DNA from: Leucobacter soli
GTDB taxonomy: Bacteria > Actinomycetota > Actinomycetes > Actinomycetales > Microbacteriaceae
Direction: 5' to 3'
Assembly: GCA_040392345.1 (NCBI GenBank)
Contig: JBEBWI010000001.1
Location: forward strand, 19,181 to 83,180
DNA: 64,000 nt
Of this stretch, positions 1 to 64,000 are shown in pieces (positions within the stretch are counted from its first letter, which is position 1; each line of letters begins with the position of its first letter). Under the pieces are notes generated by a model. It searched no databases. It had not been told where the DNA came from and saw only the letters and a program-made list of their open reading frames with translations. The position numbers were made by a program, and so were the translations under genes.

Positions 1-124
1 AGAGCCCCGAGTAGAGACGAAGCGCGTCGGGAACTACGAGGCTCCCGTCGCTCCGACGCACCGCGGCCGCGTAGGTGTCCCCTCCCGAGGGTCGGTAGGT
101 CGTAAGGCTCCAGGAACTGGTCAT
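1..124 (-). CDS. 5' part of a CDS running off the left edge (possibly FAH-family hydrolase N-terminus)
   Basis: ATG at 124 preceded by AGAAAG; open frame MTSSWSLTTYRPSGG... to the edge; co-oriented with the operon. Confidence 0.5.
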   Translation of the reverse strand, partial: MTSSWSLTTYRPSGGDTYAAAVRRSDGSLVVPDALRLYSGL

Positions 125-178
125 TGTGTGGCTTTCTGAATAGTGGATCGTGGTGGTGTCGGAAGAGTCGCTGCAGGC

Positions 179-907
179 CTATCGTGTGGCCGGCCCGGGC
201 GTCTCCCCCTGCGGCAGGTCGGCCGCCCGGCGCACGAGATGGCGGTACCCGGCGCGCATCGAAGGCGCCGGCCAGATCTCCGCTCGCTTCGTCGCGACTT
301 CCTCGGCCGAGGTCGCGACGAGCACCGGCCCGGAGGCCATCGCGCGCAGCTGCGTCGCGCACGCGCGCTCCAGAAGAAGCGCGTGCATGACCGCGTGCTC
401 GACGTCCGGGCCGACCGCGACCAGCCCGTGGCCGGGGATCAGGCAGCCGTTCTCCTCCTCGATCGCGCCGGCGAGCGCTTCGCCGAGCTCGGGCGTGCGG
501 ATGAGGTTCGCCGTGCGCGTGAATCGTCGCACGTCTTCGCCGAGGAATGGGGTTGCGGCATGACTGATCGCGCGCATGGGCACGCCGAGCGCCGCGAACG
601 CCACCGCGGCTTCGGCGTGCGTGTGCACGGTGGCGCCGATGTCGGGGCGGCGGCGCATCAGCTCGAGGTGGATATGCGCCTCGAGGTGTCGCTGGCCCGT
701 GCCCTGCAGCACCTCGCCGTCGAACGAGACCAGCACGACCTGCTCCGGCGTGAGATCCTCCATGCCCCATCCCGAGGCCTTCGACCAGACGCCTCGACCG
801 CGCGGGTCGCGAATGCCGATGTGCCCCCAGATCAGATCGGACTGGCCCGTCGTCGCGAGCGCGCGGTGCGCCTCGATCACCCGGGCGATCATCTCATCGT
901 CCGACAT
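179..907 (-). CDS. Class II aldolase/adducin family protein
   Basis: GHIGIRDP, EAHIH, VHTH and GHG Zn-binding pattern; ATG 907 after AAGGAG. Confidence 0.88.
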   Translation of the reverse strand: MSDDEMIARVIEAHRALATTGQSDLIWGHIGIRDPRGRGVWSKASGWGMEDLTPEQVVLVSFDGEVLQGTGQRHLEAHIHLELMRRRPDIGATVHTHAEAAVAFAALGVPMRAISHAATPFLGEDVRRFTRTANLIRTPELGEALAGAIEEENGCLIPGHGLVAVGPDVEHAVMHALLLERACATQLRAMASGPVLVATSAEEVATKRAEIWPAPSMRAGYRHLVRRAADLPQGETPGPATR

Positions 908-975
908 AGACGTTTCTCCTTCCCGAACTGCGGTCTGCGCGTCGAGGTTCTCGACGCCGGCCTCGGCGACGTCGT

Positions 976-1902
976 TCACCGCTTGATCGGCCCGCCGTCG
1001 GGAACGGGACCCCACGAGTTCATGAGCGACAGATCCGCCTCCCACGTCGTGGGCTTCATGGGGAAGTGCTCGTGCCAGGGCTGCGGCTCGTAGTATCCCT
1101 TCTCCTCGTCGAGCATCTGGTCGAGCTGTGTGAACAGTTCGATGCTGTTGCCGTCGGGATCGTAGTGATACGTGAAGATGTTGTGGCCGATGACGTGGCG
1201 GCCCGGCCCCCAGTACAGGCGGTGGCCGTGCTTCGAGAGATTGTCGACCATCGTCTGCAGGTGGCTCAGATCGCGCGCCTCGTAGGCGATGTGGTGCATC
1301 GCGTCGTACGCATCGCTCTGCATGAAGTTCGCGGCGTGGTGGTCGGCGTTGCAGCGCATGAACACGAAGAAGTCGCCGATGGAGTCGGCCCAGCGGAAGC
1401 CGAGTGCGGATTCGTAGAACGACCGGAGCAGCTTGACGTCGCTCGCGTAGGCCGCCACGTGGCCGAGCTTGTTCGGCCTGTGATCGAAACTCTGATCGAT
1501 GCCGCTGCGCTCCTGCTCCTGGTAGAGGTGCAGTGTGGATCCGGTGCCCTTCTCGGCGATGACGAGCACATCGGGCGTACCCGGCCCGATGTCGGAGCGG
1601 CGCTCGGACTCGATCCCGATCTCCTTCAAACGGCGCTGCGCGTCTGCAACGCTCTCCTGAATCTCATAGCCGACGACCGTGCGGCCTCTGGCCTCCTCGG
1701 CCTTCTCGATCACCGTGCAGTGATGATCTCCGCCGGTGGTGACGAAGGCCCTGCGCTCGTCGGCGTCAGTCGTGGCGAACCCCAGCACGTCGGTGTAGTA
1801 GCTGGTCAGTCGGGCGACGTCGGGGGTCTGGAACGCGACGTACCCGAGGCGGGAGACGTGCACGGGTGCCGCAGCCCGCGGCCGGTCGATCTTCTCATTC
1901 AT
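976..1902 (-). CDS. VOC-family extradiol ring-cleavage dioxygenase
   Basis: Two VOC domains; LGHVA, HHIAYE and GPGRH..GHNIFTYHYDPDGNSIELF metal-ligand motifs; ATGA overlap with upstream stop. Confidence 0.85.
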   Translation of the reverse strand: MNEKIDRPRAAAPVHVSRLGYVAFQTPDVARLTSYYTDVLGFATTDADERRAFVTTGGDHHCTVIEKAEEARGRTVVGYEIQESVADAQRRLKEIGIESERRSDIGPGTPDVLVIAEKGTGSTLHLYQEQERSGIDQSFDHRPNKLGHVAAYASDVKLLRSFYESALGFRWADSIGDFFVFMRCNADHHAANFMQSDAYDAMHHIAYEARDLSHLQTMVDNLSKHGHRLYWGPGRHVIGHNIFTYHYDPDGNSIELFTQLDQMLDEEKGYYEPQPWHEHFPMKPTTWEADLSLMNSWGPVPDGGPIKR

Positions 1903-2912
1903 ATGCGTACCCTTGTGCTCTCTGCGCGGGCGCTCTGCCCCGCGTATTTCTTCTGAAGTGCGGCCCAGCGCCTGCCGACCTCGGCACCGCCCTCGAGATA
2001 GGCGGCCGGGGCGGTCGTGTACGGCGGCCGGGTCGGGCCGGGTGTGAAGTACCCCGAGGCTTCGAACTCGGCGCGGTCGATCTGAATGTTGTACCGCTGG
2101 AACTCGTTGAAATCGCCACCGGGGAAGAGTGTCTCCACCGCATGGGCGATGTCGGCCTGAATCTGTTCGGCGAGCGCCCAGTCGCGCGCCCGTATCGCGT
2201 CTCGGAGCGCGGTCACCGGGGCCGGCCCGCAGTTGACGTCGCCGCTCCAGCATGCGGTCGCCTGCTCCGGGTACATGCGCGCGCTCGTCGCCCAGTCGTC
2301 TGCGACGGGCAGCAGGTTGATGCGGCCTGCCACGGCTTCGAGGTCAGCGGTGTACCGCTCGCCCAGAAGCCCGAGGCCCATGTGCTTCGAAGCCACGATC
2401 TGCGGAATCTCGGCCAACCTGGCATACGCCTGAGAGGAGATCTTGCCCTTGAACGCGCTCGGGTTGTCGTACGCGATCTGAGCCATGTCCGGCAGCGCCT
2501 CGGCCACCGAGCGATGGAACTCGACGATCTGATCGTCGTCGAGCGCCACCCACATCGGGCGGCCGAGGAAGAGCCCGTCGGCCCCGATCTCGCGCAGACG
2601 CCGACCGCGGTCGATCGTGTCCCTGGTGTTCAGCGTTGTCGCACCGGCGAACACTGGCACTCGACCGGCCACCGTGGCGACCACCGCATCGTTGAATGCC
2701 ATGAGCTCGTCGAGCGTCAGAGTCGCACCCTCGCCGAACGTGCCGTTGGTCAGAATCATGTCGACCCCGGCCTCGACCAGGGCGTTCGCGTGCCGCGCGC
2801 TCTCCTCGAGATCGACCGTCTCCGTCATATCCCAGCGCTCGGCGCCGGGAAGTGCGGGCGTCGCCAGAATCGCGACGACGCCCCGCACGTCTTCAGCCGT
2901 CAGTCGGGTCAC
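1899..2912 (-). CDS. phdJ: PhdJ/NahE-type hydratase-aldolase (trans-2'-carboxybenzalpyruvate hydratase-aldolase-like)
   Basis: NGTFGE, GRPMW, YDN..FKGKISS, QIVASKH and APAAYLEGGAEVGRRW match recalled PhdJ; GTGA overlap. Confidence 0.85.
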   Translation of the reverse strand: MTRLTAEDVRGVVAILATPALPGAERWDMTETVDLEESARHANALVEAGVDMILTNGTFGEGATLTLDELMAFNDAVVATVAGRVPVFAGATTLNTRDTIDRGRRLREIGADGLFLGRPMWVALDDDQIVEFHRSVAEALPDMAQIAYDNPSAFKGKISSQAYARLAEIPQIVASKHMGLGLLGERYTADLEAVAGRINLLPVADDWATSARMYPEQATACWSGDVNCGPAPVTALRDAIRARDWALAEQIQADIAHAVETLFPGGDFNEFQRYNIQIDRAEFEASGYFTPGPTRPPYTTAPAAYLEGGAEVGRRWAALQKKYAGQSARAESTRVRI

Positions 2913-4093
2913 CGCTGCTCGTCCCGCTCGAGGAAGGCGTCGCTCCGGTAGATCTGCTTCTCGGGCGCGGCGGGAACGCGCGGCGGCTCGTTGACGCCGA
3001 TGATCGCCTCCGGCTCTTCGTAGAAGTAGCCCAGGGCCTGCAGCGCCGGAATATCGTGGGTGCTGAACACCCGCAGCGGCGCGTCGGAGGTGTTGACGAA
3101 ACGGTGCCACGCGTAGTTCGGAATCGCGTAGGCGTCGCCGGCGCGAAGCTCGAGCGTCTTCCCCTCGACCTCGAGCGTGCCTTCGCCTGAGATCACGTAT
3201 CCGACGCTCGATGAGGAGCGCCGATGGAGCTTGCCGTCGAATCCGGGCACGAACTGCTGCAGCCAGCAATCCATGGTCTGGAAGGTGGTGCCTCCGGTGA
3301 CCGGGTTCGCGTATCGGAGGGCAAGCCCGTCGTAGGCGTCGCCGGCCGAGGCGTCCGAGGCGTAGGCGTCGAGTACCGGCTCGATGTCCTTCCACGCGTA
3401 GCGGATCGGCAGGCGGTTCTGCCGCGCGCTCTCGCGCACCGGCCGAAGCGCGGTCGCGCGCAGCCCCTGATAGTCGGCGAGCGACTCGCGTCGCGGCTGG
3501 CTCTCAGGGCCGTAGGGTTCGAAGAACGCCTGGTTGAGCGCCGTCGTGAGCCCGAGGTCGAGCACATCGAGCCAGATGACCTCGCCATCGGTCGGGTTGT
3601 GGTGGTCGTGCCACGAGCTGCGCGGGGTGATGAGCAGATCGAACGTGTCCATCGTCAGCGGTTCGCCGTCGACGACCGTGTACGTCTCGGGGTTGCCCTC
3701 GATGATGAAACGCAGCGCGCTCATCGTGTGCCGGTGCGACCAGCAGATCTCCTTGGCGCGCATGATCTGGATGCCGATCGCCATGGTGTGCGTCGAACCG
3801 GGCGCGCCCTGGGTGATCTCGGGGTTGGTGAACACCAGGCTCGTGCGGCCGATGCCGCGCGGGCCCAGCACCTTGGAGGCCTCCACGAGATGATCGCGGG
3901 TCTCCGACCATGGCCAGACCATGCCGGTGCCGCGCGGCCGCGGCCCCCCGACGTGCGCATCCATCATCGGCTCGAACTGCCACTGACCGCGAATGTTCTG
4001 TGCGTTGATCTTCGCGTCGTATTCTCTCAGGCGAGCAAGATCCTCGCCCTCGGGCATTGCGTCCTGGTCGACCACGGTGTCTGTACTACTCAT
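2909..4093 (-). CDS. phdI: Bicupin 1-hydroxy-2-naphthoate 1,2-dioxygenase-like (gentisate dioxygenase family)
   Basis: CWSHRHTMSA, WHDHHN, GLALRYANPVTGG and HRRSSS match recalled PhdI; RBS GGAAAGGA. Confidence 0.85.
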   Translation of the reverse strand: MSSTDTVVDQDAMPEGEDLARLREYDAKINAQNIRGQWQFEPMMDAHVGGPRPRGTGMVWPWSETRDHLVEASKVLGPRGIGRTSLVFTNPEITQGAPGSTHTMAIGIQIMRAKEICWSHRHTMSALRFIIEGNPETYTVVDGEPLTMDTFDLLITPRSSWHDHHNPTDGEVIWLDVLDLGLTTALNQAFFEPYGPESQPRRESLADYQGLRATALRPVRESARQNRLPIRYAWKDIEPVLDAYASDASAGDAYDGLALRYANPVTGGTTFQTMDCWLQQFVPGFDGKLHRRSSSSVGYVISGEGTLEVEGKTLELRAGDAYAIPNYAWHRFVNTSDAPLRVFSTHDIPALQALGYFYEEPEAIIGVNEPPRVPAAPEKQIYRSDAFLERDEQR

Positions 4094-4121
4094 GACTCTT
4101 TCCTTTCCTGATGGGTGCGGA

Positions 4122-5585
4122 TCAGCGGTTCGCCGCATCCGCGTACTTCACGTGAACGCTCTTCACCTGCGTGTAGGAGAGCAGTTCGTCGAGCTCTTCC
4201 TCGCGACCGATGCCGCTGTTCTTCACGCCGCCGTAGGGTGCGCCCGGAAGGTGTCGCGACACCTCGTTGACCCAGACGTAGCCGGCGTCGATCTCCTCGG
4301 CGAAGCGAAGCGCACGCGAGAGATCCCGCGTGAAGACGCTCGCGGTCAGCCCGAACTGCGTAGCGTTCGCCATGCGAAGCGCCGCGCTCTCGTCGGCGAA
4401 CGGAGTCACCGAGAGAATCGGGCCGAAGATCTCCTCCTGTGCGAGGCGCGAGTCGATCGCGACATCGGCGAACACCGCCGGGCGCACGAAGAGGCCGCGG
4501 TCGAGGGCACCGTCGGAGACCCGGTCGCCGCCCGTCATGAGGCGCGCGCCCTCGCTCTTCCCGAGGGAGACGTAATCGAGTACTTTCGCGAGCTGCCGGT
4601 CGTTCACGATCGCTCCGGTCTGAGACGCGGGGTCGTCGGGCAGCCCGGGCTGCAGCGACCCCACCTTCTCGGTCAGCCGCTCGACGAACTCGTCGTACAG
4701 TGATTCGTGCACCAGGTTCCGCGACAGCGAACCGCACGACTGGCCCTGCCAAGTGAAGTTCATGCCGCGCACCGCTGCGTCGACGACCGTGTCGAGGTCC
4801 GCATCGGAGAAGATCACGAGCGGGTTCTTCCCGCCGAGCTCGAGCGACACCGACTTGACCATGCGCTCGGCCGCACGCCGCTGGATCGCAAGCCCCGTTG
4901 CGACCGACCCGGTGAACGCGATCCGCCTCACATCGGGGTTCGAGACCAGCGCGTCGCCCGCCTCGGGCCCGGCCCCGGTGACGACGTTCAGCACCCCGGC
5001 CGGAAGCACCTCGTTCGCGAGCTCCGCGAGCAGCAGGGCCGAGAGACTGGTGAACTCGCTCGGCTTCAACACCACCGTGTTTCCCGCCACCAGCGGTGCG
5101 GCGATCTTGCTCGCCGCGAACATGAACGGGTGGTTGAACGGCACGATCCGCGCAACCACGCCGAACGGCACGCGGGTCGTGTAGGTGAGCTCCCCCGAGC
5201 CGCCGGGCAGCGTTTCGCCCCGCACGTGCAGCGCGAGGCCCGCGTAGTAGCGGAGTGCCGCGATCCCTGCCGATACGTCGCGGCGCATCTCTGTGAGCAG
5301 GCTGCCGTTCTCCGCGGAATCCAGCGCGGCGAACTCTTCGGCCCGCGCCTCCACCGCCCGGGCGAGACGCACGATCATCTCGGCTCTGGCGGTAGGCGCG
5401 AGCCGCTTCCACGCAGGCGCCGCCGTGTGCGCCGCCGCAACGGCACGGTCCACGTCGTCGCGAGTGGCATTCGGAAACGTTCCGATGAGCTCGCCCGTCG
5501 CGGGGTTGCGGGTTTCGACCAGCGACCCGTCACCGGCTGCCACCCGCTCCCCTCCGATGAGCATGCGGCGATCGGTCGCAGACAT
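4122..5585 (-). CDS. phdK: Aldehyde dehydrogenase, 2-carboxybenzaldehyde dehydrogenase-like
   Basis: PFNHPFMFAASKIAAPL, LELGGK and GMNFTWQGQSCGS typical of the PhdK subfamily; adjacent to phdI/phdJ; TGATG overlap. Confidence 0.75.
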   Translation of the reverse strand: MSATDRRMLIGGERVAAGDGSLVETRNPATGELIGTFPNATRDDVDRAVAAAHTAAPAWKRLAPTARAEMIVRLARAVEARAEEFAALDSAENGSLLTEMRRDVSAGIAALRYYAGLALHVRGETLPGGSGELTYTTRVPFGVVARIVPFNHPFMFAASKIAAPLVAGNTVVLKPSEFTSLSALLLAELANEVLPAGVLNVVTGAGPEAGDALVSNPDVRRIAFTGSVATGLAIQRRAAERMVKSVSLELGGKNPLVIFSDADLDTVVDAAVRGMNFTWQGQSCGSLSRNLVHESLYDEFVERLTEKVGSLQPGLPDDPASQTGAIVNDRQLAKVLDYVSLGKSEGARLMTGGDRVSDGALDRGLFVRPAVFADVAIDSRLAQEEIFGPILSVTPFADESAALRMANATQFGLTASVFTRDLSRALRFAEEIDAGYVWVNEVSRHLPGAPYGGVKNSGIGREEELDELLSYTQVKSVHVKYADAANR

Positions 5586-6763
5586 CAGACCGCGCCTTCG
5601 GCGCGCAGTTCGGCCACCTGCTCGGGCGAGAGACCGAGTATCTCGCCGTAGACCTCTTCGGTGTGCTCGCCCACTCGCGGGCCGGCGTGCGTGATGCGCG
5701 TAGGCGTACCGCTGAAGCGGATCCACGGTGCGAGCAGGGTGACTTCGCCCGCTTCATCGTGGTCGACCTTGACGAAGGCCTGACGCTCCGCCAGGTGCCG
5801 ATCCTCCATCACATCGGCGATCGTGTTCACCGGGCCGATCGGCAGCTTCTGCGGTGTCAGCAGCTCGAAGAGCTCCTTCGGCGTGAACTCCTTGAGCCAC
5901 TCGCCCGCGGTCTGCTGCACGAGCTTGAGGTTCGCTCGGCGGGCCTCGGTGGTCGCGAACCTCTCATCCGAGAGCATGTCGGCATGACCGAGCGCGGTGG
6001 CGAACGCCGTGAACTGCTCCTGCGTCATGTCGGGAACGTGGAAGGCGACGTGCCCGTCCTTGGCCTCCATGTATGCGCCGGCCGGGCCCTGGCCCTCGAA
6101 GTACTCGTGGAAGGTCGCCACGTTGAACCCCATGAGCGATTCCTGCATCGAGACCTCGATCTTCTGGCCCTCGCCCGTGACCGCCTTGCGGTACAGGGCG
6201 CCCAGCAGACCGACCGCGAGCGACACGCCGGCCGCTTCGTCGCCCGGGCCGAGCACCTGGGTGCCCGGCGCGCCCGACATGCGCCACGAGGCGTCCGCCC
6301 AGCCGGAGGCGGCCATGGCGACCGTCGCGTACGAGCGGTACGACGCGTATGGACCGGTCTCGCCGTACCCCTTCGACGAGCCGAAGATGATGTCCGGCTT
6401 GATCTCCTTGAGCGCTTCGTAGCCGAATCCGAGGCGATCCATGACGCCGGTTGAGAAGTTCTCCACGACCACGTCGGCGCTGCGCACGAGGTCGGTGAAG
6501 ATCTCGCGGCCCTTCGGGTGCTTCAGGTTGAGGGTTACCGCTTTCTTGTTCGCGTTGACCGCGAGGAATTCGTACCCATCGTGATCCGCGTCGAACGGCA
6601 TCCATGCGTGGCGGAAACGATCGGGGGAATCGCTCTGCTCCACCTTGATCACCTCAGCGCCGAGGTGGGCGAGCAGCATGGTTGCGAAGGGACCGTTCAG
6701 CACGTGCGAGAGGTCGATCACGCGCACCCCTGCAAGGGGGCCGAAACCGTTGGTTGAACTCAT
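5585..6763 (-). CDS. Family III CoA-transferase (CaiB/BaiF)
   Basis: PLAGVRVIDLSHVLNGP, LGAEVIKVE, ADVVVENF, GYGETGPY. Confidence 0.92.
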   Translation of the reverse strand: MSSTNGFGPLAGVRVIDLSHVLNGPFATMLLAHLGAEVIKVEQSDSPDRFRHAWMPFDADHDGYEFLAVNANKKAVTLNLKHPKGREIFTDLVRSADVVVENFSTGVMDRLGFGYEALKEIKPDIIFGSSKGYGETGPYASYRSYATVAMAASGWADASWRMSGAPGTQVLGPGDEAAGVSLAVGLLGALYRKAVTGEGQKIEVSMQESLMGFNVATFHEYFEGQGPAGAYMEAKDGHVAFHVPDMTQEQFTAFATALGHADMLSDERFATTEARRANLKLVQQTAGEWLKEFTPKELFELLTPQKLPIGPVNTIADVMEDRHLAERQAFVKVDHDEAGEVTLLAPWIRFSGTPTRITHAGPRVGEHTEEVYGEILGLSPEQVAELRAEGAV

Positions 6764-6832
6764 GTCAGATCACTCCTTTGTGGTTGTTTCGTCAGTATTC
6801 GTCTGCCGAGGCCGCGGCGTCGCGCATGTTCG

Positions 6833-8299
6833 TCATGACCCGACCCCGTCGAATGCCGGCACCGATGCCTCGGTGAGGTTGACCGTCTTCGTCTCGTAGA
6901 AGGCGGCGAGCCCCTCGGGCCCGAACTCACGCCCCACGCCCGACGCTTTGACCCCGCCGAACGGCATCTGAACGTTATGCGTGAACCCGTTGATGCTGAA
7001 CGTGCCCGTGCGCACCTCACGGGCCACGCGTACCGCCGTCTCCGTGTCCTCGGTGAACACCCCGCCATGGAGTCCGTAGTCGGAATCGTTCGCGATGGCG
7101 ATCGCCTCGTCGAGGGAGTCGTATGGGATCACGACTGCGACAGGGCCGAAGATCTCCTCCCGGCTCACGCGCATCGCGTTGTTCGCCCCGGTGAGCACCG
7201 TCGGTTCGATGAAGTATCCGGCATCGACCCCGCTCGGGCGACCGCCGCCAGCGACCACCGTCGCGCCCTCCTCGGCGCCGAGAGCGATGTAATCGAGCAC
7301 CTTTCGGTACTGCGCTTCCGAGGCGACCGGACCCAGGTTCGTCGATGGATCGGCGGGATCGCCGATCACGTACGAGGACGCGGCTTCGGCGACGACCTGT
7401 ACCCAGCGGTCGTGCTGTTCCGTCGGCACGAGGATGCGGGTGAACGCGTTGCAGGTCTGCCCGGTATTGACGAAAGTGCCCTCGATGATTCCGGCGCGCA
7501 CCTTCTCGGGGTCCGCGTCTTCCACGACGATCGCCGCGGATTTGCCGCCGAGCTCCAGCTGCAGGCGAGTGAAGTTCGCGCCGGCCGACCGCGCGATCTC
7601 GCGCCCGGCCGCCGTGGATCCGGTGAAACTCACCTTGTCGATCCCGGGGTGGGAGGTCAGTGCGCGGCCGGTGTCGCGGCCGCCCGTGACCAGGTTGAAC
7701 ACGCCGTTGGGAAGGCCGGCGCCTTGAAGCGCCTCAGCGATCTCGTAGACGTCGAGCGGCGTTTCAGGGGCCGGCTTGAACACGAGCGTGTTGCCGGCCG
7801 CCAGTGCCGGGAAGATCTTCGCGATCGCCATGTTGAACGGGCTGTTCCAGGGCGTGATCGCGGCGATCACCCCGACCGGTTCTCGCACGATGGCCGCCGG
7901 GCCGAACCTGGTGGAGCGCACTTCGCTCACCGGGATCTCGCGCATGAGTTCGAGCATGTGCTCGCCCACCCAGATGCCTGCCGGCGTCTTGCGCCGGGAG
8001 ATCGAGATCGGCACTCCCATCTCGTCGGTGACGAGTGCGGCGATCTGCTCGCTCCGCGCCTTCAGCGCCTCGAGGGCACGGGTGAGCACGGCTGCGCGTT
8101 CCTCGAACGCCAGACCGCTCCAGCTGCCGCCGTCGAATGCGCGCCGAGCCGCTCCAACAGCCGCGTCCACATCGCTCTCATCGGCGTCGACGACCTCGCC
8201 GATCACCCGTTCGGTCGTGGGCGAAACCACGGATATGCGAAGCGCGGACGCGGATGCGCGCCATTCGCCATCGATGAGCAACTCATGCCGAACGATCAT
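6833..8299 (-). CDS. Aldehyde dehydrogenase
   Basis: ITPWN, FTGST, LELGGKS, GQTC, EEIFGPV. Confidence 0.93.
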   Translation of the reverse strand: MIVRHELLIDGEWRASASALRISVVSPTTERVIGEVVDADESDVDAAVGAARRAFDGGSWSGLAFEERAAVLTRALEALKARSEQIAALVTDEMGVPISISRRKTPAGIWVGEHMLELMREIPVSEVRSTRFGPAAIVREPVGVIAAITPWNSPFNMAIAKIFPALAAGNTLVFKPAPETPLDVYEIAEALQGAGLPNGVFNLVTGGRDTGRALTSHPGIDKVSFTGSTAAGREIARSAGANFTRLQLELGGKSAAIVVEDADPEKVRAGIIEGTFVNTGQTCNAFTRILVPTEQHDRWVQVVAEAASSYVIGDPADPSTNLGPVASEAQYRKVLDYIALGAEEGATVVAGGGRPSGVDAGYFIEPTVLTGANNAMRVSREEIFGPVAVVIPYDSLDEAIAIANDSDYGLHGGVFTEDTETAVRVAREVRTGTFSINGFTHNVQMPFGGVKASGVGREFGPEGLAAFYETKTVNLTEASVPAFDGVGS

Positions 8300-8368
8300 G
8301 TTCTTCTCTTCCTCGAGCGGTTTTCGGTGTGACTCTCGGCCCTCGGCCGGTCAGGGAGTCGGTGCGGA

Positions 8369-8390
8369 CAACATGGCATTTGCAATGTTT
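8369..8390. promoter_or_regulatory. Palindromic operator copy 1 (CAACATGGCA-TT-TGCAATGTTT)
   Basis: Imperfect palindrome upstream of the ALDH; same motif at 8903, 8961 and 14971. Confidence 0.65.
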
Positions 8391-8437
8391 TGAGTTCAAT
8401 AGCTGACCCGAGCTATCGCATTGCCCGACGGGCCGGG

Positions 8438-8782
8438 TCAGGAGTAGACGAAGAACTCGATCGTGGGCTCCTGAATCGTCCACACGGTCCGAGTACCCTT
8501 GTTGAATGAGGCGACCCCGCCTGCAGCGAGCTCATGCGTCGGGCCGCCGACGACCTCGACCCGCACTCGCCCCTTGACGATGTGGACCGTCTCGTCCGCA
8601 TGGATGAGCACCTCCACCGGCTTCGGCGCCTCGCTCGGGTTCACCGTCCAGAACCCGCATCCGAGGTCGGGGCGCTCCCCCGAACCCGGCTTCCTGATCC
8701 ACTGGATCACGCCCGCATTGAACGGCTCGGCGCGGTCGATGTCATACGCCCCGCTGAAGCTCACTGATGCCTCGGTGGTCAT
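8438..8782 (-). CDS. Small cupin (EutQ/DUF861-like)
   Basis: CGFW..., DETVHIVKGRV, SFNKG...WTI cupin pattern; RBS GGAAGG. Confidence 0.8.
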   Translation of the reverse strand: MTTEASVSFSGAYDIDRAEPFNAGVIQWIRKPGSGERPDLGCGFWTVNPSEAPKPVEVLIHADETVHIVKGRVRVEVVGGPTHELAAGGVASFNKGTRTVWTIQEPTIEFFVYS

Positions 8783-8902
8783 GTCTGCCTTCCTTCCGGG
8801 CGCGATTCACCGCCGCCCATCGCACGCTCCCGGCCACTCAACGCCTCTGGTGATCGGCCTGCGCTCCGCCCCCGCAACAACCTCGATGCGGGGCTTGGAT
8901 GC

Positions 8903-8982
8903 AACCATAGCAAGTGCAACGTTTGTCGGCAAGCATCTGTATACACTTTTAGAGATTCCCAAACAAAGCACTTGCAATGTTT
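8903..8982. promoter_or_regulatory. Two operator copies (8903-8924, 8961-8982) in a divergent promoter
   Basis: AACCATAGCA-AG-TGCAACGTTT and AAACAAAGCA-CT-TGCAATGTTT in an AT-rich spacer. Confidence 0.65.
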
Positions 8983-9153
8983 GCGAAACATGGGCAAGAT
9001 CGGTACACGCGGCCTTTGCGAACCGACGGCAGAACACCTCTGACGTTCGCGGCTCTTCGGGTCGCCGCAGACCGACTTCGTCCGCTGCACCGCACCAGCC
9101 GCACCGAGAAGTCACAGCCCGACAGTCACAGCCCGACAAAGGAGACGAGCACT

Positions 9154-10455
9154 TTGACCAGACCACTTCACTTCGGTTTCTTCAGTTCGTTCATGCCCCC
9201 CGCTTGGCACGCCGGTTCCGACAGGATGTTCGGCGACGATTGGCCGACGGGTGGCTACCACACCTGGCTTGCGCAACGGGTCGAGGAGGCAGGCTTCGAT
9301 TTCCTCTTCTTCGAGGACACCGCCGGGGTCTCTCGCAAGATCGGCGGCAGCATCGAGATGGACCTGCGCCATGTGCTCAGCGCCCCCAAGAACGACCCCG
9401 TCGCACTGATCACCTACCTCGCGGGCAAGACGGAGCGGCTCGGCCTCATCGCGACCGGTTCGACGACGCTCTACCCTCCGTTCCTGCTGGCGCGGCTCTA
9501 CTCCACCATCGACAGCCTCAGCAACGGGCGGGTCGGCTGGAACATCGTGACCTCGAGTGAAGACGAGGCCGCGCAGAACTTCGGGCTCGACGCGCTGCCC
9601 CCGACGAACGAGCGGTACGCGATCGCCGACGAGTTTCTCGAGGTCGTCACGAGCCTCTGGGACTCGTGGGATCCGGATGCCATCGTCAAAGATCTCGAGA
9701 ACAACATCTACACCGACCCCAGCAAGGTTCGTGAGATCAACCACGTCGGCGAGCATTTCAAGGTGCGCGGGCCGCTGAACACCTATCCCTCGCCTCAGCA
9801 TCGCCCCGTCTTCGCGCAGGCCGGTGGATCACCGCGTGGCCGGGAATTCGCAGCTCGTCACGCCGAGCTCATCATGTCGGTGACCGTCGGCGGCGTCGAC
9901 GAGATGAAGGAGTTCCGCGAGGACATGCACGCTCGAATGCGAGCCCTGGGCCGTGATCCACGCGAAGCGCGCATCGTCTACGCGCTGCACCCGTACATCT
10001 TCAACAACCCGGCGGAGCGGCGGGCTTCCATCACCGACAATCAGCTGATCCCCGTGCTCGGCAAGCACGGGGCGCATCTCGGGATCGATCTGCTCGAGTT
10101 CGACCTCGACAAGCCGCTGCCCCTCGACCTCGAGGTGAACGGCACGACGAGCATGTTCGAGTCGCTGAGGGAGAAAGCGCGTCGGGGCGTCTCGCTGCGC
10201 GAGGCCATCATCGATTTCCACTGGGGCCCCGACGATGTGGGCACTGCGGGCCCTGCCGCAGACGTCGCGCGCAACCTCATCGACACGATGGAGGAGGTCG
10301 GCGGCGACGGGTACATCTTCATGTGCACGCAGGACGCCAACCGTTCCGTACTCGACGGCGTGTTCGACGAACTGGTGCCCGAGTTGAAACGACTCGGCGC
10401 ATGGCGCACGGATTTCCCGGGCAAGACCTTCCGCGAGAACCTCCTCGCCTTCTAA
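9154..10455 (+). CDS. NtaA/DmoA/DszA-family FMNH2-dependent monooxygenase
   Basis: GFDFLFFED, GRVGWNIVTS, H.GEHFKVRGPLN, QAGGSPRGREFAARHAE; TTG start after AAGGAG. Confidence 0.9.
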   Translation: MTRPLHFGFFSSFMPPAWHAGSDRMFGDDWPTGGYHTWLAQRVEEAGFDFLFFEDTAGVSRKIGGSIEMDLRHVLSAPKNDPVALITYLAGKTERLGLIATGSTTLYPPFLLARLYSTIDSLSNGRVGWNIVTSSEDEAAQNFGLDALPPTNERYAIADEFLEVVTSLWDSWDPDAIVKDLENNIYTDPSKVREINHVGEHFKVRGPLNTYPSPQHRPVFAQAGGSPRGREFAARHAELIMSVTVGGVDEMKEFREDMHARMRALGRDPREARIVYALHPYIFNNPAERRASITDNQLIPVLGKHGAHLGIDLLEFDLDKPLPLDLEVNGTTSMFESLREKARRGVSLREAIIDFHWGPDDVGTAGPAADVARNLIDTMEEVGGDGYIFMCTQDANRSVLDGVFDELVPELKRLGAWRTDFPGKTFRENLLAF

Positions 10456-10534
10456 CTGCTGGGCCTGTGCGCAGACCGGGCGGCGATGCACCAGTCTGCA
10501 CGAGGCCGCCCTCGACCAAAGGATTTCGAATTTC

Positions 10535-11866
10535 ATGAGCGACAAGACCAACTCCGCAGCTGAACCGGTGGACGTGCTCATCGTCGGCGCCGGCTTCGCC
10601 GGACTCGCCGCAGCGCGCGACCTGACCCACAGCGGGAGGAGCGTCACGATACTGGAAGCGCGCGACCGGATCGGCGGGCGCACCTGGTACTCGGAGACCC
10701 GACTCGGCCGCAAGCTCGAGCTCGGCGGCGGCTTCGTGCATTGGAACCAGCCCCACGTCTGGTCGGACATGATCAAGTACGGGCTCGACCTGGAACCGGT
10801 TGAAGACATCGACACCGTGTACTGGATCGCCGGCGACACGCTGCACGAATCGCCCGTTGCCGAGTACAAGGCCCTGGTCGCCCCGGGTCAGGCGGCGCTC
10901 GCGGAGGGCGCGCTCCGCGCCTTTCCCCGCCCACACGAGCTGTTCCCGCTGACCGACGACGCCAAGGCGGCAGATGATGTCTCGGTACCGGAGAGAATCG
11001 CGCAGCTCGACCTCCCCGACGACGTCTCCGAACTGCTCCGAACGCATTGGACGCTTTCGTTCAGCGGGCTCACCGACGACGCCGCATGGTCGCAGATCTT
11101 GCATCACACCGCACTCGCCGGTGGGCTGTGGCAGATGCGCGCCGAGGCCGCGAACGCCTATGTGATCCGCCAGAGCACGCAGGCCTATGTCGATGCCCTT
11201 GCCGCCGACGGCGACGCGAACATCCTCCTGTCGACGGTGGTGAGCTCGATCACCCAGCACGACGGATACGTGACCGTTCGCACCGAGGGCGACGAGGAGT
11301 TCCAGGCCCTCGAGGTGCTGGTCACGATTCCACTCAACATCTTGAACTCGATCGAGTTCACGCCGCCGCTCTCCCGACAGAAGCGCGATGCCGCCGAGCG
11401 CGGGCAAGTCTCCACCGGGCTCAAGGTGTGGATGCGAGCACGGGGCGATGTCGGCCGCTTCATCGCCTTCGCTCCGGATTCCTCCCCGCTCACCATGACC
11501 GGCTACGAATACACGATCGATGGCGACGCCATCCTGATCGGGTTCGGCCCCCGTTCCGCAGATCTCGACATCAACGACGTTCGCGCCGTTGAAGCCGTTG
11601 TGCGGCAATGGCTGCCCGAGATCGAACTCGTCGAGGTGCAGGGGCATGACTGGACCGCCGACCCCTATTCGGGTGAGACTTGGTCGATGCTGCGCACCGG
11701 CCAACTCGATGATGTCGAAGAGCTGGCGCGCCCCGAAGGCCGTGTGCAGCTCATCGGCAGCGACTACGCCTTCGGCTGGAACGGCCATCTCGATGGTGCG
11801 CTCGAGACGGCTCGACGAGCAGTTCATCGAATCGTCACGGAATCTCCTCACGACAACGCAGAGTAG
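10535..11866 (+). CDS. Flavin monoamine oxidase family protein
   Basis: GAGFAG, EARDRIGGRT, ELGG.FVHWNQPHVW, GWNGHLDGALE. Confidence 0.9.
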   Translation: MSDKTNSAAEPVDVLIVGAGFAGLAAARDLTHSGRSVTILEARDRIGGRTWYSETRLGRKLELGGGFVHWNQPHVWSDMIKYGLDLEPVEDIDTVYWIAGDTLHESPVAEYKALVAPGQAALAEGALRAFPRPHELFPLTDDAKAADDVSVPERIAQLDLPDDVSELLRTHWTLSFSGLTDDAAWSQILHHTALAGGLWQMRAEAANAYVIRQSTQAYVDALAADGDANILLSTVVSSITQHDGYVTVRTEGDEEFQALEVLVTIPLNILNSIEFTPPLSRQKRDAAERGQVSTGLKVWMRARGDVGRFIAFAPDSSPLTMTGYEYTIDGDAILIGFGPRSADLDINDVRAVEAVVRQWLPEIELVEVQGHDWTADPYSGETWSMLRTGQLDDVEELARPEGRVQLIGSDYAFGWNGHLDGALETARRAVHRIVTESPHDNAE

Positions 11867-11918
11867 TACCGGGCACCAAACCAGCGTTCATTCACTTCAA
11901 CGACGAAGAGGGAACCAG

Positions 11919-13445
11919 ATGACCACGCAAGAGATCGGCAACACGTCCACCGGCTCGGGCTCGGGCTCGGGCTCGACGGCAGAATCGAGCAATGCCCACG
12001 TGAGCGCGCTGTCGCCCCGACGAAGATGGATCGCACTCGCCGTACTGCTTTCCGGCATCTTCATCGGGCTGGTTGATATGCAGTCGGCCAACCTTCTCAT
12101 CCCGGCGCTCACCGAGTCGTTCGGAGCTTCCAGCTCGACGCTCTCCTGGTTCATCGGCGGCTACACGCTCGCCTACGGAGTAGCGCTCGTACCCGCCGGG
12201 CGGCTCGGCGACCGCTACGGGCACAAGCTGATCTTCATCATCGGCCTCGGCGGATACGTCGTCACCTCGGCGAGCGCGGCGTTCGCGCAGGATCCCACGA
12301 CGCTCATCGTATTGCGCGTCGCCCACGGGCTCGCGGGCGGCATGGTGATCGCACCGGTCTTCGCCTACATCCAGCTGCTGTTCACCGGTCGGGCCCGAGT
12401 ACGAGCATTCGGGTTCTTCCTGGCGACCACGGGCGCCGGGTCTCTCATCGCGCCGTTCGTCGCGGCATGGTCGGTCGAGGGCCTCGGCAACGACCCGGGC
12501 TGGCGCCTCACCGTCGGTTCTTCGGCGATTCTCGGGTCGATCGCTCTGGCGCTCGCGTTCACCGCGCTCCCCCGCGTCAACAGCGCGGTCGAGGGCCGGT
12601 TCGACGCGCTGGGCATGATCCTGTTCGGCGTCGTCTTCGTCGCGCTCCTCCTTCCCCTCATACAGTCGGATTCGGGCAATCTGCCGGCATGGGCTCCGTG
12701 GAGCTTCGCCGCGTGCCTGGCGGCGGCCCTCCTGTTCGCCCTCTGGCAGTGGCGCATCGAGAAGCACGGCGGGCTTCCGCTCTTGCGTCTCAGCCTGTTC
12801 AAGCTCCCCGAGTTCAGCTTCGGCCTCATCACCCTGGTGCTCGCCTTCGCGAGCTTCACCGCGTCGATCTTCATCGCCCTGACCACGCTCTGGGTCTGGG
12901 GGTTCGGGAACAGCGAGAGCTCCGCCGCACTCCTCCTCCTGCCGCTCTCCCTCGGCGGGGTCATCGGCGGCCTGCTCGCCGACCGGTTCCAGGCGCTCGT
13001 CGGCCGGTTCGCCGTGACGCTTTCGCTCGTCATACTGAGCCTCGGCAACACCGCGATCTGGCTCCTGGCGCAGGTGCCGGAGGTGAGCATGACGGCGTTC
13101 GCAGTGCCGTTCCTCGTCGCCGGCGCAGCTTCGGGTCTCTTCTTCGGCCCGATCAACGCATCGCTGCTCGCCCGCGTGCCCGAGATCGACGCGGGAAGCG
13201 CGGGCGGAGCCTCGGTCACACTGCAGCGCGTCGGCTCCGCGCTCGGCTCCTCGGTGGTCTTCATCGTGCTGATGATCCGCCCCGGTGTGAGCCCCGATGA
13301 GTTCGCACCGGAGGACTGGGTGGCCACCTCCATCAACGCGCTGCAGGTGCTCATGGTGTTCTCCGTCGCGGCGCTCGTGCTGAGCCTCGTGATCGACTAC
13401 CTGACCCGCAACGAGACAGCGGTGCGAGAAGCTCTCAAGAAGTGA
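11919..13445 (+). CDS. 14-TM MFS transporter (DHA2-like)
   Basis: GRLGDRYGHK motif A and many hydrophobic helices. Confidence 0.9.
   Translation: MTTQEIGNTSTGSGSGSGSTAESSNAHVSALSPRRRWIALAVLLSGIFIGLVDMQSANLLIPALTESFGASSSTLSWFIGGYTLAYGVALVPAGRLGDRYGHKLIFIIGLGGYVVTSASAAFAQDPTTLIVLRVAHGLAGGMVIAPVFAYIQLLFTGRARVRAFGFFLATTGAGSLIAPFVAAWSVEGLGNDPGWRLTVGSSAILGSIALALAFTALPRVNSAVEGRFDALGMILFGVVFVALLLPLIQSDSGNLPAWAPWSFAACLAAALLFALWQWRIEKHGGLPLLRLSLFKLPEFSFGLITLVLAFASFTASIFIALTTLWVWGFGNSESSAALLLLPLSLGGVIGGLLADRFQALVGRFAVTLSLVILSLGNTAIWLLAQVPEVSMTAFAVPFLVAGAASGLFFGPINASLLARVPEIDAGSAGGASVTLQRVGSALGSSVVFIVLMIRPGVSPDEFAPEDWVATSINALQVLMVFSVAALVLSLVIDYLTRNETAVREALKK
11952..11975 (+). repeat. (GGCTCG)4 in-frame microsatellite encoding GSGSGSGS
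   Basis: Four exact hexamer copies. Confidence 0.8.
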
Positions 13446-13569
13446 CTCCGCAGAGATGATTCAGACCAGCAGGGGCTCGGTGCGCGGAGCTCGCAGGCCC
13501 CGCGCTTCGAAGCACCCGATCGACTCCGATGCCCGATTTCCCACCTCTTCCCAGACGCAGGAGCATGAC

Positions 13570-14151
13570 ATGACCGTTCGAATCGGCGTAATCGTCGGCA
13601 GCACACGACCCGGGCGCAAGGCCCTCGATGTGGCGCGTTGGGTGCACGCGCTCGGGAACGACCGCACCGATGCGGAGTTCGAACTCGTCGACATCGCGGA
13701 CTTCAACCTTCCCAACTTCGACGAGTCGGGAGTTCCTTCATTCGGCGGAGGCTACGAGAAGCCGCACACCATCGCCTGGGCCGCAGAGATCGCACGATTC
13801 GACGGCTTCATCTTCGTGACCCCCGAGTACAACCACTCGGTTCCGGGCGCGCTCAAGAACGCGATCGACTTCCTGAATCCCGAGTGGAACAACAAGGCCG
13901 CGGCCTTCGTCAGCTACGGAGGCAGTGCCGGGGGCGCTCGCGCGATCGAGCATCTCCGCCTCATCCTCGCCGAGGTGCAAATGGCGACGGTGCGCACGAA
14001 CATCGTGCTCCCGTTCGCATCCGAGTTCGCACCCGGCCTCACAGATTTCACTCCGGGCGACTACCAGTTGCCGTTCGTCAGCCAGATGTTCGACCAAGTG
14101 ATCGCATGGTCTGGCGCGCTGAAACAGCTTCGAGTCGCCGCCAACGCGTGA
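13570..14151 (+). CDS. NAD(P)H-dependent FMN reductase
   Basis: GSTRPGR, TPEYNHSVPGALKNAID. Confidence 0.92.
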   Translation: MTVRIGVIVGSTRPGRKALDVARWVHALGNDRTDAEFELVDIADFNLPNFDESGVPSFGGGYEKPHTIAWAAEIARFDGFIFVTPEYNHSVPGALKNAIDFLNPEWNNKAAAFVSYGGSAGGARAIEHLRLILAEVQMATVRTNIVLPFASEFAPGLTDFTPGDYQLPFVSQMFDQVIAWSGALKQLRVAANA

Positions 14152-14232
14152 CGCAGGGCCGCGAAGGCGTGGCGCGATGCTGTCGTCGCGCGATCCACTC
14201 GTGATCGTTCGCGGTGGGAACCGCCGCTCTGC

Positions 14233-14853
14233 TCAGGCCGAAAGGGATTCGGCGTGCGCCAGCACCAGGTGCCTGAGCAGGCGGCGGGACCCGGCGACCT
14301 GCCTGTCGGTGATCTCGGCCCAGTCGGAGCCGAACACCACGCGCTGGTAGAGGATCCCGTCACCCATCGCCACTACGGCGTCGACGAGCTCATCGATATC
14401 GCCGGCGACGCCGGCTTCGATCAGCACGCTGCGGACGCGAGCGCGGTAGACATCCTGGTTCCTCCGCACGATCGCCGCGAGGCCGGGATTCGTGCGAGAG
14501 GAGACGTAGACCTCGGTGAGGAACACCGGCAGATCGGGAATCTCGTCCATCATCGCGGTGAAGTGCATCAGCAGATCCTCGACGCGCGGCACCTCGGCCA
14601 TGTAGGTCTGCGACTGCTCCACGCACCACTCGAGCGCCGCCTCGAGCAGCGCGAGCAGGTTCGGGAAGTGATGTCGGAGGCTGCCTTGGCTGACGCCCGC
14701 CTCGGCCGTGACGGAGCGATAGGTGAGCTTGGAAAGACCGTCACGTGCGACGAGCCGTACCGCGGCCTCCACCAGGGCCTGACGGCCGTGTCCGTAGGGC
14801 AGCCGAGCCGACTCCTCAGATGCCGAAACGGATTCCGATCTCATCTCTGACAC
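14233..14853 (-). CDS. TetR-family regulator
   Basis: N-terminal HTH LTYRSVTAEAGVSQGSLRHHF. Confidence 0.9.
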   Translation of the reverse strand: MSEMRSESVSASEESARLPYGHGRQALVEAAVRLVARDGLSKLTYRSVTAEAGVSQGSLRHHFPNLLALLEAALEWCVEQSQTYMAEVPRVEDLLMHFTAMMDEIPDLPVFLTEVYVSSRTNPGLAAIVRRNQDVYRARVRSVLIEAGVAGDIDELVDAVVAMGDGILYQRVVFGSDWAEITDRQVAGSRRLLRHLVLAHAESLSA

Positions 14854-14970
14854 CTGTGTTCGCCTGCCTTTTCTCGGTTCACCTCTCGATGGTGCACCCC
14901 TCGACGCTCGCCCATTCGTCGGCCTCTACTCGAGTGCGGTGCAGAACAATAGTATCCACTTTCACCCGAA

Positions 14971-14992
14971 AACCATTGCATCTGCATGGTTT
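14971..14992. promoter_or_regulatory. Operator copy 4 upstream of tetR (AACCATTGCA-TC-TGCATGGTTT)
   Basis: Palindrome matching the copies at 8.4-9.0 kb. Confidence 0.65.
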
Positions 14993-15285
14993 CATCGCAC
15001 GGAAAGACACACGGCCCCTCAGGAAGAAAGACTGGATCCGCCGCCGGCGAAGCCGACAGATGGGCAGTAGCCGCCCCATTTGCGAATCGCCCGCACGTTC
15101 GGCAGGGCGACGCCGAGCCGACAGAACCGGGGGTACCGGGGGAAATCGCGAATGTGGCAGTAGTGGCCCGAAACGTCGAGGGTTCAGGGCGACTACTGCC
15201 ACATTGCGGTCACGTCACACAGCCATCCAGCCATCCAGCCAGCCGGCCAACCGGCCATTCAGGCGAACGGTCAGACGGCCGAAGT

Positions 15286-16314
15286 CTACGTTCCGGCCTT
15301 GTGGCGCCGCCCCAGGTAGGTCGACAGCCCGACCGCAGCCAGCAGTGCCAGCCCGTTGAACACGTTCGACGCCCAGCCGCTCGCGCCCGAGAGCGTGAGC
15401 CCGCTCACCGAGATCGACACGAACACTGCGCCGATGATGGTGCCGATGACGTTGAAGAAGCCCGGGCGGATCGCGGTCGCGCCGAGGAACACGGCGGCGA
15501 GCGCCGGGAACAGCAGCGAGTTGCCGTCGGAGGCGGTGCCGCTGCCGGTGCGCGACAGCGCGATCACTCCGGCGAGGCCGGCGATGGTGCCCGCCACGAT
15601 GAAGCTCCACCAGACGTTCTTCGTCACCGGAAGGCCGACGAGCTTCGCCGCCGTCGCATTCGAGCCGATCGCGTAGAGCGAGCGCCCGAAGGGCGTGTGG
15701 GTGAAGAAGTACCAGGCGATGGCCGCGACGGCGAGCGTGATGAAGAACACCATCGGGATCCCGAAGAACCGCGAGGAGCCGAAGCGTATGAGCGCCGGAT
15801 CGACGCCGCTGATGATCGACTGGCCTCCCGTGTACCAGATCATGAGACCCGAGATCAGCATCGCCATGCCGAGCGTCGTGACGAATGGACTCATGCCGAG
15901 CTTCGTGACGAAGAACCCGTTCACGACCCCGACGAGCATGCCGACGAGGACGCAGATGATGATCACGAGCCACAGCGGAAGCCCGGCCTTGGCCATGAGG
16001 CCGGCGCAGAGCACCTGGCTCATCGCGGCGGTGGCGCCGAGCGAGAAGTCGAAGTAGCCGCAGACGAGCGGGAAGAGCGCTGCGACCGCGACGAGCGCGA
16101 TCACGGCCTGACTGCCGAGGATCACGTTCACATTGTTCATCGTGGGGAACGCGCGCGACGACAGCGGGAAGAGCGCGAAGAAGACGAAGACGATGACCGT
16201 CAGCGCCGGCAACGCGTACGCTTCGAGCAGCTTGAGCCAGGTCGAGCGGCGAGGCAGGGCGATGGAGACGGTGTTCGTCGTCGTGGGTGGCGGTGGGGTT
16301 ATGGTATTGGTCAT
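15286..16314 (-). CDS. RbsC-type sugar ABC permease
   Basis: DFSLGA, PFVTTLG, GRSLYAIGSN. Confidence 0.92.
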   Translation of the reverse strand: MTNTITPPPPTTTNTVSIALPRRSTWLKLLEAYALPALTVIVFVFFALFPLSSRAFPTMNNVNVILGSQAVIALVAVAALFPLVCGYFDFSLGATAAMSQVLCAGLMAKAGLPLWLVIIICVLVGMLVGVVNGFFVTKLGMSPFVTTLGMAMLISGLMIWYTGGQSIISGVDPALIRFGSSRFFGIPMVFFITLAVAAIAWYFFTHTPFGRSLYAIGSNATAAKLVGLPVTKNVWWSFIVAGTIAGLAGVIALSRTGSGTASDGNSLLFPALAAVFLGATAIRPGFFNVIGTIIGAVFVSISVSGLTLSGASGWASNVFNGLALLAAVGLSTYLGRRHKAGT

Positions 16315-17912
16315 TGCTGCGTCTCCGTAGTCGCATCTTGAATGGTTTTTTCTCGCAGCACGAGGCTGGTGAGCTCGTCGACATCGAGGTCGAAGGCGTT
16401 CACCTCATCTGAGATCTTGCCGCGGCTGAGCACGAGGGCGCGGTCGCAGAGGGCGTGGATCTCGCTGAGGTCGCTCGAGGCCACGATCACCGCGCAGCCG
16501 TCGGCGGCTGCGCTACGGATGACTTCGTAGATGTCGGCTCGGCTCATCACGTCGACGCCCTGGGTGGGCTCGTCGAGCAGGAGGAGCTTCGGGTGCCGCT
16601 GCATCCAGCGAGCGATCACCACCTTCTGCTGGTTGCCTCCCGACATCGACGAGAAGAGGGCCTCGGGGCCCGCGACCTTCACCCCGAACGAGTCGATGAG
16701 TTCTTCGGCCTTCCGGCGCTCTCGCCCGCGCGGCATGAGACCCGCGGTCCAGTTCTCGGTGAGCGTCGCGAGCGCGAGGTTCTCGGAGACCGTCTGGTCG
16801 GCGAATGCCGCCTCGCTCCCGCGATCCTCGGGCACCAGGGCGACCCCGGCCGTCATCGCATCGCCGATCGATGCCGGCGCGTAGGGGGTGCCCGCGAAGT
16901 CCATCGTTCCGCTCGTCGGCGCGTGCTCGCCGAAGATCATCTTGAGGATGCTCGAGCGACCGGAACCGACGAGGCCGGCGAGCCCGAGGATCTCGCCCCG
17001 GTGCACGGTGAAGTCGACACCTCGGATCGGGCCGCCGCGCAGGCCGGAGACGCTGAAAACGGGTTCGCGCTCCGTCTTCACCGCTTCGCCCGTGGGCCGC
17101 AGTGCTTTGACGAGCCCGCCGGCCATGATCTCGATGAGCTCGTCCTCTGAGGGGGTGCGCTCGACGATGGTGCCGGCGACTCGGCCGTCGCGGTACACCG
17201 TGAAGTCGTCGGCGACGGCGAGCACCTCTCGCAGGCGGTGGCTCACGATGATGACGGTCTGCCCGAGTTCGGCGCGGCGCCGCACGCGCTCGAGCAGCAG
17301 CTCGGACTCGTGCGCCGCGAGCCGCGCGGTCGGCTCATCGAGCACGAGAAGGCGCTGACCGGGCTCATCCTGATCCTGGAGCGCGCGAGCGATCGCGACC
17401 ATGGTCTGATCGGAGGGGCGGAGGTTGCGCACGGGGGTCTGCGGGTCGTGATTCAACTCGTACTGCGCGAGCAAGCCCGCCACGTGGGTGCGAAGGCGGC
17501 GCCAGTCGATGCCACCGGCGCGACGCGGATAGCCGTTGTCGAGGGCGAAGTTCTCTTCGATGGAGAGGTCTTCGAACAACCCGAGATCCTGATGCACGAA
17601 GCGCAGCCCGGCTTCCTGCGCGGTCGCCGGGGAGAAGCCCGAAAGGTCGTAACTCCGACCGAAGACCTCGACCTCACCCTGATCCGCGGTGTAGACACCC
17701 GCGAGGATCTTGATGGTGGTGCTCTTGCCCGAGCCGTTGCCTCCGAGCAGTGCGTGCACCGTGCCGCTGCGCACGTCGAGCGACACGTTGTTGAGCGCGC
17801 GGGTGCCCGCGAAGCTCTTGCTGAGGTGCTGGATGCTCAGGGCACGAGCCCCGCCCTGGGGCGGCGAGCCTGTGCTCGCCACCCCAGGGCTGGTGTTCGA
17901 AACGTGGGTCAC
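16311..17912 (-). CDS. RbsA-type two-domain ABC ATPase
   Basis: GGNGSGKST, MSGGNQQK, LLLDEPT. Confidence 0.93.
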   Translation of the reverse strand: MTHVSNTSPGVASTGSPPQGGARALSIQHLSKSFAGTRALNNVSLDVRSGTVHALLGGNGSGKSTTIKILAGVYTADQGEVEVFGRSYDLSGFSPATAQEAGLRFVHQDLGLFEDLSIEENFALDNGYPRRAGGIDWRRLRTHVAGLLAQYELNHDPQTPVRNLRPSDQTMVAIARALQDQDEPGQRLLVLDEPTARLAAHESELLLERVRRRAELGQTVIIVSHRLREVLAVADDFTVYRDGRVAGTIVERTPSEDELIEIMAGGLVKALRPTGEAVKTEREPVFSVSGLRGGPIRGVDFTVHRGEILGLAGLVGSGRSSILKMIFGEHAPTSGTMDFAGTPYAPASIGDAMTAGVALVPEDRGSEAAFADQTVSENLALATLTENWTAGLMPRGRERRKAEELIDSFGVKVAGPEALFSSMSGGNQQKVVIARWMQRHPKLLLLDEPTQGVDVMSRADIYEVIRSAAADGCAVIVASSDLSEIHALCDRALVLSRGKISDEVNAFDLDVDELTSLVLREKTIQDATTETQQ

Positions 17913-19058
17913 TTACTTACCCCACGACTCGAGGAACGCCGCACGGAAGTCGATGGACCCCTCGTACCCGCCCGATGCCGGCATGTTGTGATCGGCGTCG
18001 ATCACCTGGATCGACTGCCCGATGTAGGCGGCCTCCTGACCGTTGCGGATGCGGATGGCGGTGTCGATCGAGCCCCAGGCCTCCCAGTCCGTGCCGAGCG
18101 CGACCGTGGCGGTGATGCCGGGCTGGCCGTTGCGGATCATGTCGATCGCGCCCTCGCTGCCGAACGCACCGATCACGGTGAGCTGGTCGGCGAAGCCGGC
18201 CTGCTCGATCGCGGTGGCGAGACCGGTGACCAGGTAGCCGTCGGTCGGCACGATCAGCGTGTTGGCGTCGGGGTTGGCGAGCAGTGCGCTCGTGACCTTC
18301 TGCAGGTAGGAGTTGTCTGCGGTCTCGGGGTCGGAGATGTCGACGACCTCGAGGATCTCCCCGCCGCCGAGCGCGTCCAGCTGCGTTTCAAAGCTCTCGG
18401 TGATCCACGGGCCCCACACGTTCGTGGTGCTGTTGATGACGACCGCCTTCACCTCGCCGTCGTTCTTGCCGTAGGCGTAATCGGCCATCAGGCCGCCGAA
18501 GGTGTAGAAGAACGGAGGCATATCGGGCAGCCAGAGCCGCTCCGAATCCCAGACCTTCGGGTCGCAGTCGTCGACGCCGCCGCCACCGATGATGGTGACG
18601 CCCGCAGCGGCCGCTTCCTGGAAGGCCGCAGCTGCAGCGCCGCAGCCGATGCCGACGGGAACGAGCACGTCGGCGCCACCGGCGATCGCCTGGCGGATCG
18701 CGGTCGCGAAACCCTCGGGGTTGAGCTTGCCGTCGACGAGGTTGGCGTTCCAGCCCGCCGCTTCGGCAGCCTCGAGCATGGCCGCAGCCGGGGCGGCGCA
18801 CGTCGGGTTCTGCTCACCGCACGACATCACGTAGAAGGTCAGACCGTCCTCGACCTCCGTTGCCTCGAGGTCGCTCAGATCGGAGCCGACACCCGCGAAT
18901 GCGCGATCGAGCGCCTCCTCCGCCGAAGCGCTGATCGAGTTGTTGCTGCCGGAATCCTCCGCAGTGGTCGAATCGTCGGTGCCGCCGCTGCAGCTGGTGA
19001 GAGCGAGCGCGGCGAGCAGCATCGCAGAGATCGATGCCACGGCCTTTGTCTTGATCAC
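17913..19058 (-). CDS. Sugar-type ABC substrate-binding lipoprotein
   Basis: Signal peptide with LTSC lipobox; upstream of ATPase and permease. Confidence 0.88.
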   Translation of the reverse strand: MIKTKAVASISAMLLAALALTSCSGGTDDSTTAEDSGSNNSISASAEEALDRAFAGVGSDLSDLEATEVEDGLTFYVMSCGEQNPTCAAPAAAMLEAAEAAGWNANLVDGKLNPEGFATAIRQAIAGGADVLVPVGIGCGAAAAAFQEAAAAGVTIIGGGGVDDCDPKVWDSERLWLPDMPPFFYTFGGLMADYAYGKNDGEVKAVVINSTTNVWGPWITESFETQLDALGGGEILEVVDISDPETADNSYLQKVTSALLANPDANTLIVPTDGYLVTGLATAIEQAGFADQLTVIGAFGSEGAIDMIRNGQPGITATVALGTDWEAWGSIDTAIRIRNGQEAAYIGQSIQVIDADHNMPASGGYEGSIDFRAAFLESWGK

Positions 19059-19292
19059 AACTTGCCTCCTGTTGTCGACGACAGCGCTGCGATCGGTTCG
19101 GCCGCGCTGCCGTATGGCTCCGGTGCGGGAGCCGTGCCATTAGTCAAGACGCTCACGCCCCACCTTGACCAGCATGGCACGACGATGGAAGCCATCGACG
19201 CAACGCATGTGTGGCAACACCGCCATTCATAGATGCCTGCCATCGCGTTCGCGGGTATGCCTGCATCTGCCGCGCCGGTTAGCTTGGGTGGC

Positions 19293-20078
19293 ATGACGAT
19301 GACGCAACCGACCGCCGCCGAGCTCTTCTCGCTCGACGGAACCGTGGCTCTCGTGACCGGGGCGACCTCGGGTCTGGGTTTGGCGAGCGCCGAGCTCTTG
19401 GCCTCGGCCGGTGCGCGAACGGTGCTCAGCGGGCTCGCGGGCGAACGACCGGCCGAGGTCGCCGCGACGATCGCGGCACGCGGGCTGCCGATCGAGGGAG
19501 CCGTCTGCGACGTGACGTCGCTCGAAGAGCTGACGAGCCTCGTCGAGACCACGTTGGACCGATACGGCCGCATCGATACCGTCTTCTGCAACGCCGGCGC
19601 GGCGCTCGACACCGGCCCGCACACGACCAGCACCGACGAGCAGCTCGACCGGATGATCGATATCCACGTGCGCAGCGTGATCCGCCTCGCGAATCTCACG
19701 ATCCCGCAGATGGCGCAGCGCGGCAGCGGCTCGTTCATCATCATGTCGAGCCTGTCGGGAGTGCGCGGCAACTCGCACATCGGCCTGTACGGTGTCACCA
19801 AGGCGGCGAACGCTCAGCTCGCGCGCAACCTCGCCGTGCAGTGGGGGGCGACCGGTGTGCGGGTCAACGCCATCTCCCCGGGTGTGATCGCGACCGAGTT
19901 CGCGAAACCGATCACCGAGGGCGCCGGCCGCGACGAGCGTCTGCGCAAGACCCCGATGCGCAGGTTCGGCGAACCGTCGCACGTCGCCGGCACGGTGCTC
20001 TATCTCGCTTCCGCAGCCGGGGGGTTCACCACCGGTCAGAACCTCATCGTCGACGGCGGAACCGTGGTGAGCGACTGA
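19293..20078 (+). CDS. SDR oxidoreductase
   Basis: TGATSGLG, NAG, YGVTK. Confidence 0.9.
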   Translation: MTMTQPTAAELFSLDGTVALVTGATSGLGLASAELLASAGARTVLSGLAGERPAEVAATIAARGLPIEGAVCDVTSLEELTSLVETTLDRYGRIDTVFCNAGAALDTGPHTTSTDEQLDRMIDIHVRSVIRLANLTIPQMAQRGSGSFIIMSSLSGVRGNSHIGLYGVTKAANAQLARNLAVQWGATGVRVNAISPGVIATEFAKPITEGAGRDERLRKTPMRRFGEPSHVAGTVLYLASAAGGFTTGQNLIVDGGTVVSD

Positions 20079-20137
20079 CAGTGGATCGCGTCCCCGCACA
20101 GGGGCTCGCGCTCATGCGGCGCCTTCGCACGTCGATC

Positions 20138-21088
20138 TCAGGCGTCGGCGCCCTCCGAGTCGACTCCCTCAGCGTCGGCGGTCTCGAACTCGACGCGCTC
20201 CGCGGTCTTGCGCAGAATGCCGACCAGCCAGCGCAGCGCCGGGTCATCGTTCTTCGACGGGTGCCAGTGCACCGCTTCCACCAGCGTGCGATGACTCAGC
20301 GGCGTCTTCGCGACCGTGAGCCCGAGACGGGCCGAGAAGATCTCCGCGACGCGGGCCGGCACGAAGCCGTACATCTCCGTTCCCTCGATCATGTACGGAA
20401 CGGGCAGGAAGCCGGGCACCTGCATCGCGACGCGCGGAGTCACCCCCGCTTCCACGAGCGCGTCGTTCGCCACCATGATGACGTCTTCGGAGAAGGTGAC
20501 GTCGATGTAGGGCATCGCGGCGAGGTCTTCGAGCGTGAACTCGCCGTCCTTCAATCGGGGGTGGTCGGCGCTCACCAGGCAGACGAAGGTATCGGAGAAC
20601 AGCGACTGGCGCTTCCCCGGCACCCCGCGGTTCGCCGATGCGACCACGACGTCTTTGCGCAGCAGATCGACCGGATCGACCTCGACCAGCGAGTCGAATT
20701 CCACCGAGGCGTTCGGCGCCTCCTCGGCGAGCACCCGCAGCAGCGGCGCCGTCATCACCGAGAGCGCGTAATCCGATGCGGCGATGCGGAACTGCCGATC
20801 GCTGGTGAGCGGATCGAACATGGGCCTCAGATTGAAGGTGCGGCCCACCTGGTTCACGGCTTCGCGAACGAACGGCTGAAGCTTTCTCGCGCGCTCGGTC
20901 AGTTCGAAGCTGCGGCCGGACCGTACGAGCAGGGGGTCGCCGATGATCGTGCGCAGCTTGGCGACCGAGCTGCTGACCGCGGGCTGGGTCATGCCGATCG
21001 CCTCGCCCGCCCGAGTGAGGTTGCGCTCTTCGAGCACAGCGTCGAGCACCACGATGAGGTTGATGTCGATGCCCCGTAGTTCGTCCAT
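20138..21088 (-). CDS. LysR regulator (NodD-like; type B, unpaired)
   Basis: IDINLIVVLDAVLEERNLTRAG HTH; C-terminal WHPSKNDDPALRWL. Confidence 0.92.
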   Translation of the reverse strand: MDELRGIDINLIVVLDAVLEERNLTRAGEAIGMTQPAVSSSVAKLRTIIGDPLLVRSGRSFELTERARKLQPFVREAVNQVGRTFNLRPMFDPLTSDRQFRIAASDYALSVMTAPLLRVLAEEAPNASVEFDSLVEVDPVDLLRKDVVVASANRGVPGKRQSLFSDTFVCLVSADHPRLKDGEFTLEDLAAMPYIDVTFSEDVIMVANDALVEAGVTPRVAMQVPGFLPVPYMIEGTEMYGFVPARVAEIFSARLGLTVAKTPLSHRTLVEAVHWHPSKNDDPALRWLVGILRKTAERVEFETADAEGVDSEGADA

Positions 21089-21162
21089 ACTGGCGATCCC
21101 GCTTCCCTGCGTATCGTCTCCAGCATAGCCGGGCTCCGGGGCCTGGCTCGGGCGGGCAGGGA

Positions 21163-22131
21163 TCACAGGCGGTCGGGCCCGTAGGTGCGGCGGGCGGGCG
21201 GCGCGGTATGGCCCGGGCTCGCCTGCTCCACGATGCGGTTCTCGATCGTGCCGAGCCCTTGAACCGTCATCGTGACGACATCGCCGACCTGCAGGGGCGG
21301 GATCACGAGCTCGCCGCCGGCGCGCGCCCAGCGCTCGGACAGAGCGCCCTGCGAGGCGGTGCCGGTCGCGAGCACGTCGCCCGCACCGACCCATGCGTCG
21401 CGCGAGGCGTGCACGAGCATCTCTTCGAACGACCACGACATGTTGCGCAGGTTGTCGGTGCCGACGACCTCGCCATTGATCGCGACCGACATGTCGAGCG
21501 CGTACCGATCGCCTTCCCGGTACTGCTCGAGCTCGTCGGGGGTCGTGATCCACGGCCCGAGCGTGTTCGCGAAGTCCTTGCCCTTCGAGGGCCCGAGACC
21601 GACGCTCATCTCGCGCCCCTGAACGTCTCGTGCGCTCCAGTCGTTGAGCAGGCAGAAGCCGGCGATGTGCTCGTGGGCCTCTTCGATGGGCACGTCGCGC
21701 ACGGTGTGCTTGACGATCATTGCGACTTCGAGCTCGAAGTCGAGCTTCTGCGTGAACGGCGGCATGGGTATGTCGGCGCCGCTCGGCACCACCGACCACG
21801 GGTTCATGAACAGGAACTGGGGGGCCTCGTACCATGCGGGCGGCACGCTGCCGTCGCCTCCCTCGGTCTTCTTCATGCCCGCGATGTGCGCTTCGAACAC
21901 GAGGAAGTCGCGCATCGCGCGGGGCTGCACCGGCACGGCGAGCCGTGCATTCTCGATCGGCAGCTTCTGCATGCGCCCGGCGCGCAGGTCGAGATCGCGA
22001 CGCACCTGCTCGTCGGCGTTCAACAGGTCGAGGATCTCGGGATCGCCCGGAATGTCTTGCAGCCTGCCGTGCTGCACCCGCCCGGTGTGGACGATGCCGT
22101 TCGACTCGACGTAGCGCGCGTACTGCGCCAT
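21163..22131 (-). CDS. Fumarylacetoacetate hydrolase family protein
   Basis: LDFELE, NDWSARD, KGKDF, GDVLATGT. Confidence 0.92.
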   Translation of the reverse strand: MAQYARYVESNGIVHTGRVQHGRLQDIPGDPEILDLLNADEQVRRDLDLRAGRMQKLPIENARLAVPVQPRAMRDFLVFEAHIAGMKKTEGGDGSVPPAWYEAPQFLFMNPWSVVPSGADIPMPPFTQKLDFELEVAMIVKHTVRDVPIEEAHEHIAGFCLLNDWSARDVQGREMSVGLGPSKGKDFANTLGPWITTPDELEQYREGDRYALDMSVAINGEVVGTDNLRNMSWSFEEMLVHASRDAWVGAGDVLATGTASQGALSERWARAGGELVIPPLQVGDVVTMTVQGLGTIENRIVEQASPGHTAPPARRTYGPDRL

Positions 22132-22132
22132 C

Positions 22133-22426
22133 TTAGAAGTCCAGGGTCTCGTAGAAGTCGCGCTGACGGGTCTCGAGCGCCGGGATCGCCTGGCCGAGCG
22201 CCCACTGCTCGAAGTGCGGGTAGGTGCCGTGCTTCTTGAACGCGTCTTCGTCGGTGTAGACCTCGAAGATGCGGAACACGTTCGGTTCCTCGGGGCTCTG
22301 GTAGGCCTGGTAGTAGAGGTTTCCGGGCTCCTCGCGCGAGGCGGGCGAGAGCTTCTCGAGGGCCGCGCGAACGGTCTCCTCCTCACCGGCGTTGGCGATC
22401 CAGGTGGCGCTGCAAACGAAAGCCAT
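22133..22426 (-). CDS. ABM/putative quinol monooxygenase
   Basis: SREEPGNLYY, FRIFEVY, H..YPHF. Confidence 0.85.
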   Translation of the reverse strand: MAFVCSATWIANAGEEETVRAALEKLSPASREEPGNLYYQAYQSPEEPNVFRIFEVYTDEDAFKKHGTYPHFEQWALGQAIPALETRQRDFYETLDF

Positions 22427-22544
22427 TTCGGGTTCCTTTCTCTGACTTCTTCGTCGGGTTGTTCCCGGCATCTCACACGCTACGACCGTAGCCGGGTTCC
22501 GACTACCGACCGGGAGCGATGGTTCCTATCGCCGCGATCGCCGG

Positions 22545-23522
22545 TCAGCGGCTGCGGGCGCGCGAGCGCGCACGCGCAGGCGGAATCTCCGGCACCTCCA
22601 CCGTCGCACCGACGGCGCCGCTCAGCTCGCCGATGCGTTCGATGCGAAGCGTCACCGTGTCGCCCTCGCGCAGCGGCGCGGGTGTGCGCGAGCCGTTGCG
22701 GCCCCAGAGCTCTCCGAGGCAGCCGCCGTTGCCGGCCGTTCCCGACCCGAGCACGTCTCCGGGCACGACCCGCGAGTTCCGCGATGCGTACGCGACGAGT
22801 TCGCCGAACGGCCAGCCCATGTTCGAGAAGAGGTCGTGGCCGACCCGTTCTCCGTTGATCAGAGCTTCGAGCTCGAGCGGCAGGAACCCCTCTTCGTCGA
22901 CGAGGTCGTCGAACTCGTCTGCCGTGACGATCCAGGGGCCGAGCGTGGTGCCGAAATCCTTCCCCTTGGCCGGGCCGAGACGCACCTGCATCTCGCGCGA
23001 CTGCACGTCGCGCGCAGACCAGTCGTTCATGATGGTGTACCCGAAGATCGCCGCGGCGCCCTCGGCAGGGGTGAGGTTCGCTCCGTCGCGCGGTACGGCG
23101 CCGATGACCGCGGCGACCTCGAGCTCGAAGTCGAGCGCCTCGGTCTGAGGCGGCGTGACGCTGTCGCCGGGACCGAGCACTGAATGAGGATTCGTGAAGT
23201 AGAAGGTCGGGTACTGATACCAGGCCTCCGGCACTCCGCCCTTGCCGTCGACCGACACGGCGACCCCCTCGACGTGCTCCTCGAAGGCGACGAAGTCCCG
23301 AATCGAAGCCGGTACGAGCGGGGCGAGCAGCCGCACCGCCTCGACGGAGGGCGCTTCCCCTTCCGAGGAGGCGATGACGCGCCCGCCGAGCGCGAGTGCC
23401 GCATCCAGCCCTGAGGCCAGCAGCGATGCGACCGTGATGCCCTCGGGAAAGGCGACGACCCTGCCGTCGTGCACGAGCCCCTCGTGCACGACGCCGCGGT
23501 GCTCCCAGCGTGCGATACGCAT
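22545..23522 (-). CDS. Fumarylacetoacetate hydrolase family protein
   Basis: LDFELE, NDWSARD, KGKDF, GDVLGSGT. Confidence 0.92.
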   Translation of the reverse strand: MRIARWEHRGVVHEGLVHDGRVVAFPEGITVASLLASGLDAALALGGRVIASSEGEAPSVEAVRLLAPLVPASIRDFVAFEEHVEGVAVSVDGKGGVPEAWYQYPTFYFTNPHSVLGPGDSVTPPQTEALDFELEVAAVIGAVPRDGANLTPAEGAAAIFGYTIMNDWSARDVQSREMQVRLGPAKGKDFGTTLGPWIVTADEFDDLVDEEGFLPLELEALINGERVGHDLFSNMGWPFGELVAYASRNSRVVPGDVLGSGTAGNGGCLGELWGRNGSRTPAPLREGDTVTLRIERIGELSGAVGATVEVPEIPPARARSRARSR

Positions 23523-23530
23523 ATCTCCGC

Positions 23531-24298
23531 CTACTCCTCGATCAGGGCGACGGCGCGGGTCCATCCGGCCGAGGCGCCGCGCACCTTGGCCGGGAAGCAT
23601 GCGACGGTGAAGCCGGAATCCGGCAGAGCATCGAGGCCCTGCAGCTTCTCGATCTGGCAGTAGCCGACATCGGCACCGGCCTTGTGCCCCTCCCACACGA
23701 TCGACGGATCGCCGGTCTCCTCGAAGAGCTGCCGGTTGATGCTGACCGGCAGGTCCCAGCCCCACGCGTCGGTACCGACGACTCTGACGCCCTTGCCGGT
23801 CAGGTGCAGGGTCGCCTCGCGGCCGAAGCCGATGCCGGTGTCGATGTAATCGTCGCGCCCGTAGGCGGCCGAGGCGACGGTGTGCATGAGCACGATGTCG
23901 AAGGGCTGCAGCTCGTAGCCGATCTTCTCCAGCGCCTCATCGATGTCGGCGGGCGTGACCAGGTGACCGTTCGGCAGGTGCCGCAGATCGAGTTTCACCC
24001 CGGGCCTGAAGAACCAGTCGAGCGGCACCTCGTCGATCGTCCAGGCGCGCTCGCCGCCGTTCATGGTGGGGTGGTAGTGCCACGGCGCATCCACATGCGT
24101 GCCCGCGTGCGTCGTGATCGTGACGGTTTCGGCCGCGAGCCCCTGGCCATCGGGCAACTGCTCGGGCTCGATCCCGTACATCGCGTACATATCTTTCAGC
24201 CCGCCGATGTGATCCTTGTACTCGATCTTCGGCCGCAAGAACGGGGGATCGACGGGGATGACATCGTCGAGTGGCATCGAGAGGTCGATGAATCGCAT
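23531..24298 (-). CDS. Cyclase family metal-dependent hydrolase (KynB/isatin hydrolase fold)
   Basis: HAGTHVDAPWH motif; GTDAWGWD. Confidence 0.9.
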   Translation of the reverse strand: MRFIDLSMPLDDVIPVDPPFLRPKIEYKDHIGGLKDMYAMYGIEPEQLPDGQGLAAETVTITTHAGTHVDAPWHYHPTMNGGERAWTIDEVPLDWFFRPGVKLDLRHLPNGHLVTPADIDEALEKIGYELQPFDIVLMHTVASAAYGRDDYIDTGIGFGREATLHLTGKGVRVVGTDAWGWDLPVSINRQLFEETGDPSIVWEGHKAGADVGYCQIEKLQGLDALPDSGFTVACFPAKVRGASAGWTRAVALIEE

Positions 24299-24321
24299 AG
24301 GGGCTCCTTCGCTCGGTGCCT

Positions 24322-25602
24322 CTATCCTTCGCGTTCGGCGGCGGCGGCGACACCCGCTCCCGCAGATGCATGCCATCTGCCGTTCAGAGATCTGGCGGCG
24401 TACGCGAGGGCGATCCACGAACCGACCACGGTCGCGGTCACCACGAACGCGTAGGGGCCGGCACTGCGATCGCCCGCCACGCCGACGAGCGGTGCCGCAA
24501 TACCGGCGAACACGAACTGCAGGGCCCCCATCACCGCGAGCGCCGTCCCGGCGAGGTGCCCGAGCTCGAGCAGAGCGAGCGAGGTGGCGGCGCCGAAGAC
24601 GAATCCCATGCTGCCGCCGACGAGCAGCATCGAGGCGATCATGGTGAACGCGTTCACCGCGTCTGCCGCGACCGCGTAGAGCGCTACGAGGGCGCCGAGT
24701 GAGGCGATGGTCAGGCCGATCGAGATGAGCCTCGTGGGCTCGACCCTGAGAGCGAGTTTCGCAGCGATCGCGCTCGCGATCATCAGGCCGACGCCATCGG
24801 CCGCGAGCACGAGCGAGAACATGGCGGGGCTGAACCCCAGCATCGTCTGCAGGATGAACGGCGACGCCGAGACGTAGGCGAACACCGAAGCGAACCCCAA
24901 GCCGGCGATGAGGGAGGAGGCGACGAAGAGGCGGGAGCGGATCACCGCGGCGAGGCTGCCGACGAAGCTGCGCACCGAGGTCGCCGCGCGCCTCTCGGGC
25001 GGCAGCGTCTCGGGCAGGCCGAAGAGCGTCAGCGCGAGCGTGACCAGCGCGAGCAGCGCGAATGCCCAGAAGATCGACCGCCACCCGGTGAAGGTCAGCA
25101 GTTGCGCGCCGCCGACGGCGGCGACGATCGGTGCGACGCCGACGACCGCGCCCCACAGCGAGTACGCGCGCGTGAGCGGGCCACCGCTCAGCCGGTCGGA
25201 GAGCACCGCCCGCCCGAGGGCGAGGCCCGCGGCGCTCGTCAGCCCGAGCAGGCCGCACGCGAGGATGAGCACAGGAAGCGAGGTCGAGACCGCGCCCAGA
25301 ACAGAGGCGAGCACCATGCCGACCCCGCCCGCGAGCAGCAGACCGCGTCGCCCCCGCGCGTCGGAGAGCGTGCCGAGCAGCAGCTGGCCGATCGCGACGC
25401 CGAACGTCGCCGCCGTGATGGTCAGCTGCACCCGGTCGGCACCGGCTCCGAACTCGGCGGCGAGCGCCGGCAGTGCCGGCAGCATCCCGTCGCTCGTGAA
25501 CGGCCCCATCAGCGTGAGCGCGAGCACCGCGGCGATCATGCCTCCCGGCAGCGCGGCGTTCATCGCCGACGCGCTCGGCGCGCTCAGGCGTTTCGGCGAC
25601 AT
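24322..25602 (-). CDS. Bcr/CflA-type MFS transporter
   Basis: DGMLPALP, GTLSDARGRR, LPETLP. Confidence 0.88.
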   Translation of the reverse strand: MSPKRLSAPSASAMNAALPGGMIAAVLALTLMGPFTSDGMLPALPALAAEFGAGADRVQLTITAATFGVAIGQLLLGTLSDARGRRGLLLAGGVGMVLASVLGAVSTSLPVLILACGLLGLTSAAGLALGRAVLSDRLSGGPLTRAYSLWGAVVGVAPIVAAVGGAQLLTFTGWRSIFWAFALLALVTLALTLFGLPETLPPERRAATSVRSFVGSLAAVIRSRLFVASSLIAGLGFASVFAYVSASPFILQTMLGFSPAMFSLVLAADGVGLMIASAIAAKLALRVEPTRLISIGLTIASLGALVALYAVAADAVNAFTMIASMLLVGGSMGFVFGAATSLALLELGHLAGTALAVMGALQFVFAGIAAPLVGVAGDRSAGPYAFVVTATVVGSWIALAYAARSLNGRWHASAGAGVAAAAEREG

Positions 25603-25661
25603 GAGTCAACTTCCTCTTTTTCTTCTGCGGGCCCGCAACCGGGTGCTTCGCAGAGCTGTGG

Positions 25662-26426
25662 CTAGCCGAGCACCGAGCCGCCGCCGTCGACGACCAGGTT
25701 GACGCCCGTGATCCACGACGCTTCCTCCGATGCGAGGAACAGCGCGGCGTTCACGATGTCGTCGGGGCGCCCGACACGGCGCATGGGGATGCGATCCCAG
25801 GTCTCTTTGAGCGGCTGCGGCGGGTCGTTGACGAGGAACGCGGTCGCCTCGGTCTCGATGAAGCCCGGGGAGATGCACACCGCGCGGATGCCGAACGGGC
25901 CGCCCTCGACGGCGAGCTGCTGCGTGAGATTGATCACACCGCCCTTGGCGGTGCCGTGCACGTTCTGCGGAATGAACTCGACGCCGCGAATGCCGGCGAT
26001 CGAACCGATGTTGATGATCGTGCCGCGGGAGGCCTTCAGGTGGGGCCAGGCGTAGTGCACGGCGTAGAAGACGAGATTGAGCTCGAGGTTGATGTTCTTC
26101 TGCCAATCCTCGATCGGAAGCTCATCGATCGTGCGGAACGGAGCCTGCCAGCCCGCATTGTTGTAGAGCACGTCGATCGCGCCGTAGGTCAGGACGGCGT
26201 CGTCGATCCACTGCGATACCTGCTGCGGGTCGCCTGCGTCGACCGTGAAGCCGGTGATCTCGCCGCCCTCGGCCCTGATCTCTGCCACCACCCCGTCGAG
26301 CGCGGCGGCGTTCAGGTCGCACCCGACGACCTTCGCGCCCTCTTCCGCGAATCGCTTCGCAGCCTGCTTGCCCATGCCCGCGCCGATGCCGCTGATGAGC
26401 ACGACCTTGCCGTCATAACGTCCCAT
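25662..26426 (-). CDS. SDR oxidoreductase (His at the usual catalytic Tyr position)
   Basis: GIGAGMG, NNAG, HGTAK in place of YxxxK. Confidence 0.88.
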   Translation of the reverse strand: MGRYDGKVVLISGIGAGMGKQAAKRFAEEGAKVVGCDLNAAALDGVVAEIRAEGGEITGFTVDAGDPQQVSQWIDDAVLTYGAIDVLYNNAGWQAPFRTIDELPIEDWQKNINLELNLVFYAVHYAWPHLKASRGTIINIGSIAGIRGVEFIPQNVHGTAKGGVINLTQQLAVEGGPFGIRAVCISPGFIETEATAFLVNDPPQPLKETWDRIPMRRVGRPDDIVNAALFLASEEASWITGVNLVVDGGGSVLG

Positions 26427-26536
26427 GATTCTCCTCCTCGAGTGCTTCCATCGTGCCGGGTGACGGCGCTCCCGCGCTGTCACTATTTCTCATGCGTGGT
26501 ATTCGAAACACCGGTTGACCGGCGTCGCGGCACGGG

Positions 26537-27562
26537 TCAAGCCGGGTCTTCGGCGAGGCTCCAGGGCGAGCGGGCGCCGGTCGCCGTGAGGCAGTTGAAC
26601 ATCTGCAGCCCCTGCAGCATGCCCGAGTGCAGGCGAAGCACCTGCGTCGAGACGCAGGTGGCGGGCATCTCGCGGATCACGCTCTTGCCGCTTCGCCAGT
26701 CGCCGACGAGGGTGCGATGGTGCTGGTCGATCATCTCACGCGGCACGAAGCACGACTCGTTCGCATCCCGCACCACATAGGGCGAGGTGAACCCGGGCAC
26801 GAGGCCCGTCACCACCACGATGCCCTGCGCCTCGTCGATCGCCACGATGCGCGCGTGGGGATCCTTGGGGCGCACCGGCATGAGCCCCGCCTTCATCGAC
26901 GCCTTCGGGCGATCGGGGCCGCCGCGCAGCTGACCCGTCATCAGCAGGTCGAGATAATCGGGATCCTCGAACACGACTCCGCCGAGTTCCATGAGCAGGC
27001 AGTCGTCGGAGGGCTCAGGGCCGCTGAGCGAATCGTTGAAGACCGCGCGACCGAGATGCTCCAGCTCTTCGCGGCTGGCTCGTCCGCTCTCGGGAATCTC
27101 GCTGGTCCACCCGGCCGGGTACTCGCCGATCTCCTCGGCGAGCATGACGAAGCCGCCCTCCGCCCGCGCTCGCACATGGTAGAGCTCGGCCTCGGCCACT
27201 CGCTCATTCTCGATCTTCAGCCGCGCCCAGAACGTCACCGGCTGCCCGCCCTCGTCGAGGTTCGCGGTCACCACGATCTGCCCGAGCACCGGGTCTTCGA
27301 TGTACTGCCCGACGCGATTGATGCCCGTCACGAGGCGCCAGCTCGGCAGCATGTTCGGCGCGCCGGGCACCGAGTTCGTCGTCACGGCGTATTGATCCGC
27401 CCACGGGACGAGGCTCGGGTCGGATTCGACCATGGATTTCAGCAGCACATCTGCGAACTGACGCATCGCAGGATCCTCTCTCTGAGATGCCGCACCCTCT
27501 TCGGTGCTCCCGGCATCGACCTCATGCAAGGCTCGTGCATGCGGATCAAAAAGTCGAATCAT
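26537..27562 (-). CDS. Hypothetical protein, divergent from tetR
   Basis: 341-aa ORF filling the gap, protein-like composition, no recognised motif. Confidence 0.7.
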   Translation of the reverse strand: MIRLFDPHARALHEVDAGSTEEGAASQREDPAMRQFADVLLKSMVESDPSLVPWADQYAVTTNSVPGAPNMLPSWRLVTGINRVGQYIEDPVLGQIVVTANLDEGGQPVTFWARLKIENERVAEAELYHVRARAEGGFVMLAEEIGEYPAGWTSEIPESGRASREELEHLGRAVFNDSLSGPEPSDDCLLMELGGVVFEDPDYLDLLMTGQLRGGPDRPKASMKAGLMPVRPKDPHARIVAIDEAQGIVVVTGLVPGFTSPYVVRDANESCFVPREMIDQHHRTLVGDWRSGKSVIREMPATCVSTQVLRLHSGMLQGLQMFNCLTATGARSPWSLAEDPA

Positions 27563-27574
27563 AATTCTGATTCT
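27557..27574. promoter_or_regulatory. Candidate TetR operator AATCATAATTCTGATTCT
   Basis: GAATC-N8-GATTC dyad in an AT-rich divergent spacer; 16/18 match at 33514-33531. Confidence 0.6.
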
Positions 27575-27632
27575 TTATATTCGATACACTGATGGTCCAG
27601 ACGGCTGCGAGACGGAGAAGGTCTGACAGACT

Positions 27633-28295
27633 GTGAATGTGTCAACTGCGCAGACGGGGTTCACCCCTCCCACACAGGCGCGTTCGCGGCGAACGCTCGA
27701 GCGCATACTGAGCGCGGGTGCCGATGTGCTCCGCACCCGGGGCGCCGAAGGCTTCTCGATCGCCGAGGTGTGCCAGCGCGCCCAGGTTTCGTCGGGCGCC
27801 CTCTACTCGCGGTTCGACGGCAAGGACTCGCTGCTGCTCGCGATCCACTCGCACACGCTCGAGCAGATCAACCGCGAGGTCATCGAGATGTACCAGCCCG
27901 GCCCCCGATGGGACGGGCTGTCTCCCGAGGCGACCATCGACCTCGCCGTGCACCTCCTCGTCGAGCACTACATGGAGCACGCAGACATACTCGGCGTATT
28001 CGTGCTCATGACGGCGACCGACCGCAGACTTCGCCTCAACACCCAGGAGGCCGCGGAGAAGATGGTCTCGAGCTTTCGCGACCGGCTTCTCGTGCACGCC
28101 GACGCGTTTCCCCACCCCGACCCGTCGACGGCGATCGATGCCGTGTTCGCGCTCTCCTTCGAGTCGCTGGCCCACCACGTGGCGTTCGGTCGCGAGTTCT
28201 GGAACCACGACGCGCACCCTATGGCGGAGACGGCGCACATTCTCCCCCGTCTCGCCCGCCTGCACCTCCTCACGCCGCCCGACAACGCGAGCTGA
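27633..28295 (+). CDS. TetR-family regulator
   Basis: QARSRRTLERIL; FSIAEVCQRAQVSSGALYSRF. Confidence 0.92.
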   Translation: MNVSTAQTGFTPPTQARSRRTLERILSAGADVLRTRGAEGFSIAEVCQRAQVSSGALYSRFDGKDSLLLAIHSHTLEQINREVIEMYQPGPRWDGLSPEATIDLAVHLLVEHYMEHADILGVFVLMTATDRRLRLNTQEAAEKMVSSFRDRLLVHADAFPHPDPSTAIDAVFALSFESLAHHVAFGREFWNHDAHPMAETAHILPRLARLHLLTPPDNAS

Positions 28296-28301
28296 GAAGG
28301 C

Positions 28302-29138
28302 TCAGGCGGCATCGAGCCGAGCCGCGCGTCGGGCCCGCTGCACCGCCGGATCGGGCACCGGGGCCGCGTCGAGCAACGCCTGGGTGTAAGGATCAGTCGG
28401 TCGGGATGTCACAGCGGCGCCCTCGCCGAACTCGACCATCTCACCCCGACGAAGCACCGCGACCCGGTGGCACAGGCGGCGCACCACCGAGAGGTCGTGC
28501 GAGATGAACAGGTACGCCACCCCGGTCTCGGCCTGCAGTTCGAGCAGGAGATCGATGATGTGCGATTGCGTGGTCAGGTCGAGCGCGGACAGCGCCTCAT
28601 CGCAGATGATCAGGCGCGGTCGCCGAATGATCGCCCTCGCGATCGCGACGCGCTGCCGCTGCCCGCCGGAGAACTCGTGCGGATACCGGTCGATCGCATC
28701 TGCCGGCAAATGCACGCGCTCGAGCGCATCGAGCACCTCCGCGCGCGCCTGAGCCGCAGAGTCGCGCGACGCGATGAGCGGCTCCGCCAAGATGTCGCCG
28801 ACCCTGAGCCCGGGGTTCAGAGAGCCGTAGGGGTCTTGAAAGACCACCTGGAGTTCCGAGGCGAGTGCGCGCCGGTCGCGCGTTCGAAGATTCGTGATCT
28901 CACGGCCGCCCAGGCGAATGCTCCCGGAGCTCGGCTCGACGAGCCCCAGAATCGCCCTTCCGAGCGTGGACTTGCCCGAGCCCGATTCCCCGACCAGCCC
29001 GACGGCCTCACCGGCACGAACATCGAGCGACACCCGCTCGAGCGCGGTGAAGCGCTTTCGTCCGGCACGACCGCGGAACTCGACGCGCAGGTCGTGCACC
29101 TCGAGCAGCGGTTCCTTCCTCGATTCGATGTCACGCAT
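28302..29138 (-). CDS. DppF/OppF-type ABC ATPase (module 1)
   Basis: GESGSGKST, FSGGQRQR, ICDE. Confidence 0.92.
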   Translation of the reverse strand: MRDIESRKEPLLEVHDLRVEFRGRAGRKRFTALERVSLDVRAGEAVGLVGESGSGKSTLGRAILGLVEPSSGSIRLGGREITNLRTRDRRALASELQVVFQDPYGSLNPGLRVGDILAEPLIASRDSAAQARAEVLDALERVHLPADAIDRYPHEFSGGQRQRVAIARAIIRRPRLIICDEALSALDLTTQSHIIDLLLELQAETGVAYLFISHDLSVVRRLCHRVAVLRRGEMVEFGEGAAVTSRPTDPYTQALLDAAPVPDPAVQRARRAARLDAA

Positions 29139-30918
29139 CACGAACGACCTTCCCCTCCGGCGACTCGTATGCTTCACGCGGATCCGCCTCGGCCAGCGTC
29201 GAGGCGAGCAGGCCGCGCGTGTACTCGGCGCGCGGGGCGGCATACACCTCATCGATCTGCCCCGCCTCGACGACGGCGCCCTGATGCAGCACCACCACAC
29301 GATCGCAGATATCCGCGGCAACCCCGAGGTCGTGCGTCACGAGAAGCATCGCCAACCCTCTGGTCTGCTGCAATGAACGCAGCAGGTCGAGCACCTCGGC
29401 CTGCACGGTGACGTCGAGCGCCGTGGTCGGCTCGTCGGCGATCAGGAGCACCGGGTCCATCGACAGCGCCCCGGCGATGAGCACGCGCTGCGCCATGCCG
29501 CCGGAGATCTCGTGGGGGTAGGAGCGCATCACCTTCTCGGGGTCGTTGATTCGCACCGCCCCGAGCAGTTCGATCGCCCGCTCCCGGGCCGCTGCCCGAG
29601 AGAACCCGCGCACCACCCGCAGAGGCTCGGTCAGCTGGAAGCCGATCGTGAACGAGGGGTCGAGATTCGGGATGGGATCCTGCGGCACGTATGCGATGCC
29701 GTCGGTCAAGACCCTCCGCGCCTGGCGTCGGCTGAGCCCGACCAGCTGCTGACCCCGGAACCGGATGCTCCCACCCGAGATCCGCGCGACCTCGGGAAGC
29801 AGCCCGGCGATCGAGAAGGCGATCTGCGATTTGCCCGAGCCCGACTCGCCGACGAGTCCGACGACCTCACCCTCGCGCACGCTGAGGCTCACCCCGCGCA
29901 CGACGGCCAGCGCTCCTCCGTGCGGGTCCGGGTACTCCACGGTCAGGTTGCGAACATCGAGAAACGCCTCATCGCCGACCTCCTCGAGCGAGCCGCCGTG
30001 CCCCGTGTCGTGCACCTCGGCGAGAAGCGCGCGACGGCCCCGCACCCGTGGCGGCGCACCCCGCGGGTCGAGCGCATCGCGCAGCGCGTTGCCGAGAACG
30101 ATGAGCGATGCGGTCATGAGGCCGAGGAACAGTGCGGGCCAGAGCATGAGCTGCGGGGCGGTGTAGACGAGGGCGAAACTGTCGGCCAGCATGCCGCCCC
30201 ACGTCACCGTGCCGCTTCCCAGCCCGAGGAAGTTCAGCGCAGCCTGCACGCCGACCGCCATGCCCGCCACCATCATCGCCTGAATGATCAGAGGCGCGCG
30301 AACGGCGCGGAGCAGGTGCCTTCCGAGAATGCGCGCGTCAGACAGCCCCGAGACCTTGGCCGCCTCCACGAAGGGTTCCGCGGCGACATCGCGCACGGTG
30401 GAGCGCACGAGCTGGTGGATCATCGGTGAGATCAGCAGACCGAACACCGCCATGATGATCAGGATCGACGGGCCGACCACGGCGCGCAGCGCGAGCAGCA
30501 CGACCAGGGCGGGGAGCGCCATCATGAGCGAGGCCGCCCACGAGGAGACGGTATCGATGGGCCCTGCGAAGTAGCCGGCGAGCAAGCCGCTGGCGCCTCC
30601 GACGACCAGCGAGATCGCGAGCACCAGCGCGGCGCCTGCCAGCGTCAAGCGCCCGCCGTGCAGCAGGCGCGACCAGATGTCCCTGCCGATCTCGTCGGTG
30701 CCCAGCGGGTGGGCGAGGCTCGGCCCCTGCAGCGCGTTCGAGAGATCGGTCGCGGTCGGGCTGATCGAGGTGAACAGATCTGCGAACACCACGAGAAGCG
30801 CGATGACGAGCACAATGACCGCGGAGATCACCGCGAGCGGGTTGCGAAGCAGGCGGTGCAGCGCGGAGTCCTTGTGCTGGCGTCGCGTCAGGAGCAGCTC
30901 CGTTGTTGGCGCGTTCAT
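29131..30918 (-). CDS. Fused DppC permease-DppD ATPase (module 1)
   Basis: LGTDEIGRD and EAA loop followed in frame by GESGSGKS, ISGGMAQR. Confidence 0.92.
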   Translation of the reverse strand: MNAPTTELLLTRRQHKDSALHRLLRNPLAVISAVIVLVIALLVVFADLFTSISPTATDLSNALQGPSLAHPLGTDEIGRDIWSRLLHGGRLTLAGAALVLAISLVVGGASGLLAGYFAGPIDTVSSWAASLMMALPALVVLLALRAVVGPSILIIMAVFGLLISPMIHQLVRSTVRDVAAEPFVEAAKVSGLSDARILGRHLLRAVRAPLIIQAMMVAGMAVGVQAALNFLGLGSGTVTWGGMLADSFALVYTAPQLMLWPALFLGLMTASLIVLGNALRDALDPRGAPPRVRGRRALLAEVHDTGHGGSLEEVGDEAFLDVRNLTVEYPDPHGGALAVVRGVSLSVREGEVVGLVGESGSGKSQIAFSIAGLLPEVARISGGSIRFRGQQLVGLSRRQARRVLTDGIAYVPQDPIPNLDPSFTIGFQLTEPLRVVRGFSRAAARERAIELLGAVRINDPEKVMRSYPHEISGGMAQRVLIAGALSMDPVLLIADEPTTALDVTVQAEVLDLLRSLQQTRGLAMLLVTHDLGVAADICDRVVVLHQGAVVEAGQIDEVYAAPRAEYTRGLLASTLAEADPREAYESPEGKVVRDA

Positions 30919-31856
30919 CGGGTCTTCACCTTCGGGTTGAGCCAGGCGTTCGCCAGGTCGAGCAGCAGATTGACGATGACGACCATCGTGACCATCAGCG
31001 TGACCACTCCCATGACCATCGGGATGTCGCCGCTGGCGGTCGACGACACCGCCAGCCGCCCGATCCCGGGGAGCGCGAAGATCTCCTCGACCACCACCGC
31101 GCCGGAGAGCATCCCGACGAACTGCAGCGAGAGCACCGTCAGTGCGGCCGGAGCGGCGTTGCGCAGCAGGTGGATCAGCAGCAGACGACGTGGCGGGATG
31201 GCGCGACTTCGCAGCGTGCGCACGTACTCCCGATGCCCCAGGTCGATCATGGCGCTGCGCAACTGCATCGCGGCACCCGAGATTCCCGCGATCGAGATCG
31301 CCGCCACCGGAAGCATGAGAGACGAGGCCCACCCCAGCAGATCCTGGTCGGGCCGCACGTACCCGGTGGCCGGGAACCACCGAAGCGTCACTGCGAAAAC
31401 CGTGATCAGCACCAGTGCCACCCAGAACCCGGGCAGCGCGGTGCCGAACACGGCGACCACCTGAAGCAGCCGATCGACCCACCCGCGCTTGACCGCGGCG
31501 GTGACACCGAGCACCACGGCGAGCAGACCGGAGACCACGATCGAGATCAGCACGATCGAGAGCGTCACCCCGGCGCGCTGCATGACGGCATCGGCGACCT
31601 CCTGCTGAGTGAGATAGGAGGTCCCGAGATCGCCCCGCAGCGCGCCGAGCACCCACTGCTGGAACTGCACGGGGATCGGCTGGTCGAGCCCCAACTCGGC
31701 CATCTTCGCCTGCACCTGGTCTTCTGTGGCGTTTCCGCCGAGAATCGTGCGCGCCACATTCGCCCCGCTCAACGACAGCATCACGAAGACGATGCTGACG
31801 GTCGCCACGAGCAGCACGACACCGGCTCCGAGCCGTTTGGCGAGATAGACGAACAT
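30915..31856 (-). CDS. DppB-type permease (module 1)
   Basis: LGLDQP, GDLGTS, HLLRNA, FALPGIG. Confidence 0.92.
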   Translation of the reverse strand: MFVYLAKRLGAGVVLLVATVSIVFVMLSLSGANVARTILGGNATEDQVQAKMAELGLDQPIPVQFQQWVLGALRGDLGTSYLTQQEVADAVMQRAGVTLSIVLISIVVSGLLAVVLGVTAAVKRGWVDRLLQVVAVFGTALPGFWVALVLITVFAVTLRWFPATGYVRPDQDLLGWASSLMLPVAAISIAGISGAAMQLRSAMIDLGHREYVRTLRSRAIPPRRLLLIHLLRNAAPAALTVLSLQFVGMLSGAVVVEEIFALPGIGRLAVSSTASGDIPMVMGVVTLMVTMVVIVNLLLDLANAWLNPKVKTR

Positions 31857-31896
31857 GCGGGCTTCCAATCAGAGAGCTGCGAGCTTCTGCGCGCGA

Positions 31897-33423
31897 TTAC
31901 TTCGCCGGGGAGAAGTTGTAGATCGACGGCACCTGAGCCTGCGGCTGCAGCGCGACCGTCACGGAATCATCGCTCAGGTACACGCCGTCCTCGCGGAAGA
32001 ACGGTGCGATCCACGCTTCTTCGACCAGGTGTTCGTTCAGCGATTGGAACGCCGCCGCCTGATCCGCATCGGTCGAAGTACGAATGGCTTCGAGCAACGA
32101 GGCAACCTCGTCGTCCGAGGAGTGGAAGGGGTTGAAGGCCGCCTCGGGCAGCACGTACTGCGCCACCGACTGCCACGCCGTGCCTTGGTAGTTCGAGTTC
32201 AGAGCGATCGCGTAGCCGCCCGACATCGTCTTGCCGATCATGTCGGGAATCGGCAGCGCCTCGAGCGTGACACGGATGCCCACGGCCTGGAGCTGCTCGG
32301 TTACGGCCGCGAACAGCGATTCGCCGAAGATCACACTGAAATCGGGCAGTGTCACCTCGAATCCCTCGGCGTATCCAGCCGCCGCGAGCAGTTCTTCGGC
32401 CCGTTCCGGGTCGTAAGGGTATGCGCCATCGAGATCGGCGACGAATGCCTCGGAATCCTCACCGAACAGCTGCGAGGTCGCGACGCCCCGGCCTTCGCGA
32501 AGCGTGCTGAGCAGTGCCTCGCCGTCGATCGCGTAGTTGACCGCCTGCCGCACCCTGACATCGCCGAGAGCCGGCACGACCGCTCCCTCGCGGTCGAAGA
32601 TCACGAGTCCGGTGAAGTTGAGCAGCTGCGTGTGCACGTTGAGCCCGCTCGATTCTGCCTCGGCGATCTGCGGAATCTCGACCATCGTGGCCTGGATCTG
32701 GCCCGACCGGATCGCGTTCATGCGCGCCGTCACGTCTTCGAGCGTCTTGATGACGATGGTGTCGTAGAGCGCGAGGTCTGGATCCCAGTAGTCGGGATTC
32801 GCCGTATACGTGTAGGTGTCGCCCGCGAGGGTGTTCGCCGCGTCGAGCACATACGGCCCGCTTCCCACCGGCGTCGTGGCCAGCGTGTCCGAATCGAGCG
32901 CACCAGGGCTCACGATCGTGCCGACGGTTCCCGAGAGCGCTACCAGCAGGCCCGGGTCCGGAGCGCTGAGGGCGATCTCGACGGTGTCGTCATCGACGGC
33001 GGTGACCGCTTCCACACTCGCGAGCGAGGACGCCTGCGGGCCGTTCGCGTCGCGGGTGCGCAACAGATTCTCGACCACGGCCTCGGCGTTGAACGCCACC
33101 CCATCGGTGAACGAGACTTCGTCGCGCAGTTCGAGCGTCAGCGTGGTCAACGAGTCGTCGTAGTTCCATTCCGTGGCCAGCATCGGCACCAGCTCGAGGT
33201 CGGCGGTGCGCCGGATGAGCGTGTCGTACACGGGTTGAAGGTACTGGTCCAGGCTGCCCGACGTCACCGTGGCGGGGTCGAAGCCGGGAAGCGCCGACGG
33301 ATTCGCGATCGTCAGCGTTTCGGTCTCGGCACCGGTGCCCGTCTGACCCGCGCAACCGCTGAGCATCAGGGTGGCTGCGACGATTGCAACGGCGCCTGAT
33401 TTCATTCTTCTCTGACCGGACAT
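31897..33423 (-). CDS. Family 5 ABC substrate-binding lipoprotein (module 1)
   Basis: LSGC lipobox; YDTL, LRDEVSFTDG, GSGPY. Confidence 0.92.
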   Translation of the reverse strand: MSGQRRMKSGAVAIVAATLMLSGCAGQTGTGAETETLTIANPSALPGFDPATVTSGSLDQYLQPVYDTLIRRTADLELVPMLATEWNYDDSLTTLTLELRDEVSFTDGVAFNAEAVVENLLRTRDANGPQASSLASVEAVTAVDDDTVEIALSAPDPGLLVALSGTVGTIVSPGALDSDTLATTPVGSGPYVLDAANTLAGDTYTYTANPDYWDPDLALYDTIVIKTLEDVTARMNAIRSGQIQATMVEIPQIAEAESSGLNVHTQLLNFTGLVIFDREGAVVPALGDVRVRQAVNYAIDGEALLSTLREGRGVATSQLFGEDSEAFVADLDGAYPYDPERAEELLAAAGYAEGFEVTLPDFSVIFGESLFAAVTEQLQAVGIRVTLEALPIPDMIGKTMSGGYAIALNSNYQGTAWQSVAQYVLPEAAFNPFHSSDDEVASLLEAIRTSTDADQAAAFQSLNEHLVEEAWIAPFFREDGVYLSDDSVTVALQPQAQVPSIYNFSPAK

Positions 33424-33513
33424 CTTCGTCCTCTCTACTCTCTCGTCATCGGGAAGGTCGTCGTAACGGGATGCGGATGAGCACACACTTCCGTGTCGAC
33501 CACCACAAACAAT

Positions 33514-33531
33514 AACCACAATTCTGATTCT
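33514..33531. promoter_or_regulatory. Second candidate TetR operator AACCACAATTCTGATTCT
   Basis: 16/18 identical to 27557-27574; upstream of the module 1 SBP. Confidence 0.55.
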
Positions 33532-33669
33532 GTTGTAGTGTTGCCGCAGATACGAACCATGAGCTTCAGCCATACCCGCGAGGAGTCGGTTTGGCGCACG
33601 CTCGAAGGTGGCGAGCGAGCGCGGAATAGACTGAGGCACCATCGACTCCCCAGGGAAAGGCGAAGAGGC

Positions 33670-34602
33670 TTGGCGAAGGCGAGGATCGATCTCAACCTGC
33701 TCGGGCCGCTCCGAGTGCTGCTCGAAGAAGCGAACGTCACCCGAGCCGGCGCGCGACTCGACATGCCGCAATCCTCCGCGAGCGCCATCCTCGCCCGGCT
33801 TCGCGCGGCACTCGACGACGAGCTGCTGGTGCAGGTCGGGCGCGATTTCGAGCTGACCCCGTTCGCACGCCGCCTGCTCCCTCGCCTGCAGCACGCCCTC
33901 CCCCTCGTCGAGCAGTCGCTCGGCAGGGAAGAGGTCTTCGACCCTGCCACCTCGACACGCAGCTTCACAGTCACCTTCTCCGACCACGCGATCATCGAGT
34001 GGAAGCCGGCGATCACCGCTGTGCTCGACCGCGCGCCGGGGTTGCGCGTGCAGTTCGAACAGCTGCCGACCTGGCAGGAGCACGCTCGCAAGAATCCGAT
34101 CCGGTCCGATTTCTTCGCGGTGCCGCCCGAGCTCGCACCCGAAGGCATGGTCAGGGGCGCGCTCCTGCAGGATCACTACGTGTGCGTCATCGATCGCTCG
34201 CACCCGGGGCTCGTCGAGGGAGCGATCTCCCTCGACGGGTTCATGAGCTTCCCGCATGTCCGCACCGACTTCGGCACCGCGCACATCTCGGCCGTCGAGC
34301 AACGGCTCAATGCCCTGCACCTGTTTCCCGAGTACCGCGCAGCAGCATCCACCGTGCTCGCTCTGCCTTCGATGGTGGTCGGCACCCGGCTCATCGCGAC
34401 GATGCCGTCGCGACTGGCCGAACTGGTGCGCGATCGGGGCAGCACCGTGGTCGCCCCCACGCCGTTCGGAGAGGTGCTCCTGTACGAGCAGTTGGGCTGG
34501 CATCAGTCGCGGAACCAGGATCCCGGACATCGTTGGTTCAGGGAGGCGTTGATCGAGGCCTGGGAGACGCAGCGCTCCCGCGTGGCGGAAGGGATCCGGT
34601 AA
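33670..34602 (+). CDS. LysR regulator (type A, pair 1)
   Basis: IDLNLLGPLRVLLEEANVTRAG; TTG start inferred. Confidence 0.9.
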   Translation: MAKARIDLNLLGPLRVLLEEANVTRAGARLDMPQSSASAILARLRAALDDELLVQVGRDFELTPFARRLLPRLQHALPLVEQSLGREEVFDPATSTRSFTVTFSDHAIIEWKPAITAVLDRAPGLRVQFEQLPTWQEHARKNPIRSDFFAVPPELAPEGMVRGALLQDHYVCVIDRSHPGLVEGAISLDGFMSFPHVRTDFGTAHISAVEQRLNALHLFPEYRAAASTVLALPSMVVGTRLIATMPSRLAELVRDRGSTVVAPTPFGEVLLYEQLGWHQSRNQDPGHRWFREALIEAWETQRSRVAEGIR

Positions 34603-35540
34603 TGGGCGATCTCAAGGGCGTCGACGCGAATCTCATCGTCGTGCTCGACGCAGTGCTGCGCGAGCGCAATCTGACGCATGCCGGCCACTCGCTCGGAGTG
34701 ACCCAATCTGCCGTCAGCAACTCGGTCAAGAAGCTGCGCGCGGCACTCGACGACCGTCTGCTCGTGCGCTCGGGCCGCCAGTTCGAGCTCACCCCGAAGG
34801 CGGCAGCACTGCAGCCGCAGGTCGCCGAGGCACTGCTGCAGATCGACCGCGCGCTCGGTCTGCACGCACCGTTCGACCCGCTGGAGATGCCCCGCCGGTT
34901 CTACATCGCGACATCGGAGTATGCGATGGCGACCCTCACCGGCCCGCTCATGCAGGTGCTCGACGTCGAAGCTCCCGATGTGTCGGTCGACTTCAGCCCA
35001 CTGCCCCCGATGCATCCCGGCATCGGCCCGGCGGACCTGCTGAAATACGACCTCATGATCGCGGGAACGGGCAGCGGCCTGTTCGGCAAACGGCAAGCCC
35101 TGTACTCCGACGAGCTCGTCTGCGTCGTGAGTCGCGACAACCCGTGGCTGCGCGACGGCGCGCTGACCATCGAGGATCTCTCGTCGATGCGGCACGTGGT
35201 GGCACCGCAAGGGCCGGCGGAGAACGCGCCGGACCCGATGCTCAGGCTCGCAGAGCTCGGCGTGGAGGCGCATGCGGCGATCTCGATCGGCAACTTCGTG
35301 CCGGTGCCCGCCATCATCTCGGGGACCCCACTCGTCGGCTTCGTGCCGCGGCGGCTGGCCGAGCAGTACGCGGCGCCGCTCGACCTGGTGATCGCCGACA
35401 CGCCCCTCACGACTCCGATCGTCGTGGAATCCGCCTATTGGCACCCGTCCAAGACGGGCGACCCCGCTGTGCAGTGGCTGCTCACGGTGCTGCGCAGAAC
35501 CGCGGAACTGATCGAGTTCGGAACCCAGGAGTGGCCGTAG
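34602..35540 (+). CDS. LysR regulator (type B, pair 1)
   Basis: VDANLIVVLDAVLRERNLTHAG; TAATG overlap. Confidence 0.92.
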   Translation: MGDLKGVDANLIVVLDAVLRERNLTHAGHSLGVTQSAVSNSVKKLRAALDDRLLVRSGRQFELTPKAAALQPQVAEALLQIDRALGLHAPFDPLEMPRRFYIATSEYAMATLTGPLMQVLDVEAPDVSVDFSPLPPMHPGIGPADLLKYDLMIAGTGSGLFGKRQALYSDELVCVVSRDNPWLRDGALTIEDLSSMRHVVAPQGPAENAPDPMLRLAELGVEAHAAISIGNFVPVPAIISGTPLVGFVPRRLAEQYAAPLDLVIADTPLTTPIVVESAYWHPSKTGDPAVQWLLTVLRRTAELIEFGTQEWP

Positions 35541-35542
35541 TA

Positions 35543-35599
35543 GAACGGTGAACGGGTTCGTCGGCTCCAACACGAAGCCGACGAACCCGTTCACCGTTC
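35543..35599. terminator. 24-bp perfect inverted repeat, probable bidirectional terminator
   Basis: GAACGGTGAACGGGTTCGTCGGCT, 9-nt loop, then its reverse complement; between convergent genes. Confidence 0.75.
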
Positions 35600-35631
35600 C
35601 AATCGCCGCCGCGAAGCGGCGCGCACCGGTA

Positions 35632-36285
35632 TCAGTACCGATGCTCCTCCTCGAAGCTCGCGTAGGGCGCCGGAGGCGCCGGCTCGTTCACATACACGCG
35701 ATCCTGCGCATACATCCAGTACGTCGTCGGCGGCTTGTCGGGCAGGAACTCATCGGGCATCGGAGGCGCCCCGTGCTCCATCGAGTTCTCGGTCCACGGC
35801 GTGCCGTACGGGGTCATGAACAGCCCATAGACGTGCAGATGCCAGATCTTCCACACCCCGTTCTCGCGAATGAAGTCCACACCGTACTTGCACCACGCCC
35901 AGAACGCCTCGTTCGAGTCGCTGACGAACGACATCGATTCGAGGCCCGGCGAGATCCAGGTCCCTCTCGCGGTCTGCAGATCATCGGCGACCTCGACGAC
36001 CTGGGTCGTCATGAGGTGCATGTGCATCTTGCCCTTCATATCCCCGTCGGTCCAGACATGGAACCCGGGGTACAGTCGGCGCAGGCTCTCCGGCCCCTCG
36101 TACACCCCCCACATCATCTCCGCGCTCACATCATCGCGCGACATCGCGAAGAGGTCGAGGCACTCCTCATGCATGTTCGCGGTATGCCAGTACGAATACC
36201 GGCCCATCAGATTCTCGATGTCACGGGTGGCTTCGAGCTTCGCGAGTCGAGCCTCCGTGGAGAGTTCAACCGTGGTGTTCGTCAT
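35632..36285 (-). CDS. NTF2/SnoaL-like protein, copy 1
   Basis: IENLMGRY, HLMTTQVVEV, ARGTW, KYGVDFIRENGVWKIWH. Confidence 0.85.
   Translation of the reverse strand: MTNTTVELSTEARLAKLEATRDIENLMGRYSYWHTANMHEECLDLFAMSRDDVSAEMMWGVYEGPESLRRLYPGFHVWTDGDMKGKMHMHLMTTQVVEVADDLQTARGTWISPGLESMSFVSDSNEAFWAWCKYGVDFIRENGVWKIWHLHVYGLFMTPYGTPWTENSMEHGAPPMPDEFLPDKPPTTYWMYAQDRVYVNEPAPPAPYASFEEEHRY
35653..36209. repeat. 557-bp direct repeat, copy 1 (copy 2 at 47374-47930)
   Basis: Aligned by eye: two mismatches, both synonymous. Confidence 0.92.
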
Positions 36286-37136
36286 GCGTTTCCTTTCTCT
36301 GAAATCTCTGCGGCGAGGTCTGCGCGCGCTCCCACGAGACGCATCTCCCGCCGTTCCCGCTGCTCCTGCGGATCGGGGCTGAGGATCGCCGACACGAGTC
36401 GGCGGGTGTACGGATCCTGCGGCGAGCGCATGACCTGGTCCGCAGGCCCCGTCTCGACCAGCTCGCCACGATGCAGCACCGCGAAGTCATCCGCGATGAA
36501 CTGCACGACCTCGAGGTTGTGCCCGATGAACAGGTACGAGATGTCGAGCGTGTCCTGCAGATCGCGCAGCAGGTTCAGCACCTGCGCCTGCACCGAGAGG
36601 TCGAGCGCGCTCACCGCCTCGTCGCAGATCACGAGTCGTGGGGAGCTCATGAGCGATCGGGCGATCGCGATGCGCTGCCGCTGGCCTCCGGAGAAGCCCG
36701 ACACGAACCTCTTGCCCGCCGAGGCCGGCAGGCCGACTCGATCCAGCATCTCCGCACTGCGCACCCGGGCGTCCTTGCGCCTCCAGCCCTGAGCCTCGAG
36801 CGGTTCCGTCAGGATCTCCTCGATCGTCACTGCGGGGTTGAGCGAGCTGTACGGGTCTTGGAACACCACCTGCAGGTCGGCGGCGACGGCGCGACGACCG
36901 CGCCGGTCGAGCTGGCCGATCTCCCGTCCGTCCAAGCGGATGCTGCCGCCCAGCACGGGGGCGAGGCCCACGATCGCGCGACCGATCGTGGATTTCCCCG
37001 ACCCGGACTCGCCGACGAGCCCCAGCGTCTTCCCCTGCTCGATCCTGAAGGAGACGTCCCGCACGATCTGCGTGGTCTTGCGTCCCCTCCCATAGCCGAC
37101 GTCGAGATGCTCGACTTCCAGTACCGGTGCGGTCAT
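36282..37136 (-). CDS. DppF-type ABC ATPase (module 2)
   Basis: GESGSGKST, FSGGQRQR. Confidence 0.92.
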   Translation of the reverse strand: MTAPVLEVEHLDVGYGRGRKTTQIVRDVSFRIEQGKTLGLVGESGSGKSTIGRAIVGLAPVLGGSIRLDGREIGQLDRRGRRAVAADLQVVFQDPYSSLNPAVTIEEILTEPLEAQGWRRKDARVRSAEMLDRVGLPASAGKRFVSGFSGGQRQRIAIARSLMSSPRLVICDEAVSALDLSVQAQVLNLLRDLQDTLDISYLFIGHNLEVVQFIADDFAVLHRGELVETGPADQVMRSPQDPYTRRLVSAILSPDPQEQRERREMRLVGARADLAAEISEKGNA

Positions 37137-39088
37137 CGCGCACCTCCCCTCACCAGATCCCGGCTCCAGATGTCGCGCTCCACCTGATCCACTCGCAGGC
37201 AACGGCTCGTTCCGCCGTCCGGCGACTGCACCAGCGGCACGGGCCCCTGCCCGCACACCTCGACCGCGAGTGGGCATCGGGATTGGAACCTGCAGCCGGT
37301 AGACCATTCGCTCGGCAGCGGAATCGTGCCCGGAATCGACGGCAGCCGAGTCGCACCGCCGGCGACTCCACTGGGATTCGAAGCCAGCAGCCCGGCGGTG
37401 TACGGGTGCGCCGGGCGATGGAACAACGCATCGGTCGCGGACTGCTCGACCACCTGCCCCGCATACATCACGACCGCTCGATCGCACAGGTCGGAGACCA
37501 CGCCCCAGTCGTGGGTCACGATGAGGATCGAGAGGCCCTCGCTCGCACGCAGCTCTCGAAGCAGGTCCAGCACCTCCGCCTGCACGGTGACGTCGAGAGC
37601 GGTCGTCGGCTCGTCTGCGATCAGGAGCTTCGGCGATCCGGCCAGCGCTCGAGCGATGGCGATCCGCTGCGCCATGCCACCCGATATCTCGTGCGGGTAC
37701 AGCCGGAGCACCCGCTCGGGGTCGGGGAATCGCACCCGCGCCAGCAGCTCGCGAGCGCGCGCTCGAGCCTCACGCCGCCCCGACCCGGTGTGCAGGCGGA
37801 CTGCGTCCGTGAGCGTCGTGCCGATGCGTTGCGTAGGATCGAGCGCCACGAGCGGTTCCTGCGACACGAAGGCGAACGAGGTGCCGCGCAACTCCCGCAG
37901 CTCCCCGACGGTCGCCGTGGTGAGCTCGACGCCCTCGAAGCTCACGGCGCCGCCGCTCACGCCGCCGCCGCGCAGCAGCCCGAGCACCGCTCGCGCGAGT
38001 GTGGATTTGCCGCAGCCCGACTCGCCGACCAGTCCGACGATCTCTCCGGCGGCGATCTCGAAGCTCACACCGTCGACCACGGTCTGACCCTGCTCGACGC
38101 TTCCGTACTCGACCGAGAGTTCCCGCACCGAGAGCAACGAGGAACTCTCGGGCGCTGCGCCCGCGGCGTCGCCGGGGCTCCTGCGGCGCCTGATGCGGCT
38201 CGGTCGGGACGGCGTTCTCGCCCAGCGGGCCACCGAGGCGTCACGGATCGTGTCGCCCAGCAGGCCCAGGCAGAGCACCGTCACCCCCAGCACCCCGCCG
38301 GCCGCGAGCAGCAGGGCCGGGTTCTGCCGCGTGATCTGCGCGCCCTCGGCGATCAGCGTGCCCCAGGAGGGGTCGGGCGCGGAGACGCCGAACCCGAGGT
38401 ATGCGAGCCCCGACACGAAGATCAGGCCCATCGACGCGATGAGCGAGGCTTGCACGAGCACCGAGCCGACCAGTCGCGGCAGGATGTGCCGGAAGACGAT
38501 GCGGGTGTCGGAGAAGCCGGCGACGCGCGCGGCATCGATGAACAGTTCGGACCGGATCGCGATCGCGTTCGCGCGAATGATGCGGATCAACGGCGGCACC
38601 AGCAGGAGCCCGAGTGCGAGATATCCCATGATGACCTGATTGCCGAAGACGGCGAGCACGAGCAGCACGATGACCATCGAGGGGAGCGCCAGGCCGATAT
38701 CGACGATGCGCATCAGGAACTGGTCGATGCGGCCCCCACGGTACCCGGCCACCATGCCGAGGGGCACGCCGACCACCAGCGCGGTGCACGCGACGAGCAG
38801 CGCGGCGCCCAAGTCCGGGCGTCCGCCGTACAGCAGTCGGGAGAGCACGTCGCGCCCCAGCTGATCGGTACCGAGCCAGTGCTCGGCGCTCGGGCCGGCG
38901 AGACTGTTCGCCAGGTCGTTCGCGAGCGGGTCGTAGGGCGCCCAGACGCCGGCTCCCAGCACGGCGATGACGATGACCGCGAGCACGATCGCGGCGATCA
39001 CCGGCACGGGCTTCATCAGTGCCGCGACGAATGCGCTGCGGGGCTTCGCCGGATGCGGGACGGCGAGCACGCTGGTGTGAGTGGTCAT
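37133..39088 (-). CDS. Fused DppC permease-DppD ATPase (module 2)
   Basis: LGTDQLGRD then GESGCGKST, ISGGMAQR and a C-terminal GCRF..RC..C..C tail. Confidence 0.92.
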   Translation of the reverse strand: MTTHTSVLAVPHPAKPRSAFVAALMKPVPVIAAIVLAVIVIAVLGAGVWAPYDPLANDLANSLAGPSAEHWLGTDQLGRDVLSRLLYGGRPDLGAALLVACTALVVGVPLGMVAGYRGGRIDQFLMRIVDIGLALPSMVIVLLVLAVFGNQVIMGYLALGLLLVPPLIRIIRANAIAIRSELFIDAARVAGFSDTRIVFRHILPRLVGSVLVQASLIASMGLIFVSGLAYLGFGVSAPDPSWGTLIAEGAQITRQNPALLLAAGGVLGVTVLCLGLLGDTIRDASVARWARTPSRPSRIRRRRSPGDAAGAAPESSSLLSVRELSVEYGSVEQGQTVVDGVSFEIAAGEIVGLVGESGCGKSTLARAVLGLLRGGGVSGGAVSFEGVELTTATVGELRELRGTSFAFVSQEPLVALDPTQRIGTTLTDAVRLHTGSGRREARARARELLARVRFPDPERVLRLYPHEISGGMAQRIAIARALAGSPKLLIADEPTTALDVTVQAEVLDLLRELRASEGLSILIVTHDWGVVSDLCDRAVVMYAGQVVEQSATDALFHRPAHPYTAGLLASNPSGVAGGATRLPSIPGTIPLPSEWSTGCRFQSRCPLAVEVCGQGPVPLVQSPDGGTSRCLRVDQVERDIWSRDLVRGGAR

Positions 39089-40026
39089 GACTGCCTCGCT
39101 TTCGGGTTCAGTAGGCCGTAGGCGACATCGACGAGGAGGTTGACGATCACCACTCCGATGCAGAAGTAGAGGGTGACGCCGAGCAGCACCGGAATGTCGT
39201 GCCGCTCCGTCGACCCGACGGCGAGCCCACCGAGACCGGGCATCGCGAACACCGTCTCCACGAGCACCGTGCCGCCGAGCACCCCGATGAAGAAGATGCC
39301 GATCGCGGTGACCACCGGAATGGCGGCGTTCCGCAGCGCGTGGCGGTAGATGATCCGCGACTCCGACCAGCCCTCCGACCGGAGCACATCGATGAAGTCC
39401 CGCGTCAGCACATCGGCCATCGCATCGCGCGTGTTCTTCGCGATCATGGTGATGCCGCCGACCGCCAGAGTGATCACCGGAAGGGCGATGCTCAACAACC
39501 ATCGACTCGGCGAATCCGCGAATGCGACGTAGCCCGTGGCGGGGAACCAGCTCAACCGCACAGAGAACAGCGCGACGAGCACCAGTCCCAGCCAGTAGTT
39601 CGGGATCGCGAAGCCGAGCATCGAGAGCGCGTCGGTGAAGCGGCCGAGCGCACCCCCGCGCACCGCCGAGTAGGTGCCGAGCGCGATGCCGAGCACCGAG
39701 CTCACCAGCGTGGCGCCCACCACCAATGAGAGGGTTACGGGCAGCCGCGAGTTCAACTGCGCCAGCACCGGCGTCTTACTGCTCATCGAGGTGCCGAGAT
39801 CGCCGCTCAGTGCCGCGGTCAGCCAGTTCCAGTACTGCACGTACCAGGGCTGGTCGAGGCCGAGGGAGAGTCGCACCGCCTCGAGTTGAGCTTCGGTCGC
39901 CTGCGGGCCGAGGATGGAGCGGGCCGGATCGCCGGGCGTGAGCCCGAGCAGCACGAAGGCCAGCAGCGAAACGATGACGAGCAGCGGCACCGCCCACAAC
40001 AGGCGACGGATGACGAGCGTCAGCAT
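39085..40026 (-). CDS. DppB-type permease (module 2)
   Basis: PGDPA, LGLDQP, HALRNA. Confidence 0.92.
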   Translation of the reverse strand: MLTLVIRRLLWAVPLLVIVSLLAFVLLGLTPGDPARSILGPQATEAQLEAVRLSLGLDQPWYVQYWNWLTAALSGDLGTSMSSKTPVLAQLNSRLPVTLSLVVGATLVSSVLGIALGTYSAVRGGALGRFTDALSMLGFAIPNYWLGLVLVALFSVRLSWFPATGYVAFADSPSRWLLSIALPVITLAVGGITMIAKNTRDAMADVLTRDFIDVLRSEGWSESRIIYRHALRNAAIPVVTAIGIFFIGVLGGTVLVETVFAMPGLGGLAVGSTERHDIPVLLGVTLYFCIGVVIVNLLVDVAYGLLNPKARQS

Positions 40027-40402
40027 CGCGAATCCGGCGAGGGATCTGGATGGAGCATCTGAACGATTCCTTTCGCAGCGGCACCATCGCCGCAGTGCCC
40101 ACAAGCTACCAAGGAAGCGAACGGGCGAGACATTCACGCAGGGCATACCTGCATCTGCACGCATGAATACGGAGGCGTGATCCACGGTGCCGCGAAGTCG
40201 CGGCCGCGATCCGTCGCTCGACGGGCATGCGACAGGCATGAAGGCGCGCAATAGCACGTATGAGATCCAGTGCTTAGTCGATAGCGAACGGAGAAATCTA
40301 GGCTGAACCCGCCAGAGCTCGCAAGAGCCCCGGCGCGCACCGTCGGCGGTTCCTCGCACCGGTGCGCACGGCTGCACACGGATACAGACAAGGAAGTCTC
40401 AT

Positions 40403-42010
40403 ATGTTTGATGCACGAACATCGCCCGGCCGTCGCCCGGGAATCCGGCCTCGATTCGCGCGCTCGCTCGCGGCCATCGCCGCCGCAACACTCGCGCTCTC
40501 GGTTGCCGCTTGCTCCGCCGGCGACGGCGGCTCGGCGAACGACGAGGCTTCCACCACCTTCACCATCGGGCAGCGGCAACCGCTCTCCAGCCTCGATCCG
40601 GTCACCGGCAACCCGCCCACGTACTCGTTCCCCGCCTACGAGCCGCTGATCTACCAGCAACCCGACGGCGAACTCATTCCCGCGCTGGCCACGGAGTGGG
40701 GCTATACCGATGAGACCAACACGTCGTTCGAGGTCACACTGCGCGACGGCGTCAAGTTCAGCGACGGCGACACCCTCGACGCCACGGCGGTGAAGGGCTC
40801 GCTCGACTACTTCCTCTCGCTGGAGGAGAACCCGAATCGCGTGTACGCGGGGCCCGTGGAGAGCGTCGAGATCGTCGACGACCTCACGATTCGCCTCACC
40901 TACTCGGAGCCCTTCCCCGTCGCCGCGCAATCGCTCTCGCAGGACTGGCGATTCGGCATGGTGGTCTCCCCCACCGGCCTCGCCGACCCCTCGGCGCTCG
41001 CCCAGGAGACGCACGGCGCCGGCCAGTACGTGCTCGACCCGTCGAAGACGATCGACGGCAGCGAGTACACGTTCACTGCCAACTCGAACTACTGGAATCA
41101 GGAGGCCGTGAAGTTCGACAGCGTCGTGCTGAAGGTGATCAGCGACCCGGCGGCGCAGCTCGCCGCGCTCGAGAACGGCGAGATCGACTATGCGAACAAC
41201 CCCACGACGCTGACGGTGGAATCCGCGCTCGAGAAGGGCTTCCAGAACGCCCCGAACTCGGGCGGGGTCTGGGTGCTCATGCTGGTCAATCGCGCGAACG
41301 AGCCGATTCAAGACGAACGCGTCAGGGAGGCGATCGGCCTCGCCCTCGATCGCGCGTCGATCAGCTCGGCCGTCTTCAACGGCCAAGCGGCGCAGCTCTC
41401 CTCGATCGCACCCACGGGGCAGCTCGGCGACTACAGCCCGGTACCGATCGAGCAGAACATCGAGCAGGCGAAGGCGCTGCTGGAAGAGGCCGGCTACGGC
41501 GACGGCGTGACGGTGAAGCTGCTCGACACCGACGGCATCGATGCGAACTTCGCGGTCGGCACCGCAGTGCAGGCCCAGCTCGCGGAGGCCGGGATCACCA
41601 TCGAGCTGATCCAGGCGACGGGTTCCTTCGACGAGTTCATCGGCCCGCTCTTCGGCATGGAGGCTGACGCCGCGGTTTGGCAGTTCAGCAACATCAACAC
41701 CTACTACCAGTTCCTCACGAACCTGCTGCCGGCCGGCACCCTTGCGAACCCCGGCGGCGAGACCGACGCCGAACTCGACGCGCTCTTCGCGGAGGCCGGA
41801 AGCGCAGTCGGCGATGACGAGCTGGACACTGCCATGCGAGCCGTGGCTGAGCGGTACGACTCGCTGTTCTGGACCATTCCGATCTCGGCGTCGGAGGGCG
41901 GCCAGCTCTTCGCGAAGAACGTGGGCAACGTGCCGCAGGGCGCCTCGATCGTGCAGTCGCTGAACGGCTTCTCGCCAGATCCCTCCACCTCGTGGGAGTT
42001 CACGAACTGA
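40403..42010 (+). CDS. Family 5 ABC substrate-binding lipoprotein (module 2, divergent)
   Basis: VAAC lipobox; YEPL, LRDGVKFSDG. Confidence 0.92.
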   Translation: MFDARTSPGRRPGIRPRFARSLAAIAAATLALSVAACSAGDGGSANDEASTTFTIGQRQPLSSLDPVTGNPPTYSFPAYEPLIYQQPDGELIPALATEWGYTDETNTSFEVTLRDGVKFSDGDTLDATAVKGSLDYFLSLEENPNRVYAGPVESVEIVDDLTIRLTYSEPFPVAAQSLSQDWRFGMVVSPTGLADPSALAQETHGAGQYVLDPSKTIDGSEYTFTANSNYWNQEAVKFDSVVLKVISDPAAQLAALENGEIDYANNPTTLTVESALEKGFQNAPNSGGVWVLMLVNRANEPIQDERVREAIGLALDRASISSAVFNGQAAQLSSIAPTGQLGDYSPVPIEQNIEQAKALLEEAGYGDGVTVKLLDTDGIDANFAVGTAVQAQLAEAGITIELIQATGSFDEFIGPLFGMEADAAVWQFSNINTYYQFLTNLLPAGTLANPGGETDAELDALFAEAGSAVGDDELDTAMRAVAERYDSLFWTIPISASEGGQLFAKNVGNVPQGASIVQSLNGFSPDPSTSWEFTN

Positions 42011-42025
42011 TTCGCGGCCCCCGCA

Positions 42026-42072
42026 ACGGCGATGGCCCGGCGCACTCCTCGGAGGCGCCGGGCCATCGCCGT
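42026..42072. terminator. 18-bp perfect inverted repeat between convergent genes
   Basis: ACGGCGATGGCCCGGCGC ... GCGCCGGGCCATCGCCGT. Confidence 0.75.
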
Positions 42073-42097
42073 CGGGCCGTGCCCGTGATTCCGATGC

Positions 42098-42832
42098 TCA
42101 GATGCGGCCCTCGCCGCCGTCGACGAGCAACGTCTGACCGGTCATGAAGCCGATGTCGTCCGAGACCGCGAACGAGACCACCGCCGCGATGTCATCCGGC
42201 AGGCCCGTTCGGGGGATCGCCTGGCGCGAGCGCACGGCGGCGAAATGCGCCTCGGGCACGTCCACCAGCGCGTGCTCGGTAGCGGTCAGCCCCGGAGCCA
42301 CCGCGTTGACGGTGATGCCCAGCGGGCCGAGCTCCGTGGCGAGCGCCCGCACCATGCCGGTCAGCGCACCCTTGCTCGCGACATAGTGAGTCATCTGCGG
42401 CGGCGGCGTGAACTGACTCGATGAGGTGATCATCACGATGCGCCCCCACCCCGCCGCGCGCAGGTCTGGCAGTGCCGCCTGCACGAGGTGGAACGCCCCG
42501 TCGACATTGATGCGGAACGTGCGCTGCCACTCGAGCGCGTCGAGCTGCTCGAACGGCGCGATCACCTGGTAGGCGGCGCAGTGCACCACGACCAGCGCCT
42601 GGCCGAGTTCGTCACGCACCCGGTCGACGGCGCCCGCCACCGCGGCAGGGTCGCCGAGGTCGCAGGGCACGTCGGCGATTCCGGCCCGCGGCCGCTCGGG
42701 CTGCAGAATGTCGAGGCTCGCCACCCGCATCCCGTCGGCGACCAGGCGTTCGGCGATGGCCGCGCCGATGCCGCGGGCGCCGCCCGTCACGATGGCGACG
42801 CGGGGCGCGCGCTCTCGATCTACCTCGTTCAT
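42098..42832 (-). CDS. SDR oxidoreductase
   Basis: TGGARGIG, YVASK. Confidence 0.92.
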   Translation of the reverse strand: MNEVDRERAPRVAIVTGGARGIGAAIAERLVADGMRVASLDILQPERPRAGIADVPCDLGDPAAVAGAVDRVRDELGQALVVVHCAAYQVIAPFEQLDALEWQRTFRINVDGAFHLVQAALPDLRAAGWGRIVMITSSSQFTPPPQMTHYVASKGALTGMVRALATELGPLGITVNAVAPGLTATEHALVDVPEAHFAAVRSRQAIPRTGLPDDIAAVVSFAVSDDIGFMTGQTLLVDGGEGRI

Positions 42833-42899
42833 TTGCCCTCTCCTTCGAGTACTGGGAATCTGCGGTGCACGGGTCGGCCGTTCGGGCCGGCCGCCGCGC

Positions 42900-43919
42900 T
42901 CACTCGGGGTTTCGGCCGACGAAGAAGTCGGCGAAGGAATCCATGCTCGGTGCGAAGCCCGAGGCGATGAGCCCCTGGCGCAGCTGGTTCATCTGCGGGT
43001 CGTGGATGCGCTGGGTCGGCAGGCGAAGCGGGCCGCCGTTGTAGCCGCGCAGCCAGCCCTGAAACTTCCACAGCTGCCGGTTGATGAAGTTGCCGCCGTT
43101 GAGCTGCTGCGACACCGCGCTCTTCGCTTTGCGCGCCGGGTGCATCTTCCAGTACAGCTCGGTCACCTCGTCGAACTTCTCTTCGCGCAAGAGCCGCATC
43201 GCCTCGGGAATCGTGGGGCCCCAGAACTCGTGATCGCTGGTCGCCGAGAACTGAATCGGCATCAGCTGCCCGAGCGGCAGCAGCTCACCCTCGATGGGGC
43301 ACGAGATGACGACCTCGTCGCCGAACAGCCGGTACGCCTCGATGATGCCCATGATGCTCGGGAACCCGCCCTCGGCCTTGATGACTGCGATGTTCGGCAC
43401 GTCGTCGAGCAGGCGGCGAATCAGCCGGGCCGGGATATCGGACGGGTGAATGCGGTTGCTGAAGCCCCACAGGAACATCGGGAACAGGATCACGGCGAGG
43501 TTCGTGGCGTCGCACACCGCCTTCGTGTAATCGTAGATCTCCTGCTCCGACTGCGGGTAGAAGTTCGGCGGGTACGAGAGCAGCACGAGCTCGGCACCGG
43601 CCGCCTCCGCGCCCTTCACCGCCTCGATGTTCTGCTCGAGATCGCTCCAGCTGGCGTGGTGCACGATGACGAGGTCGTCCCCGGCCTCGTCCTTCATGAT
43701 CTCGAGGAACCGCAAGTACTCGGGCAGGGTGATGCTCACCTCCGAGACACCCAGGCTGCCCACGAAACCGTGCTGCTTTGCGAGGCGCACGTCGTGGCGG
43801 ATGCCGAGTTCGCTGAGCGATCTCAGGTCGCTCGTGAACGAGGGAATGGTGCAGTTCACCGCTCCGACGAGCCGTTCGCGCGCCCAGTCGCGGGCTTCGG
43901 ATCTCGTGTAGCCGGCCAT
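42900..43919 (-). CDS. DHDPS/NAL-family hydratase-aldolase (PhdG-like)
   Basis: EARDWARERL N-terminus, IAVIKAEGG Schiff-base Lys, GYNGGPLR; resembles recalled PAH-pathway PhdG-type proteins. Confidence 0.75.
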   Translation of the reverse strand: MAGYTRSEARDWARERLVGAVNCTIPSFTSDLRSLSELGIRHDVRLAKQHGFVGSLGVSEVSITLPEYLRFLEIMKDEAGDDLVIVHHASWSDLEQNIEAVKGAEAAGAELVLLSYPPNFYPQSEQEIYDYTKAVCDATNLAVILFPMFLWGFSNRIHPSDIPARLIRRLLDDVPNIAVIKAEGGFPSIMGIIEAYRLFGDEVVISCPIEGELLPLGQLMPIQFSATSDHEFWGPTIPEAMRLLREEKFDEVTELYWKMHPARKAKSAVSQQLNGGNFINRQLWKFQGWLRGYNGGPLRLPTQRIHDPQMNQLRQGLIASGFAPSMDSFADFFVGRNPE

Positions 43920-44014
43920 GGTTGTCTCTTTTCTCTTCGGTTCTCTTACGTTCCTGCGTGCGACCGATGCGATTCGCCCGGTGGATCACCGAGCTGCGGC
44001 CCGCAGCGCAGCCG

Positions 44015-45022
44015 TCATTTTCGGATGGTGAGGATGCCGACCGGGAGCGGGGTGCCGACGCCGCGCTCCACCGCAAGGTCGTAGAGCAGCTCGGCGATCA
44101 CGATGTCCTGAAAGCCGCTGCCGGTGGACTTGTATACGGCGATGCCATGATCAGGGCGCGAGACGCGGCCGCCGAGCAGATCGTGCAGCGGCACGGTGAT
44201 GGCATCGATGTCGACGCCCGCCTCGCGCGCGGCGATCATGTCGCCGCTGTCGTGCAGCACCTCGGCGGGCGCGTCGGCGACGACGATCGCGGCACGCCCG
44301 ATGATCGCCGGGTCGAGCTCGCGCTGCGACCTGGTGGTCGAACCGACCGAGACGATGGTCGCGTCGTCGGCGACCCATTCCGACCGCACGGTCGGCGATT
44401 CGTCTCGCGAGCGCGCCGCGCACAGCACGAGGTTCGCCCCGCGCACCGCATCCTCCGCGCTTGCGACCGATGTGATCGTGATGCCGAGCTCCTCGGAGAG
44501 CTCCGCGGCGAAGCGCTCGCGGTTCGCCGCGGTGGGGCTCGTGACGCGCGCCTCGGCGATATCCGCCACCCGCGCGGCGGCACGCAGTTGCGCTCTCGCT
44601 TCGAAGCCCGAGCCGACCACGGCCGCCGTCGCCGGCCGCGCGGGAAGCAGGGCGGTGAGCGCCGCAGCGGCCGTCGCCGCGGTGCGAATGCCGGTGATGC
44701 GATTGCCGTCGATGAGGGCGGCGAGCCGCGAATCCCGCTGGTCGAAGAGAGTGATGAGATAGCTCGCGAGACCGTTGCGCATCGACGCGGCGATCGTCTT
44801 CGAACCGGCGAATCTGGCGCCCGGGGGCGCAGACGGCATCACCCGCTGCCATCCGGCGGCGGTCACCGCGACCGCGCGCTCGGGGGTCGCACCGATGTCG
44901 TCGGGCCTGCGGTACGCCTCGCGCAGCGCTTCGATCGCGCTCTCCCAGTCGGCCAGCAACTCGACGTCGGCGTCCGTCAGGAACAACGTCGGCGGCTCCG
45001 CGTTGAACGCGTCTTCACTCAT
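44015..45022 (-). CDS. Ornithine cyclodeaminase/mu-crystallin family protein
   Basis: ITGIRTAA, GSGFEA, YKSTGSGFQD. Confidence 0.9.
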   Translation of the reverse strand: MSEDAFNAEPPTLFLTDADVELLADWESAIEALREAYRRPDDIGATPERAVAVTAAGWQRVMPSAPPGARFAGSKTIAASMRNGLASYLITLFDQRDSRLAALIDGNRITGIRTAATAAAALTALLPARPATAAVVGSGFEARAQLRAAARVADIAEARVTSPTAANRERFAAELSEELGITITSVASAEDAVRGANLVLCAARSRDESPTVRSEWVADDATIVSVGSTTRSQRELDPAIIGRAAIVVADAPAEVLHDSGDMIAAREAGVDIDAITVPLHDLLGGRVSRPDHGIAVYKSTGSGFQDIVIAELLYDLAVERGVGTPLPVGILTIRK

Positions 45023-45759
45023 CGTGTCGTCTCCATCCCCAGCTCGCGGAGCACGTCCGCGAGGATCCCGCCTTCGGGCACGAGCGCTTCGCCGCGGATC
45101 GCGAAGAAGGACTCGAGCAGGTGGCGCCGGGTCGCGTCGCATGCGGCCCGCGCGTCGCGCCGCTCCGCGGCGGCGAGTATCTCGGCGTGGAACGCGTGCG
45201 CCGTCGGCTTCTTCATGTCGACGCGCAGGCGAATCAGATCCGCCTCGTCCTGCAGCACCCCGATGAGCCTGACCAGGCTCGGCGAATCCGCGGCGGCGTA
45301 GACGACGCCGTGGAACTCGCGGTTGATGCGGTTGAAGCGATCCGACGCATCCGCGCGGTCGCCGGTGTCTTCGCTCGCGCTCCGAGTCGCGCTCTGCCGC
45401 GAGGGCCCTTCGAGGGCCGCGTGGAGCTCGCGCATGCGAGCGAGATCCACGTCGGAGAGCCGCGGCACCCCGAGCGCGGTCGCGCGGCCTTCGAGGTCGA
45501 TGCGCAGCGCGGTGACCTCTTCGAGCCGGTTCGGGTCGATGCCCGTGACCACCGTGCCGCGATAGGGCTGACGGCGCACCATGCCGAGACCCTCGAGCTG
45601 CAGAATCGCCTCGCGCACCGGGGTCTGGCTCACGCCGAGCTCTGCAGCGATCTCGTTGATGTCGATGCGCGCGCCGGGCGCGAGCGCACCGCGGACGATG
45701 CGATCGCGCAGCTCGCGCACGACGGCGTCGGTCATTCTTCGGGGTTGCAGAAGTGCCAT
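45019..45759 (-). CDS. GntR/FadR-family (FCD) regulator
   Basis: LAPGARI, LGVSQTPVREAI, NREFH. Confidence 0.9.
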   Translation of the reverse strand: MALLQPRRMTDAVVRELRDRIVRGALAPGARIDINEIAAELGVSQTPVREAILQLEGLGMVRRQPYRGTVVTGIDPNRLEEVTALRIDLEGRATALGVPRLSDVDLARMRELHAALEGPSRQSATRSASEDTGDRADASDRFNRINREFHGVVYAAADSPSLVRLIGVLQDEADLIRLRVDMKKPTAHAFHAEILAAAERRDARAACDATRRHLLESFFAIRGEALVPEGGILADVLRELGMETTR

Positions 45760-45770
45760 GCCCCAAGGAT

Positions 45771-45791
45771 TATCGAATATCGAATATCGAA
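45771..45791. promoter_or_regulatory. (TATCGAA)3 tandem repeat, candidate GntR operator
   Basis: Three exact heptamers in the gntR/gabD divergent spacer. Confidence 0.6.
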
Positions 45792-45897
45792 CCAGCGGTG
45801 CGGGGCCATGCCAGTCATCGCGATTCGCGATGGAAGAACGGCCCGCATCGTCGTACGCTCGCGGAGACGCACTGTATTCCGAAGAAGGAGCGCACCC

Positions 45898-47274
45898 ATG
45901 GCCATCGCGACGATCAACCCCTTCACGGGGCAGACCGAACAGACCTTCGAGGCCCACAGCGAGGAGGAGGTCGAACGCCGCATCGCCGGAGCGCAGAGCG
46001 CCTACGAGGCGTTGCGATCCACCACCTTCGCGCAGCGGGCGATATGGATGCGAGCCGCAGCAGACCTGCTCGAAGAGGACGTCGAGGAACTCGCCCGACT
46101 CATCACCCTCGAGATGGGGCGCCCGATCACCGGCGCGCGCGCCGAGGTGTTCAAGGCCGCGAAGGGCCTGCGTTTCTACGCGGATCACGCCGCAGAATTT
46201 CTCGCACCGGAGCCGCTCGCGGATCCCACCGCGGTGGGGGCGAGTGCCGCGGGCACCCGCTACGCACCCATCGGTGTCGTACTCGCCGTCATGCCGTGGA
46301 ACTACCCGCTGTGGCAGGTGCTGCGCTTCGCCGGGCCCGCGCTCATGGCCGGCAACACCGGGCTGCTCAAGCATGCGTCGAACGTGCCGCAGTCGGCCCT
46401 GTACCTCGACACCCTGTTCGAGCGGGCCGGCTTCCCGACCGGCGCCTTCCATACGCTGCTCATCCCCGCGGCGCGGGTCGAGCGCGTGCTGCGCGACAAC
46501 CGGGTGAAGGCCGCGACGCTCACCGGTTCCGAGCCCGCCGGGCGGTCGCTCGCGTCGATCGCCGGCTCGGAGGTGAAGCACGTGGTGCTCGAGCTCGGCG
46601 GTTCCGACCCGTTCGTCGTGCTGCCGAGCGCCGATCTCGACCGGGCCACGACCGTCGCGGTCACCGCGCGCAACCAGAACAACGGCCAGTCGTGCATCGC
46701 AGCCAAGCGCTTCATCGTGCACACCGACATCTACGACGAGTTCACGCGCCTGTTCTCCGAGAAAGTCGCGGCGCTGAAGGTGGGCGACCCATTCGACGAG
46801 ACGACCGACGTGGGCCCGATCGCCACCGAGTCGGGGCGCGACGAGCTCGCCGAGCAGGTCGCCGACGCAATCGAGAAGGGTGCGAATGTGCTCGCGGGCG
46901 GATCAGCGCCTGACCGTGACGGCTGGTTCTACACCCCGACCGTACTCGAGGGCGTCACTCCCGAGATGCGTCTCTACCTCGAGGAGGCGTTCGGGCCCGT
47001 GGCGACGGTCTACCGGGCAGAGAGTCGCGAAGACGCGCTGCGCCTCGCCAACGGCACGACCTTCGGGCTGAGCTCGTCGGTGTGGACCGCCGACACCGAT
47101 GAGCAGGAGTGGTTCGTCGACCATCTCGACGCGGGCGCCGTCTTCGTCAACGGCATGACCGCCTCGCATCCCGAGCTGCCCTTCGGAGGGGTGAAGGATT
47201 CGGGCGTCGGCCGCGAGCTCGCCGCCGCGGGCATCCGCGAGTTCTGCAACCTCAAGACGGTCTGGAAGGCCTGA
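45898..47274 (+). CDS. gabD: NADP-dependent succinate-semialdehyde dehydrogenase
   Basis: MAIATINP, MPWNYP, LLKHASNVP, ELGGSDP, NNGQSCIAAKR. Confidence 0.88.
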   Translation: MAIATINPFTGQTEQTFEAHSEEEVERRIAGAQSAYEALRSTTFAQRAIWMRAAADLLEEDVEELARLITLEMGRPITGARAEVFKAAKGLRFYADHAAEFLAPEPLADPTAVGASAAGTRYAPIGVVLAVMPWNYPLWQVLRFAGPALMAGNTGLLKHASNVPQSALYLDTLFERAGFPTGAFHTLLIPAARVERVLRDNRVKAATLTGSEPAGRSLASIAGSEVKHVVLELGGSDPFVVLPSADLDRATTVAVTARNQNNGQSCIAAKRFIVHTDIYDEFTRLFSEKVAALKVGDPFDETTDVGPIATESGRDELAEQVADAIEKGANVLAGGSAPDRDGWFYTPTVLEGVTPEMRLYLEEAFGPVATVYRAESREDALRLANGTTFGLSSSVWTADTDEQEWFVDHLDAGAVFVNGMTASHPELPFGGVKDSGVGRELAAAGIREFCNLKTVWKA

Positions 47275-47276
47275 GC

Positions 47277-47307
47277 GGCCGCCCCGCGTTGAAGGGGCCG
47301 GGCGCAT
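47277..47307 (+). repeat. 31-bp direct repeat, left copy
   Basis: GGCCGCCCCGCGTTGAAGGGGCCGGGCGCAT; 29/31 identical to 60100-60130. Confidence 0.85.
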
Positions 47308-47336
47308 CCTCGTCATGGGATGCGCCCGGCCCCTTC
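47291..47336. terminator. 19-bp perfect inverted repeat after gabD
   Basis: GAAGGGGCCGGGCGCATCC ... GGATGCGCCCGGCCCCTTC, between convergent genes. Confidence 0.78.
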
Positions 47337-47352
47337 TTGCCGGTAGCAGCGA

Positions 47353-48006
47353 TCAGAAACGGTGCTCTTCGCTGAAGCTCGCGTAGGGCGCCGGAGGCGC
47401 CGGCTCGTTCACATACACACGATCCTGCGCATACATCCAGTACGTCGTCGGCGGCTTGTCGGGCAAGAACTCATCGGGCATCGGAGGCGCCCCGTGCTCC
47501 ATCGAGTTCTCGGTCCACGGCGTGCCGTACGGGGTCATGAACAGCCCATAGACGTGCAGATGCCAGATCTTCCACACCCCGTTCTCGCGAATGAAGTCCA
47601 CACCGTACTTGCACCACGCCCAGAACGCCTCGTTCGAGTCGCTGACGAACGACATCGATTCGAGGCCCGGCGAGATCCAGGTCCCTCTCGCGGTCTGCAG
47701 ATCATCGGCGACCTCGACGACCTGGGTCGTCATGAGGTGCATGTGCATCTTGCCCTTCATATCCCCGTCGGTCCAGACATGGAACCCGGGGTACAGTCGG
47801 CGCAGGCTCTCCGGCCCCTCGTACACCCCCCACATCATCTCCGCGCTCACATCATCGCGCGACATCGCGAAGAGGTCGAGGCACTCCTCATGCATGTTCG
47901 CGGTATGCCAGTACGAATACCGGCCCATCACGTTCTCGATCTCGTGGATCGCTTCGATCCTCGAGATCCGGGCCTCGAGCGAGCCCTCGAGCTGTTGGTC
48001 GGTCAT
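47353..48006 (-). CDS. NTF2/SnoaL-like protein, copy 2
   Basis: 217 aa like copy 1; identical core, different termini; RBS AAGGAAAGGG. Confidence 0.87.
   Translation of the reverse strand: MTDQQLEGSLEARISRIEAIHEIENVMGRYSYWHTANMHEECLDLFAMSRDDVSAEMMWGVYEGPESLRRLYPGFHVWTDGDMKGKMHMHLMTTQVVEVADDLQTARGTWISPGLESMSFVSDSNEAFWAWCKYGVDFIRENGVWKIWHLHVYGLFMTPYGTPWTENSMEHGAPPMPDEFLPDKPPTTYWMYAQDRVYVNEPAPPAPYASFSEEHRF
47374..47930. repeat. 557-bp direct repeat, copy 2
   Basis: Offset 11,721 bp from copy 1. Confidence 0.92.
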
Positions 48007-48125
48007 TGCGTCCCTTTCCTTAGTTGTTGTTCTCGATCCCTCGGCGGCGGTGCCGCGGATCAGTTCAATGCGGCGCAAAGTCCCCTCAAAACTCGATTCA
48101 GCGGGCATTTGCGACACATTGAATC

Positions 48126-49175
48126 TCATCTCCCCGCGAGGAATCGATCCTCCGCTTCATAGGGGAACCAGCCGTCGGCTCCGTACCGGGCGACGACGCC
48201 GGGGAACACATCGACCCAGCTGCCCCCGCGGGCCTCTGCTTCTCCGACGGCGCGGATCGCCCATTCGATGTCCTGCTGCAGCGCGTCGTCGTACGCAATG
48301 GCCTCCGCATACCCGAGCTCGGCGCGCGCCTTCTCCATACCGAGCACGATCGGGCGGGGTACGCCCCACGGGTTGAAGCCGACCCGGCCCTCCTGCGGCC
48401 CACCTGCGAAGGTGACGAACTCGGCCTCGTGGCCCATCAGCGCGAACACCCGGCGGCCGATCTCCTCCACGGTCAACGCGTCGTCGTCGGCTGCGTTGAG
48501 CACCCGCCGCGCAGGCCGCTCGGCGCACAGCCGGATGAGCTCTGCCACGTTGTCCGCCGCGGAGGTGGAGAATCGGCTCTTCCCGTCGTACGCGAGCGGA
48601 ACAGCGCGCCGGCCGTCGAGCGCACGCTTGATGAACGACCAGTGGTGGAGCGACGTGCTGAACGGCCCGTGCAGGGTACCCGGCCGAAGAATACTCACCG
48701 GAAGATCGGGGGTATCGAGCAGCACGCGCTCGAGATCCGCCTTCCGCGACCCGTAGTCCTGCCCCCCGCCCGGAAGCGTCTGCCAGTCCTCAGGGATCGG
48801 AACCGGGTATTCCGGGAATTCCTCGTCGCCTGAGGCGGTCTCGCTCGTGGTGCCGTTGCTCCCCTGGTAGACGGCTCCGGTGGATATCACGACGAGCGAG
48901 CCGAGCTCGCCTGCGAGGCGCGCATACTGCGCGCCGTGCTCCGGGGTGAATGCCACCGTGTCGACCACCAGGTCGCGCCCTTTGGCGAGCGCTGTCAGCG
49001 CATCGCCATCAGTCCGATCGAGCACGACCGACTCGACGTCGATGCCGCCGAATCTCGGGTCCTCGGTCCGGCCGGAACGGCTCGCGAGTGTAATGCGCCA
49101 CCCCTCTCTACCGAGTCTCGCCGCCGCAGCCCTGCCCAGCTGGCCGCTGCCTCCAATGATGAGTGCTGACTTCAT
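48126..49175 (-). CDS. NAD-dependent epimerase/dehydratase (extended SDR)
   Basis: GGSGQLG, ISTGAVY, YGSRK, LRPG. Confidence 0.88.
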   Translation of the reverse strand: MKSALIIGGSGQLGRAAAARLGREGWRITLASRSGRTEDPRFGGIDVESVVLDRTDGDALTALAKGRDLVVDTVAFTPEHGAQYARLAGELGSLVVISTGAVYQGSNGTTSETASGDEEFPEYPVPIPEDWQTLPGGGQDYGSRKADLERVLLDTPDLPVSILRPGTLHGPFSTSLHHWSFIKRALDGRRAVPLAYDGKSRFSTSAADNVAELIRLCAERPARRVLNAADDDALTVEEIGRRVFALMGHEAEFVTFAGGPQEGRVGFNPWGVPRPIVLGMEKARAELGYAEAIAYDDALQQDIEWAIRAVGEAEARGGSWVDVFPGVVARYGADGWFPYEAEDRFLAGR

Positions 49176-49226
49176 GCTGTTCTCTTTCCTGTTCGTCTCG
49201 AGTGTGTTCGTCGGTCGCGACCCGGC

Positions 49227-49781
49227 TCAGTTCTCAAGTCCTTCGATCCATGGGCCTTCGTCCCACGTCGCCTCATCGCGCTTCGATGCGGGCTGCCGCC
49301 TGAAGTGGCCGAACGTGCCGTGATGGAACAACAGGCCAGTGCCCTCGAGCCCGGTCTCCGCGGTCAATACCCGCCCCACGACCAGATGATGGTCGCCGCC
49401 GTCGTGCACGGCCTCGATTTCACAGTCGAGCCAACCGAGCGCGTCGCGGATCAGGGGCGACCCGTGCGGCGAGAGCTCCCACTGCGCGCCAAGGAACTTA
49501 TCGTGTTCGCCGCCCCTCCCGAAGGTCCGGCACAGGGATTCCTGCCCGACCGCGAGAATGCTGATCGCGAATCGTCCGGTGCGCGCGATCCGCTCCCAAC
49601 TCGACGAGGCTTTGCTCGGCGAGAGCGCAATGAGACGCGGGCGAAGCGAGAGCGAGAAGAACGACTGACAGGCGAGACCGGCGGGCACACCGTCCGGAAG
49701 CCCCGTGACGACGACGACACCGCTGGCGAACCTGCCCAGGAGGTTCCGGTAACCGACCTCATCCGATTCTTCGATGACCAT
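49227..49781 (-). CDS. Flavin reductase (HpaC-like)
   Basis: GRFASGVVVVT, SFFSLSL.P, GGDHHLVVG. Confidence 0.92.
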   Translation of the reverse strand: MVIEESDEVGYRNLLGRFASGVVVVTGLPDGVPAGLACQSFFSLSLRPRLIALSPSKASSSWERIARTGRFAISILAVGQESLCRTFGRGGEHDKFLGAQWELSPHGSPLIRDALGWLDCEIEAVHDGGDHHLVVGRVLTAETGLEGTGLLFHHGTFGHFRRQPASKRDEATWDEGPWIEGLEN

Positions 49782-49875
49782 GGTGCCGCGCTCCTTCGCT
49801 CCGTTGATCTCAATACTGGAGAGGAGCGGACACAGTCGCGATCAGGTAATTCGCATACCTGACATTCGGGTCCGC

Positions 49876-50322
49876 TCAGATCGCTTCCGCGGAATCCGGC
49901 TTCCAGCCGACGGGCCCGCCCCGATCCAGCAACTCGATGAGATGCCCCTCCGGATCCGACACGAATGCCATCCGCACGCCGGCTTCGGGAGCGGGCCGCG
50001 GCGCCATCCGTTCCTCGGCTCCATGAGCGAGCAGACGTTCGTAGACGGCGTCGACATCCTCGACCCGCAGGCAGATGTGCCCGTACCCCTGGGTCAGCAG
50101 CGCTTCAGGCGGCGAGGCCGCGCGGAGCCCCGCACGGGAACCTGCGCGCGAGAGCAGCTCGATCGCCCATTCCTGCCGCCTGTCTACGAGGAAGGTCCCG
50201 CGAATTCCGAGATCAGGAAGCTCGAACGGAGTGGTCTCCTCCAGTCCGAAGACCTCGGCGTACCAAGCGATCTGCGCATCCAAGTCGGCCACCGAGAGCC
50301 CCACATGATCGAGAGCGTGCAT
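49876..50322 (-). CDS. Single-domain VOC/glyoxalase protein
   Basis: LDHVGLSV, IELL, GHICLRV, DPEGHLIEL. Confidence 0.88.
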   Translation of the reverse strand: MHALDHVGLSVADLDAQIAWYAEVFGLEETTPFELPDLGIRGTFLVDRRQEWAIELLSRAGSRAGLRAASPPEALLTQGYGHICLRVEDVDAVYERLLAHGAEERMAPRPAPEAGVRMAFVSDPEGHLIELLDRGGPVGWKPDSAEAI

Positions 50323-51185
50323 CACATCCTCTCCTTTCGTTGTCGTGATTCGAATGCGCCCGCCTGCCGGGCCGAACGCCGCCGGGCCTGTTCCTCCGGG
50401 TCGGCGACCGGTGTGGCCGCGAGGAGTGCCGACGTATACGCGTCTTCGGGGGCCGTGGCGATCTTCTCGGTGGAGCCGGACTCGACGATGCGCCCGTGTC
50501 TCAGCACGATCGTGCGGTGCGAAACCGCACGGACGACATCGAGGTTGTGGGCGATGAAGAGATAGCTCACCCCCGTCTCCTCCTGCAATCCGATGAAGAG
50601 CTCGAGAATCTGGGCCTGGATCGAAAGATCCAGGCTCGCGGTCGGCTCGTCGCACACGATCAGCCTGGGCCTCGGCAGCATGGCCCGTGCAATGGCGATG
50701 CGTTGCCGCTGCCCGCCCGAGAAGGATCCTGGGTATCGCTCCTTCATCCCGGGCTCGATACCGACTCTGAGCAGCACATCGTCGATACGGGCCGCACGAT
50801 CCCTGCCCGAGAACTCCGGCCGCGAGTACAGTGCCTCCTCGAGGGTCTGCCGCACCGTGCGCGTCGGGTTCAACGAGGCGTAGGGATCCTGGAACACGTA
50901 CTGGACCTCGCGTGCGACCGCCCGCCGAGACCGTCTCCGCATAGCCGCGAGTTCGAGCCCGCCGAGATGTATCGATCCCTCGGAAGCTGGGGTGAGCCCC
51001 ACGACCGACCGCGCGATCGTGGTCTTACCCGACCCCGATTCGCCCACGAGCCCGACGGTCTCACCCACACCGACATCGAAGCTCACGCCGTCAAGCACTC
51101 GCCGCCGTCGCGATCCACGACCGTAGTCGACGCTCAGCCCCTGAACGCTCAGACAGGTTTCGATGTTCTCACCCTTCTGGTTCAT
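50322..51185 (-). CDS. DppF-type ABC ATPase (module 3)
   Basis: GESGSGKTT, FSGGQRQR. Confidence 0.92.
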   Translation of the reverse strand: MNQKGENIETCLSVQGLSVDYGRGSRRRRVLDGVSFDVGVGETVGLVGESGSGKTTIARSVVGLTPASEGSIHLGGLELAAMRRRSRRAVAREVQYVFQDPYASLNPTRTVRQTLEEALYSRPEFSGRDRAARIDDVLLRVGIEPGMKERYPGSFSGGQRQRIAIARAMLPRPRLIVCDEPTASLDLSIQAQILELFIGLQEETGVSYLFIAHNLDVVRAVSHRTIVLRHGRIVESGSTEKIATAPEDAYTSALLAATPVADPEEQARRRSARQAGAFESRQRKERM

Positions 51186-52972
51186 CTGCGCTCCTCCTCT
51201 CGCTGCTCCCGCGTCGGCATCGCCGCCGGATTCGAAGCGAGCAGCGAAGCCGTGTAGTCGTCAGCGGGCGCCGAGAAGAGCACCTCGATCGGGGCCGCCT
51301 CGCACACGACTCCGTTCCGCATCACCACGGCGCTCGAGCACATATCCGCCACGACGCCCCAATCATGAGTGATGAGCAGGATCGCCATGCCCGTTCTCAG
51401 CTGGATGTCGCGCAGCAGGTCGAGTATCTCGGCCTGCACCGTGACGTCGAGCGCAGTCGTCGGCTCATCGGCGATGAGCAGTTGGGGCTCGGCGCACAGC
51501 GCCCGCGCGATCGAGACGCGCTGGGCCATGCCGCCCGACAGCTCGAACGCGTACTTCTGGAACACCTCCTCAGGCTCGCGCATCTGCACCTTCTCGAGCA
51601 GATCCAGCGCCGACTCGCGGGCCTCGACCTTCGAGAGCTCGGGGCGGTGCTGACGCAGCGCCTCCACCAGTTGAGCGCCCACCCGCCACGCAGGGTCGAG
51701 AGACATGTGCGGTTCCTGCGAGATGTAGGCGATGCCGAGTTCGGTACGCCGCGCCGCCGGGAACTCGCCGATACCCGTGATGTCGGTCCCGTTGAAGAGC
51801 ACCCGGCCGCCGGTGACACGACCGTTCCGGAGCACTCCGAGAATCGCCCGCGCCGTCGCCGACTTGCCGCTTCCCGACTCTCCGAGCAACCCCACGGTGC
51901 TGCCGGGCGCCACATCGAAATCGATGCCGTGCACGACCCCGAGATCGGCGTCCCCATAGGCGACCTGCAGCCCGCGCACGCTGAGCAGGGTGTTCACCGG
52001 TTGGTCCACCTGTTCCAGTGCCATCGCGGGTTCCCGGCGTCGCAGGCGTCGCGGTGCGCGTGCACGAGCCCGCGCACCGCTCCATCGTTCGGTGGTGAGA
52101 TCCCGGAGCCCCTCTCCGAGCAGGCCGGTCGCAATCACGGTGCAGGCGATGGCCAGACCGGCCGAGACCATCAGCATGGGCTGCGTTCCGAAGATCTGAG
52201 CGCCATCGCCGATCATCAACCCCCATGAGGGGTAGGGCGGTTCGGTGCCGAAGCCGAGATACGCCGCACCGGTGACCAGGAGGAGTGCCATACCCGTGAG
52301 CATCGAGGCCTGCACGAGGACGGTACCGAGCTGACGGGTGAGAATGTGTCGTCCCAGGATGAGAGACGTAGGCAGCCCGGCGACCGCGGCGGCATCGATG
52401 AACGTCTCCTGCCGATAGCTCAACGTGCTCGCGCGGATCACGCGCATGAGGAACCCCGAGACGAGCACCCCGATGCACACCATCGCGATCGGCATGTTGT
52501 CCTGGAAGAGCGTGAGCACGACGAGCAGCATGACCATGCCGGGCAGTGACATGAGCAGATCGCTGATGGCCATGATGAAGGTGTCGACGTAACCGCCGGC
52601 GAACCCGGCGAGCATCCCGAATGCGACCCCGCTGATCAGGGCGGCGGCAACGACTTGACCGGTGTAGAGCAGCGTCGGGCCGGTGCCGACGATGAGCCGA
52701 CTGAGCGTGTCGCGCCCCAGCTGGTCAGTGCCCAGCCAATGCGCCCACGAGGGGCCCTGCAGCGACTCGGCGAGGTTGCCGGAGACCGGATCGTAGGGGG
52801 CGATCACCGTGCCGAGCACCGCCACCAGCACGAGCAGTGCGAGGTAGACAAGCGCAGCGAATGCGAGAGGCCTGCGCCGTGCGAGCTGGAGAAGCGGGGA
52901 CTGCGCCCGACGTGCGGCCGCTTCGGGCGTGGGAACGATGACGCCCGTGGCGAGTGGAGTGGGTTCCGTCAT
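51182..52972 (-). CDS. Fused DppC permease-DppD ATPase (module 3)
   Basis: LGTDQLGRD then GESGSGKS, LSGGMAQR. Confidence 0.92.
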   Translation of the reverse strand: MTEPTPLATGVIVPTPEAAARRAQSPLLQLARRRPLAFAALVYLALLVLVAVLGTVIAPYDPVSGNLAESLQGPSWAHWLGTDQLGRDTLSRLIVGTGPTLLYTGQVVAAALISGVAFGMLAGFAGGYVDTFIMAISDLLMSLPGMVMLLVVLTLFQDNMPIAMVCIGVLVSGFLMRVIRASTLSYRQETFIDAAAVAGLPTSLILGRHILTRQLGTVLVQASMLTGMALLLVTGAAYLGFGTEPPYPSWGLMIGDGAQIFGTQPMLMVSAGLAIACTVIATGLLGEGLRDLTTERWSGARARARAPRRLRRREPAMALEQVDQPVNTLLSVRGLQVAYGDADLGVVHGIDFDVAPGSTVGLLGESGSGKSATARAILGVLRNGRVTGGRVLFNGTDITGIGEFPAARRTELGIAYISQEPHMSLDPAWRVGAQLVEALRQHRPELSKVEARESALDLLEKVQMREPEEVFQKYAFELSGGMAQRVSIARALCAEPQLLIADEPTTALDVTVQAEILDLLRDIQLRTGMAILLITHDWGVVADMCSSAVVMRNGVVCEAAPIEVLFSAPADDYTASLLASNPAAMPTREQREEERR

Positions 52973-53913
52973 GAGCGGGTCCTCACCTTCGGATCGACGA
53001 ATGCGTATATCGCGTCGAGCACCAGGTTGACGACGATGACGATCAAACAGAAATAGCAGGCGACGGCCACGATCACCGGTACATCTCGAGTCGCCGTCGC
53101 TCTGACGGCGATCGATCCGAGACCCGGCAGCCCGAATACGCTCTCCGCCAGCACCGCACCGCTGAGCGTGCTGACGAAGAGCCCGCCGGTGACCGCGATC
53201 GCCGGAATCGCGGCGTTGCGCAGAACATGACCGAACAGAATCCGTCTGGGGGACAGACCTTGCACCCGGAGGACGTCGACGAACTCCTTGCTCAGGACCT
53301 CGTCGACGCTGTCGCGCGTCTGTTTCGACACCATCGCGATTCCACCGACGCACAATGCGGCTATGGGCAGCACCAGACTCTTCGCCCAGAGCACCGGGTC
53401 GTCGGGGAACGGCACGAATCCGGTGGCCGGGAACCAGCCGAGCTCAACCCCGAACACATTGCTGAGCACCAGAGCGATCCAGAACGGCGGCAACCCCATG
53501 CCGATGAGTGCCACGACATCGAGCGCCTTGGACAGCCAGCGGCCCTCGGTCGCCGCGTACACGCCGAGCGCCGTGCCGATGGCGCTCGCGAGCACGACTG
53601 CACCGAACGCAAGCGGGATGCTCACCGCTAGCCCGCGATTGAGCTGAGTCGCCACGGGCTGGGGAGAGACGATCGAGGTGCCCAGGTCGCCCTGAACAGC
53701 GCTGACGGCCCACTCGAAGTACCGCTGCCAAAGCGGAAGGTTCAGCCCCAGCTGTTCGCGCAGCGCCGTGAGTTGCTGCTCGGACGCGTTGGGGCCAAGC
53801 AGCGCCGACGCCGCATCGCCCGGGATCAACGACACGAGCGTGAAGGTCAACGCAGACACCGCGAAGAGGAGGACGACACCGGCAGCCGCGCGGCGAAGGA
53901 TGATCTTCAGCAT
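52969..53913 (-). CDS. DppB-type permease (module 3)
   Basis: PGDAA, GDLGTS, HVLRNA. Confidence 0.92.
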   Translation of the reverse strand: MLKIILRRAAAGVVLLFAVSALTFTLVSLIPGDAASALLGPNASEQQLTALREQLGLNLPLWQRYFEWAVSAVQGDLGTSIVSPQPVATQLNRGLAVSIPLAFGAVVLASAIGTALGVYAATEGRWLSKALDVVALIGMGLPPFWIALVLSNVFGVELGWFPATGFVPFPDDPVLWAKSLVLPIAALCVGGIAMVSKQTRDSVDEVLSKEFVDVLRVQGLSPRRILFGHVLRNAAIPAIAVTGGLFVSTLSGAVLAESVFGLPGLGSIAVRATATRDVPVIVAVACYFCLIVIVVNLVLDAIYAFVDPKVRTRS

Positions 53914-53944
53914 CGAGAGCCCTTCGGTAGAGATGGAACGGTGC

Positions 53945-53976
53945 TTCCGCCCCCGGAGGAGGCGCCGGGGGCGGAA
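53945..53976 (-). promoter_or_regulatory. 12-bp stem-loop between SBP and permease genes
   Basis: TTCCGCCCCCGG ... CCGGGGGCGGAA. Confidence 0.6.
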
Positions 53977-53986
53977 ACTTCACCAA

Positions 53987-55561
53987 CTAGGAGGTCTTGG
54001 ATATCCCCTGTCCGGGAATCGGGGCGACCATGTTGGGTTGGGGGATGACGAAGTTCTTCGTCGGCAGAACGATCGCGTCGCTCACGACATCCGTCGACCG
54101 CTCGGTGATCAGCGGCACGCTGAACGACACCTCGTTCAGGTAGCTGTTGAGCTCTTCCAACAGCCCGACGAAGGTCTCTTCGTCGGGAGCGACCGCGGCC
54201 TGCTTGATGAGTGCGTCCGCTCTCGGGTCGACGGCGCCCAGCGGGTTCAGCAGCGTGCCGGGGGAGACGATCGACTGCGTCACCATCGTGTAGAGGTCGT
54301 TGGAGAACAGACCGTAGACGACCGCGTCGTACCCGCCGCCAGCCATCTCCCCCATGAACTCCTCGAAGGTGCCCGACGACACGGTCAACTCCGCGGCGAC
54401 CCCCACCTGAGCGAGCTGATCCACCAGCAGCTGCCCGATCAGGCCACCTTGATCGGAGGTGGTGTTCGTGAGCAGTTTCAGAGCGAATCCATCGGCATAT
54501 CCCGCGCTGGCGAGCAGCGCCTTGGACTCATCGAGGTCGAACGGATACGAACCGACGAGGCTCTCACTGAAGCCCGGCTGCCCCTGTGGTGTCGTCTGTT
54601 CCTGCACGACCGCCGCACCCGAGTAGAGGCTTGAGACGATACCCTCGCGATCGATCGCGAGGTTGAGCGCCTGGCGCACGTTCGCATCCGAGAGGGGGCC
54701 CGAACTCGTATCGAGGAACTGCATCGACTTCCAAGAGGTGTACCCGCTGAGAGTCTCGAAGCCTTCCAGCGCGTTGGCACCGACCTGGGTAACGGGAATC
54801 TGCTGCGCGATATCGATCTGGCCGCTCTTCAGCGCCGCCAGGCGGGCGTTCGCATCGGGCAGAATCGAAATGCGGACGGCGTCGAAGGCGACTGCATCGG
54901 GCTCGAAGTACTCCTCGTTCGCGACGAACGCGACGGCGGATCCGGAAACGGTGTTCTCAGCATCGAGCACGTACTGGCCTGCACCGTCGGACGCGCTCTC
55001 GAGGCTGTCCGGATCAGCGAGGCCCTGCGGCCCGATGAGCAGGCCCATTCCGTAGAACTGGGACAGCGACTCGGCGGCGTTCGGGAATGCCTCCTCATAG
55101 GTGAGTCGCACGGTCAGATCGTCCACCGCTTCGACGTCTGCGAGTGTGCCGACCGATCGACCGTTCGGGTTCGGCGTGTCGAGGAAGTACCGGATCGAGG
55201 CTGCCGCAGCCGATGCGTCGAGCTCGCCGCCCTGTTGGAAGGTGACGCCTTCGCGCAGAGTGAATTCGAAGACGGTGTTGCCTTCGCCCACGTATCCCCA
55301 TTCCTCGGCGAGGCCCGGAAGGTAGCTTCCGTCATTCGCTTTGAAGATCACGGGATCGTACGCGTAGGTGACCACGCTGCTCACCGGCGTGAGCACGGGG
55401 TTGAGGCTCATCACCGGCATCTGGCTGCCGACCGTCAGCAGCGCGGAACGGCCTTCGACCGTCTGCTCCGAGGCGCTGCCGCCGCTCGAGCATCCGGCGA
55501 GCGCGAGTACGAGCGCCGAGACCGCAGCGGTGGCCGTGAGACCGAGTTTTGGATACTTCAT
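53987..55561 (-). CDS. Family 5 ABC substrate-binding lipoprotein (module 3)
   Basis: LAGC lipobox; YDPV, LREGVTF. Confidence 0.92.
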   Translation of the reverse strand: MKYPKLGLTATAAVSALVLALAGCSSGGSASEQTVEGRSALLTVGSQMPVMSLNPVLTPVSSVVTYAYDPVIFKANDGSYLPGLAEEWGYVGEGNTVFEFTLREGVTFQQGGELDASAAAASIRYFLDTPNPNGRSVGTLADVEAVDDLTVRLTYEEAFPNAAESLSQFYGMGLLIGPQGLADPDSLESASDGAGQYVLDAENTVSGSAVAFVANEEYFEPDAVAFDAVRISILPDANARLAALKSGQIDIAQQIPVTQVGANALEGFETLSGYTSWKSMQFLDTSSGPLSDANVRQALNLAIDREGIVSSLYSGAAVVQEQTTPQGQPGFSESLVGSYPFDLDESKALLASAGYADGFALKLLTNTTSDQGGLIGQLLVDQLAQVGVAAELTVSSGTFEEFMGEMAGGGYDAVVYGLFSNDLYTMVTQSIVSPGTLLNPLGAVDPRADALIKQAAVAPDEETFVGLLEELNSYLNEVSFSVPLITERSTDVVSDAIVLPTKNFVIPQPNMVAPIPGQGISKTS

Positions 55562-55595
55562 CGTATTCCTTCTCTCTTCTTGTGTTGTCAGTGAA

Positions 55596-56051
55596 TCATG
55601 CGGGCGGCGCGCTCGGCGGCGGCCCCGGGGTGCGCAGTCGGATCACGTTGCCATCGGCATCCGCGATGAATGCGGTGAGTCCCCCGGGGCCCGGATGAGC
55701 AGGCATCAGCACTTCGACGCCCCCGGTCGCGAATCGCTCGAGCGCGCCCTCGAGGTCGGCCACATCGAGCTGCACGTTCGTGCAGCCGGTGAGCAGCGCC
55801 GCATCGAGCGGGTGCTCCACACGCGCGCGCGGTGTCGCACCCGCTCGTTCGAGCAGCTCGATCGACCAACCGTTCTCCGATGCGAGCACACGCCCCTGGA
55901 GATCGTAGGGCGGCAGCGCGAACTCCGCGACCTGCTGCAATCCGAAGTGGGTGGTGTACCAGTCCACCGCGGATTCCAGGTTCTCCACGGCCAGCGTGTA
56001 GCCGCTCAGCTGCGCGCCGACGGCCCCGCCGGGCTTCGTCTGAGTGTTCAT
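55596..56051 (-). CDS. VOC/glyoxalase-fold protein, degenerate metal site
   Basis: Aligns with 49876-50322 (WY, F.LP, W.IELL) but lacks both His and the terminal Glu. Confidence 0.82.
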   Translation of the reverse strand: MNTQTKPGGAVGAQLSGYTLAVENLESAVDWYTTHFGLQQVAEFALPPYDLQGRVLASENGWSIELLERAGATPRARVEHPLDAALLTGCTNVQLDVADLEGALERFATGGVEVLMPAHPGPGGLTAFIADADGNVIRLRTPGPPPSAPPA

Positions 56052-56093
56052 GTGTTCCCCTTGCTTCTGTGGTTCGAATCGGAACGCTGTCGC

Positions 56094-57239
56094 TCACACC
56101 GGAAGGCGGGAGATGTTCCCGTCCTGCCCGAGGAGCACTTTGCCGTAGACCTCGCGGTTGACCGCCCAGTTCACGGCGCCATGGCGGGCGGTGGTGTTCA
56201 CGTCGCGCCAGGAGCGTTCGAACGGGCTCGACTGCGCGAAGGCGCCCGCGCCGACCGTCGTCATCACGATGTCGATCGCTTCGGTCACGTTCTTCATGAT
56301 CCAGCCGGCCTCGCCACGGATGCGCGCCCGCTCCAGAACCGTCAATTCCACGCCCTGCTCCTCGGCGGCGTCGAGCTGGTCGGTGGCCCGGAAGAGGTGC
56401 AGCCTCGCGGTGCCGATGCGCAACGATGCCTCCGCAAGATCGACCTGCACGCTCGTCGAGATCGCGCCCGGCTGGTACGAGGTGCCGGCGAACGGCTTCT
56501 CCGCCATGTAGTCGATCGCGCGCTGCAGCATTCCCTCGGCGATGCCGACCGGAATCGCGCACGGGCCGATCGAGAGCGCCGGGTTCGCGGGTGGCGGCCC
56601 CGGCAGTATCTCCACACGGTAGTCCGGCACGAAGAGCTCCTTCGCGACAACGGTCTCGCTCTCGGTTCCGCGCATGCCGGTCGCATCCCAAGTGCGATCG
56701 ATCGACACTTCTGCGATCGGAACCATGACCTTGGCCATCCCGGGCTCTCCTTCGGGGCCGGGAGGCAGTGCGAGGAACAGTGAGACCCAGTCGGCATGTG
56801 TGGAGCCCGACACGGAGAACCAGCGCCCGCTGATCCGGTATCCACCGTCCACCTGCTCGACGTCTCGGGTCGGCGTACCGCTGCCGCACACGCGCAGATC
56901 GGGCCCGTTCGCGAACAGCTCGTCCTTCAGCCGGTCGGAGGCGTGCGTCGTACCCGCTACCCCGCCGGCGAAAACGCCCACGACCCACGCGGTGGAGGCG
57001 CAGCCCTCGGCGAGCGTGCTGAGCACCTCCGTGCGGGTGCGCCCGTTGACCTCCCAGCCGCCGCGTTCCTTCGGGGAGTTCATCCGGAAGAATCCTGCGG
57101 CCTCGAGCTCTGCGATGGTCTCCTCGGGCAGCACCCCCGAGGCCTCGACGTTCGCGGCCCGCTCGCGCAGTGCCGGTACGAGCGCCACCGCGCTCGCCAC
57201 GAGCTCGTCATGGGTGGGAATGACATCGGTTTCAGTCAT
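56094..57239 (-). CDS. Acyl-CoA dehydrogenase-fold flavin-dependent hydroxylase (HsaA/HpaB-C2/DszC type)
   Basis: ASTAWV, GRWFSVSGS.HADW, W..TGMRGTES, RSWRD...H. Confidence 0.88.
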   Translation of the reverse strand: MTETDVIPTHDELVASAVALVPALRERAANVEASGVLPEETIAELEAAGFFRMNSPKERGGWEVNGRTRTEVLSTLAEGCASTAWVVGVFAGGVAGTTHASDRLKDELFANGPDLRVCGSGTPTRDVEQVDGGYRISGRWFSVSGSTHADWVSLFLALPPGPEGEPGMAKVMVPIAEVSIDRTWDATGMRGTESETVVAKELFVPDYRVEILPGPPPANPALSIGPCAIPVGIAEGMLQRAIDYMAEKPFAGTSYQPGAISTSVQVDLAEASLRIGTARLHLFRATDQLDAAEEQGVELTVLERARIRGEAGWIMKNVTEAIDIVMTTVGAGAFAQSSPFERSWRDVNTTARHGAVNWAVNREVYGKVLLGQDGNISRLPV

Positions 57240-57275
57240 GATGCTCCTTCTTTTCTGTAGCAGACTCTGAGACGG

Positions 57276-58061
57276 TCAACGGGGTTCGAGACCGTCGGGA
57301 TAGGCGGTGGCACCCACGAGAGTGATCGGCCCGCCGAACGGCCGAGTCACCGACCGCAGGAAATGCTCGGGATGCAGCACCTTCCCGGTGCACTGCATGC
57401 GTTCGAGATCGAGCACCGAGAGCATCCCCGCGGCGCTGTCGTACTCGCGCCAGGCGACCAGATAGACATGCTCAGTGATGCGGTAGTACGCCGCCGGGTG
57501 GCAGTCGGCACGTCCCGGAGTGCCGACGGTGCTCACGTTGTGGGCGCAGACCTTTTCCGAGCTGAGATAGAGATGCTCGTAGAGATTGGCCGGGCTGTAA
57601 CGGTACAGGTGGTGATGTCCGATCAGATCACGGGTCGGGCCGGGAGCCGGGCCCACCTGGACTCGGCCGTCGAGCCTCGCCACGGAGAACTCGTGACGCA
57701 CCTCGGGGCCCCGCGACCAGGTCTCCTCCGGGTGAAACCGCTCTTGGAACACCATGAGCGCCCAGCCGGTGCGCTTGGCGACGATCACCGTGACTGCCTC
57801 GAGCCCGCGTATGAAATCCTGGAAGTCGATGTCGATGAAGAAGACACCGTCTGCGGCCTCCACCACGTCGCAGGGATCCTCGCCCGCACCTTGCCAAGAC
57901 AGATCCTCTGCGACCCAGGCCGCGGTCTCGCCGCGGAACTCGATCACCAGACGGCCACCGTCGATCAGTTCGAGCACGAGGGTCTCGCCGCTAAGCGCGT
58001 CGGTGGATGGCAGACGATTGGCGGAAAGCGGCTCCATCGGAGGCCCGGGGGTCAACGGCAT
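57276..58061 (-). CDS. MoaF-family protein
   Basis: PTRDLIG, YRYSP...YEHLY, YLVAWRE; RBS GAGG. Confidence 0.75.
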   Translation of the reverse strand: MPLTPGPPMEPLSANRLPSTDALSGETLVLELIDGGRLVIEFRGETAAWVAEDLSWQGAGEDPCDVVEAADGVFFIDIDFQDFIRGLEAVTVIVAKRTGWALMVFQERFHPEETWSRGPEVRHEFSVARLDGRVQVGPAPGPTRDLIGHHHLYRYSPANLYEHLYLSSEKVCAHNVSTVGTPGRADCHPAAYYRITEHVYLVAWREYDSAAGMLSVLDLERMQCTGKVLHPEHFLRSVTRPFGGPITLVGATAYPDGLEPR

Positions 58062-58259
58062 TGTTGGTTCCTCATTACTAGTGGCTGTGAGCGGTGAGGC
58101 GGTCGGAGGATTCGTTACGTCCAATCCTGAAATACGCGGGCGGAATCCTCTCATTCCGAGTCCGTATCAGAGGTATGCGCAGGGGGGATGAAGCCGATCG
58201 TCTCGCCAGCGGGCAGAATGAATACGGGCCTTCAGACCGGCACGTTTCAAAGGGGAATC

Positions 58260-59165
58260 ATGTCTCATCTCGCCAACAGAGATCTCGATCTCCTCGCTTG
58301 CCTGCGGGTGCTGCTCGAAGAGGCGAATGTGACCCGTGCCGCGGAGCGCCTGCGGATGGGACAGCCGGCGATGAGCGTTGCGCTCTCGCGGCTTCGCCAG
58401 CAGTTCTCGGATGAGCTGCTGGTACGAGTTGGGAGGGATCTGGAGCTCACGCCGTTCGCGAGTTCGCTCCGCGCACCCGTCGAGCGAGCGGTCACGCTCA
58501 TCGAGACCGCGCTCGGCTCCTCGGAGCCCTTCGAGCCCGCGCGCGCCCGCAAGACCTTCTCGCTGGTAGCCCCGGACCACGTCGCAGCCCTGCTCTGGCC
58601 GGCGGTTTCTCGGATCCTGACGGAGGCTCCCGGAATCTCACTCGAGATCAAGCCCGTCGCATCCGAGCCGCTCTCTTCGGATCGGATGCTGCTGCGCGAA
58701 GACTACTTCGCGGTGCCGCCGGTCGGGGACACCATGAGTGAAAGCATGGTGATCGCGCGCGACGTATACGTGGGCCTCCTCGATCGCGACAATCCGTTGA
58801 GACCCGCACCTGGCGGACCGATCGACTGGGACTCCTTCAAGACGCTCCCGCACGCGGTTGCGAAAGCCGAGACCGAGTTCCGCTCCCCCGTCGATCTGAT
58901 GCTCGGCGAGCTGGGGTTCGCCCGGGAGCCCGTTGTCAGAGTCTCGAGCTACCTGCAGCTTCCGACGGTCGTCTCCGGCACAAGCCTCCTCGCGGTGCTC
59001 CCCTCCTCCGTCGCGGAGCAACTCGCTCCCGCAACCGGCACGATCGTCGTCGAGCTGCCGTTCGGCCCGGTCGAGAAGATATCGTCGCTCTGGTGGCATC
59101 CGGCCCGTCGCAACGACCCCAGTCACGTCTGGTTCACTTCACGCCTGCTGCGAGAGCTTTCATGA
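58260..59165 (+). CDS. LysR regulator (type A, pair 2)
   Basis: DLDLLACLRVLLEEANVTRAA; DELLVRVGRDLELTPFA. Confidence 0.92.
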   Translation: MSHLANRDLDLLACLRVLLEEANVTRAAERLRMGQPAMSVALSRLRQQFSDELLVRVGRDLELTPFASSLRAPVERAVTLIETALGSSEPFEPARARKTFSLVAPDHVAALLWPAVSRILTEAPGISLEIKPVASEPLSSDRMLLREDYFAVPPVGDTMSESMVIARDVYVGLLDRDNPLRPAPGGPIDWDSFKTLPHAVAKAETEFRSPVDLMLGELGFAREPVVRVSSYLQLPTVVSGTSLLAVLPSSVAEQLAPATGTIVVELPFGPVEKISSLWWHPARRNDPSHVWFTSRLLRELS

Positions 59166-60097
59166 CCGCCGCCTCCCGCCCCAATGCGAACCTCATCGTC
59201 ATCCTCGACGCGATCCTCACGCATCGCAATCTGACCCGCGCGGGAGAATCGATCGGCATGGCGCAGCCTTCGATGAGCGGAGCCCTTTCTCGTCTCCGAG
59301 AGCTGCTGGGAGATCCGCTGCTGGTGCGCAGCGGCCGCATCTCCGAGCTCACGCCCACGGCGGAATCACTGATCCCGTTGGTTCGCCAGGCACTCATCGA
59401 GGTCGAGCAGATCTACGCCACAAGATCCGATTTCGACCCGGCGAGCTCCAGGCGGTTCTTCCTCGTGTCGGCTTCAGAAGAGGTCATCGTCGAGCTCGGC
59501 GCCTCGGTCGCGGCGATTCTGCATCGGGAAGCGCCCCTCGCGACAGTCGATTTCGAACAGGTGTCGGATCCCGATGCCGAGAGCCTGGAATCCCTTCTGC
59601 AACGACGCGACGCGGTTATTCTGCCCGGCGCGCAAAGCCCCTCGTCGCGGAAGCTCTCGCTGTACTCGGAGCGCCTCGTCATCGTGGTCGACCAGTCGCA
59701 TCCGCTTCTCGACGGCGATCGTCTGGAGAACGAGGCGCTGCGGGGCATGCAGCGGATCGTGGGGGCGGAGAACGCCTACTCGGCGAGAGCGGCCGAGATG
59801 CTGGAGATCGCGGGGGTGAGCCCCACCCCGGTCGTGTGCGGTGCGCCCACCGCCGTGCTTCCTCAGATGGTGATCGGCACCCCCTACTTCGCCGTGGTTC
59901 CGGAGCGCATGGCTTTGCGGGCCATCGACTCGGGCATCACCATCGCAGTCACCGGAGGCCTCCGCTCGTCGACGATCGTCGAAGCCGCGCACTGGCATGT
60001 CAGCCGCAGTGACGATGCCGCGCTGCAATGGTTTCTCAAAGTGCTTCGGCGTGCAGCAGAAGACGTCGAATTCCCCGAAGGTCTCGACGCCCTCTAG
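59162..60097 (+). CDS. LysR regulator (type B, pair 2)
   Basis: NANLIVILDAILTHRNLTRAG; ATGA overlap. Confidence 0.92.
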   Translation: MTAASRPNANLIVILDAILTHRNLTRAGESIGMAQPSMSGALSRLRELLGDPLLVRSGRISELTPTAESLIPLVRQALIEVEQIYATRSDFDPASSRRFFLVSASEEVIVELGASVAAILHREAPLATVDFEQVSDPDAESLESLLQRRDAVILPGAQSPSSRKLSLYSERLVIVVDQSHPLLDGDRLENEALRGMQRIVGAENAYSARAAEMLEIAGVSPTPVVCGAPTAVLPQMVIGTPYFAVVPERMALRAIDSGITIAVTGGLRSSTIVEAAHWHVSRSDDAALQWFLKVLRRAAEDVEFPEGLDAL

Positions 60098-60099
60098 AG

Positions 60100-60130
60100 G
60101 GTCGCCCCGCGCTGAAGGGGCCGGGCGCAT
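60100..60130 (+). repeat. 31-bp direct repeat, right copy
   Basis: GGTCGCCCCGCGCTGAAGGGGCCGGGCGCAT. Confidence 0.85.
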
Positions 60131-60145
60131 GTACACTGCTCTTCG

Positions 60146-60523
60146 ATGAGACGTTGGGTTGTATTGGCCGCTGCGATCGCGTTCGAGGTCACGGCTTCCT
60201 TGTCATTGAGCGCGGCTCAGCACGCCCCGGCATTCTTCGCAGTCGTAGTCGTCGGGTACGTCGCCGCCTTCGTCGGGCTCAGCGTCGTGCTTCGGTGGGG
60301 CATGCCGCTCGCGGTCGCCTACGGCATCTGGGGAGCGGTCGGAGTCGCTCTGACGGCGCTGCTCGGTGCCGTGCTCTTCGACGACCCGCTGACCTGGCCG
60401 ATGATCCTCGGCATCCTGCTGATCATGATCGGAGTCGGGCTCGTCGAGGCGGGGCGACCACATCACCTCAAACCGGCTACTGCTCTCACGCACGATACGA
60501 ATAGGGAGCGATGGCCATCCTGA
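60146..60523 (+). CDS. SMR/DMT small multidrug exporter subunit
   Basis: AIAFEV (membrane Glu), AYGIW. Confidence 0.88.
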   Translation: MRRWVVLAAAIAFEVTASLSLSAAQHAPAFFAVVVVGYVAAFVGLSVVLRWGMPLAVAYGIWGAVGVALTALLGAVLFDDPLTWPMILGILLIMIGVGLVEAGRPHHLKPATALTHDTNRERWPS

Positions 60524-60825
60524 CACTCGCGGCCGCGATCCTCTTCGAGGTCGCGGGGACGCTCGCGTTGCGGAACGCGAGCGTGGGGAACCGCGCCTGG
60601 TACGCGCTCGTCGCCATCCTGTACCCGGCATCGTTCGCGCTGCTCTACGTGACGCTCACACTGGGAATGAGCATCGGTGCCGCCTACGGCATCTGGACGG
60701 CCTGCGGCGTGGTTCTCACCGCGCTCGCCGGCTGGCTGCTCTTCGGCGAACGGATCACCGGGCTGATGGCGCTCGGCTTCGCATTGATCGTCGGGGGCGT
60801 GCTGCTGGTGCACCTGGGCGCGTGA
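60511..60825 (+). CDS. SMR/DMT small multidrug exporter subunit (paired)
   Basis: AILFEV, AYGIW; overlaps partner by 13 nt. Confidence 0.88.
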   Translation: MAILTLAAAILFEVAGTLALRNASVGNRAWYALVAILYPASFALLYVTLTLGMSIGAAYGIWTACGVVLTALAGWLLFGERITGLMALGFALIVGGVLLVHLGA

Positions 60826-60895
60826 CGCGCAGGCGCCCGCACGCCCCGACGACATCGCCGAACGGCTTCGATCGGCACCCGGGTGGCGGAACGAG

Positions 60896-61810
60896 CTACG
60901 GCAGGACGACGATCTTGCCCGGCGCGTGCGAGGTCTCCAACGCCTGGAATGCTTCCACCACCGAATCGAGCGGGAACGTCTGCGCGATCGGGAAGACCAG
61001 GCTGCCGTCCGCCACCTGCTCGGCGATCGACGCGAGATTCTGCGTGGTGCGCGAGCCGCGCTCGACGTTCAGTACGCCGAGCTCCTCGATCGCCGCATAC
61101 GCCGCGATCGCCGCCATACGATCGACGGGAACCCCGAGCACCACCCCGGCGTCCAGCGCCTCCCGGCCGTGGCAGTCGTACACCGCAGTCACCTGGCCGA
61201 GTTCGCGCACGCGGTCGGCGAGGCCCTCGCCATAGGCCACAGGGATCACCCCTGCCGAACGCAGCATTTCATGGTTGCGCGGGTTCGCGGTCGCGATCAC
61301 CTGCGCACCCGTCGCCGCAGCGAGCTGGGCCACCAGGAAACCGACCGCCCCTGATCCACCCCCGACAAGCACAGTGTCACCCGCACCGACCGAAACGGTG
61401 TGCAGCACCGACACCGCTGTGAGGCCCGGCACGTGCAGGCTGCCCGCAGCCTCGATCGAAAGGCCCTCCGGGCGGCGCGTCAGGTTCTCGGCACGCACCA
61501 CGACATGCTCGGCCAGGGCACCGGCGCCGTGCCCGAGCACGTCATCGCCGACTGCGACCGGGGTGCCGTCCCAGTAGGTCGCGCCCTGGCCCACGGCGGT
61601 CACCGTGCCTGCGAGGTCTGACCCGAGACGCCGCGGGAACGGGGTCTCGACGGGGAAGAACCCGCTGCGCATCTTCGCGTCGAAGGGGTTGATGCCCGCA
61701 GCGCGCACCCGAACCGCGACCTTGCCCTCACCGGGATCGGGCGTCTGCACCTCGCGAATGCGAAGCACCTCGGGGCCGCCTACTTCGTCGTACTGCACTA
61801 CTCGGGTCAT
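60896..61810 (-). CDS. NADP-dependent quinone oxidoreductase (MDR)
   Basis: GGPEVL, AAGINPFD, GGSGAVG, GKIVV. Confidence 0.92.
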   Translation of the reverse strand: MTRVVQYDEVGGPEVLRIREVQTPDPGEGKVAVRVRAAGINPFDAKMRSGFFPVETPFPRRLGSDLAGTVTAVGQGATYWDGTPVAVGDDVLGHGAGALAEHVVVRAENLTRRPEGLSIEAAGSLHVPGLTAVSVLHTVSVGAGDTVLVGGGSGAVGFLVAQLAAATGAQVIATANPRNHEMLRSAGVIPVAYGEGLADRVRELGQVTAVYDCHGREALDAGVVLGVPVDRMAAIAAYAAIEELGVLNVERGSRTTQNLASIAEQVADGSLVFPIAQTFPLDSVVEAFQALETSHAPGKIVVLP

Positions 61811-61878
61811 CGTCGCTCCGTATACTCTCGGCTTCGTGTTCTCGCGACCACGCGGCAGGCAGGCGCCCACCGCAATGG

Positions 61879-62397
61879 TCAATCGAAATGACGGGCGATC
61901 TGCTCGGGTTCGAGCTGCACCGCCCAGCCTTCAATGGTGCCAGAATTCTCGTACTCCTCGATCTGCAGAATTCGTCGGCCGTGCTCGACGACGTGGTCGA
62001 GCCCGGTGCGAACGAACGCCGCGATCGAGAACCAGGCCTGCTCCTCCCAAGCTGCACCGCCCAGTACGAGCACGTTGGCGTCGATGATGCGGCGCGCGGA
62101 CATCGCCTCGTTCGGAGAACTCGTCGTGATGGCCCGCGCGCCGTTGATCTTGTTCGCGGCGACGACTCCCGCCAAGGGTTCGCCGACGACCAGTACCGCG
62201 AACGCGTCGATTCCAGCGTCCTGATCCTCGACCACCGACTTGCCGACGCGCACGGCGAACACCGGGTAGTCGTCGCCCGGGTCGAGCGCATCGGCGCCGT
62301 GCCAGACGACCTCGTGCCCGGCAGCGGTCGCACGCTGCTCCAGCGCTCGCGCCAGTTCGTACCCGCCGTGGTCGGCGGCGAAGTGAATACGTGTCAT
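61879..62397 (-). CDS. RpiB/LacA/LacB-family protein, atypical active site
   Basis: ADHGGY, DDYP, AANKINGARA, DANVLVLG. Confidence 0.82.
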   Translation of the reverse strand: MTRIHFAADHGGYELARALEQRATAAGHEVVWHGADALDPGDDYPVFAVRVGKSVVEDQDAGIDAFAVLVVGEPLAGVVAANKINGARAITTSSPNEAMSARRIIDANVLVLGGAAWEEQAWFSIAAFVRTGLDHVVEHGRRILQIEEYENSGTIEGWAVQLEPEQIARHFD

Positions 62398-62401
62398 ATT
62401 C

Positions 62402-63805
62402 TCAGAGCTCCCAATGGTTCTTGTTCAAAGTGGCGGGATCTTTCGCAAGGTACCGTGCGAAGCGCCCGTCGGGGTCGCGATCGGCGATGATCCGCTGCAG
62501 ACGCGCGTAGTTGTCGTCGGCCATGAACTTGAGCTGGCGATTCGTGAAATCGCTGTCGCCCAGATACTGGCCGGCGGTCACGGGCTGCGCATGCGCCATG
62601 ACCTCGTTCAACCAGTCGCGGTTGCGCTGATAATCAGAGGGGTCGTCGTACACGGTGTAGCTCGCGACGTACGCCTCGGTCTGCAGCGAGAACGCCATGT
62701 CGGGCAGCTCGCGCCGCATCGGGGCGTTGCTCATCCAGATGGCGAAACCCTTCTCCGTCGGGTTCGTCGTGAACAGCGGGCGGATCCCCTCGACCATCGC
62801 GGCGATGCCCTCGGGGGTGTTCTCGCCGTCGACCCAGAGGTTGTCGCAGATGTACTGCGCGTGCTCGGGGTTCTGCAGCTCCTGCTGAGCGCGATGCTCG
62901 GCGAGGCTCGACTCGGCGCAGTCCATCACGAAGATCGCGCGGTCGATGACCGGGCACTCGTTGAACGGAGCGAGCGCGGCCCTCGCCGATTCGTGGTCGT
63001 CCTCGAATGCGACACCCGTCACCAGGAACACGCGGCGGGTCTCACCGCCTGGCAGCGGGGTCGGGGTGCAGACCGCGACGATCTCGACATTCGTCGAGAT
63101 CTCATGATGCGCCCGGTAGAGCCAGGTCATGACCTCGGCGAAATCCTCGAGCTCGTACGCATGCACGGTGTGCCCGAGGAAGCCGAATTTGGGGCGGGTG
63201 CGAATGTGGAACCGCACCACGATGCCTGGGAACGAGGGACCCGCGCCGCGCGCGGCCCAGTACAGGTCGCTGTTCTGATCAGCATCGGCCCGCACCAGCT
63301 CGCCTTCCGCGGTGACCACGTCGACGGCGACGACCGACTCGGCCGCCCATCCCCAGCCGCGCTGATTCCAGCCCTGCCCGCCCTGCAGCAGGAAGCCGCC
63401 GATGCCGACCGAGGGGCAGTGGCCGCCGTTGAAGAACCGACCGCGCTCTTCGAGGAACGGCGACAGCTGGTCGCCGCCCTTCGTCGCCGGCCCGGCACTG
63501 ACGATCTCCGTCGCCTCGTCGTAGCTGATGGTGTTCAGTGCGCCGAGATCGATGAGCAGCCCGCCGTCGCGCACGCTCCATGCCGCCCAGGCGTGGCCGC
63601 CGGAGCGCACCGCGACCGTCCAGCCCTGTTCGTTCGCGAGTCTCACGCCTGAGGCGACATCCTGCTCGCTGGCAGCCAGCAGCACCGCGTCGGGGCGACG
63701 ATCTGGGCGGCGCCCGTTGAACACGCGGCCGAGTACGGCTTCTTCGAAATCGGCCTCAGTCGGCAGCACGAGCCTGCCGTCGAACTGATCGGTCGAAAGG
63801 GTCAT
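62402..63805 (-). CDS. FAD-linked oxidase (BBE/6-hydroxy-D-nicotine oxidase family)
   Basis: VRSGGH, GHCPSVGIGG, DLYWAARGAG, DPDGRF. Confidence 0.9.
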   Translation of the reverse strand: MTLSTDQFDGRLVLPTEADFEEAVLGRVFNGRRPDRRPDAVLLAASEQDVASGVRLANEQGWTVAVRSGGHAWAAWSVRDGGLLIDLGALNTISYDEATEIVSAGPATKGGDQLSPFLEERGRFFNGGHCPSVGIGGFLLQGGQGWNQRGWGWAAESVVAVDVVTAEGELVRADADQNSDLYWAARGAGPSFPGIVVRFHIRTRPKFGFLGHTVHAYELEDFAEVMTWLYRAHHEISTNVEIVAVCTPTPLPGGETRRVFLVTGVAFEDDHESARAALAPFNECPVIDRAIFVMDCAESSLAEHRAQQELQNPEHAQYICDNLWVDGENTPEGIAAMVEGIRPLFTTNPTEKGFAIWMSNAPMRRELPDMAFSLQTEAYVASYTVYDDPSDYQRNRDWLNEVMAHAQPVTAGQYLGDSDFTNRQLKFMADDNYARLQRIIADRDPDGRFARYLAKDPATLNKNHWEL

Positions 63806-63861
63806 CTTCGAACTCCTTGAGATTCGGGCGCGGCAGCACCGCCGCGTATGTGGCTCCGAGC

Positions 63862-64000
63862 CTATGACTCGCGGTTTCGCGAGGCCAGGCTGAGTGACTG
63901 ATGGCTACCATCGCGCAGGATCATCCACGAGAGCCAGGCCGCGACGGTCGCGGCCGCGACGAGAATCGCGAAGGGCGAGAGACTCGCACCGCCGCCGAGC
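63862..64000 (-). CDS. 3' end of a membrane protein, probably MFS (partial)
   Basis: Frame LGGGASLSPFAILVAAATVAAWLSWMILR...stop resembles the Bcr-type C-terminus at 24322. Confidence 0.55.
   Translation of the reverse strand, partial: LGGGASLSPFAILVAAATVAAWLSWMILRDGSHQSLSLASRNRES

Follow-up and report, generated by a model that had tools for sequence, protein, structure and literature searches.

The phdI, phdJ and phdK genes of Nocardioides KP7, together with the phdIJ(K) sets on the PAH replicons of Micrococcaceae and Mycolicibacterium, encode the conversion of 1-hydroxy-2-naphthoate to o-phthalate. They are the closest described relatives of a gene cluster that we analyse here in a window of 64,000 nucleotides from Leucobacter soli. 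Other systems resemble parts of the cluster. In the meta-cleavage of 2,3-dihydroxybenzoate, the ring-fission product is decarboxylated by DhbB, an enzyme with a class II aldolase fold (PMC6362003). Ltp2-ChsH2(DUF35), Sal-Shy(DUF35), IpfD/IpfE (ibuprofen) and BbsAB combine an SCP2/'lipid-transfer protein' thiolase-fold protein with the zinc-ribbon/OB protein DUF35 and an enzyme for CoA activation, and the nicotine pyrrolidine pathway of Pseudomonas putida S16 (Pnao/Sapd) pairs an amine oxidase with an aldehyde dehydrogenase. We will argue that the cluster has about an even chance of being a TetR-controlled, Rieske-independent system that degrades a natural aromatic amine or acid and not a PAH.

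The PhdI/J/K-like trio and its neighbours all lie on the minus strand, and Pfam bears out the order given in the original prediction (CoA-transferase, K, I, J, extradiol dioxygenase, class II aldolase):

L001:17102-18514, outside the window: FAD monooxygenase, after the FAA-family gene
1-124, minus strand: FAA-family (HpaG-like) gene, first 124 nt; the rest lies outside the window (L001:18411-19304)
179-907, minus strand: class II aldolase-fold metalloenzyme, 242 aa (Pfam Aldolase_II, E 5e-40)
976-1902, minus strand: VOC, type I extradiol dioxygenase, 308 aa (Pfam Glyoxalase and BphC_D1)
1899-2912, minus strand: PhdJ-like hydratase-aldolase, 337 aa, DHDPS family, translationally coupled to the bicupin
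2909-4093, minus strand: PhdI-like bicupin, a ring-cleavage dioxygenase of 394 aa sharing 49% identity with PhdI of Nocardioides KP7
4122-5585, minus strand: ALDH1, PhdK-like aldehyde dehydrogenase, 487 aa from the ATG at 5585 (Pfam Aldedh)
5585-6763, minus strand: family III CoA-transferase (Pfam CoA_transf_3, E 1e-94)
6833-8299, minus strand: ALDH2, aldehyde dehydrogenase, first gene of the operon (Pfam Aldedh, E 1.5e-159)

The three overlapping junctions that had been claimed are also present: the CoA-transferase stop and the ALDH1 start have 1 nt in common (TGATG), and the bicupin/PhdJ-like and PhdJ-like/VOC junctions overlap by GTGA and ATGA, respectively. A fourth overlap, between the VOC gene and the class II aldolase-fold gene (GTG start at 979), is unlikely, because the ATG at 907 is better supported, having a strong GGGAAGGAG ribosome-binding site and giving a product of 242 aa, compared with 234-244 aa in homologues. 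The bounds of 179 and 6763 first assigned to the unit have to be corrected at both ends. The operon continues downstream into the FAA-family gene and then the FAD monooxygenase gene, and upstream into ALDH2; the six genes are only the middle part of a larger unit.

The claim of a phdKIJ-like trio in a non-canonical operon is confirmed by identities and gene context: as judged from their sequences, the three proteins are true but divergent relatives of PhdI, PhdJ and PhdK. Identities to the PAH sets are 43-50% for the bicupin, 57-60% for the PhdJ-like protein (compared with genes beside phdI in PAH degraders) and 50% for ALDH1 (compared with the dehydrogenase beside phdIJ on Pseudarthrobacter and Crystallibacter replicons), and the bicupin is 86% identical to its counterpart in Leifsonia kafniensis. 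The PhdJ-like protein matches PhdJ (PDB 6DAN) with 427 bits and E 2.9e-127, and NahE (9frt) with E 2.7e-88, while direct reading of ALDH1 finds the motifs ELGGKNP and QGQSCGS. In the bicupin, His120, His122 and His162, which we take to be the Fe ligands from the ligand positions in 2PHD (salicylate 1,2-dioxygenase), align with their 2PHD counterparts, as do Arg128, Gln109, His164 and Asp176, and all of these are invariant in 114 relatives; the bicupin keeps the metal and substrate-anchoring residues of the PAH enzymes. As in the PAH sets, the bicupin and hydratase-aldolase genes are adjacent and coupled, and the pair is adjacent in every locus examined.

The differences from the PAH sets are equally clear. 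The ALDH gene precedes the pair here and follows it there, and the PAH loci are without the VOC, class II aldolase-fold, FAA, CoA-transferase, aldolase/DUF35, amidohydrolase and amine oxidase genes found here. At residue 85, next to the active site, the bicupin has Ser/Asn where characterised PhdI has His. In a midpoint-rooted tree its clade is separate from characterised PhdI, and the canonical PAH-type PhdI falls within sister clade B, beside the extended-cluster bicupins P0040 and P0043.

The absence of a ring-hydroxylating dioxygenase, originally stated for 64 kb, holds beyond the window. When the genome was searched, as had been proposed, for dioxygenases of the PAH and phthalate pathways, PF00848 matched nowhere in the 2.8-Mb assembly (79.8% complete), and no match was found in the isolate genome of L. 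kafniensis, the closest isolate with the cluster. Five PF00355 Rieske matches occur in the L. soli assembly, all on contigs other than that of the cluster, and a PF00775 intradiol dioxygenase was not found in this genome. With the genome 80% complete, L. soli may have a distant Rieske system. The accompanying claim that phthalate genes are lacking stands in part: no phthalate dioxygenase was found, but the family of the class II aldolase-fold protein includes the PhtC and DhbB decarboxylases. Because the trio is divergent, Rieske and phthalate dioxygenases were not found, and the bicupin differs in clade and in residue 85, its substrate is likely to be other than phenanthrene-derived 1-hydroxy-2-naphthoate.

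The class II aldolase-fold protein matches NCBIfam PhtC with 78 bits, and its PDB matches are pyruvic oxime dioxygenases, the HMPDC decarboxylase 2z7b and NovR; rather than an aldolase, it is more likely a decarboxylase of a ring-fission product or of the dihydroxyphthalate type. In arrangement and fold, the locus resembles DhbA/DhbB: a class II aldolase-fold protein comes directly after a type I extradiol dioxygenase, and the operon also encodes an ALDH and an FAA enzyme. It differs in lacking a 4-oxalocrotonate tautomerase as well as separate genes for a hydratase, an aldolase or an acetaldehyde dehydrogenase, and in Streptomyces the cluster is without the decarboxylase gene. The best PDB matches of the VOC protein (53-84% identity among extended clusters) are 3b59 and homoprotocatechuate 2,3-dioxygenases, and the FAA-family protein is nearest to HpaG and OPET decarboxylase. 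The FAD monooxygenase is nearest to decarboxylating hydroxylases (NicC, vanillate 1-hydroxylase, salicylate hydroxylase), and also resembles 3-hydroxybenzoate hydroxylases. For the CoA-transferase, which is 69-90% identical across all extended clusters, no NCBIfam equivalog reached its cut-off. ALDH2 has the Rhodococcus-type phenylacetaldehyde dehydrogenase among its best NCBIfam matches (411 bits, below cut-off), and in Leifsonia, Arthrobacter ginkgonis and Rhodococcus T2V, too, the operon begins with its homologue.

Upstream of this operon lie a divergent amine module, a regulator gene and several copies of a predicted operator:

8370-8389: operator copy, perfect match, upstream of the ALDH2-to-FAD-monooxygenase operon
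8438-8782, minus strand: small EutQ-like cupin, 114 aa (Pfam Cupin_3)
8904-8923 and 8962-8981: two operator copies, in the divergent promoter between the cupin_3 and monooxygenase genes
8977-10455, plus strand: NtaA/DmoA-family FMN-dependent (luciferase-like) monooxygenase, first gene of the amine module (Pfam)
10535-11866, plus strand: flavin amine oxidase, nicotine-catabolic type (Pfam)
11589-13445, plus strand: MFS transporter, longest ORF (Pfam MFS_1, residues 154-553)
13456-14151, plus strand: NADPH-dependent FMN reductase (Pfam FMN_red, E 2.4e-42)
14233-14853, minus strand: TetR-family regulator, candidate repressor (Pfam TetR_N and TetR_C_31)
14972-14991: operator copy, upstream of tetR

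The FMN-dependent monooxygenase scores 365 bits against TIGR03860, above cut-off, and is syntenic in A. ginkgonis and L. kafniensis at 74-80% identity; the FMN reductase is its likely partner. The EutQ-like cupin is syntenic in L. kafniensis (73%). Since the longest MFS reading frame overlaps the amine oxidase gene, its true start is probably later than 11589. The amine oxidase, syntenic in Leifsonia, A. ginkgonis and Rhodococcus T2V, is closest to Pnao/NicA2/6HLNO (7u6l/7e7h, E ~1e-76; 5ttj, E 5.5e-70; 3k7m, E 1.5e-51), where 7u6l, 7e7h and 5ttj are presumably the enzymes of the Pnao/NicA2 group. As in the nicotine pyrrolidine pathway, it is paired with an aldehyde dehydrogenase, and the FAD monooxygenase is closest to NicC-type ipso-hydroxylases. 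However, the identity is at the family level only, neither a molybdenum hydroxylase nor a NicX/Hpo-type dihydroxypyridine dioxygenase was seen in the cluster, and ring cleavage here relies on enzymes of the benzenoid type.

The pattern AACANNGCANNTGCAANGTT, with 2 mismatches allowed, has seven matches at four sites in the window, where 0 were expected from 100 shuffles, and the flank upstream holds three further sites, again with 0 expected in shuffles. The same 20-bp predicted operator precedes the ring-cleavage operon, the divergent amine module, tetR and an amidohydrolase operon. Corresponding promoters of L. kafniensis, A. ginkgonis and Rhodococcus T2V carry the motif as well, and in the last two a TetR homologue adjoins the cluster (59% identity in A. 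ginkgonis). The whole would form one TetR-controlled regulon of ~20 genes over ~34 kb of contig C1, reaching 10 kb past the window start, a reading that we consider evenly balanced between right and wrong.

The amidohydrolase operon, 10 kb outside the window, encodes three proteins: a TRZ/ATZ-like amidohydrolase with only remote PDB relatives, a thiolase-fold protein of the Ltp2/Sal kind, and DUF35. The second of these is matched by models for the 'lipid-transfer protein' and not by BbsB. Its motif is YDPF, compared with HDCF in SCP2 thiolases and YDHF/YDCY in steroid aldolases, a distinction that follows published motif logic (PMC12329534). It thus shares the Tyr of the Ltp2/Sal steroid side-chain aldolases, but has Pro in place of His/Cys at the third position. 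Further differences from that group are a standalone DUF35 with no MaoC hydratase fusion, activation by a family III CoA-transferase instead of a ligase, and the setting of aromatic ring cleavage instead of steroids. The gene set contains no enoyl-CoA hydratase to feed the aldolase, so the β-hydroxy acid must have some other origin.

The gene set is syntenic in L. kafniensis (74-90% identity), A. ginkgonis, Paenarthrobacter, Rhodococcus T2V, three Streptomyces species and a Pseudolysinimonas MAG (two loci), with strict bicupin-PhdJ-VOC synteny in nine loci; the cluster is rare yet conserved, in a few soil actinobacteria. In Rhodococcus T2V, genes for ALDH, amidohydrolase, thiolase-like protein, DUF35, CoA-transferase, ALDH, bicupin, PhdJ-like protein, VOC, class II aldolase-fold protein, FAA, nitroreductase and FAD monooxygenase form one co-directional array adjoining amine oxidase and TetR genes. 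Not every part is obligatory, since the Streptomyces clusters, which have a PbdA-like P450 adjacent, are without the class II aldolase-fold and FAD monooxygenase genes, and a metagenomic variant (L008) is without VOC but keeps the bicupin, PhdJ-like, ALDH, FAA and class II aldolase-fold genes.

On the best reading, the trio would perform PhdIJK-type chemistry within the following pathway, whose order of steps and ring number we infer. The amine oxidase and ALDH2 would convert an amine to a carboxylic acid, ALDH2 acting on the aldehyde that the amine oxidase releases; in Streptomyces the starting compound would probably be an O-methylated acid, entering via the P450. The CoA-transferase, the Tyr-type thiolase-fold aldolase and DUF35 would then cut a two- or three-carbon unit from a β-hydroxyacyl-CoA by retro-aldol cleavage, with no step assigned to the amidohydrolase. 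Next, the bicupin would open an o-hydroxy-aryl-carboxylate between the C-OH and C-COOH carbons, the PhdJ-like enzyme would hydrate the resulting 4-substituted 2-oxobut-3-enoate and release pyruvate, and ALDH1 would turn the aldehyde into a dicarboxylate. The VOC enzyme, the putative DhbB-type decarboxylase and the HpaG-like FAA protein would process a carboxy-catechol, with VOC and the decarboxylase opening either a second ring or a second intermediate. This may be the first ring of a fused two-ring substrate, with a naphthalene-like order in which VOC acts before the bicupin and the hydratase-aldolase and ALDH are each used twice, or it may lie on a hydroxylated side branch from the FAD monooxygenase. 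The original proposal that VOC opens a second ring after the trio fits less well than VOC acting first (as in naphthalene catabolism) or in parallel, because no gene of the regulon would convert a phthalate-type product to a catechol.

It is also conceivable, though on balance unlikely, that the cluster is a monocyclic hydroxybenzoate hub with no fused ring. The bicupin would then cleave salicylate or one of its substituted forms as a salicylate-type 1,2-dioxygenase, a role in line with the complete conservation of the catalytic residues aligned with 2PHD, and the PhdJ-like enzyme and ALDH1 would yield pyruvate and a maleate-type C4 diacid. The trio alone would suffice to bring salicylate into central metabolism and would avoid a phthalate dead end, in a genome where no phthalate dioxygenase was found. 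VOC and the decarboxylase, for which DhbA/DhbB are the precedent (PMC6362003), would degrade 2,3-dihydroxybenzoate formed by the FAD monooxygenase, itself like salicylate and 3-hydroxybenzoate hydroxylases, and the FAA enzyme would be an acylpyruvate hydrolase or a 4-oxalocrotonate-type decarboxylase; the VOC-less variant L008 agrees with such a division. However, this scheme leaves the putatively co-regulated amine oxidase, CoA-transferase, aldolase/DUF35 and amidohydrolase with no task, each member of the trio is nearest, among characterised enzymes, to one that acts on a bicyclic substrate, and the strict synteny in nine loci suggests a single substrate.

Distinctly less probable is an island of independent modules, in which a homoprotocatechuate-like meta route for an arylethylamine (tyramine/dopamine-type) would employ the amine oxidase, ALDH2, VOC, an HpaE-like ALDH and the HpaG-like FAA protein, with the hydratase-aldolase replacing HpaH/HpaI, next to a separate bicupin module. 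The homoprotocatechuate 2,3-dioxygenases are the best named PDB relatives of VOC, HpaE is the second-best NCBIfam match of ALDH1 (443 bits), the FAA protein is nearest to HpaG, ALDH2 is like phenylacetaldehyde dehydrogenases, and 2-oxohept-3-enedioate would formally be a PhdJ/NahE substrate type. Yet every score is far under the equivalog cut-offs, no 4-hydroxyphenylacetate 3-hydroxylase (HpaB) is among the genes annotated in or around the cluster, the bicupin/PhdJ-like translational coupling in every locus ties the aldolase to the bicupin, and the common predicted operator and single Rhodococcus T2V operon argue for one pathway. A canonical lower phenanthrene pathway, with the nid/phd upper and pht genes in the unassembled fifth of the genome, would account for the clear homology to PhdI/J/K and could hide behind the 79.8% completeness, but it is very improbable: PF00848 has no match in the 2.8 Mb assembled here or in the L. 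kafniensis isolate genome with the same cluster, PAH replicons have just phdI-phdJ(-ALDH) with a phthalate dioxygenase nearby and no other cluster genes, the bicupin clade differs from that of characterised PhdI, and the locus would be co-regulated with an amine oxidase module.

Returning to the Rieske-independent amine or acid pathway, the initial suggestion of a hydroxynaphthoate-analogue substrate survives in so far as a non-phenanthrene substrate is likely, but a monocyclic salicylate-type acid would suit the trio equally well. Such a cluster may be the source of the phdIJ(K) genes in PAH degraders, although a midpoint-rooted tree does not fix the direction. Beyond what had been proposed, the regulon would comprise modules for entry by amine oxidation and for CoA-dependent retro-aldol cleavage.

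The six co-directional genes at the start of the window are, by Pfam, of the families and in the order first assigned to them:

5585-6763, minus strand, CoA-transferase (CoA_transf_3)
4122-5585, minus strand, aldehyde dehydrogenase ALDH1, PhdK-like (Aldedh)
2909-4093, minus strand, bicupin, PhdI-like
1899-2912, minus strand, PhdJ-like hydratase-aldolase (DHDPS family)
976-1902, minus strand, VOC/Glyoxalase protein
179-907, minus strand, class II aldolase-fold protein (Aldolase_II)

Inspection of start codons and ribosome-binding sites also bears out the three overlapping junctions, which read TGATG (1 nt), GTGA and ATGA. For the class II aldolase-fold gene, position 907 is the likelier start, with a GGGAAGGAG site and a product of 242 aa that has the length of its homologues; the overlapping GTG at 979 is less probable. 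The limits 179-6763 of the original prediction are, on the other hand, too narrow, as genes of a larger unit lie on both sides. Downstream, and partly outside the window, there is an FAA-family gene whose product is nearest to HpaG and OPET decarboxylase, and the downstream FAD monooxygenase is nearest to decarboxylating hydroxylases (NicC, vanillate 1-hydroxylase, salicylate hydroxylase). Upstream of the six genes are a second aldehyde dehydrogenase, ALDH2 (6833-8299), and a small cupin. A scan for consensus promoters and terminators gave nothing above shuffles. The assembly (G000; 2.8 Mb, 225 contigs, 67% G+C, 79.8% complete, with the window at G000:C1:19181-83180) is of limited completeness; the nearest relatives of the window's proteins are from Microbacteriaceae.

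We now consider the trio itself. The bicupin is 86% identical to a Leifsonia kafniensis protein and 49% identical to the Nocardioides KP7 enzyme, named 1-hydroxy-2-naphthoate dioxygenase in a source. The PhdJ-like protein scores 427.6 bits (E 2.9e-127) against the PhdJ structure 6DAN and 293-300 bits (E about 1e-87) against NahE, far above the ≤68 bits of true dihydrodipicolinate synthases, and direct reading of the sequence finds a Lys in IVASKH and a Tyr in AYDNPS, candidates for the Schiff-base lysine and the active-site tyrosine, at the spacing expected for a class I aldolase. On the replicons Pseudarthrobacter p212 and Crystallibacter degradans SF27, an aldehyde dehydrogenase gene follows phdIJ at a distance of 0.7 kb, and ALDH1 is 50% identical to its product; the best NCBIfam matches of ALDH1 are generic and under cut-off. 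None of the six proteins reaches the cut-off of an NCBIfam equivalog model. Since the homology is nevertheless clear, the trio is, at the level of sequence, a real but divergent relative of PhdI, PhdJ and PhdK. A genome search with the protein P0002 for a close paralogue of the PhdJ-like gene gave only a 30%-identical fragment on contig C124. The window does have another DHDPS-family gene at 42900-43919 on the minus strand, adjoining an SDR and an SBP_bac_5 gene, but it is highly divergent (Pfam 28.5 bits) and, by this search, no close paralogue.

In the bicupin, His120, His122, His162, Arg128, Gln109, His164, Asp176 and Arg83 align with their counterparts in the salicylate 1,2-dioxygenase structure 2PHD, which we take to form the active site as iron ligands and Arg/Gln/His/Asp anchors, and all are invariant in 114 relatives. 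The protein thus has the three-His iron site and the substrate anchors of the PhdI-type superfamily. A midpoint-rooted tree of 114 sequences contains two actinobacterial clades. Clade A (31 rows) includes the window protein together with bicupins of Streptomyces, Arthrobacter and Leifsonia, while clade B (11 rows) includes KP7 PhdI; the window bicupin is therefore not in the same clade as the Nocardioides enzyme, from which it is split by branches with 98-100% support. Within clade B, KP7 PhdI and enzymes of Micrococcaceae plasmids form a sub-clade with 99% support, and beside it are P0040, whose Pseudolysinimonas locus is a complete extended cluster, and P0043, whose locus in Georgenia is a partial one. 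(By extended cluster we mean the trio within the larger gene set described below.) Both clades thus contain bicupins with the extended gene context, and those with the PAH context are confined to a single sub-clade. From this distribution the tree, given its midpoint rooting, suggests that PAH degraders may have recruited phdIJ from a cluster of the extended type.

The pockets of the two clades have one fixed difference. At residue 85, which presumably matches Ala85 of the adjacent subunit of 2PHD, every member of clade B has His, and clade A and the outgroup have Ser or Asn; residues 108, 159 and 191 are variable. These changes are compatible with a shifted specificity of the bicupin, and the comparison does not decide between a monocyclic and a bicyclic substrate.

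It is important to note that the absence of a ring-hydroxylating dioxygenase, originally stated for the window, extends to the whole assembly, in which PF00848 has no match (2.8 Mb, 79.8% complete). The family is likewise unmatched in the 4.8-Mb genome of L. kafniensis; it does match in SF27, a PAH degrader, and in the larger genomes. Consequently, the association of PhdI-type genes with PAH ring-hydroxylating and phthalate dioxygenase genes does not hold here or in L. kafniensis; PAH-type loci do have such genes close by. The Leucobacter genome has five Rieske-domain matches, all on contigs other than C1, and no intradiol dioxygenase (PF00775) in the 80%-complete assembly. Two Rieske-domain ORFs of 420-430 aa are on contigs C48 and C6. 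VOC-domain matches number at least 13 in this genome, five of them on C1. The PAH-type loci of Pseudarthrobacter p212, Crystallibacter SF27 and Mycolicibacterium CR10 differ from the present one in sharing only the bicupin, PhdJ and sometimes the aldehyde dehydrogenase; in SF27, genes for a phthalate-type Rieske dioxygenase and for a class II aldolase-fold protein lie a few kb from them.

The surroundings of the trio point instead to a larger system. Divergent genes encode an FMN monooxygenase of the NtaA/DmoA type, a flavin amine oxidase, an MFS transporter and an FMN reductase, and beyond them lies tetR. The best solved relatives of the amine oxidase are 7u6l/7e7h (which we take to be pseudooxynicotine amine oxidase), 5ttj (presumably NicA2) and 6-hydroxy-L-nicotine oxidase. 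At 10 kb beyond the window start, on the contig stretch L001, three genes form an operon that codes for a TRZ/ATZ-like amidohydrolase, a thiolase-fold and a DUF35 protein; it adjoins GntR, flavin reductase and FMN reductase genes. The palindromic pattern AACANNGCANNTGCAANGTT was found at four window sites and at three flanking ones, as against 0 expected by chance:

8370, one copy, before the ALDH2-to-FAD-monooxygenase operon
8904 and 8962, two copies, at the cupin/FMN-monooxygenase divergent promoter
14972, one copy, before tetR
L001:8941 and 8962, two copies, directly upstream of the amidohydrolase operon
L001:16901-16920, one copy with 2 mismatches, at the start of the SBP_bac_5 ABC binding-protein gene L001:15152-16930

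The core motif is present at the equivalent promoters in L. kafniensis, Arthrobacter ginkgonis and Rhodococcus sp. T2V. Because the same operator precedes all three, the amine module, the ring-cleavage operon and the amidohydrolase/aldolase module are predicted to form one regulon under a single repressor, the operator being a sequence pattern. An ABC importer may also belong to it, beside the MFS transporter. About 15 kb before the window start, L001:2581-4815 contains a CYP199 P450, a PDR-type reductase and a divergent IclR regulator. This P450 scores 579 bits against 9G9Q, the structure of the p-methoxybenzoate O-demethylase PbdA of Rhodococcus jostii RHA1, and no copy of the TetR operator was found near it on contig C1.

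Conservation was assessed from the neighbourhoods of bicupin homologues. In L. kafniensis, which has the gene set, most of the proteins are 74-90% identical, with lower values for DUF35 and the FMN reductase; the set also occurs in A. ginkgonis, Paenarthrobacter sp. YAF11_1, two loci of one Pseudolysinimonas MAG, Streptomyces acidicola, S. carpinensis and Streptomyces sp. NPDC057474. In Rhodococcus sp. T2V it forms a single co-directional array of ALDH, amidohydrolase, thiolase-like, DUF35, CoA-transferase, ALDH, bicupin, PhdJ-like, VOC, class II aldolase-fold, FAA, nitroreductase and FAD monooxygenase genes, adjoined by the amine oxidase and TetR. At L047:4535-7478 of the same strain, a RibBA-like gene (DHBP synthase and GTP cyclohydrolase II domains), flanked by the FMN reductase and amine oxidase genes, occupies the place that the FMN-dependent monooxygenase gene has in the window. 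The constant core consists of the amidohydrolase, thiolase-like, DUF35, CoA-transferase, ALDH1, bicupin, PhdJ-like, VOC and FAA genes. The amine module and TetR occur together in the Microbacteriaceae, Micrococcaceae and Rhodococcus versions, while the Streptomyces versions have GntR and an adjoining PbdA-like P450 in their place; in three Streptomyces species this P450, 64% identical to that of L001, and its reductase are directly beside the extended cluster. Neither the class II aldolase-fold gene nor the FAD monooxygenase gene is present in the Streptomyces loci, and a metagenomic variant (L008) is without the VOC gene and has two flavin monooxygenases.

The bicupin family is rare. Of 400 genomes sampled from the class, only 3 have a match at E 1e-60 or better, each with 45-46% identity and all from one genus, and of 13 sampled from the organism's own taxonomic family none has one. 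Amidohydrolase paralogues, 46-49% identical, are found at L048:8001-11337 (Modestobacter roseus) and L049:8001-11313 (Microbacterium aurum), in another conserved operon, of three genes (amidohydrolase, metallo-beta-lactamase-fold protein, FAA hydrolase) with a LysR regulator, so the amidohydrolase/FAA pairing recurs outside the phd-like cluster. DNA near-identical to 179-6763 occurs, by a threshold of at least half of the sampled words, in several insect-metagenome runs of one study (55-92%) and in a bioreactor-sludge run (74%), which serves as a pointer to habitat only; no RNA runs were listed among the matching sequencing runs.

We turn now to the other enzymes. The thiolase-fold protein matches the NCBIfam 'lipid-transfer protein' model with 253 bits, compared to 66 bits for the benzoylsuccinyl-CoA thiolase BbsB. 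It reads VYDPF, with Tyr in YDxF and without the acid/base Cys of HDCF, and direct reading showed neither a GHP histidine motif nor a C-terminal CxGGG cysteine. At this place the motif is HDCF in SCP2 thiolases, YDHF in the steroid aldolase Ltp2 and YDCY in Sal, also a steroid aldolase (PMC12329534). The DUF35 protein next door has zf-ChsH2 and OB_ChsH2_C domains with four Cys. Taken together, the YDPF motif, this four-Cys protein and the family III CoA-transferase look like a module for activation and retro-aldol cleavage rather than a thiolytic one. None of the clusters examined has a MaoC or crotonase hydratase to feed the putative aldolase with a beta-hydroxyacyl-CoA. For the amidohydrolase, the PDB search gave remote TRZ/ATZ-type relatives only and no functional lead, and its NCBIfam match is PRK08204, a 'hypothetical protein'.

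The VOC gene (976-1902) directly precedes the Aldolase_II gene (179-907), also in Leifsonia, Paenarthrobacter, A. ginkgonis and Rhodococcus T2V, and this repeats the DhbA/DhbB arrangement of carboxy-catechol meta-cleavage, where the gene of a type I extradiol dioxygenase comes right before that of a class II aldolase-fold decarboxylase. In the DhbA/DhbB pathway, 2,3-dihydroxybenzoate gives a ring-fission product that is decarboxylated by an enzyme of the class II aldolase fold (PMC6362003). Relatives of the Leucobacter protein include the PhtC and HMPDC decarboxylases, and it scores 78 bits against the nearest NCBIfam decarboxylase model, PhtC, the cut-off being 200. It may alternatively be an oxygenase, because its best PDB matches are iron-dependent pyruvic oxime dioxygenases.

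On this basis we consider, with fair confidence, that the trio would perform PhdIJK-type chemistry on a natural non-PAH substrate, within a conserved, rare and Rieske-independent regulon. The substrate would enter as an amine or a methoxylated acid, the bicupin would cleave an o-hydroxy-aryl-carboxylate, pyruvate would then be released, and the resulting aldehyde would be oxidised. The canonical conversion of 1-hydroxy-2-naphthoate to phthalate is less likely, as phthalate would have no visible onward route with PF00848 and PF00775 unmatched in the 79.8%-complete assembly and Rieske-domain matches only on other contigs. The same point argues against the order proposed originally, with the VOC enzyme taking the remaining ring once the trio has acted. 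We are less confident that the substrate has two rings or gives two ring-cleavage intermediates, with the VOC protein, the putative decarboxylase and the FAA protein acting before or beside the trio and not after it.

Chief among the rival readings is a monocyclic hub for salicylate and 2,3-dihydroxybenzoate, which explains the ring-cleavage operon well but leaves the co-regulated amine, CoA and amidohydrolase genes unexplained. A mosaic of independent modules is less likely. A more specific version of the non-PAH reading can be offered only tentatively, and we consider it rather doubtful as a whole: a Rieske-independent actinobacterial pathway, itself undescribed, for a fused-ring aromatic compound of natural origin that contains nitrogen (for instance an acid derived from an alkaloid, a quinolone, a naphthoquinone or an indole), with entry by the flavin amine oxidase or the P450, side-chain trimming by the CoA-transferase, the stand-alone DUF35 protein and the Tyr-type thiolase-fold aldolase, and two ring-cleavage dioxygenases served by one common hydratase-aldolase, the phdIJK genes of phenanthrene degraders having been recruited from this older natural-product pathway. 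Full-text literature searches found no description of the gene combination. The phenazine-degradation cluster of Mycobacterium fortuitum was rejected as a candidate, being Rieske-dependent and having none of the CoA, aldolase and cupin genes in common. The Microbacterium benzoxazinoid bxd cluster found no support, as its named genes (MBL lactonase, ALDH, VOC, oxidoreductase) do not match, the text of the bxd paper mentioning no amidohydrolase or FAA hydrolase.

In genomes and metagenomes, phenanthrene degradation is routinely called from the presence of PhdI/J/K-type genes, and close relatives of the bicupin are publicly named 'gentisate 1,2-dioxygenase', 'naphthalene 1,2-dioxygenase' and '1-hydroxy-2-naphthoate dioxygenase'. 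Since the trio here belongs to a conserved predicted regulon without a PAH upper pathway, such annotations would over-call PAH potential. L. kafniensis JCM 17021, A. ginkgonis JCM 30742 and Streptomyces acidicola K1PN6 are cultivable carriers in which the natural substrate can be sought, and the cluster bears on the origin of the lower-pathway genes of PAH degradation. If the proposed roles are true, a steroid-type thiolase-fold aldolase/DUF35 pair would serve aromatic catabolism together with a family III CoA-transferase.

Follow-up and report, generated by a model that had tools for sequence, protein, structure and literature searches.

Two pairs of overlapping LysR-type regulator genes in Leucobacter soli reflect an old and conserved pairing of two regulator clades

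DntR and NahR are LysR-type transcriptional regulators (LTTRs) that form homotetramers. Proteins of this type (structures 1uth, 2uye and 5ae5) are the best solved relatives of the regulators described here, to which they align end to end (E 3e-34 for regulator B1 and 4e-25 for regulator A2). They share with them the combination of an HTH_1 and a LysR_substrate domain and a position divergent from catabolic operons, but DntR and NahR are encoded by single genes, whereas the window, a stretch of 64,000 nucleotides of the genome of Leucobacter soli, carries two diverged paralogues back to back. In Acinetobacter baylyi, the paralogous LTTRs BenM and CatM belong to one catabolic supercluster and, according to a summary in PMC5603801 and a table in PMC11495319, share promoters and respond to different effectors; the literature searched contained no claim of mixed oligomers for the two. 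PnpR and PnpM of Pseudomonas sp. WBC-3 share 44% identity; one promoter requires the two of them, the 27-bp region that they protect is the same, and PnpM alone is a tetramer. The gene pnpR maps 16 kb or more away from the catabolic operons, and pnpM shares a transcript with pnpA1 and not with pnpR (PMC5603801). Knapp and Hu (2010, PMC3004787), who asked whether the LTTR paralogues of one cell mix, found that those of E. coli for the most part assemble specifically, although a few non-cognate interactions without a known meaning were also seen. LTTR homotetramers were described to 'resemble heteromultimers' (bioRxiv 10.1101/2022.04.12.488086). A heteromeric or tandem LTTR pair was not described in the literature searched.

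A first-pass annotation of the window had claimed two overlapping LysR gene pairs, both in the order A-then-B and each divergent from an operon with an ABC importer, and the DNA and the translations bore out the coordinates and the overlaps. Pair 1 consists of A1 (33670-34602, plus strand, 310 aa, TTG start, TAA stop) and B1 (34602-35540, plus strand, 312 aa), the ATG of which shares one base with the stop codon of A1 (TAATG, 1-nt overlap). In pair 2, A2 (58260-59165, plus strand, 301 aa) is followed by B2 (59162-60097, plus strand, 311 aa), the ATG of which overlaps the A2 stop codon (ATGA, 4-nt overlap). The start codons of all four genes are consistent with the N-termini of their orthologues. 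A fifth regulator, the single B-clade protein B0 (20138-21088, minus strand), is encoded at the 3' end of an operon that also contains FAA_hydrolase, ABM, cyclase and MFS genes and is 51% identical to B1; its A-clade counterpart A0 is located outside the window (G000:C1:88677-89600, corresponding to L011:5497-6420). The four paired proteins and B0 contain HTH_1 and LysR_substrate domains, both above the Pfam cut-offs, and with 301-316 aa they are full-length LTTRs; the weakest HTH_1 score was that of A1 (38.6 bits). The proteins are related to the NCBIfam equivalogs BsrA (NF050187; best scores of 86-144 bits against a cut-off of 480) and LeuO (NF007063; 94-113 bits against a cut-off of 262) but fall outside of both.

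The motifs that had been quoted for the A and the B proteins were all found in the four translations, and the claimed likeness of A to A and B to B across the pairs held in pairwise BLASTP: A1 and A2 are 40% identical (190 bits) and B1 and B2 36% (166 bits), while A and B proteins matched each other with 29-35% identity and 108-138 bits. In the tree, the A and the B clade are sisters, each with 100/100 support. Together, the low identity between A and B and the two separate clades rule out a fresh tandem duplication, as the first-pass annotation had argued; A and B are distinct, old clades. When the proteins were compared with their orthologues, the DNA-binding domains were 72-86% identical and the effector domains 41-60%, in A and B alike, and this better conservation of the DNA-binding domains suggests that both A and B keep DNA binding. 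The recognition helices of the pair-2 lineage, QPAMSVALSRLR in A and QP[ST]MSGALSRLR in B, are drawn together relative to the consensus of their clades.

As the Pfam scans revealed, Dpp-type importers lie opposite both pairs. Divergent from pair 1 are the genes for SBP_bac_5, a permease and a fused permease-ATPase (29131-33366, minus strand). The spacer between the SBP gene and A1 (33367-33669) is a candidate control region and contains an imperfect 21-nt inverted repeat (33584-33632) which includes CGGAATAG; we infer that it bears an operator. Downstream of B1, a perfect 24-nt inverted repeat (35543-35599) likely serves as a bidirectional terminator which closes the A1-B1 unit, and apart from this hairpin, scans of both pairs for sigma-70 promoters and terminators were uninformative. 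The inverted repeat is followed by a convergent gene for an NTF2-fold SnoaL_4 protein (35632-36207, minus strand) that is 99% identical to a second copy encoded at 47353-48006.

Divergent from pair 2 is a long operon on the minus strand (47353-58061), in which the Pfam scans identified, in this order, genes for MoaF, an ACAD-like oxygenase, a glyoxalase, SBP_bac_5, a permease, a fused permease-ATPase, an ATPase, a second glyoxalase, a flavin reductase, an unknown protein and SnoaL_4. The spacer between the MoaF gene and A2 (58062-58259) contains a palindrome with 15-nt arms (58132-58167), the inner arms of which read CGGAAT-N6-ATTCCG, and related palindromes are present in the orthologous spacers of two other loci, L093 and L094. 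By its symmetry, this palindrome region is a putative operator. A 10-base core pattern had two matches in the window compared to 0.76 expected by chance, counts of perfect 5-mer dyads in the upstream regions of 87 A genes revealed no shared operator, and a clear second, distinct operator was not found. The pair-2 module is bracketed by two copies of a hairpin-like 31-nt direct repeat (47277-47307 and 60100-60130) which agree at 29 of 31 bases; the right copy begins 3 nt past the B2 stop codon.

Both pairs have orthologous A-then-B loci in other organisms, and each pair was therefore inherited as a unit, in line with what the first-pass annotation had proposed. Same-strand A-B genes were found in two tandem lineages (L009/L010, L093/L095, L094). 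Pair 1 was seen to recur once outside the window genome, in L009/L010, where A, B and SnoaL_4 follow each other with a gap of 117-139 nt between A and B; B1 is 55% identical to the product of L009:1162-2127, and A1 and B1 are sisters to the A and the B protein of L009, each with 100/99 support. Pair 2 was found again, with its 4-nt overlap unchanged, in two other organisms (L093 and L094). A2 is 65% and 63% identical to the A proteins of L093 and L094, respectively, with which it forms a clade with 100/100 support, and B2 is 59% identical to P0125 and 56% to P0126, the genes of which both keep the 4-nt overlap. In L093, the gene order from MoaF to the ATPase is as in the window, but in L094 the overlapping pair adjoins MFS and Oxidored_FMN genes, a different target operon; the overlapping pair is thus kept while the adjoining target operon changes. 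Exact-sequence look-ups of B1 and B2 returned just contigs of 1.2-1.4 kb without useful context.

The gene that follows B is also conserved: SnoaL_4 in the window and in L009, and an epimerase gene, convergent and 3' of B, in L093 and L094. This raises the question of whether one member of each pair is the working activator while the other antagonizes it, backs it up or regulates distal genes such as these convergent neighbours, with the overlap reflecting mere compaction of the operon. Paralogue pairs of the BpeT/BpeS type reportedly have unequal roles, and A1, besides its weak HTH_1 match, has the longest end branch of all A-clade entries in the tree (0.71). However, both genes are intact in all lineages found, both DNA-binding domains are the better conserved part of their proteins, and the pair is retained even where the target operon has changed, so that we consider such a division of labour improbable.

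Strict adjacency, in turn, is rare. Of the 25 LysR_substrate matches in the L. soli genome, only those of the two A-then-B pairs are adjacent to each other. No adjacent LysR pair was present among the approximately 150 matches listed from 40 other Actinomycetes genomes. A draw of 200 genomes from the family contained no further adjacent matches and a draw of 400 no further orthologue of the pair-2 type, which makes about 600 family genomes without a same-strand pair besides those described. A same-strand A-B pair was found in none of 80 A loci from genomes and in one of 80 metagenome loci, the other 79 being without it. The survey thus gave a mixed answer for the heteromeric LTTR that the first-pass annotation had proposed: same-strand adjacency is kept within the two tandem lineages but was absent from the 80 genome loci and from the family genomes searched, and by the yardstick of that annotation such rarity speaks against its proposal. 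Nevertheless, A and B usually occur in the same aromatic-catabolic island (examples are L003-L005). In 22 of 80 A loci a full-length B-like gene, and in one more a partial one, was found within 4 kb, in convergent or divergent but never in same-strand orientation; 13 genomes of the 400-genome draw carried A, 12 of them together with B, and in the nine with both on one contig the genes were separated by 2-13 kb and the strands were opposite throughout. Such a layout of co-occurring A and B genes, in separate units on opposite strands, favours two separate regulators of one pathway as the ancestral state, with which mixed oligomers in lineages of the tandem type would still be compatible.

In the A clade, the sister of pair 1 is the dispersed A0 lineage (99/93), and in the B clade it is the dispersed B0 lineage (97/96), indicating parallel histories in the two trees. 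In the best tree, the two tandem lineages stand apart in both clades, but AU tests did not reject a single clade of the tandem A genes (p 0.14) or a single clade of the tandem B genes plus P0127 (p 0.30), an Okibacterium protein that is 49% identical to B2 and for which a look-up of the genomic context returned no record. Without P0127, the tandem B clade gave p 0.005, which reflects the placement of P0127 and not two origins. Taken together, the trees and the recurring loci argue that the pairing of A and B LysR regulators is old and conserved.

How might the two regulators work together? The reading to which we give a probability of about one half, by analogy to BenM/CatM and PnpR/PnpM, is that A and B are co-expressed but separately assembled LTTRs which converge on one control region. 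A and B would go back to the two regulators of an aromatic-catabolic island that is widespread in actinobacteria, normally encoded in separate transcription units on opposite strands, and in two lineages they would have been packed into one operon which faces a divergent uptake and oxygenase operon and travels as a unit, either together with operons of this kind or from one to another. Co-transcription would yield both proteins from one mRNA in roughly equal amounts, and each would assemble as a homo-oligomer. Both would then act on the shared divergent spacer, in pair 2 on the palindromes with CGGAAT half-sites. Since the effector domains of A and B are only 26-33% identical, they would bind different small molecules, and the promoter would integrate two chemical inputs.

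Some observations, such as the lack of a clear second operator noted above, do not sit easily with separate assembly. A stop/start overlap that is conserved across approximately 40% protein divergence is typical of products that are required in set proportions, in many cases as parts of a single complex, and the convergence of the pair-2 recognition helices would likewise suit mixed oligomers that bind a single palindrome. A and B could thus form a mixed oligomer, for example an A2B2 heterotetramer, in which the paralogues split the compact and extended LTTR conformations between them and each particle has two kinds of effector pocket. We regard this as less likely than separate assembly, although several findings point in its direction: the overlap is kept in three pair-2 lineages, the pair travels as a unit between different target operons, nearly every A-carrying genome of the 400-genome draw also has B, the A and B trees are congruent, and the converging helices face a palindromic candidate operator. 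4-nt overlaps, on the other hand, occur in many high-GC operons irrespective of any binding between the products. LTTR homotetramers are already built from two conformers (bioRxiv 10.1101/2022.04.12.488086) and some non-cognate LTTR interactions do occur in E. coli (PMC3004787), both in favour of mixed assembly, but in most genomes with both genes A and B lie kilobases apart on opposite strands, unlike usual obligate partners. Furthermore, identity between A and B in the linker helices, at 23-33%, does not exceed that of the other parts of the proteins, and a search for longer proteins revealed no A-B fusion but only a fusion of an LTTR with FAA_hydrolase (P0181, 658 aa), which is weak evidence against a complex. 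A stricter version, in which the heterotetramer is obligatory for the tandem proteins, with A and B each fixed in one LTTR conformation and with two different ligand pockets per DNA-bound particle, we hold to be unlikely. If true, it would be the first natural heteromeric LysR-type regulator, in which the built-in asymmetry of a homomer has been split between duplicated genes.

Returning to two separately assembled regulators at one promoter, A and B resemble the known dual-LTTR systems of the BenM/CatM and PnpR/PnpM type in that both paralogues are usually found in the same catabolic island. That both may also bind the same promoter region is hinted at by the converged recognition helices of pair 2 and by its palindromic spacer. 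The window pairs differ from these systems in their arrangement: BenM and CatM, which are proteobacterial and belong to another LTTR subgroup than A and B, are encoded in separate transcription units without a stop/start overlap, and pnpR and pnpM are not adjacent. The E. coli proteins studied by Knapp and Hu (2010) likewise come from unlinked loci and do not form a conserved gene pair, unlike A and B. The conserved, translationally coupled A-B operon offers a concrete, cloneable system in which to learn whether LTTR paralogues form mixed oligomers or a two-input promoter switch, and either answer would be useful for understanding the wiring of catabolic islands and for two-input biosensors. 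If A and B act side by side, they would add one more case like BenM/CatM, in compact form.

The assembly analysed here (Microbacteriaceae, 2.8 Mb, 80% complete, 67% G+C; closest named relatives of its genes in Leucobacter and Microbacterium) carries, in the window at G000:C1:19181-83180, two pairs of LysR-type regulator (LTTR) genes, each an A-clade gene followed by a B-clade gene. In pair 1, A1 (33670-34602, TTG start) and B1 (34602-35540) have one base in common between stop and start (TAATG), and in pair 2, A2 (58260-59165) and B2 (59162-60097) overlap by four bases (ATGA); the start codons were fixed since the N-termini of orthologues agree. DNA and translations thus bear out the two overlapping A-then-B pairs described in the first-pass annotation, and each motif quoted there was found in the translations. 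All four proteins contain HTH_1 and LysR_substrate above the Pfam cut-offs and are akin to BsrA and LeuO, yet score far under the equivalog cut-offs. Their nearest solved relatives are DntR, PA0477, PcpR and MexT and, therefore, they are NahR/DntR-like, aromatic-type LTTRs.

Both pairs are, as had been proposed, divergent from an operon with an ABC importer. Pair 1 faces a Dpp-type importer (SBP_bac_5, permease, fused permease-ATPase; 29131-33366) and is directly followed by a perfect 24-nt hairpin (35543-35599), past which lies a convergent SnoaL_4 gene, the last gene of a second importer operon. Pair 2 faces a 10.7-kb operon (47353-58061) encoding, in this order, MoaF, an ACAD-like oxygenase, a glyoxalase, SBP_bac_5, a permease, a fused permease-ATPase, an ATPase, a second glyoxalase, a flavin reductase, an unknown protein and SnoaL_4. 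The two modules have in common a 626-nt stretch of 96.6% identity (35631-36255 and 47352-47976) and their SnoaL_4 proteins are 99% identical, the remaining importer parts only 28-49%, as if the NTF2-fold gene had recently been copied, or had undergone gene conversion, between the two neighbourhoods. Three fused permease-ATPase (DppC-DppD-like) paralogues (29131-30918, 37133-39088 and 51182-52831; mutual identity 41-49%) belong to three Dpp-type importers inside 25 kb. Between both importer modules sits a cluster (42098-47274) of SDR, DHDPS-like, ornithine cyclodeaminase/mu-crystallin and GntR/FCD regulator genes, adjoining an aldehyde dehydrogenase gene.

Two related single regulators are encoded nearby: B0 (20138-21088, minus strand; 51% identical to B1), the final gene of an operon with FAA_hydrolase, ABM, cyclase and MFS genes, and A0 (G000:C1:88677-89600), just beyond the window. 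Of the 25 LysR_substrate matches in the genome, none are adjacent except those of the two A-then-B pairs. No adjacent pair was seen among the ~150 matches listed for 40 other Actinomycetes genomes, a rough baseline only, which includes the unpublished genome G462 and has 61 further matches beyond those listed. The paired-LysR observation is real and beyond chance.

The proteins of one type resemble each other across the pairs (A1-A2 40%, B1-B2 36% identity) more than A resembles B (29-35%), as stated before. In a maximum-likelihood tree of 63 proteins (LG+C20+F+G4), the comparison with homologues for which the first-pass annotation had called, A and B formed separate clades of 29 and 22 rows, each with a support of 100/100. 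A1 grouped with the A protein of the metagenome contig L009 (100/99), nested in a clade with the A0 group (99/93), and B1 with the L009 B protein (100/99), nested in a clade with the B0 group (97/96). Likewise, A2 grouped with its counterparts from two homologous loci, L093 and L094 (100/100), and B2 with theirs plus an Okibacterium protein (100/99). A and B thus have parallel histories, which rules out recent tandem duplication as the origin of either pair. The two tandem lineages stand apart in the best tree; AU tests would allow the tandem form to have arisen just once.

The claim that the pair was inherited as a unit is supported by orthologous A-then-B loci. The top B2 homologues are found in L093 (also L095), where A overlaps B by 4 nt and the divergent operon is that of the window from MoaF through the importer, and in L094, a Microbacterium MAG locus with the identical 4-nt overlap but with divergent MFS and Oxidored_FMN genes instead. 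In L009/L010, a B1 orthologue (55%) comes after the best A1 homologue (51%) in the same orientation, with a gap of 117-139 nt depending on the choice of start, and a convergent SnoaL_4 gene follows B as in the window. Pair 2 and its operon are flanked by a hairpin-like direct repeat of 31 nt (47277-47307 and 60100-60130; 29/31 bases) enclosing 12.8 kb; third-position G+C inside this module is 0.80-0.85 versus 0.87-0.91, and no integrase was seen at it. Repeat and base composition are consistent with regulators and operon having been inserted together as a single cassette, which may have duplicated a terminator.

The tandem arrangement is rare. In the adjacency survey suggested earlier, among 80 species-representative genome loci from an A-clade alignment search, with an A-type central gene throughout, a full-length B-like gene lay within 4 kb of A in 22 (12 convergent, 10 divergent, four of the latter from a different clade), never on the same strand. 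Metagenome loci were tandem in 1 of 80 (L095). No further adjacent pair was found in 24 genomes from the genus or 200 from the family, and no pair-2-type orthologue in a draw of 400 family genomes. Nevertheless, A and B travel together: in this draw, 13 genomes have an A-clade and 12 a B-clade gene, all 12 of the latter also have A, and the sole A-only genome is an 88%-complete MAG; these genomes are partly related and not independent, and cover at least six genera. In nine, A and B share a contig, separated by 2-13 kb and in every case on opposite strands. In Demequina and Microbacterium examples, A is divergent from glyoxalase and MFS genes and upstream of flavin monooxygenase, cupin, SDR and hydrolase genes; B adjoins FAA_hydrolase, ABM and cyclase genes in the Microbacterium locus and lies ~5 kb from A in Demequina. 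Therefore, the usual state is two separately transcribed regulators in one aromatic-catabolic island. Another recurrent duo, in Trebonia, Actinospica and many soil metagenome contigs (L088, L089, L090, L092, L131-L152), consists of an A-like LTTR divergent from a second LTTR outside the true B clade, mostly at 60-230 nt (~1 kb in L090). A metagenome protein of 658 aa (P0181) joins an A-like LTTR to an FAA_hydrolase domain and may be a genuine fusion or result from a frameshift artefact.

Because A and B are separate units in most genomes, we favour, with a probability of about 0.5, that they would be assembled separately, co-expressed from one operon and converge on one control region. The same distribution argues against a mixed A-B oligomer, such as the A2B2 heterotetramer proposed in the first-pass annotation, which we consider less likely but a live alternative; converged recognition helices in pair 2 are compatible with it. 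That A and B have unequal or unrelated roles appears improbable. These read QPAMSVALSRLR in A and QP[ST]MSGALSRLR in B of the pair-2 lineage and are nearer each other than the clade consensus sequences (QSSMSxALARLR for A, QPAVSGALxRLR for B), so A and B of pair 2 may read one common half-site. Two tetramers that share a single site or compete for it would be consistent with this, as would mixed oligomers. The finding would become important if a heteromer were demonstrated. In the pair-2 spacer, a palindrome with 15-nt arms (58132-58167; inner arms CGGAAT-N6-ATTCCG) has related palindromes at the aligned position in L094 and L093, a symmetry that points to DNA-binding domains likewise arranged as a symmetric pair. 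In the spacer that separates A1 from the SBP gene lies an AT-rich dyad, ACAA-N11-TTGT (33510-33545), which may be an LTTR box. Upstream of A0-type genes (L011:5330-5510; L004, L013-L077), a strongly conserved block, CGGATACC, is directly followed 3' by ATGCATC, which contains the A0 start codon, and preceded by ~40 nt by a second block, CCGAGnGTAgG; no obvious ribosome-binding site was found in these regions, and the conserved block may be a short-leader promoter or operator.

Among orthologues, DNA-binding domains are 72-86% and effector domains 41-60% identical, in A and B alike; the former are under stronger constraint in both, and neither copy is in decay. Between A and B, effector-domain identity is just 26-33%, so different ligands are likely.

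The literature searched yielded neither a translationally coupled LTTR pair nor a heteromeric LTTR, and hetero-oligomers go unmentioned in a 2024 review of the family (PMC11495319). According to Knapp and Hu (PMC3004787), LTTRs of E. coli assemble for the most part specifically, and some non-cognate interactions occur. LTTR homotetramers combine compact with extended subunits and hence "resemble heteromultimers" (AtzR preprint, bioRxiv 10.1101/2022.04.12.488086), so that a division of labour between paralogues is structurally conceivable. PnpR and PnpM, with 44% identity, are both activators of pnpCDEFG and have a 27-bp protected region in common, and PnpM by itself is a tetramer; the same paper cites BenM/CatM as the classic parallel (PMC5603801).
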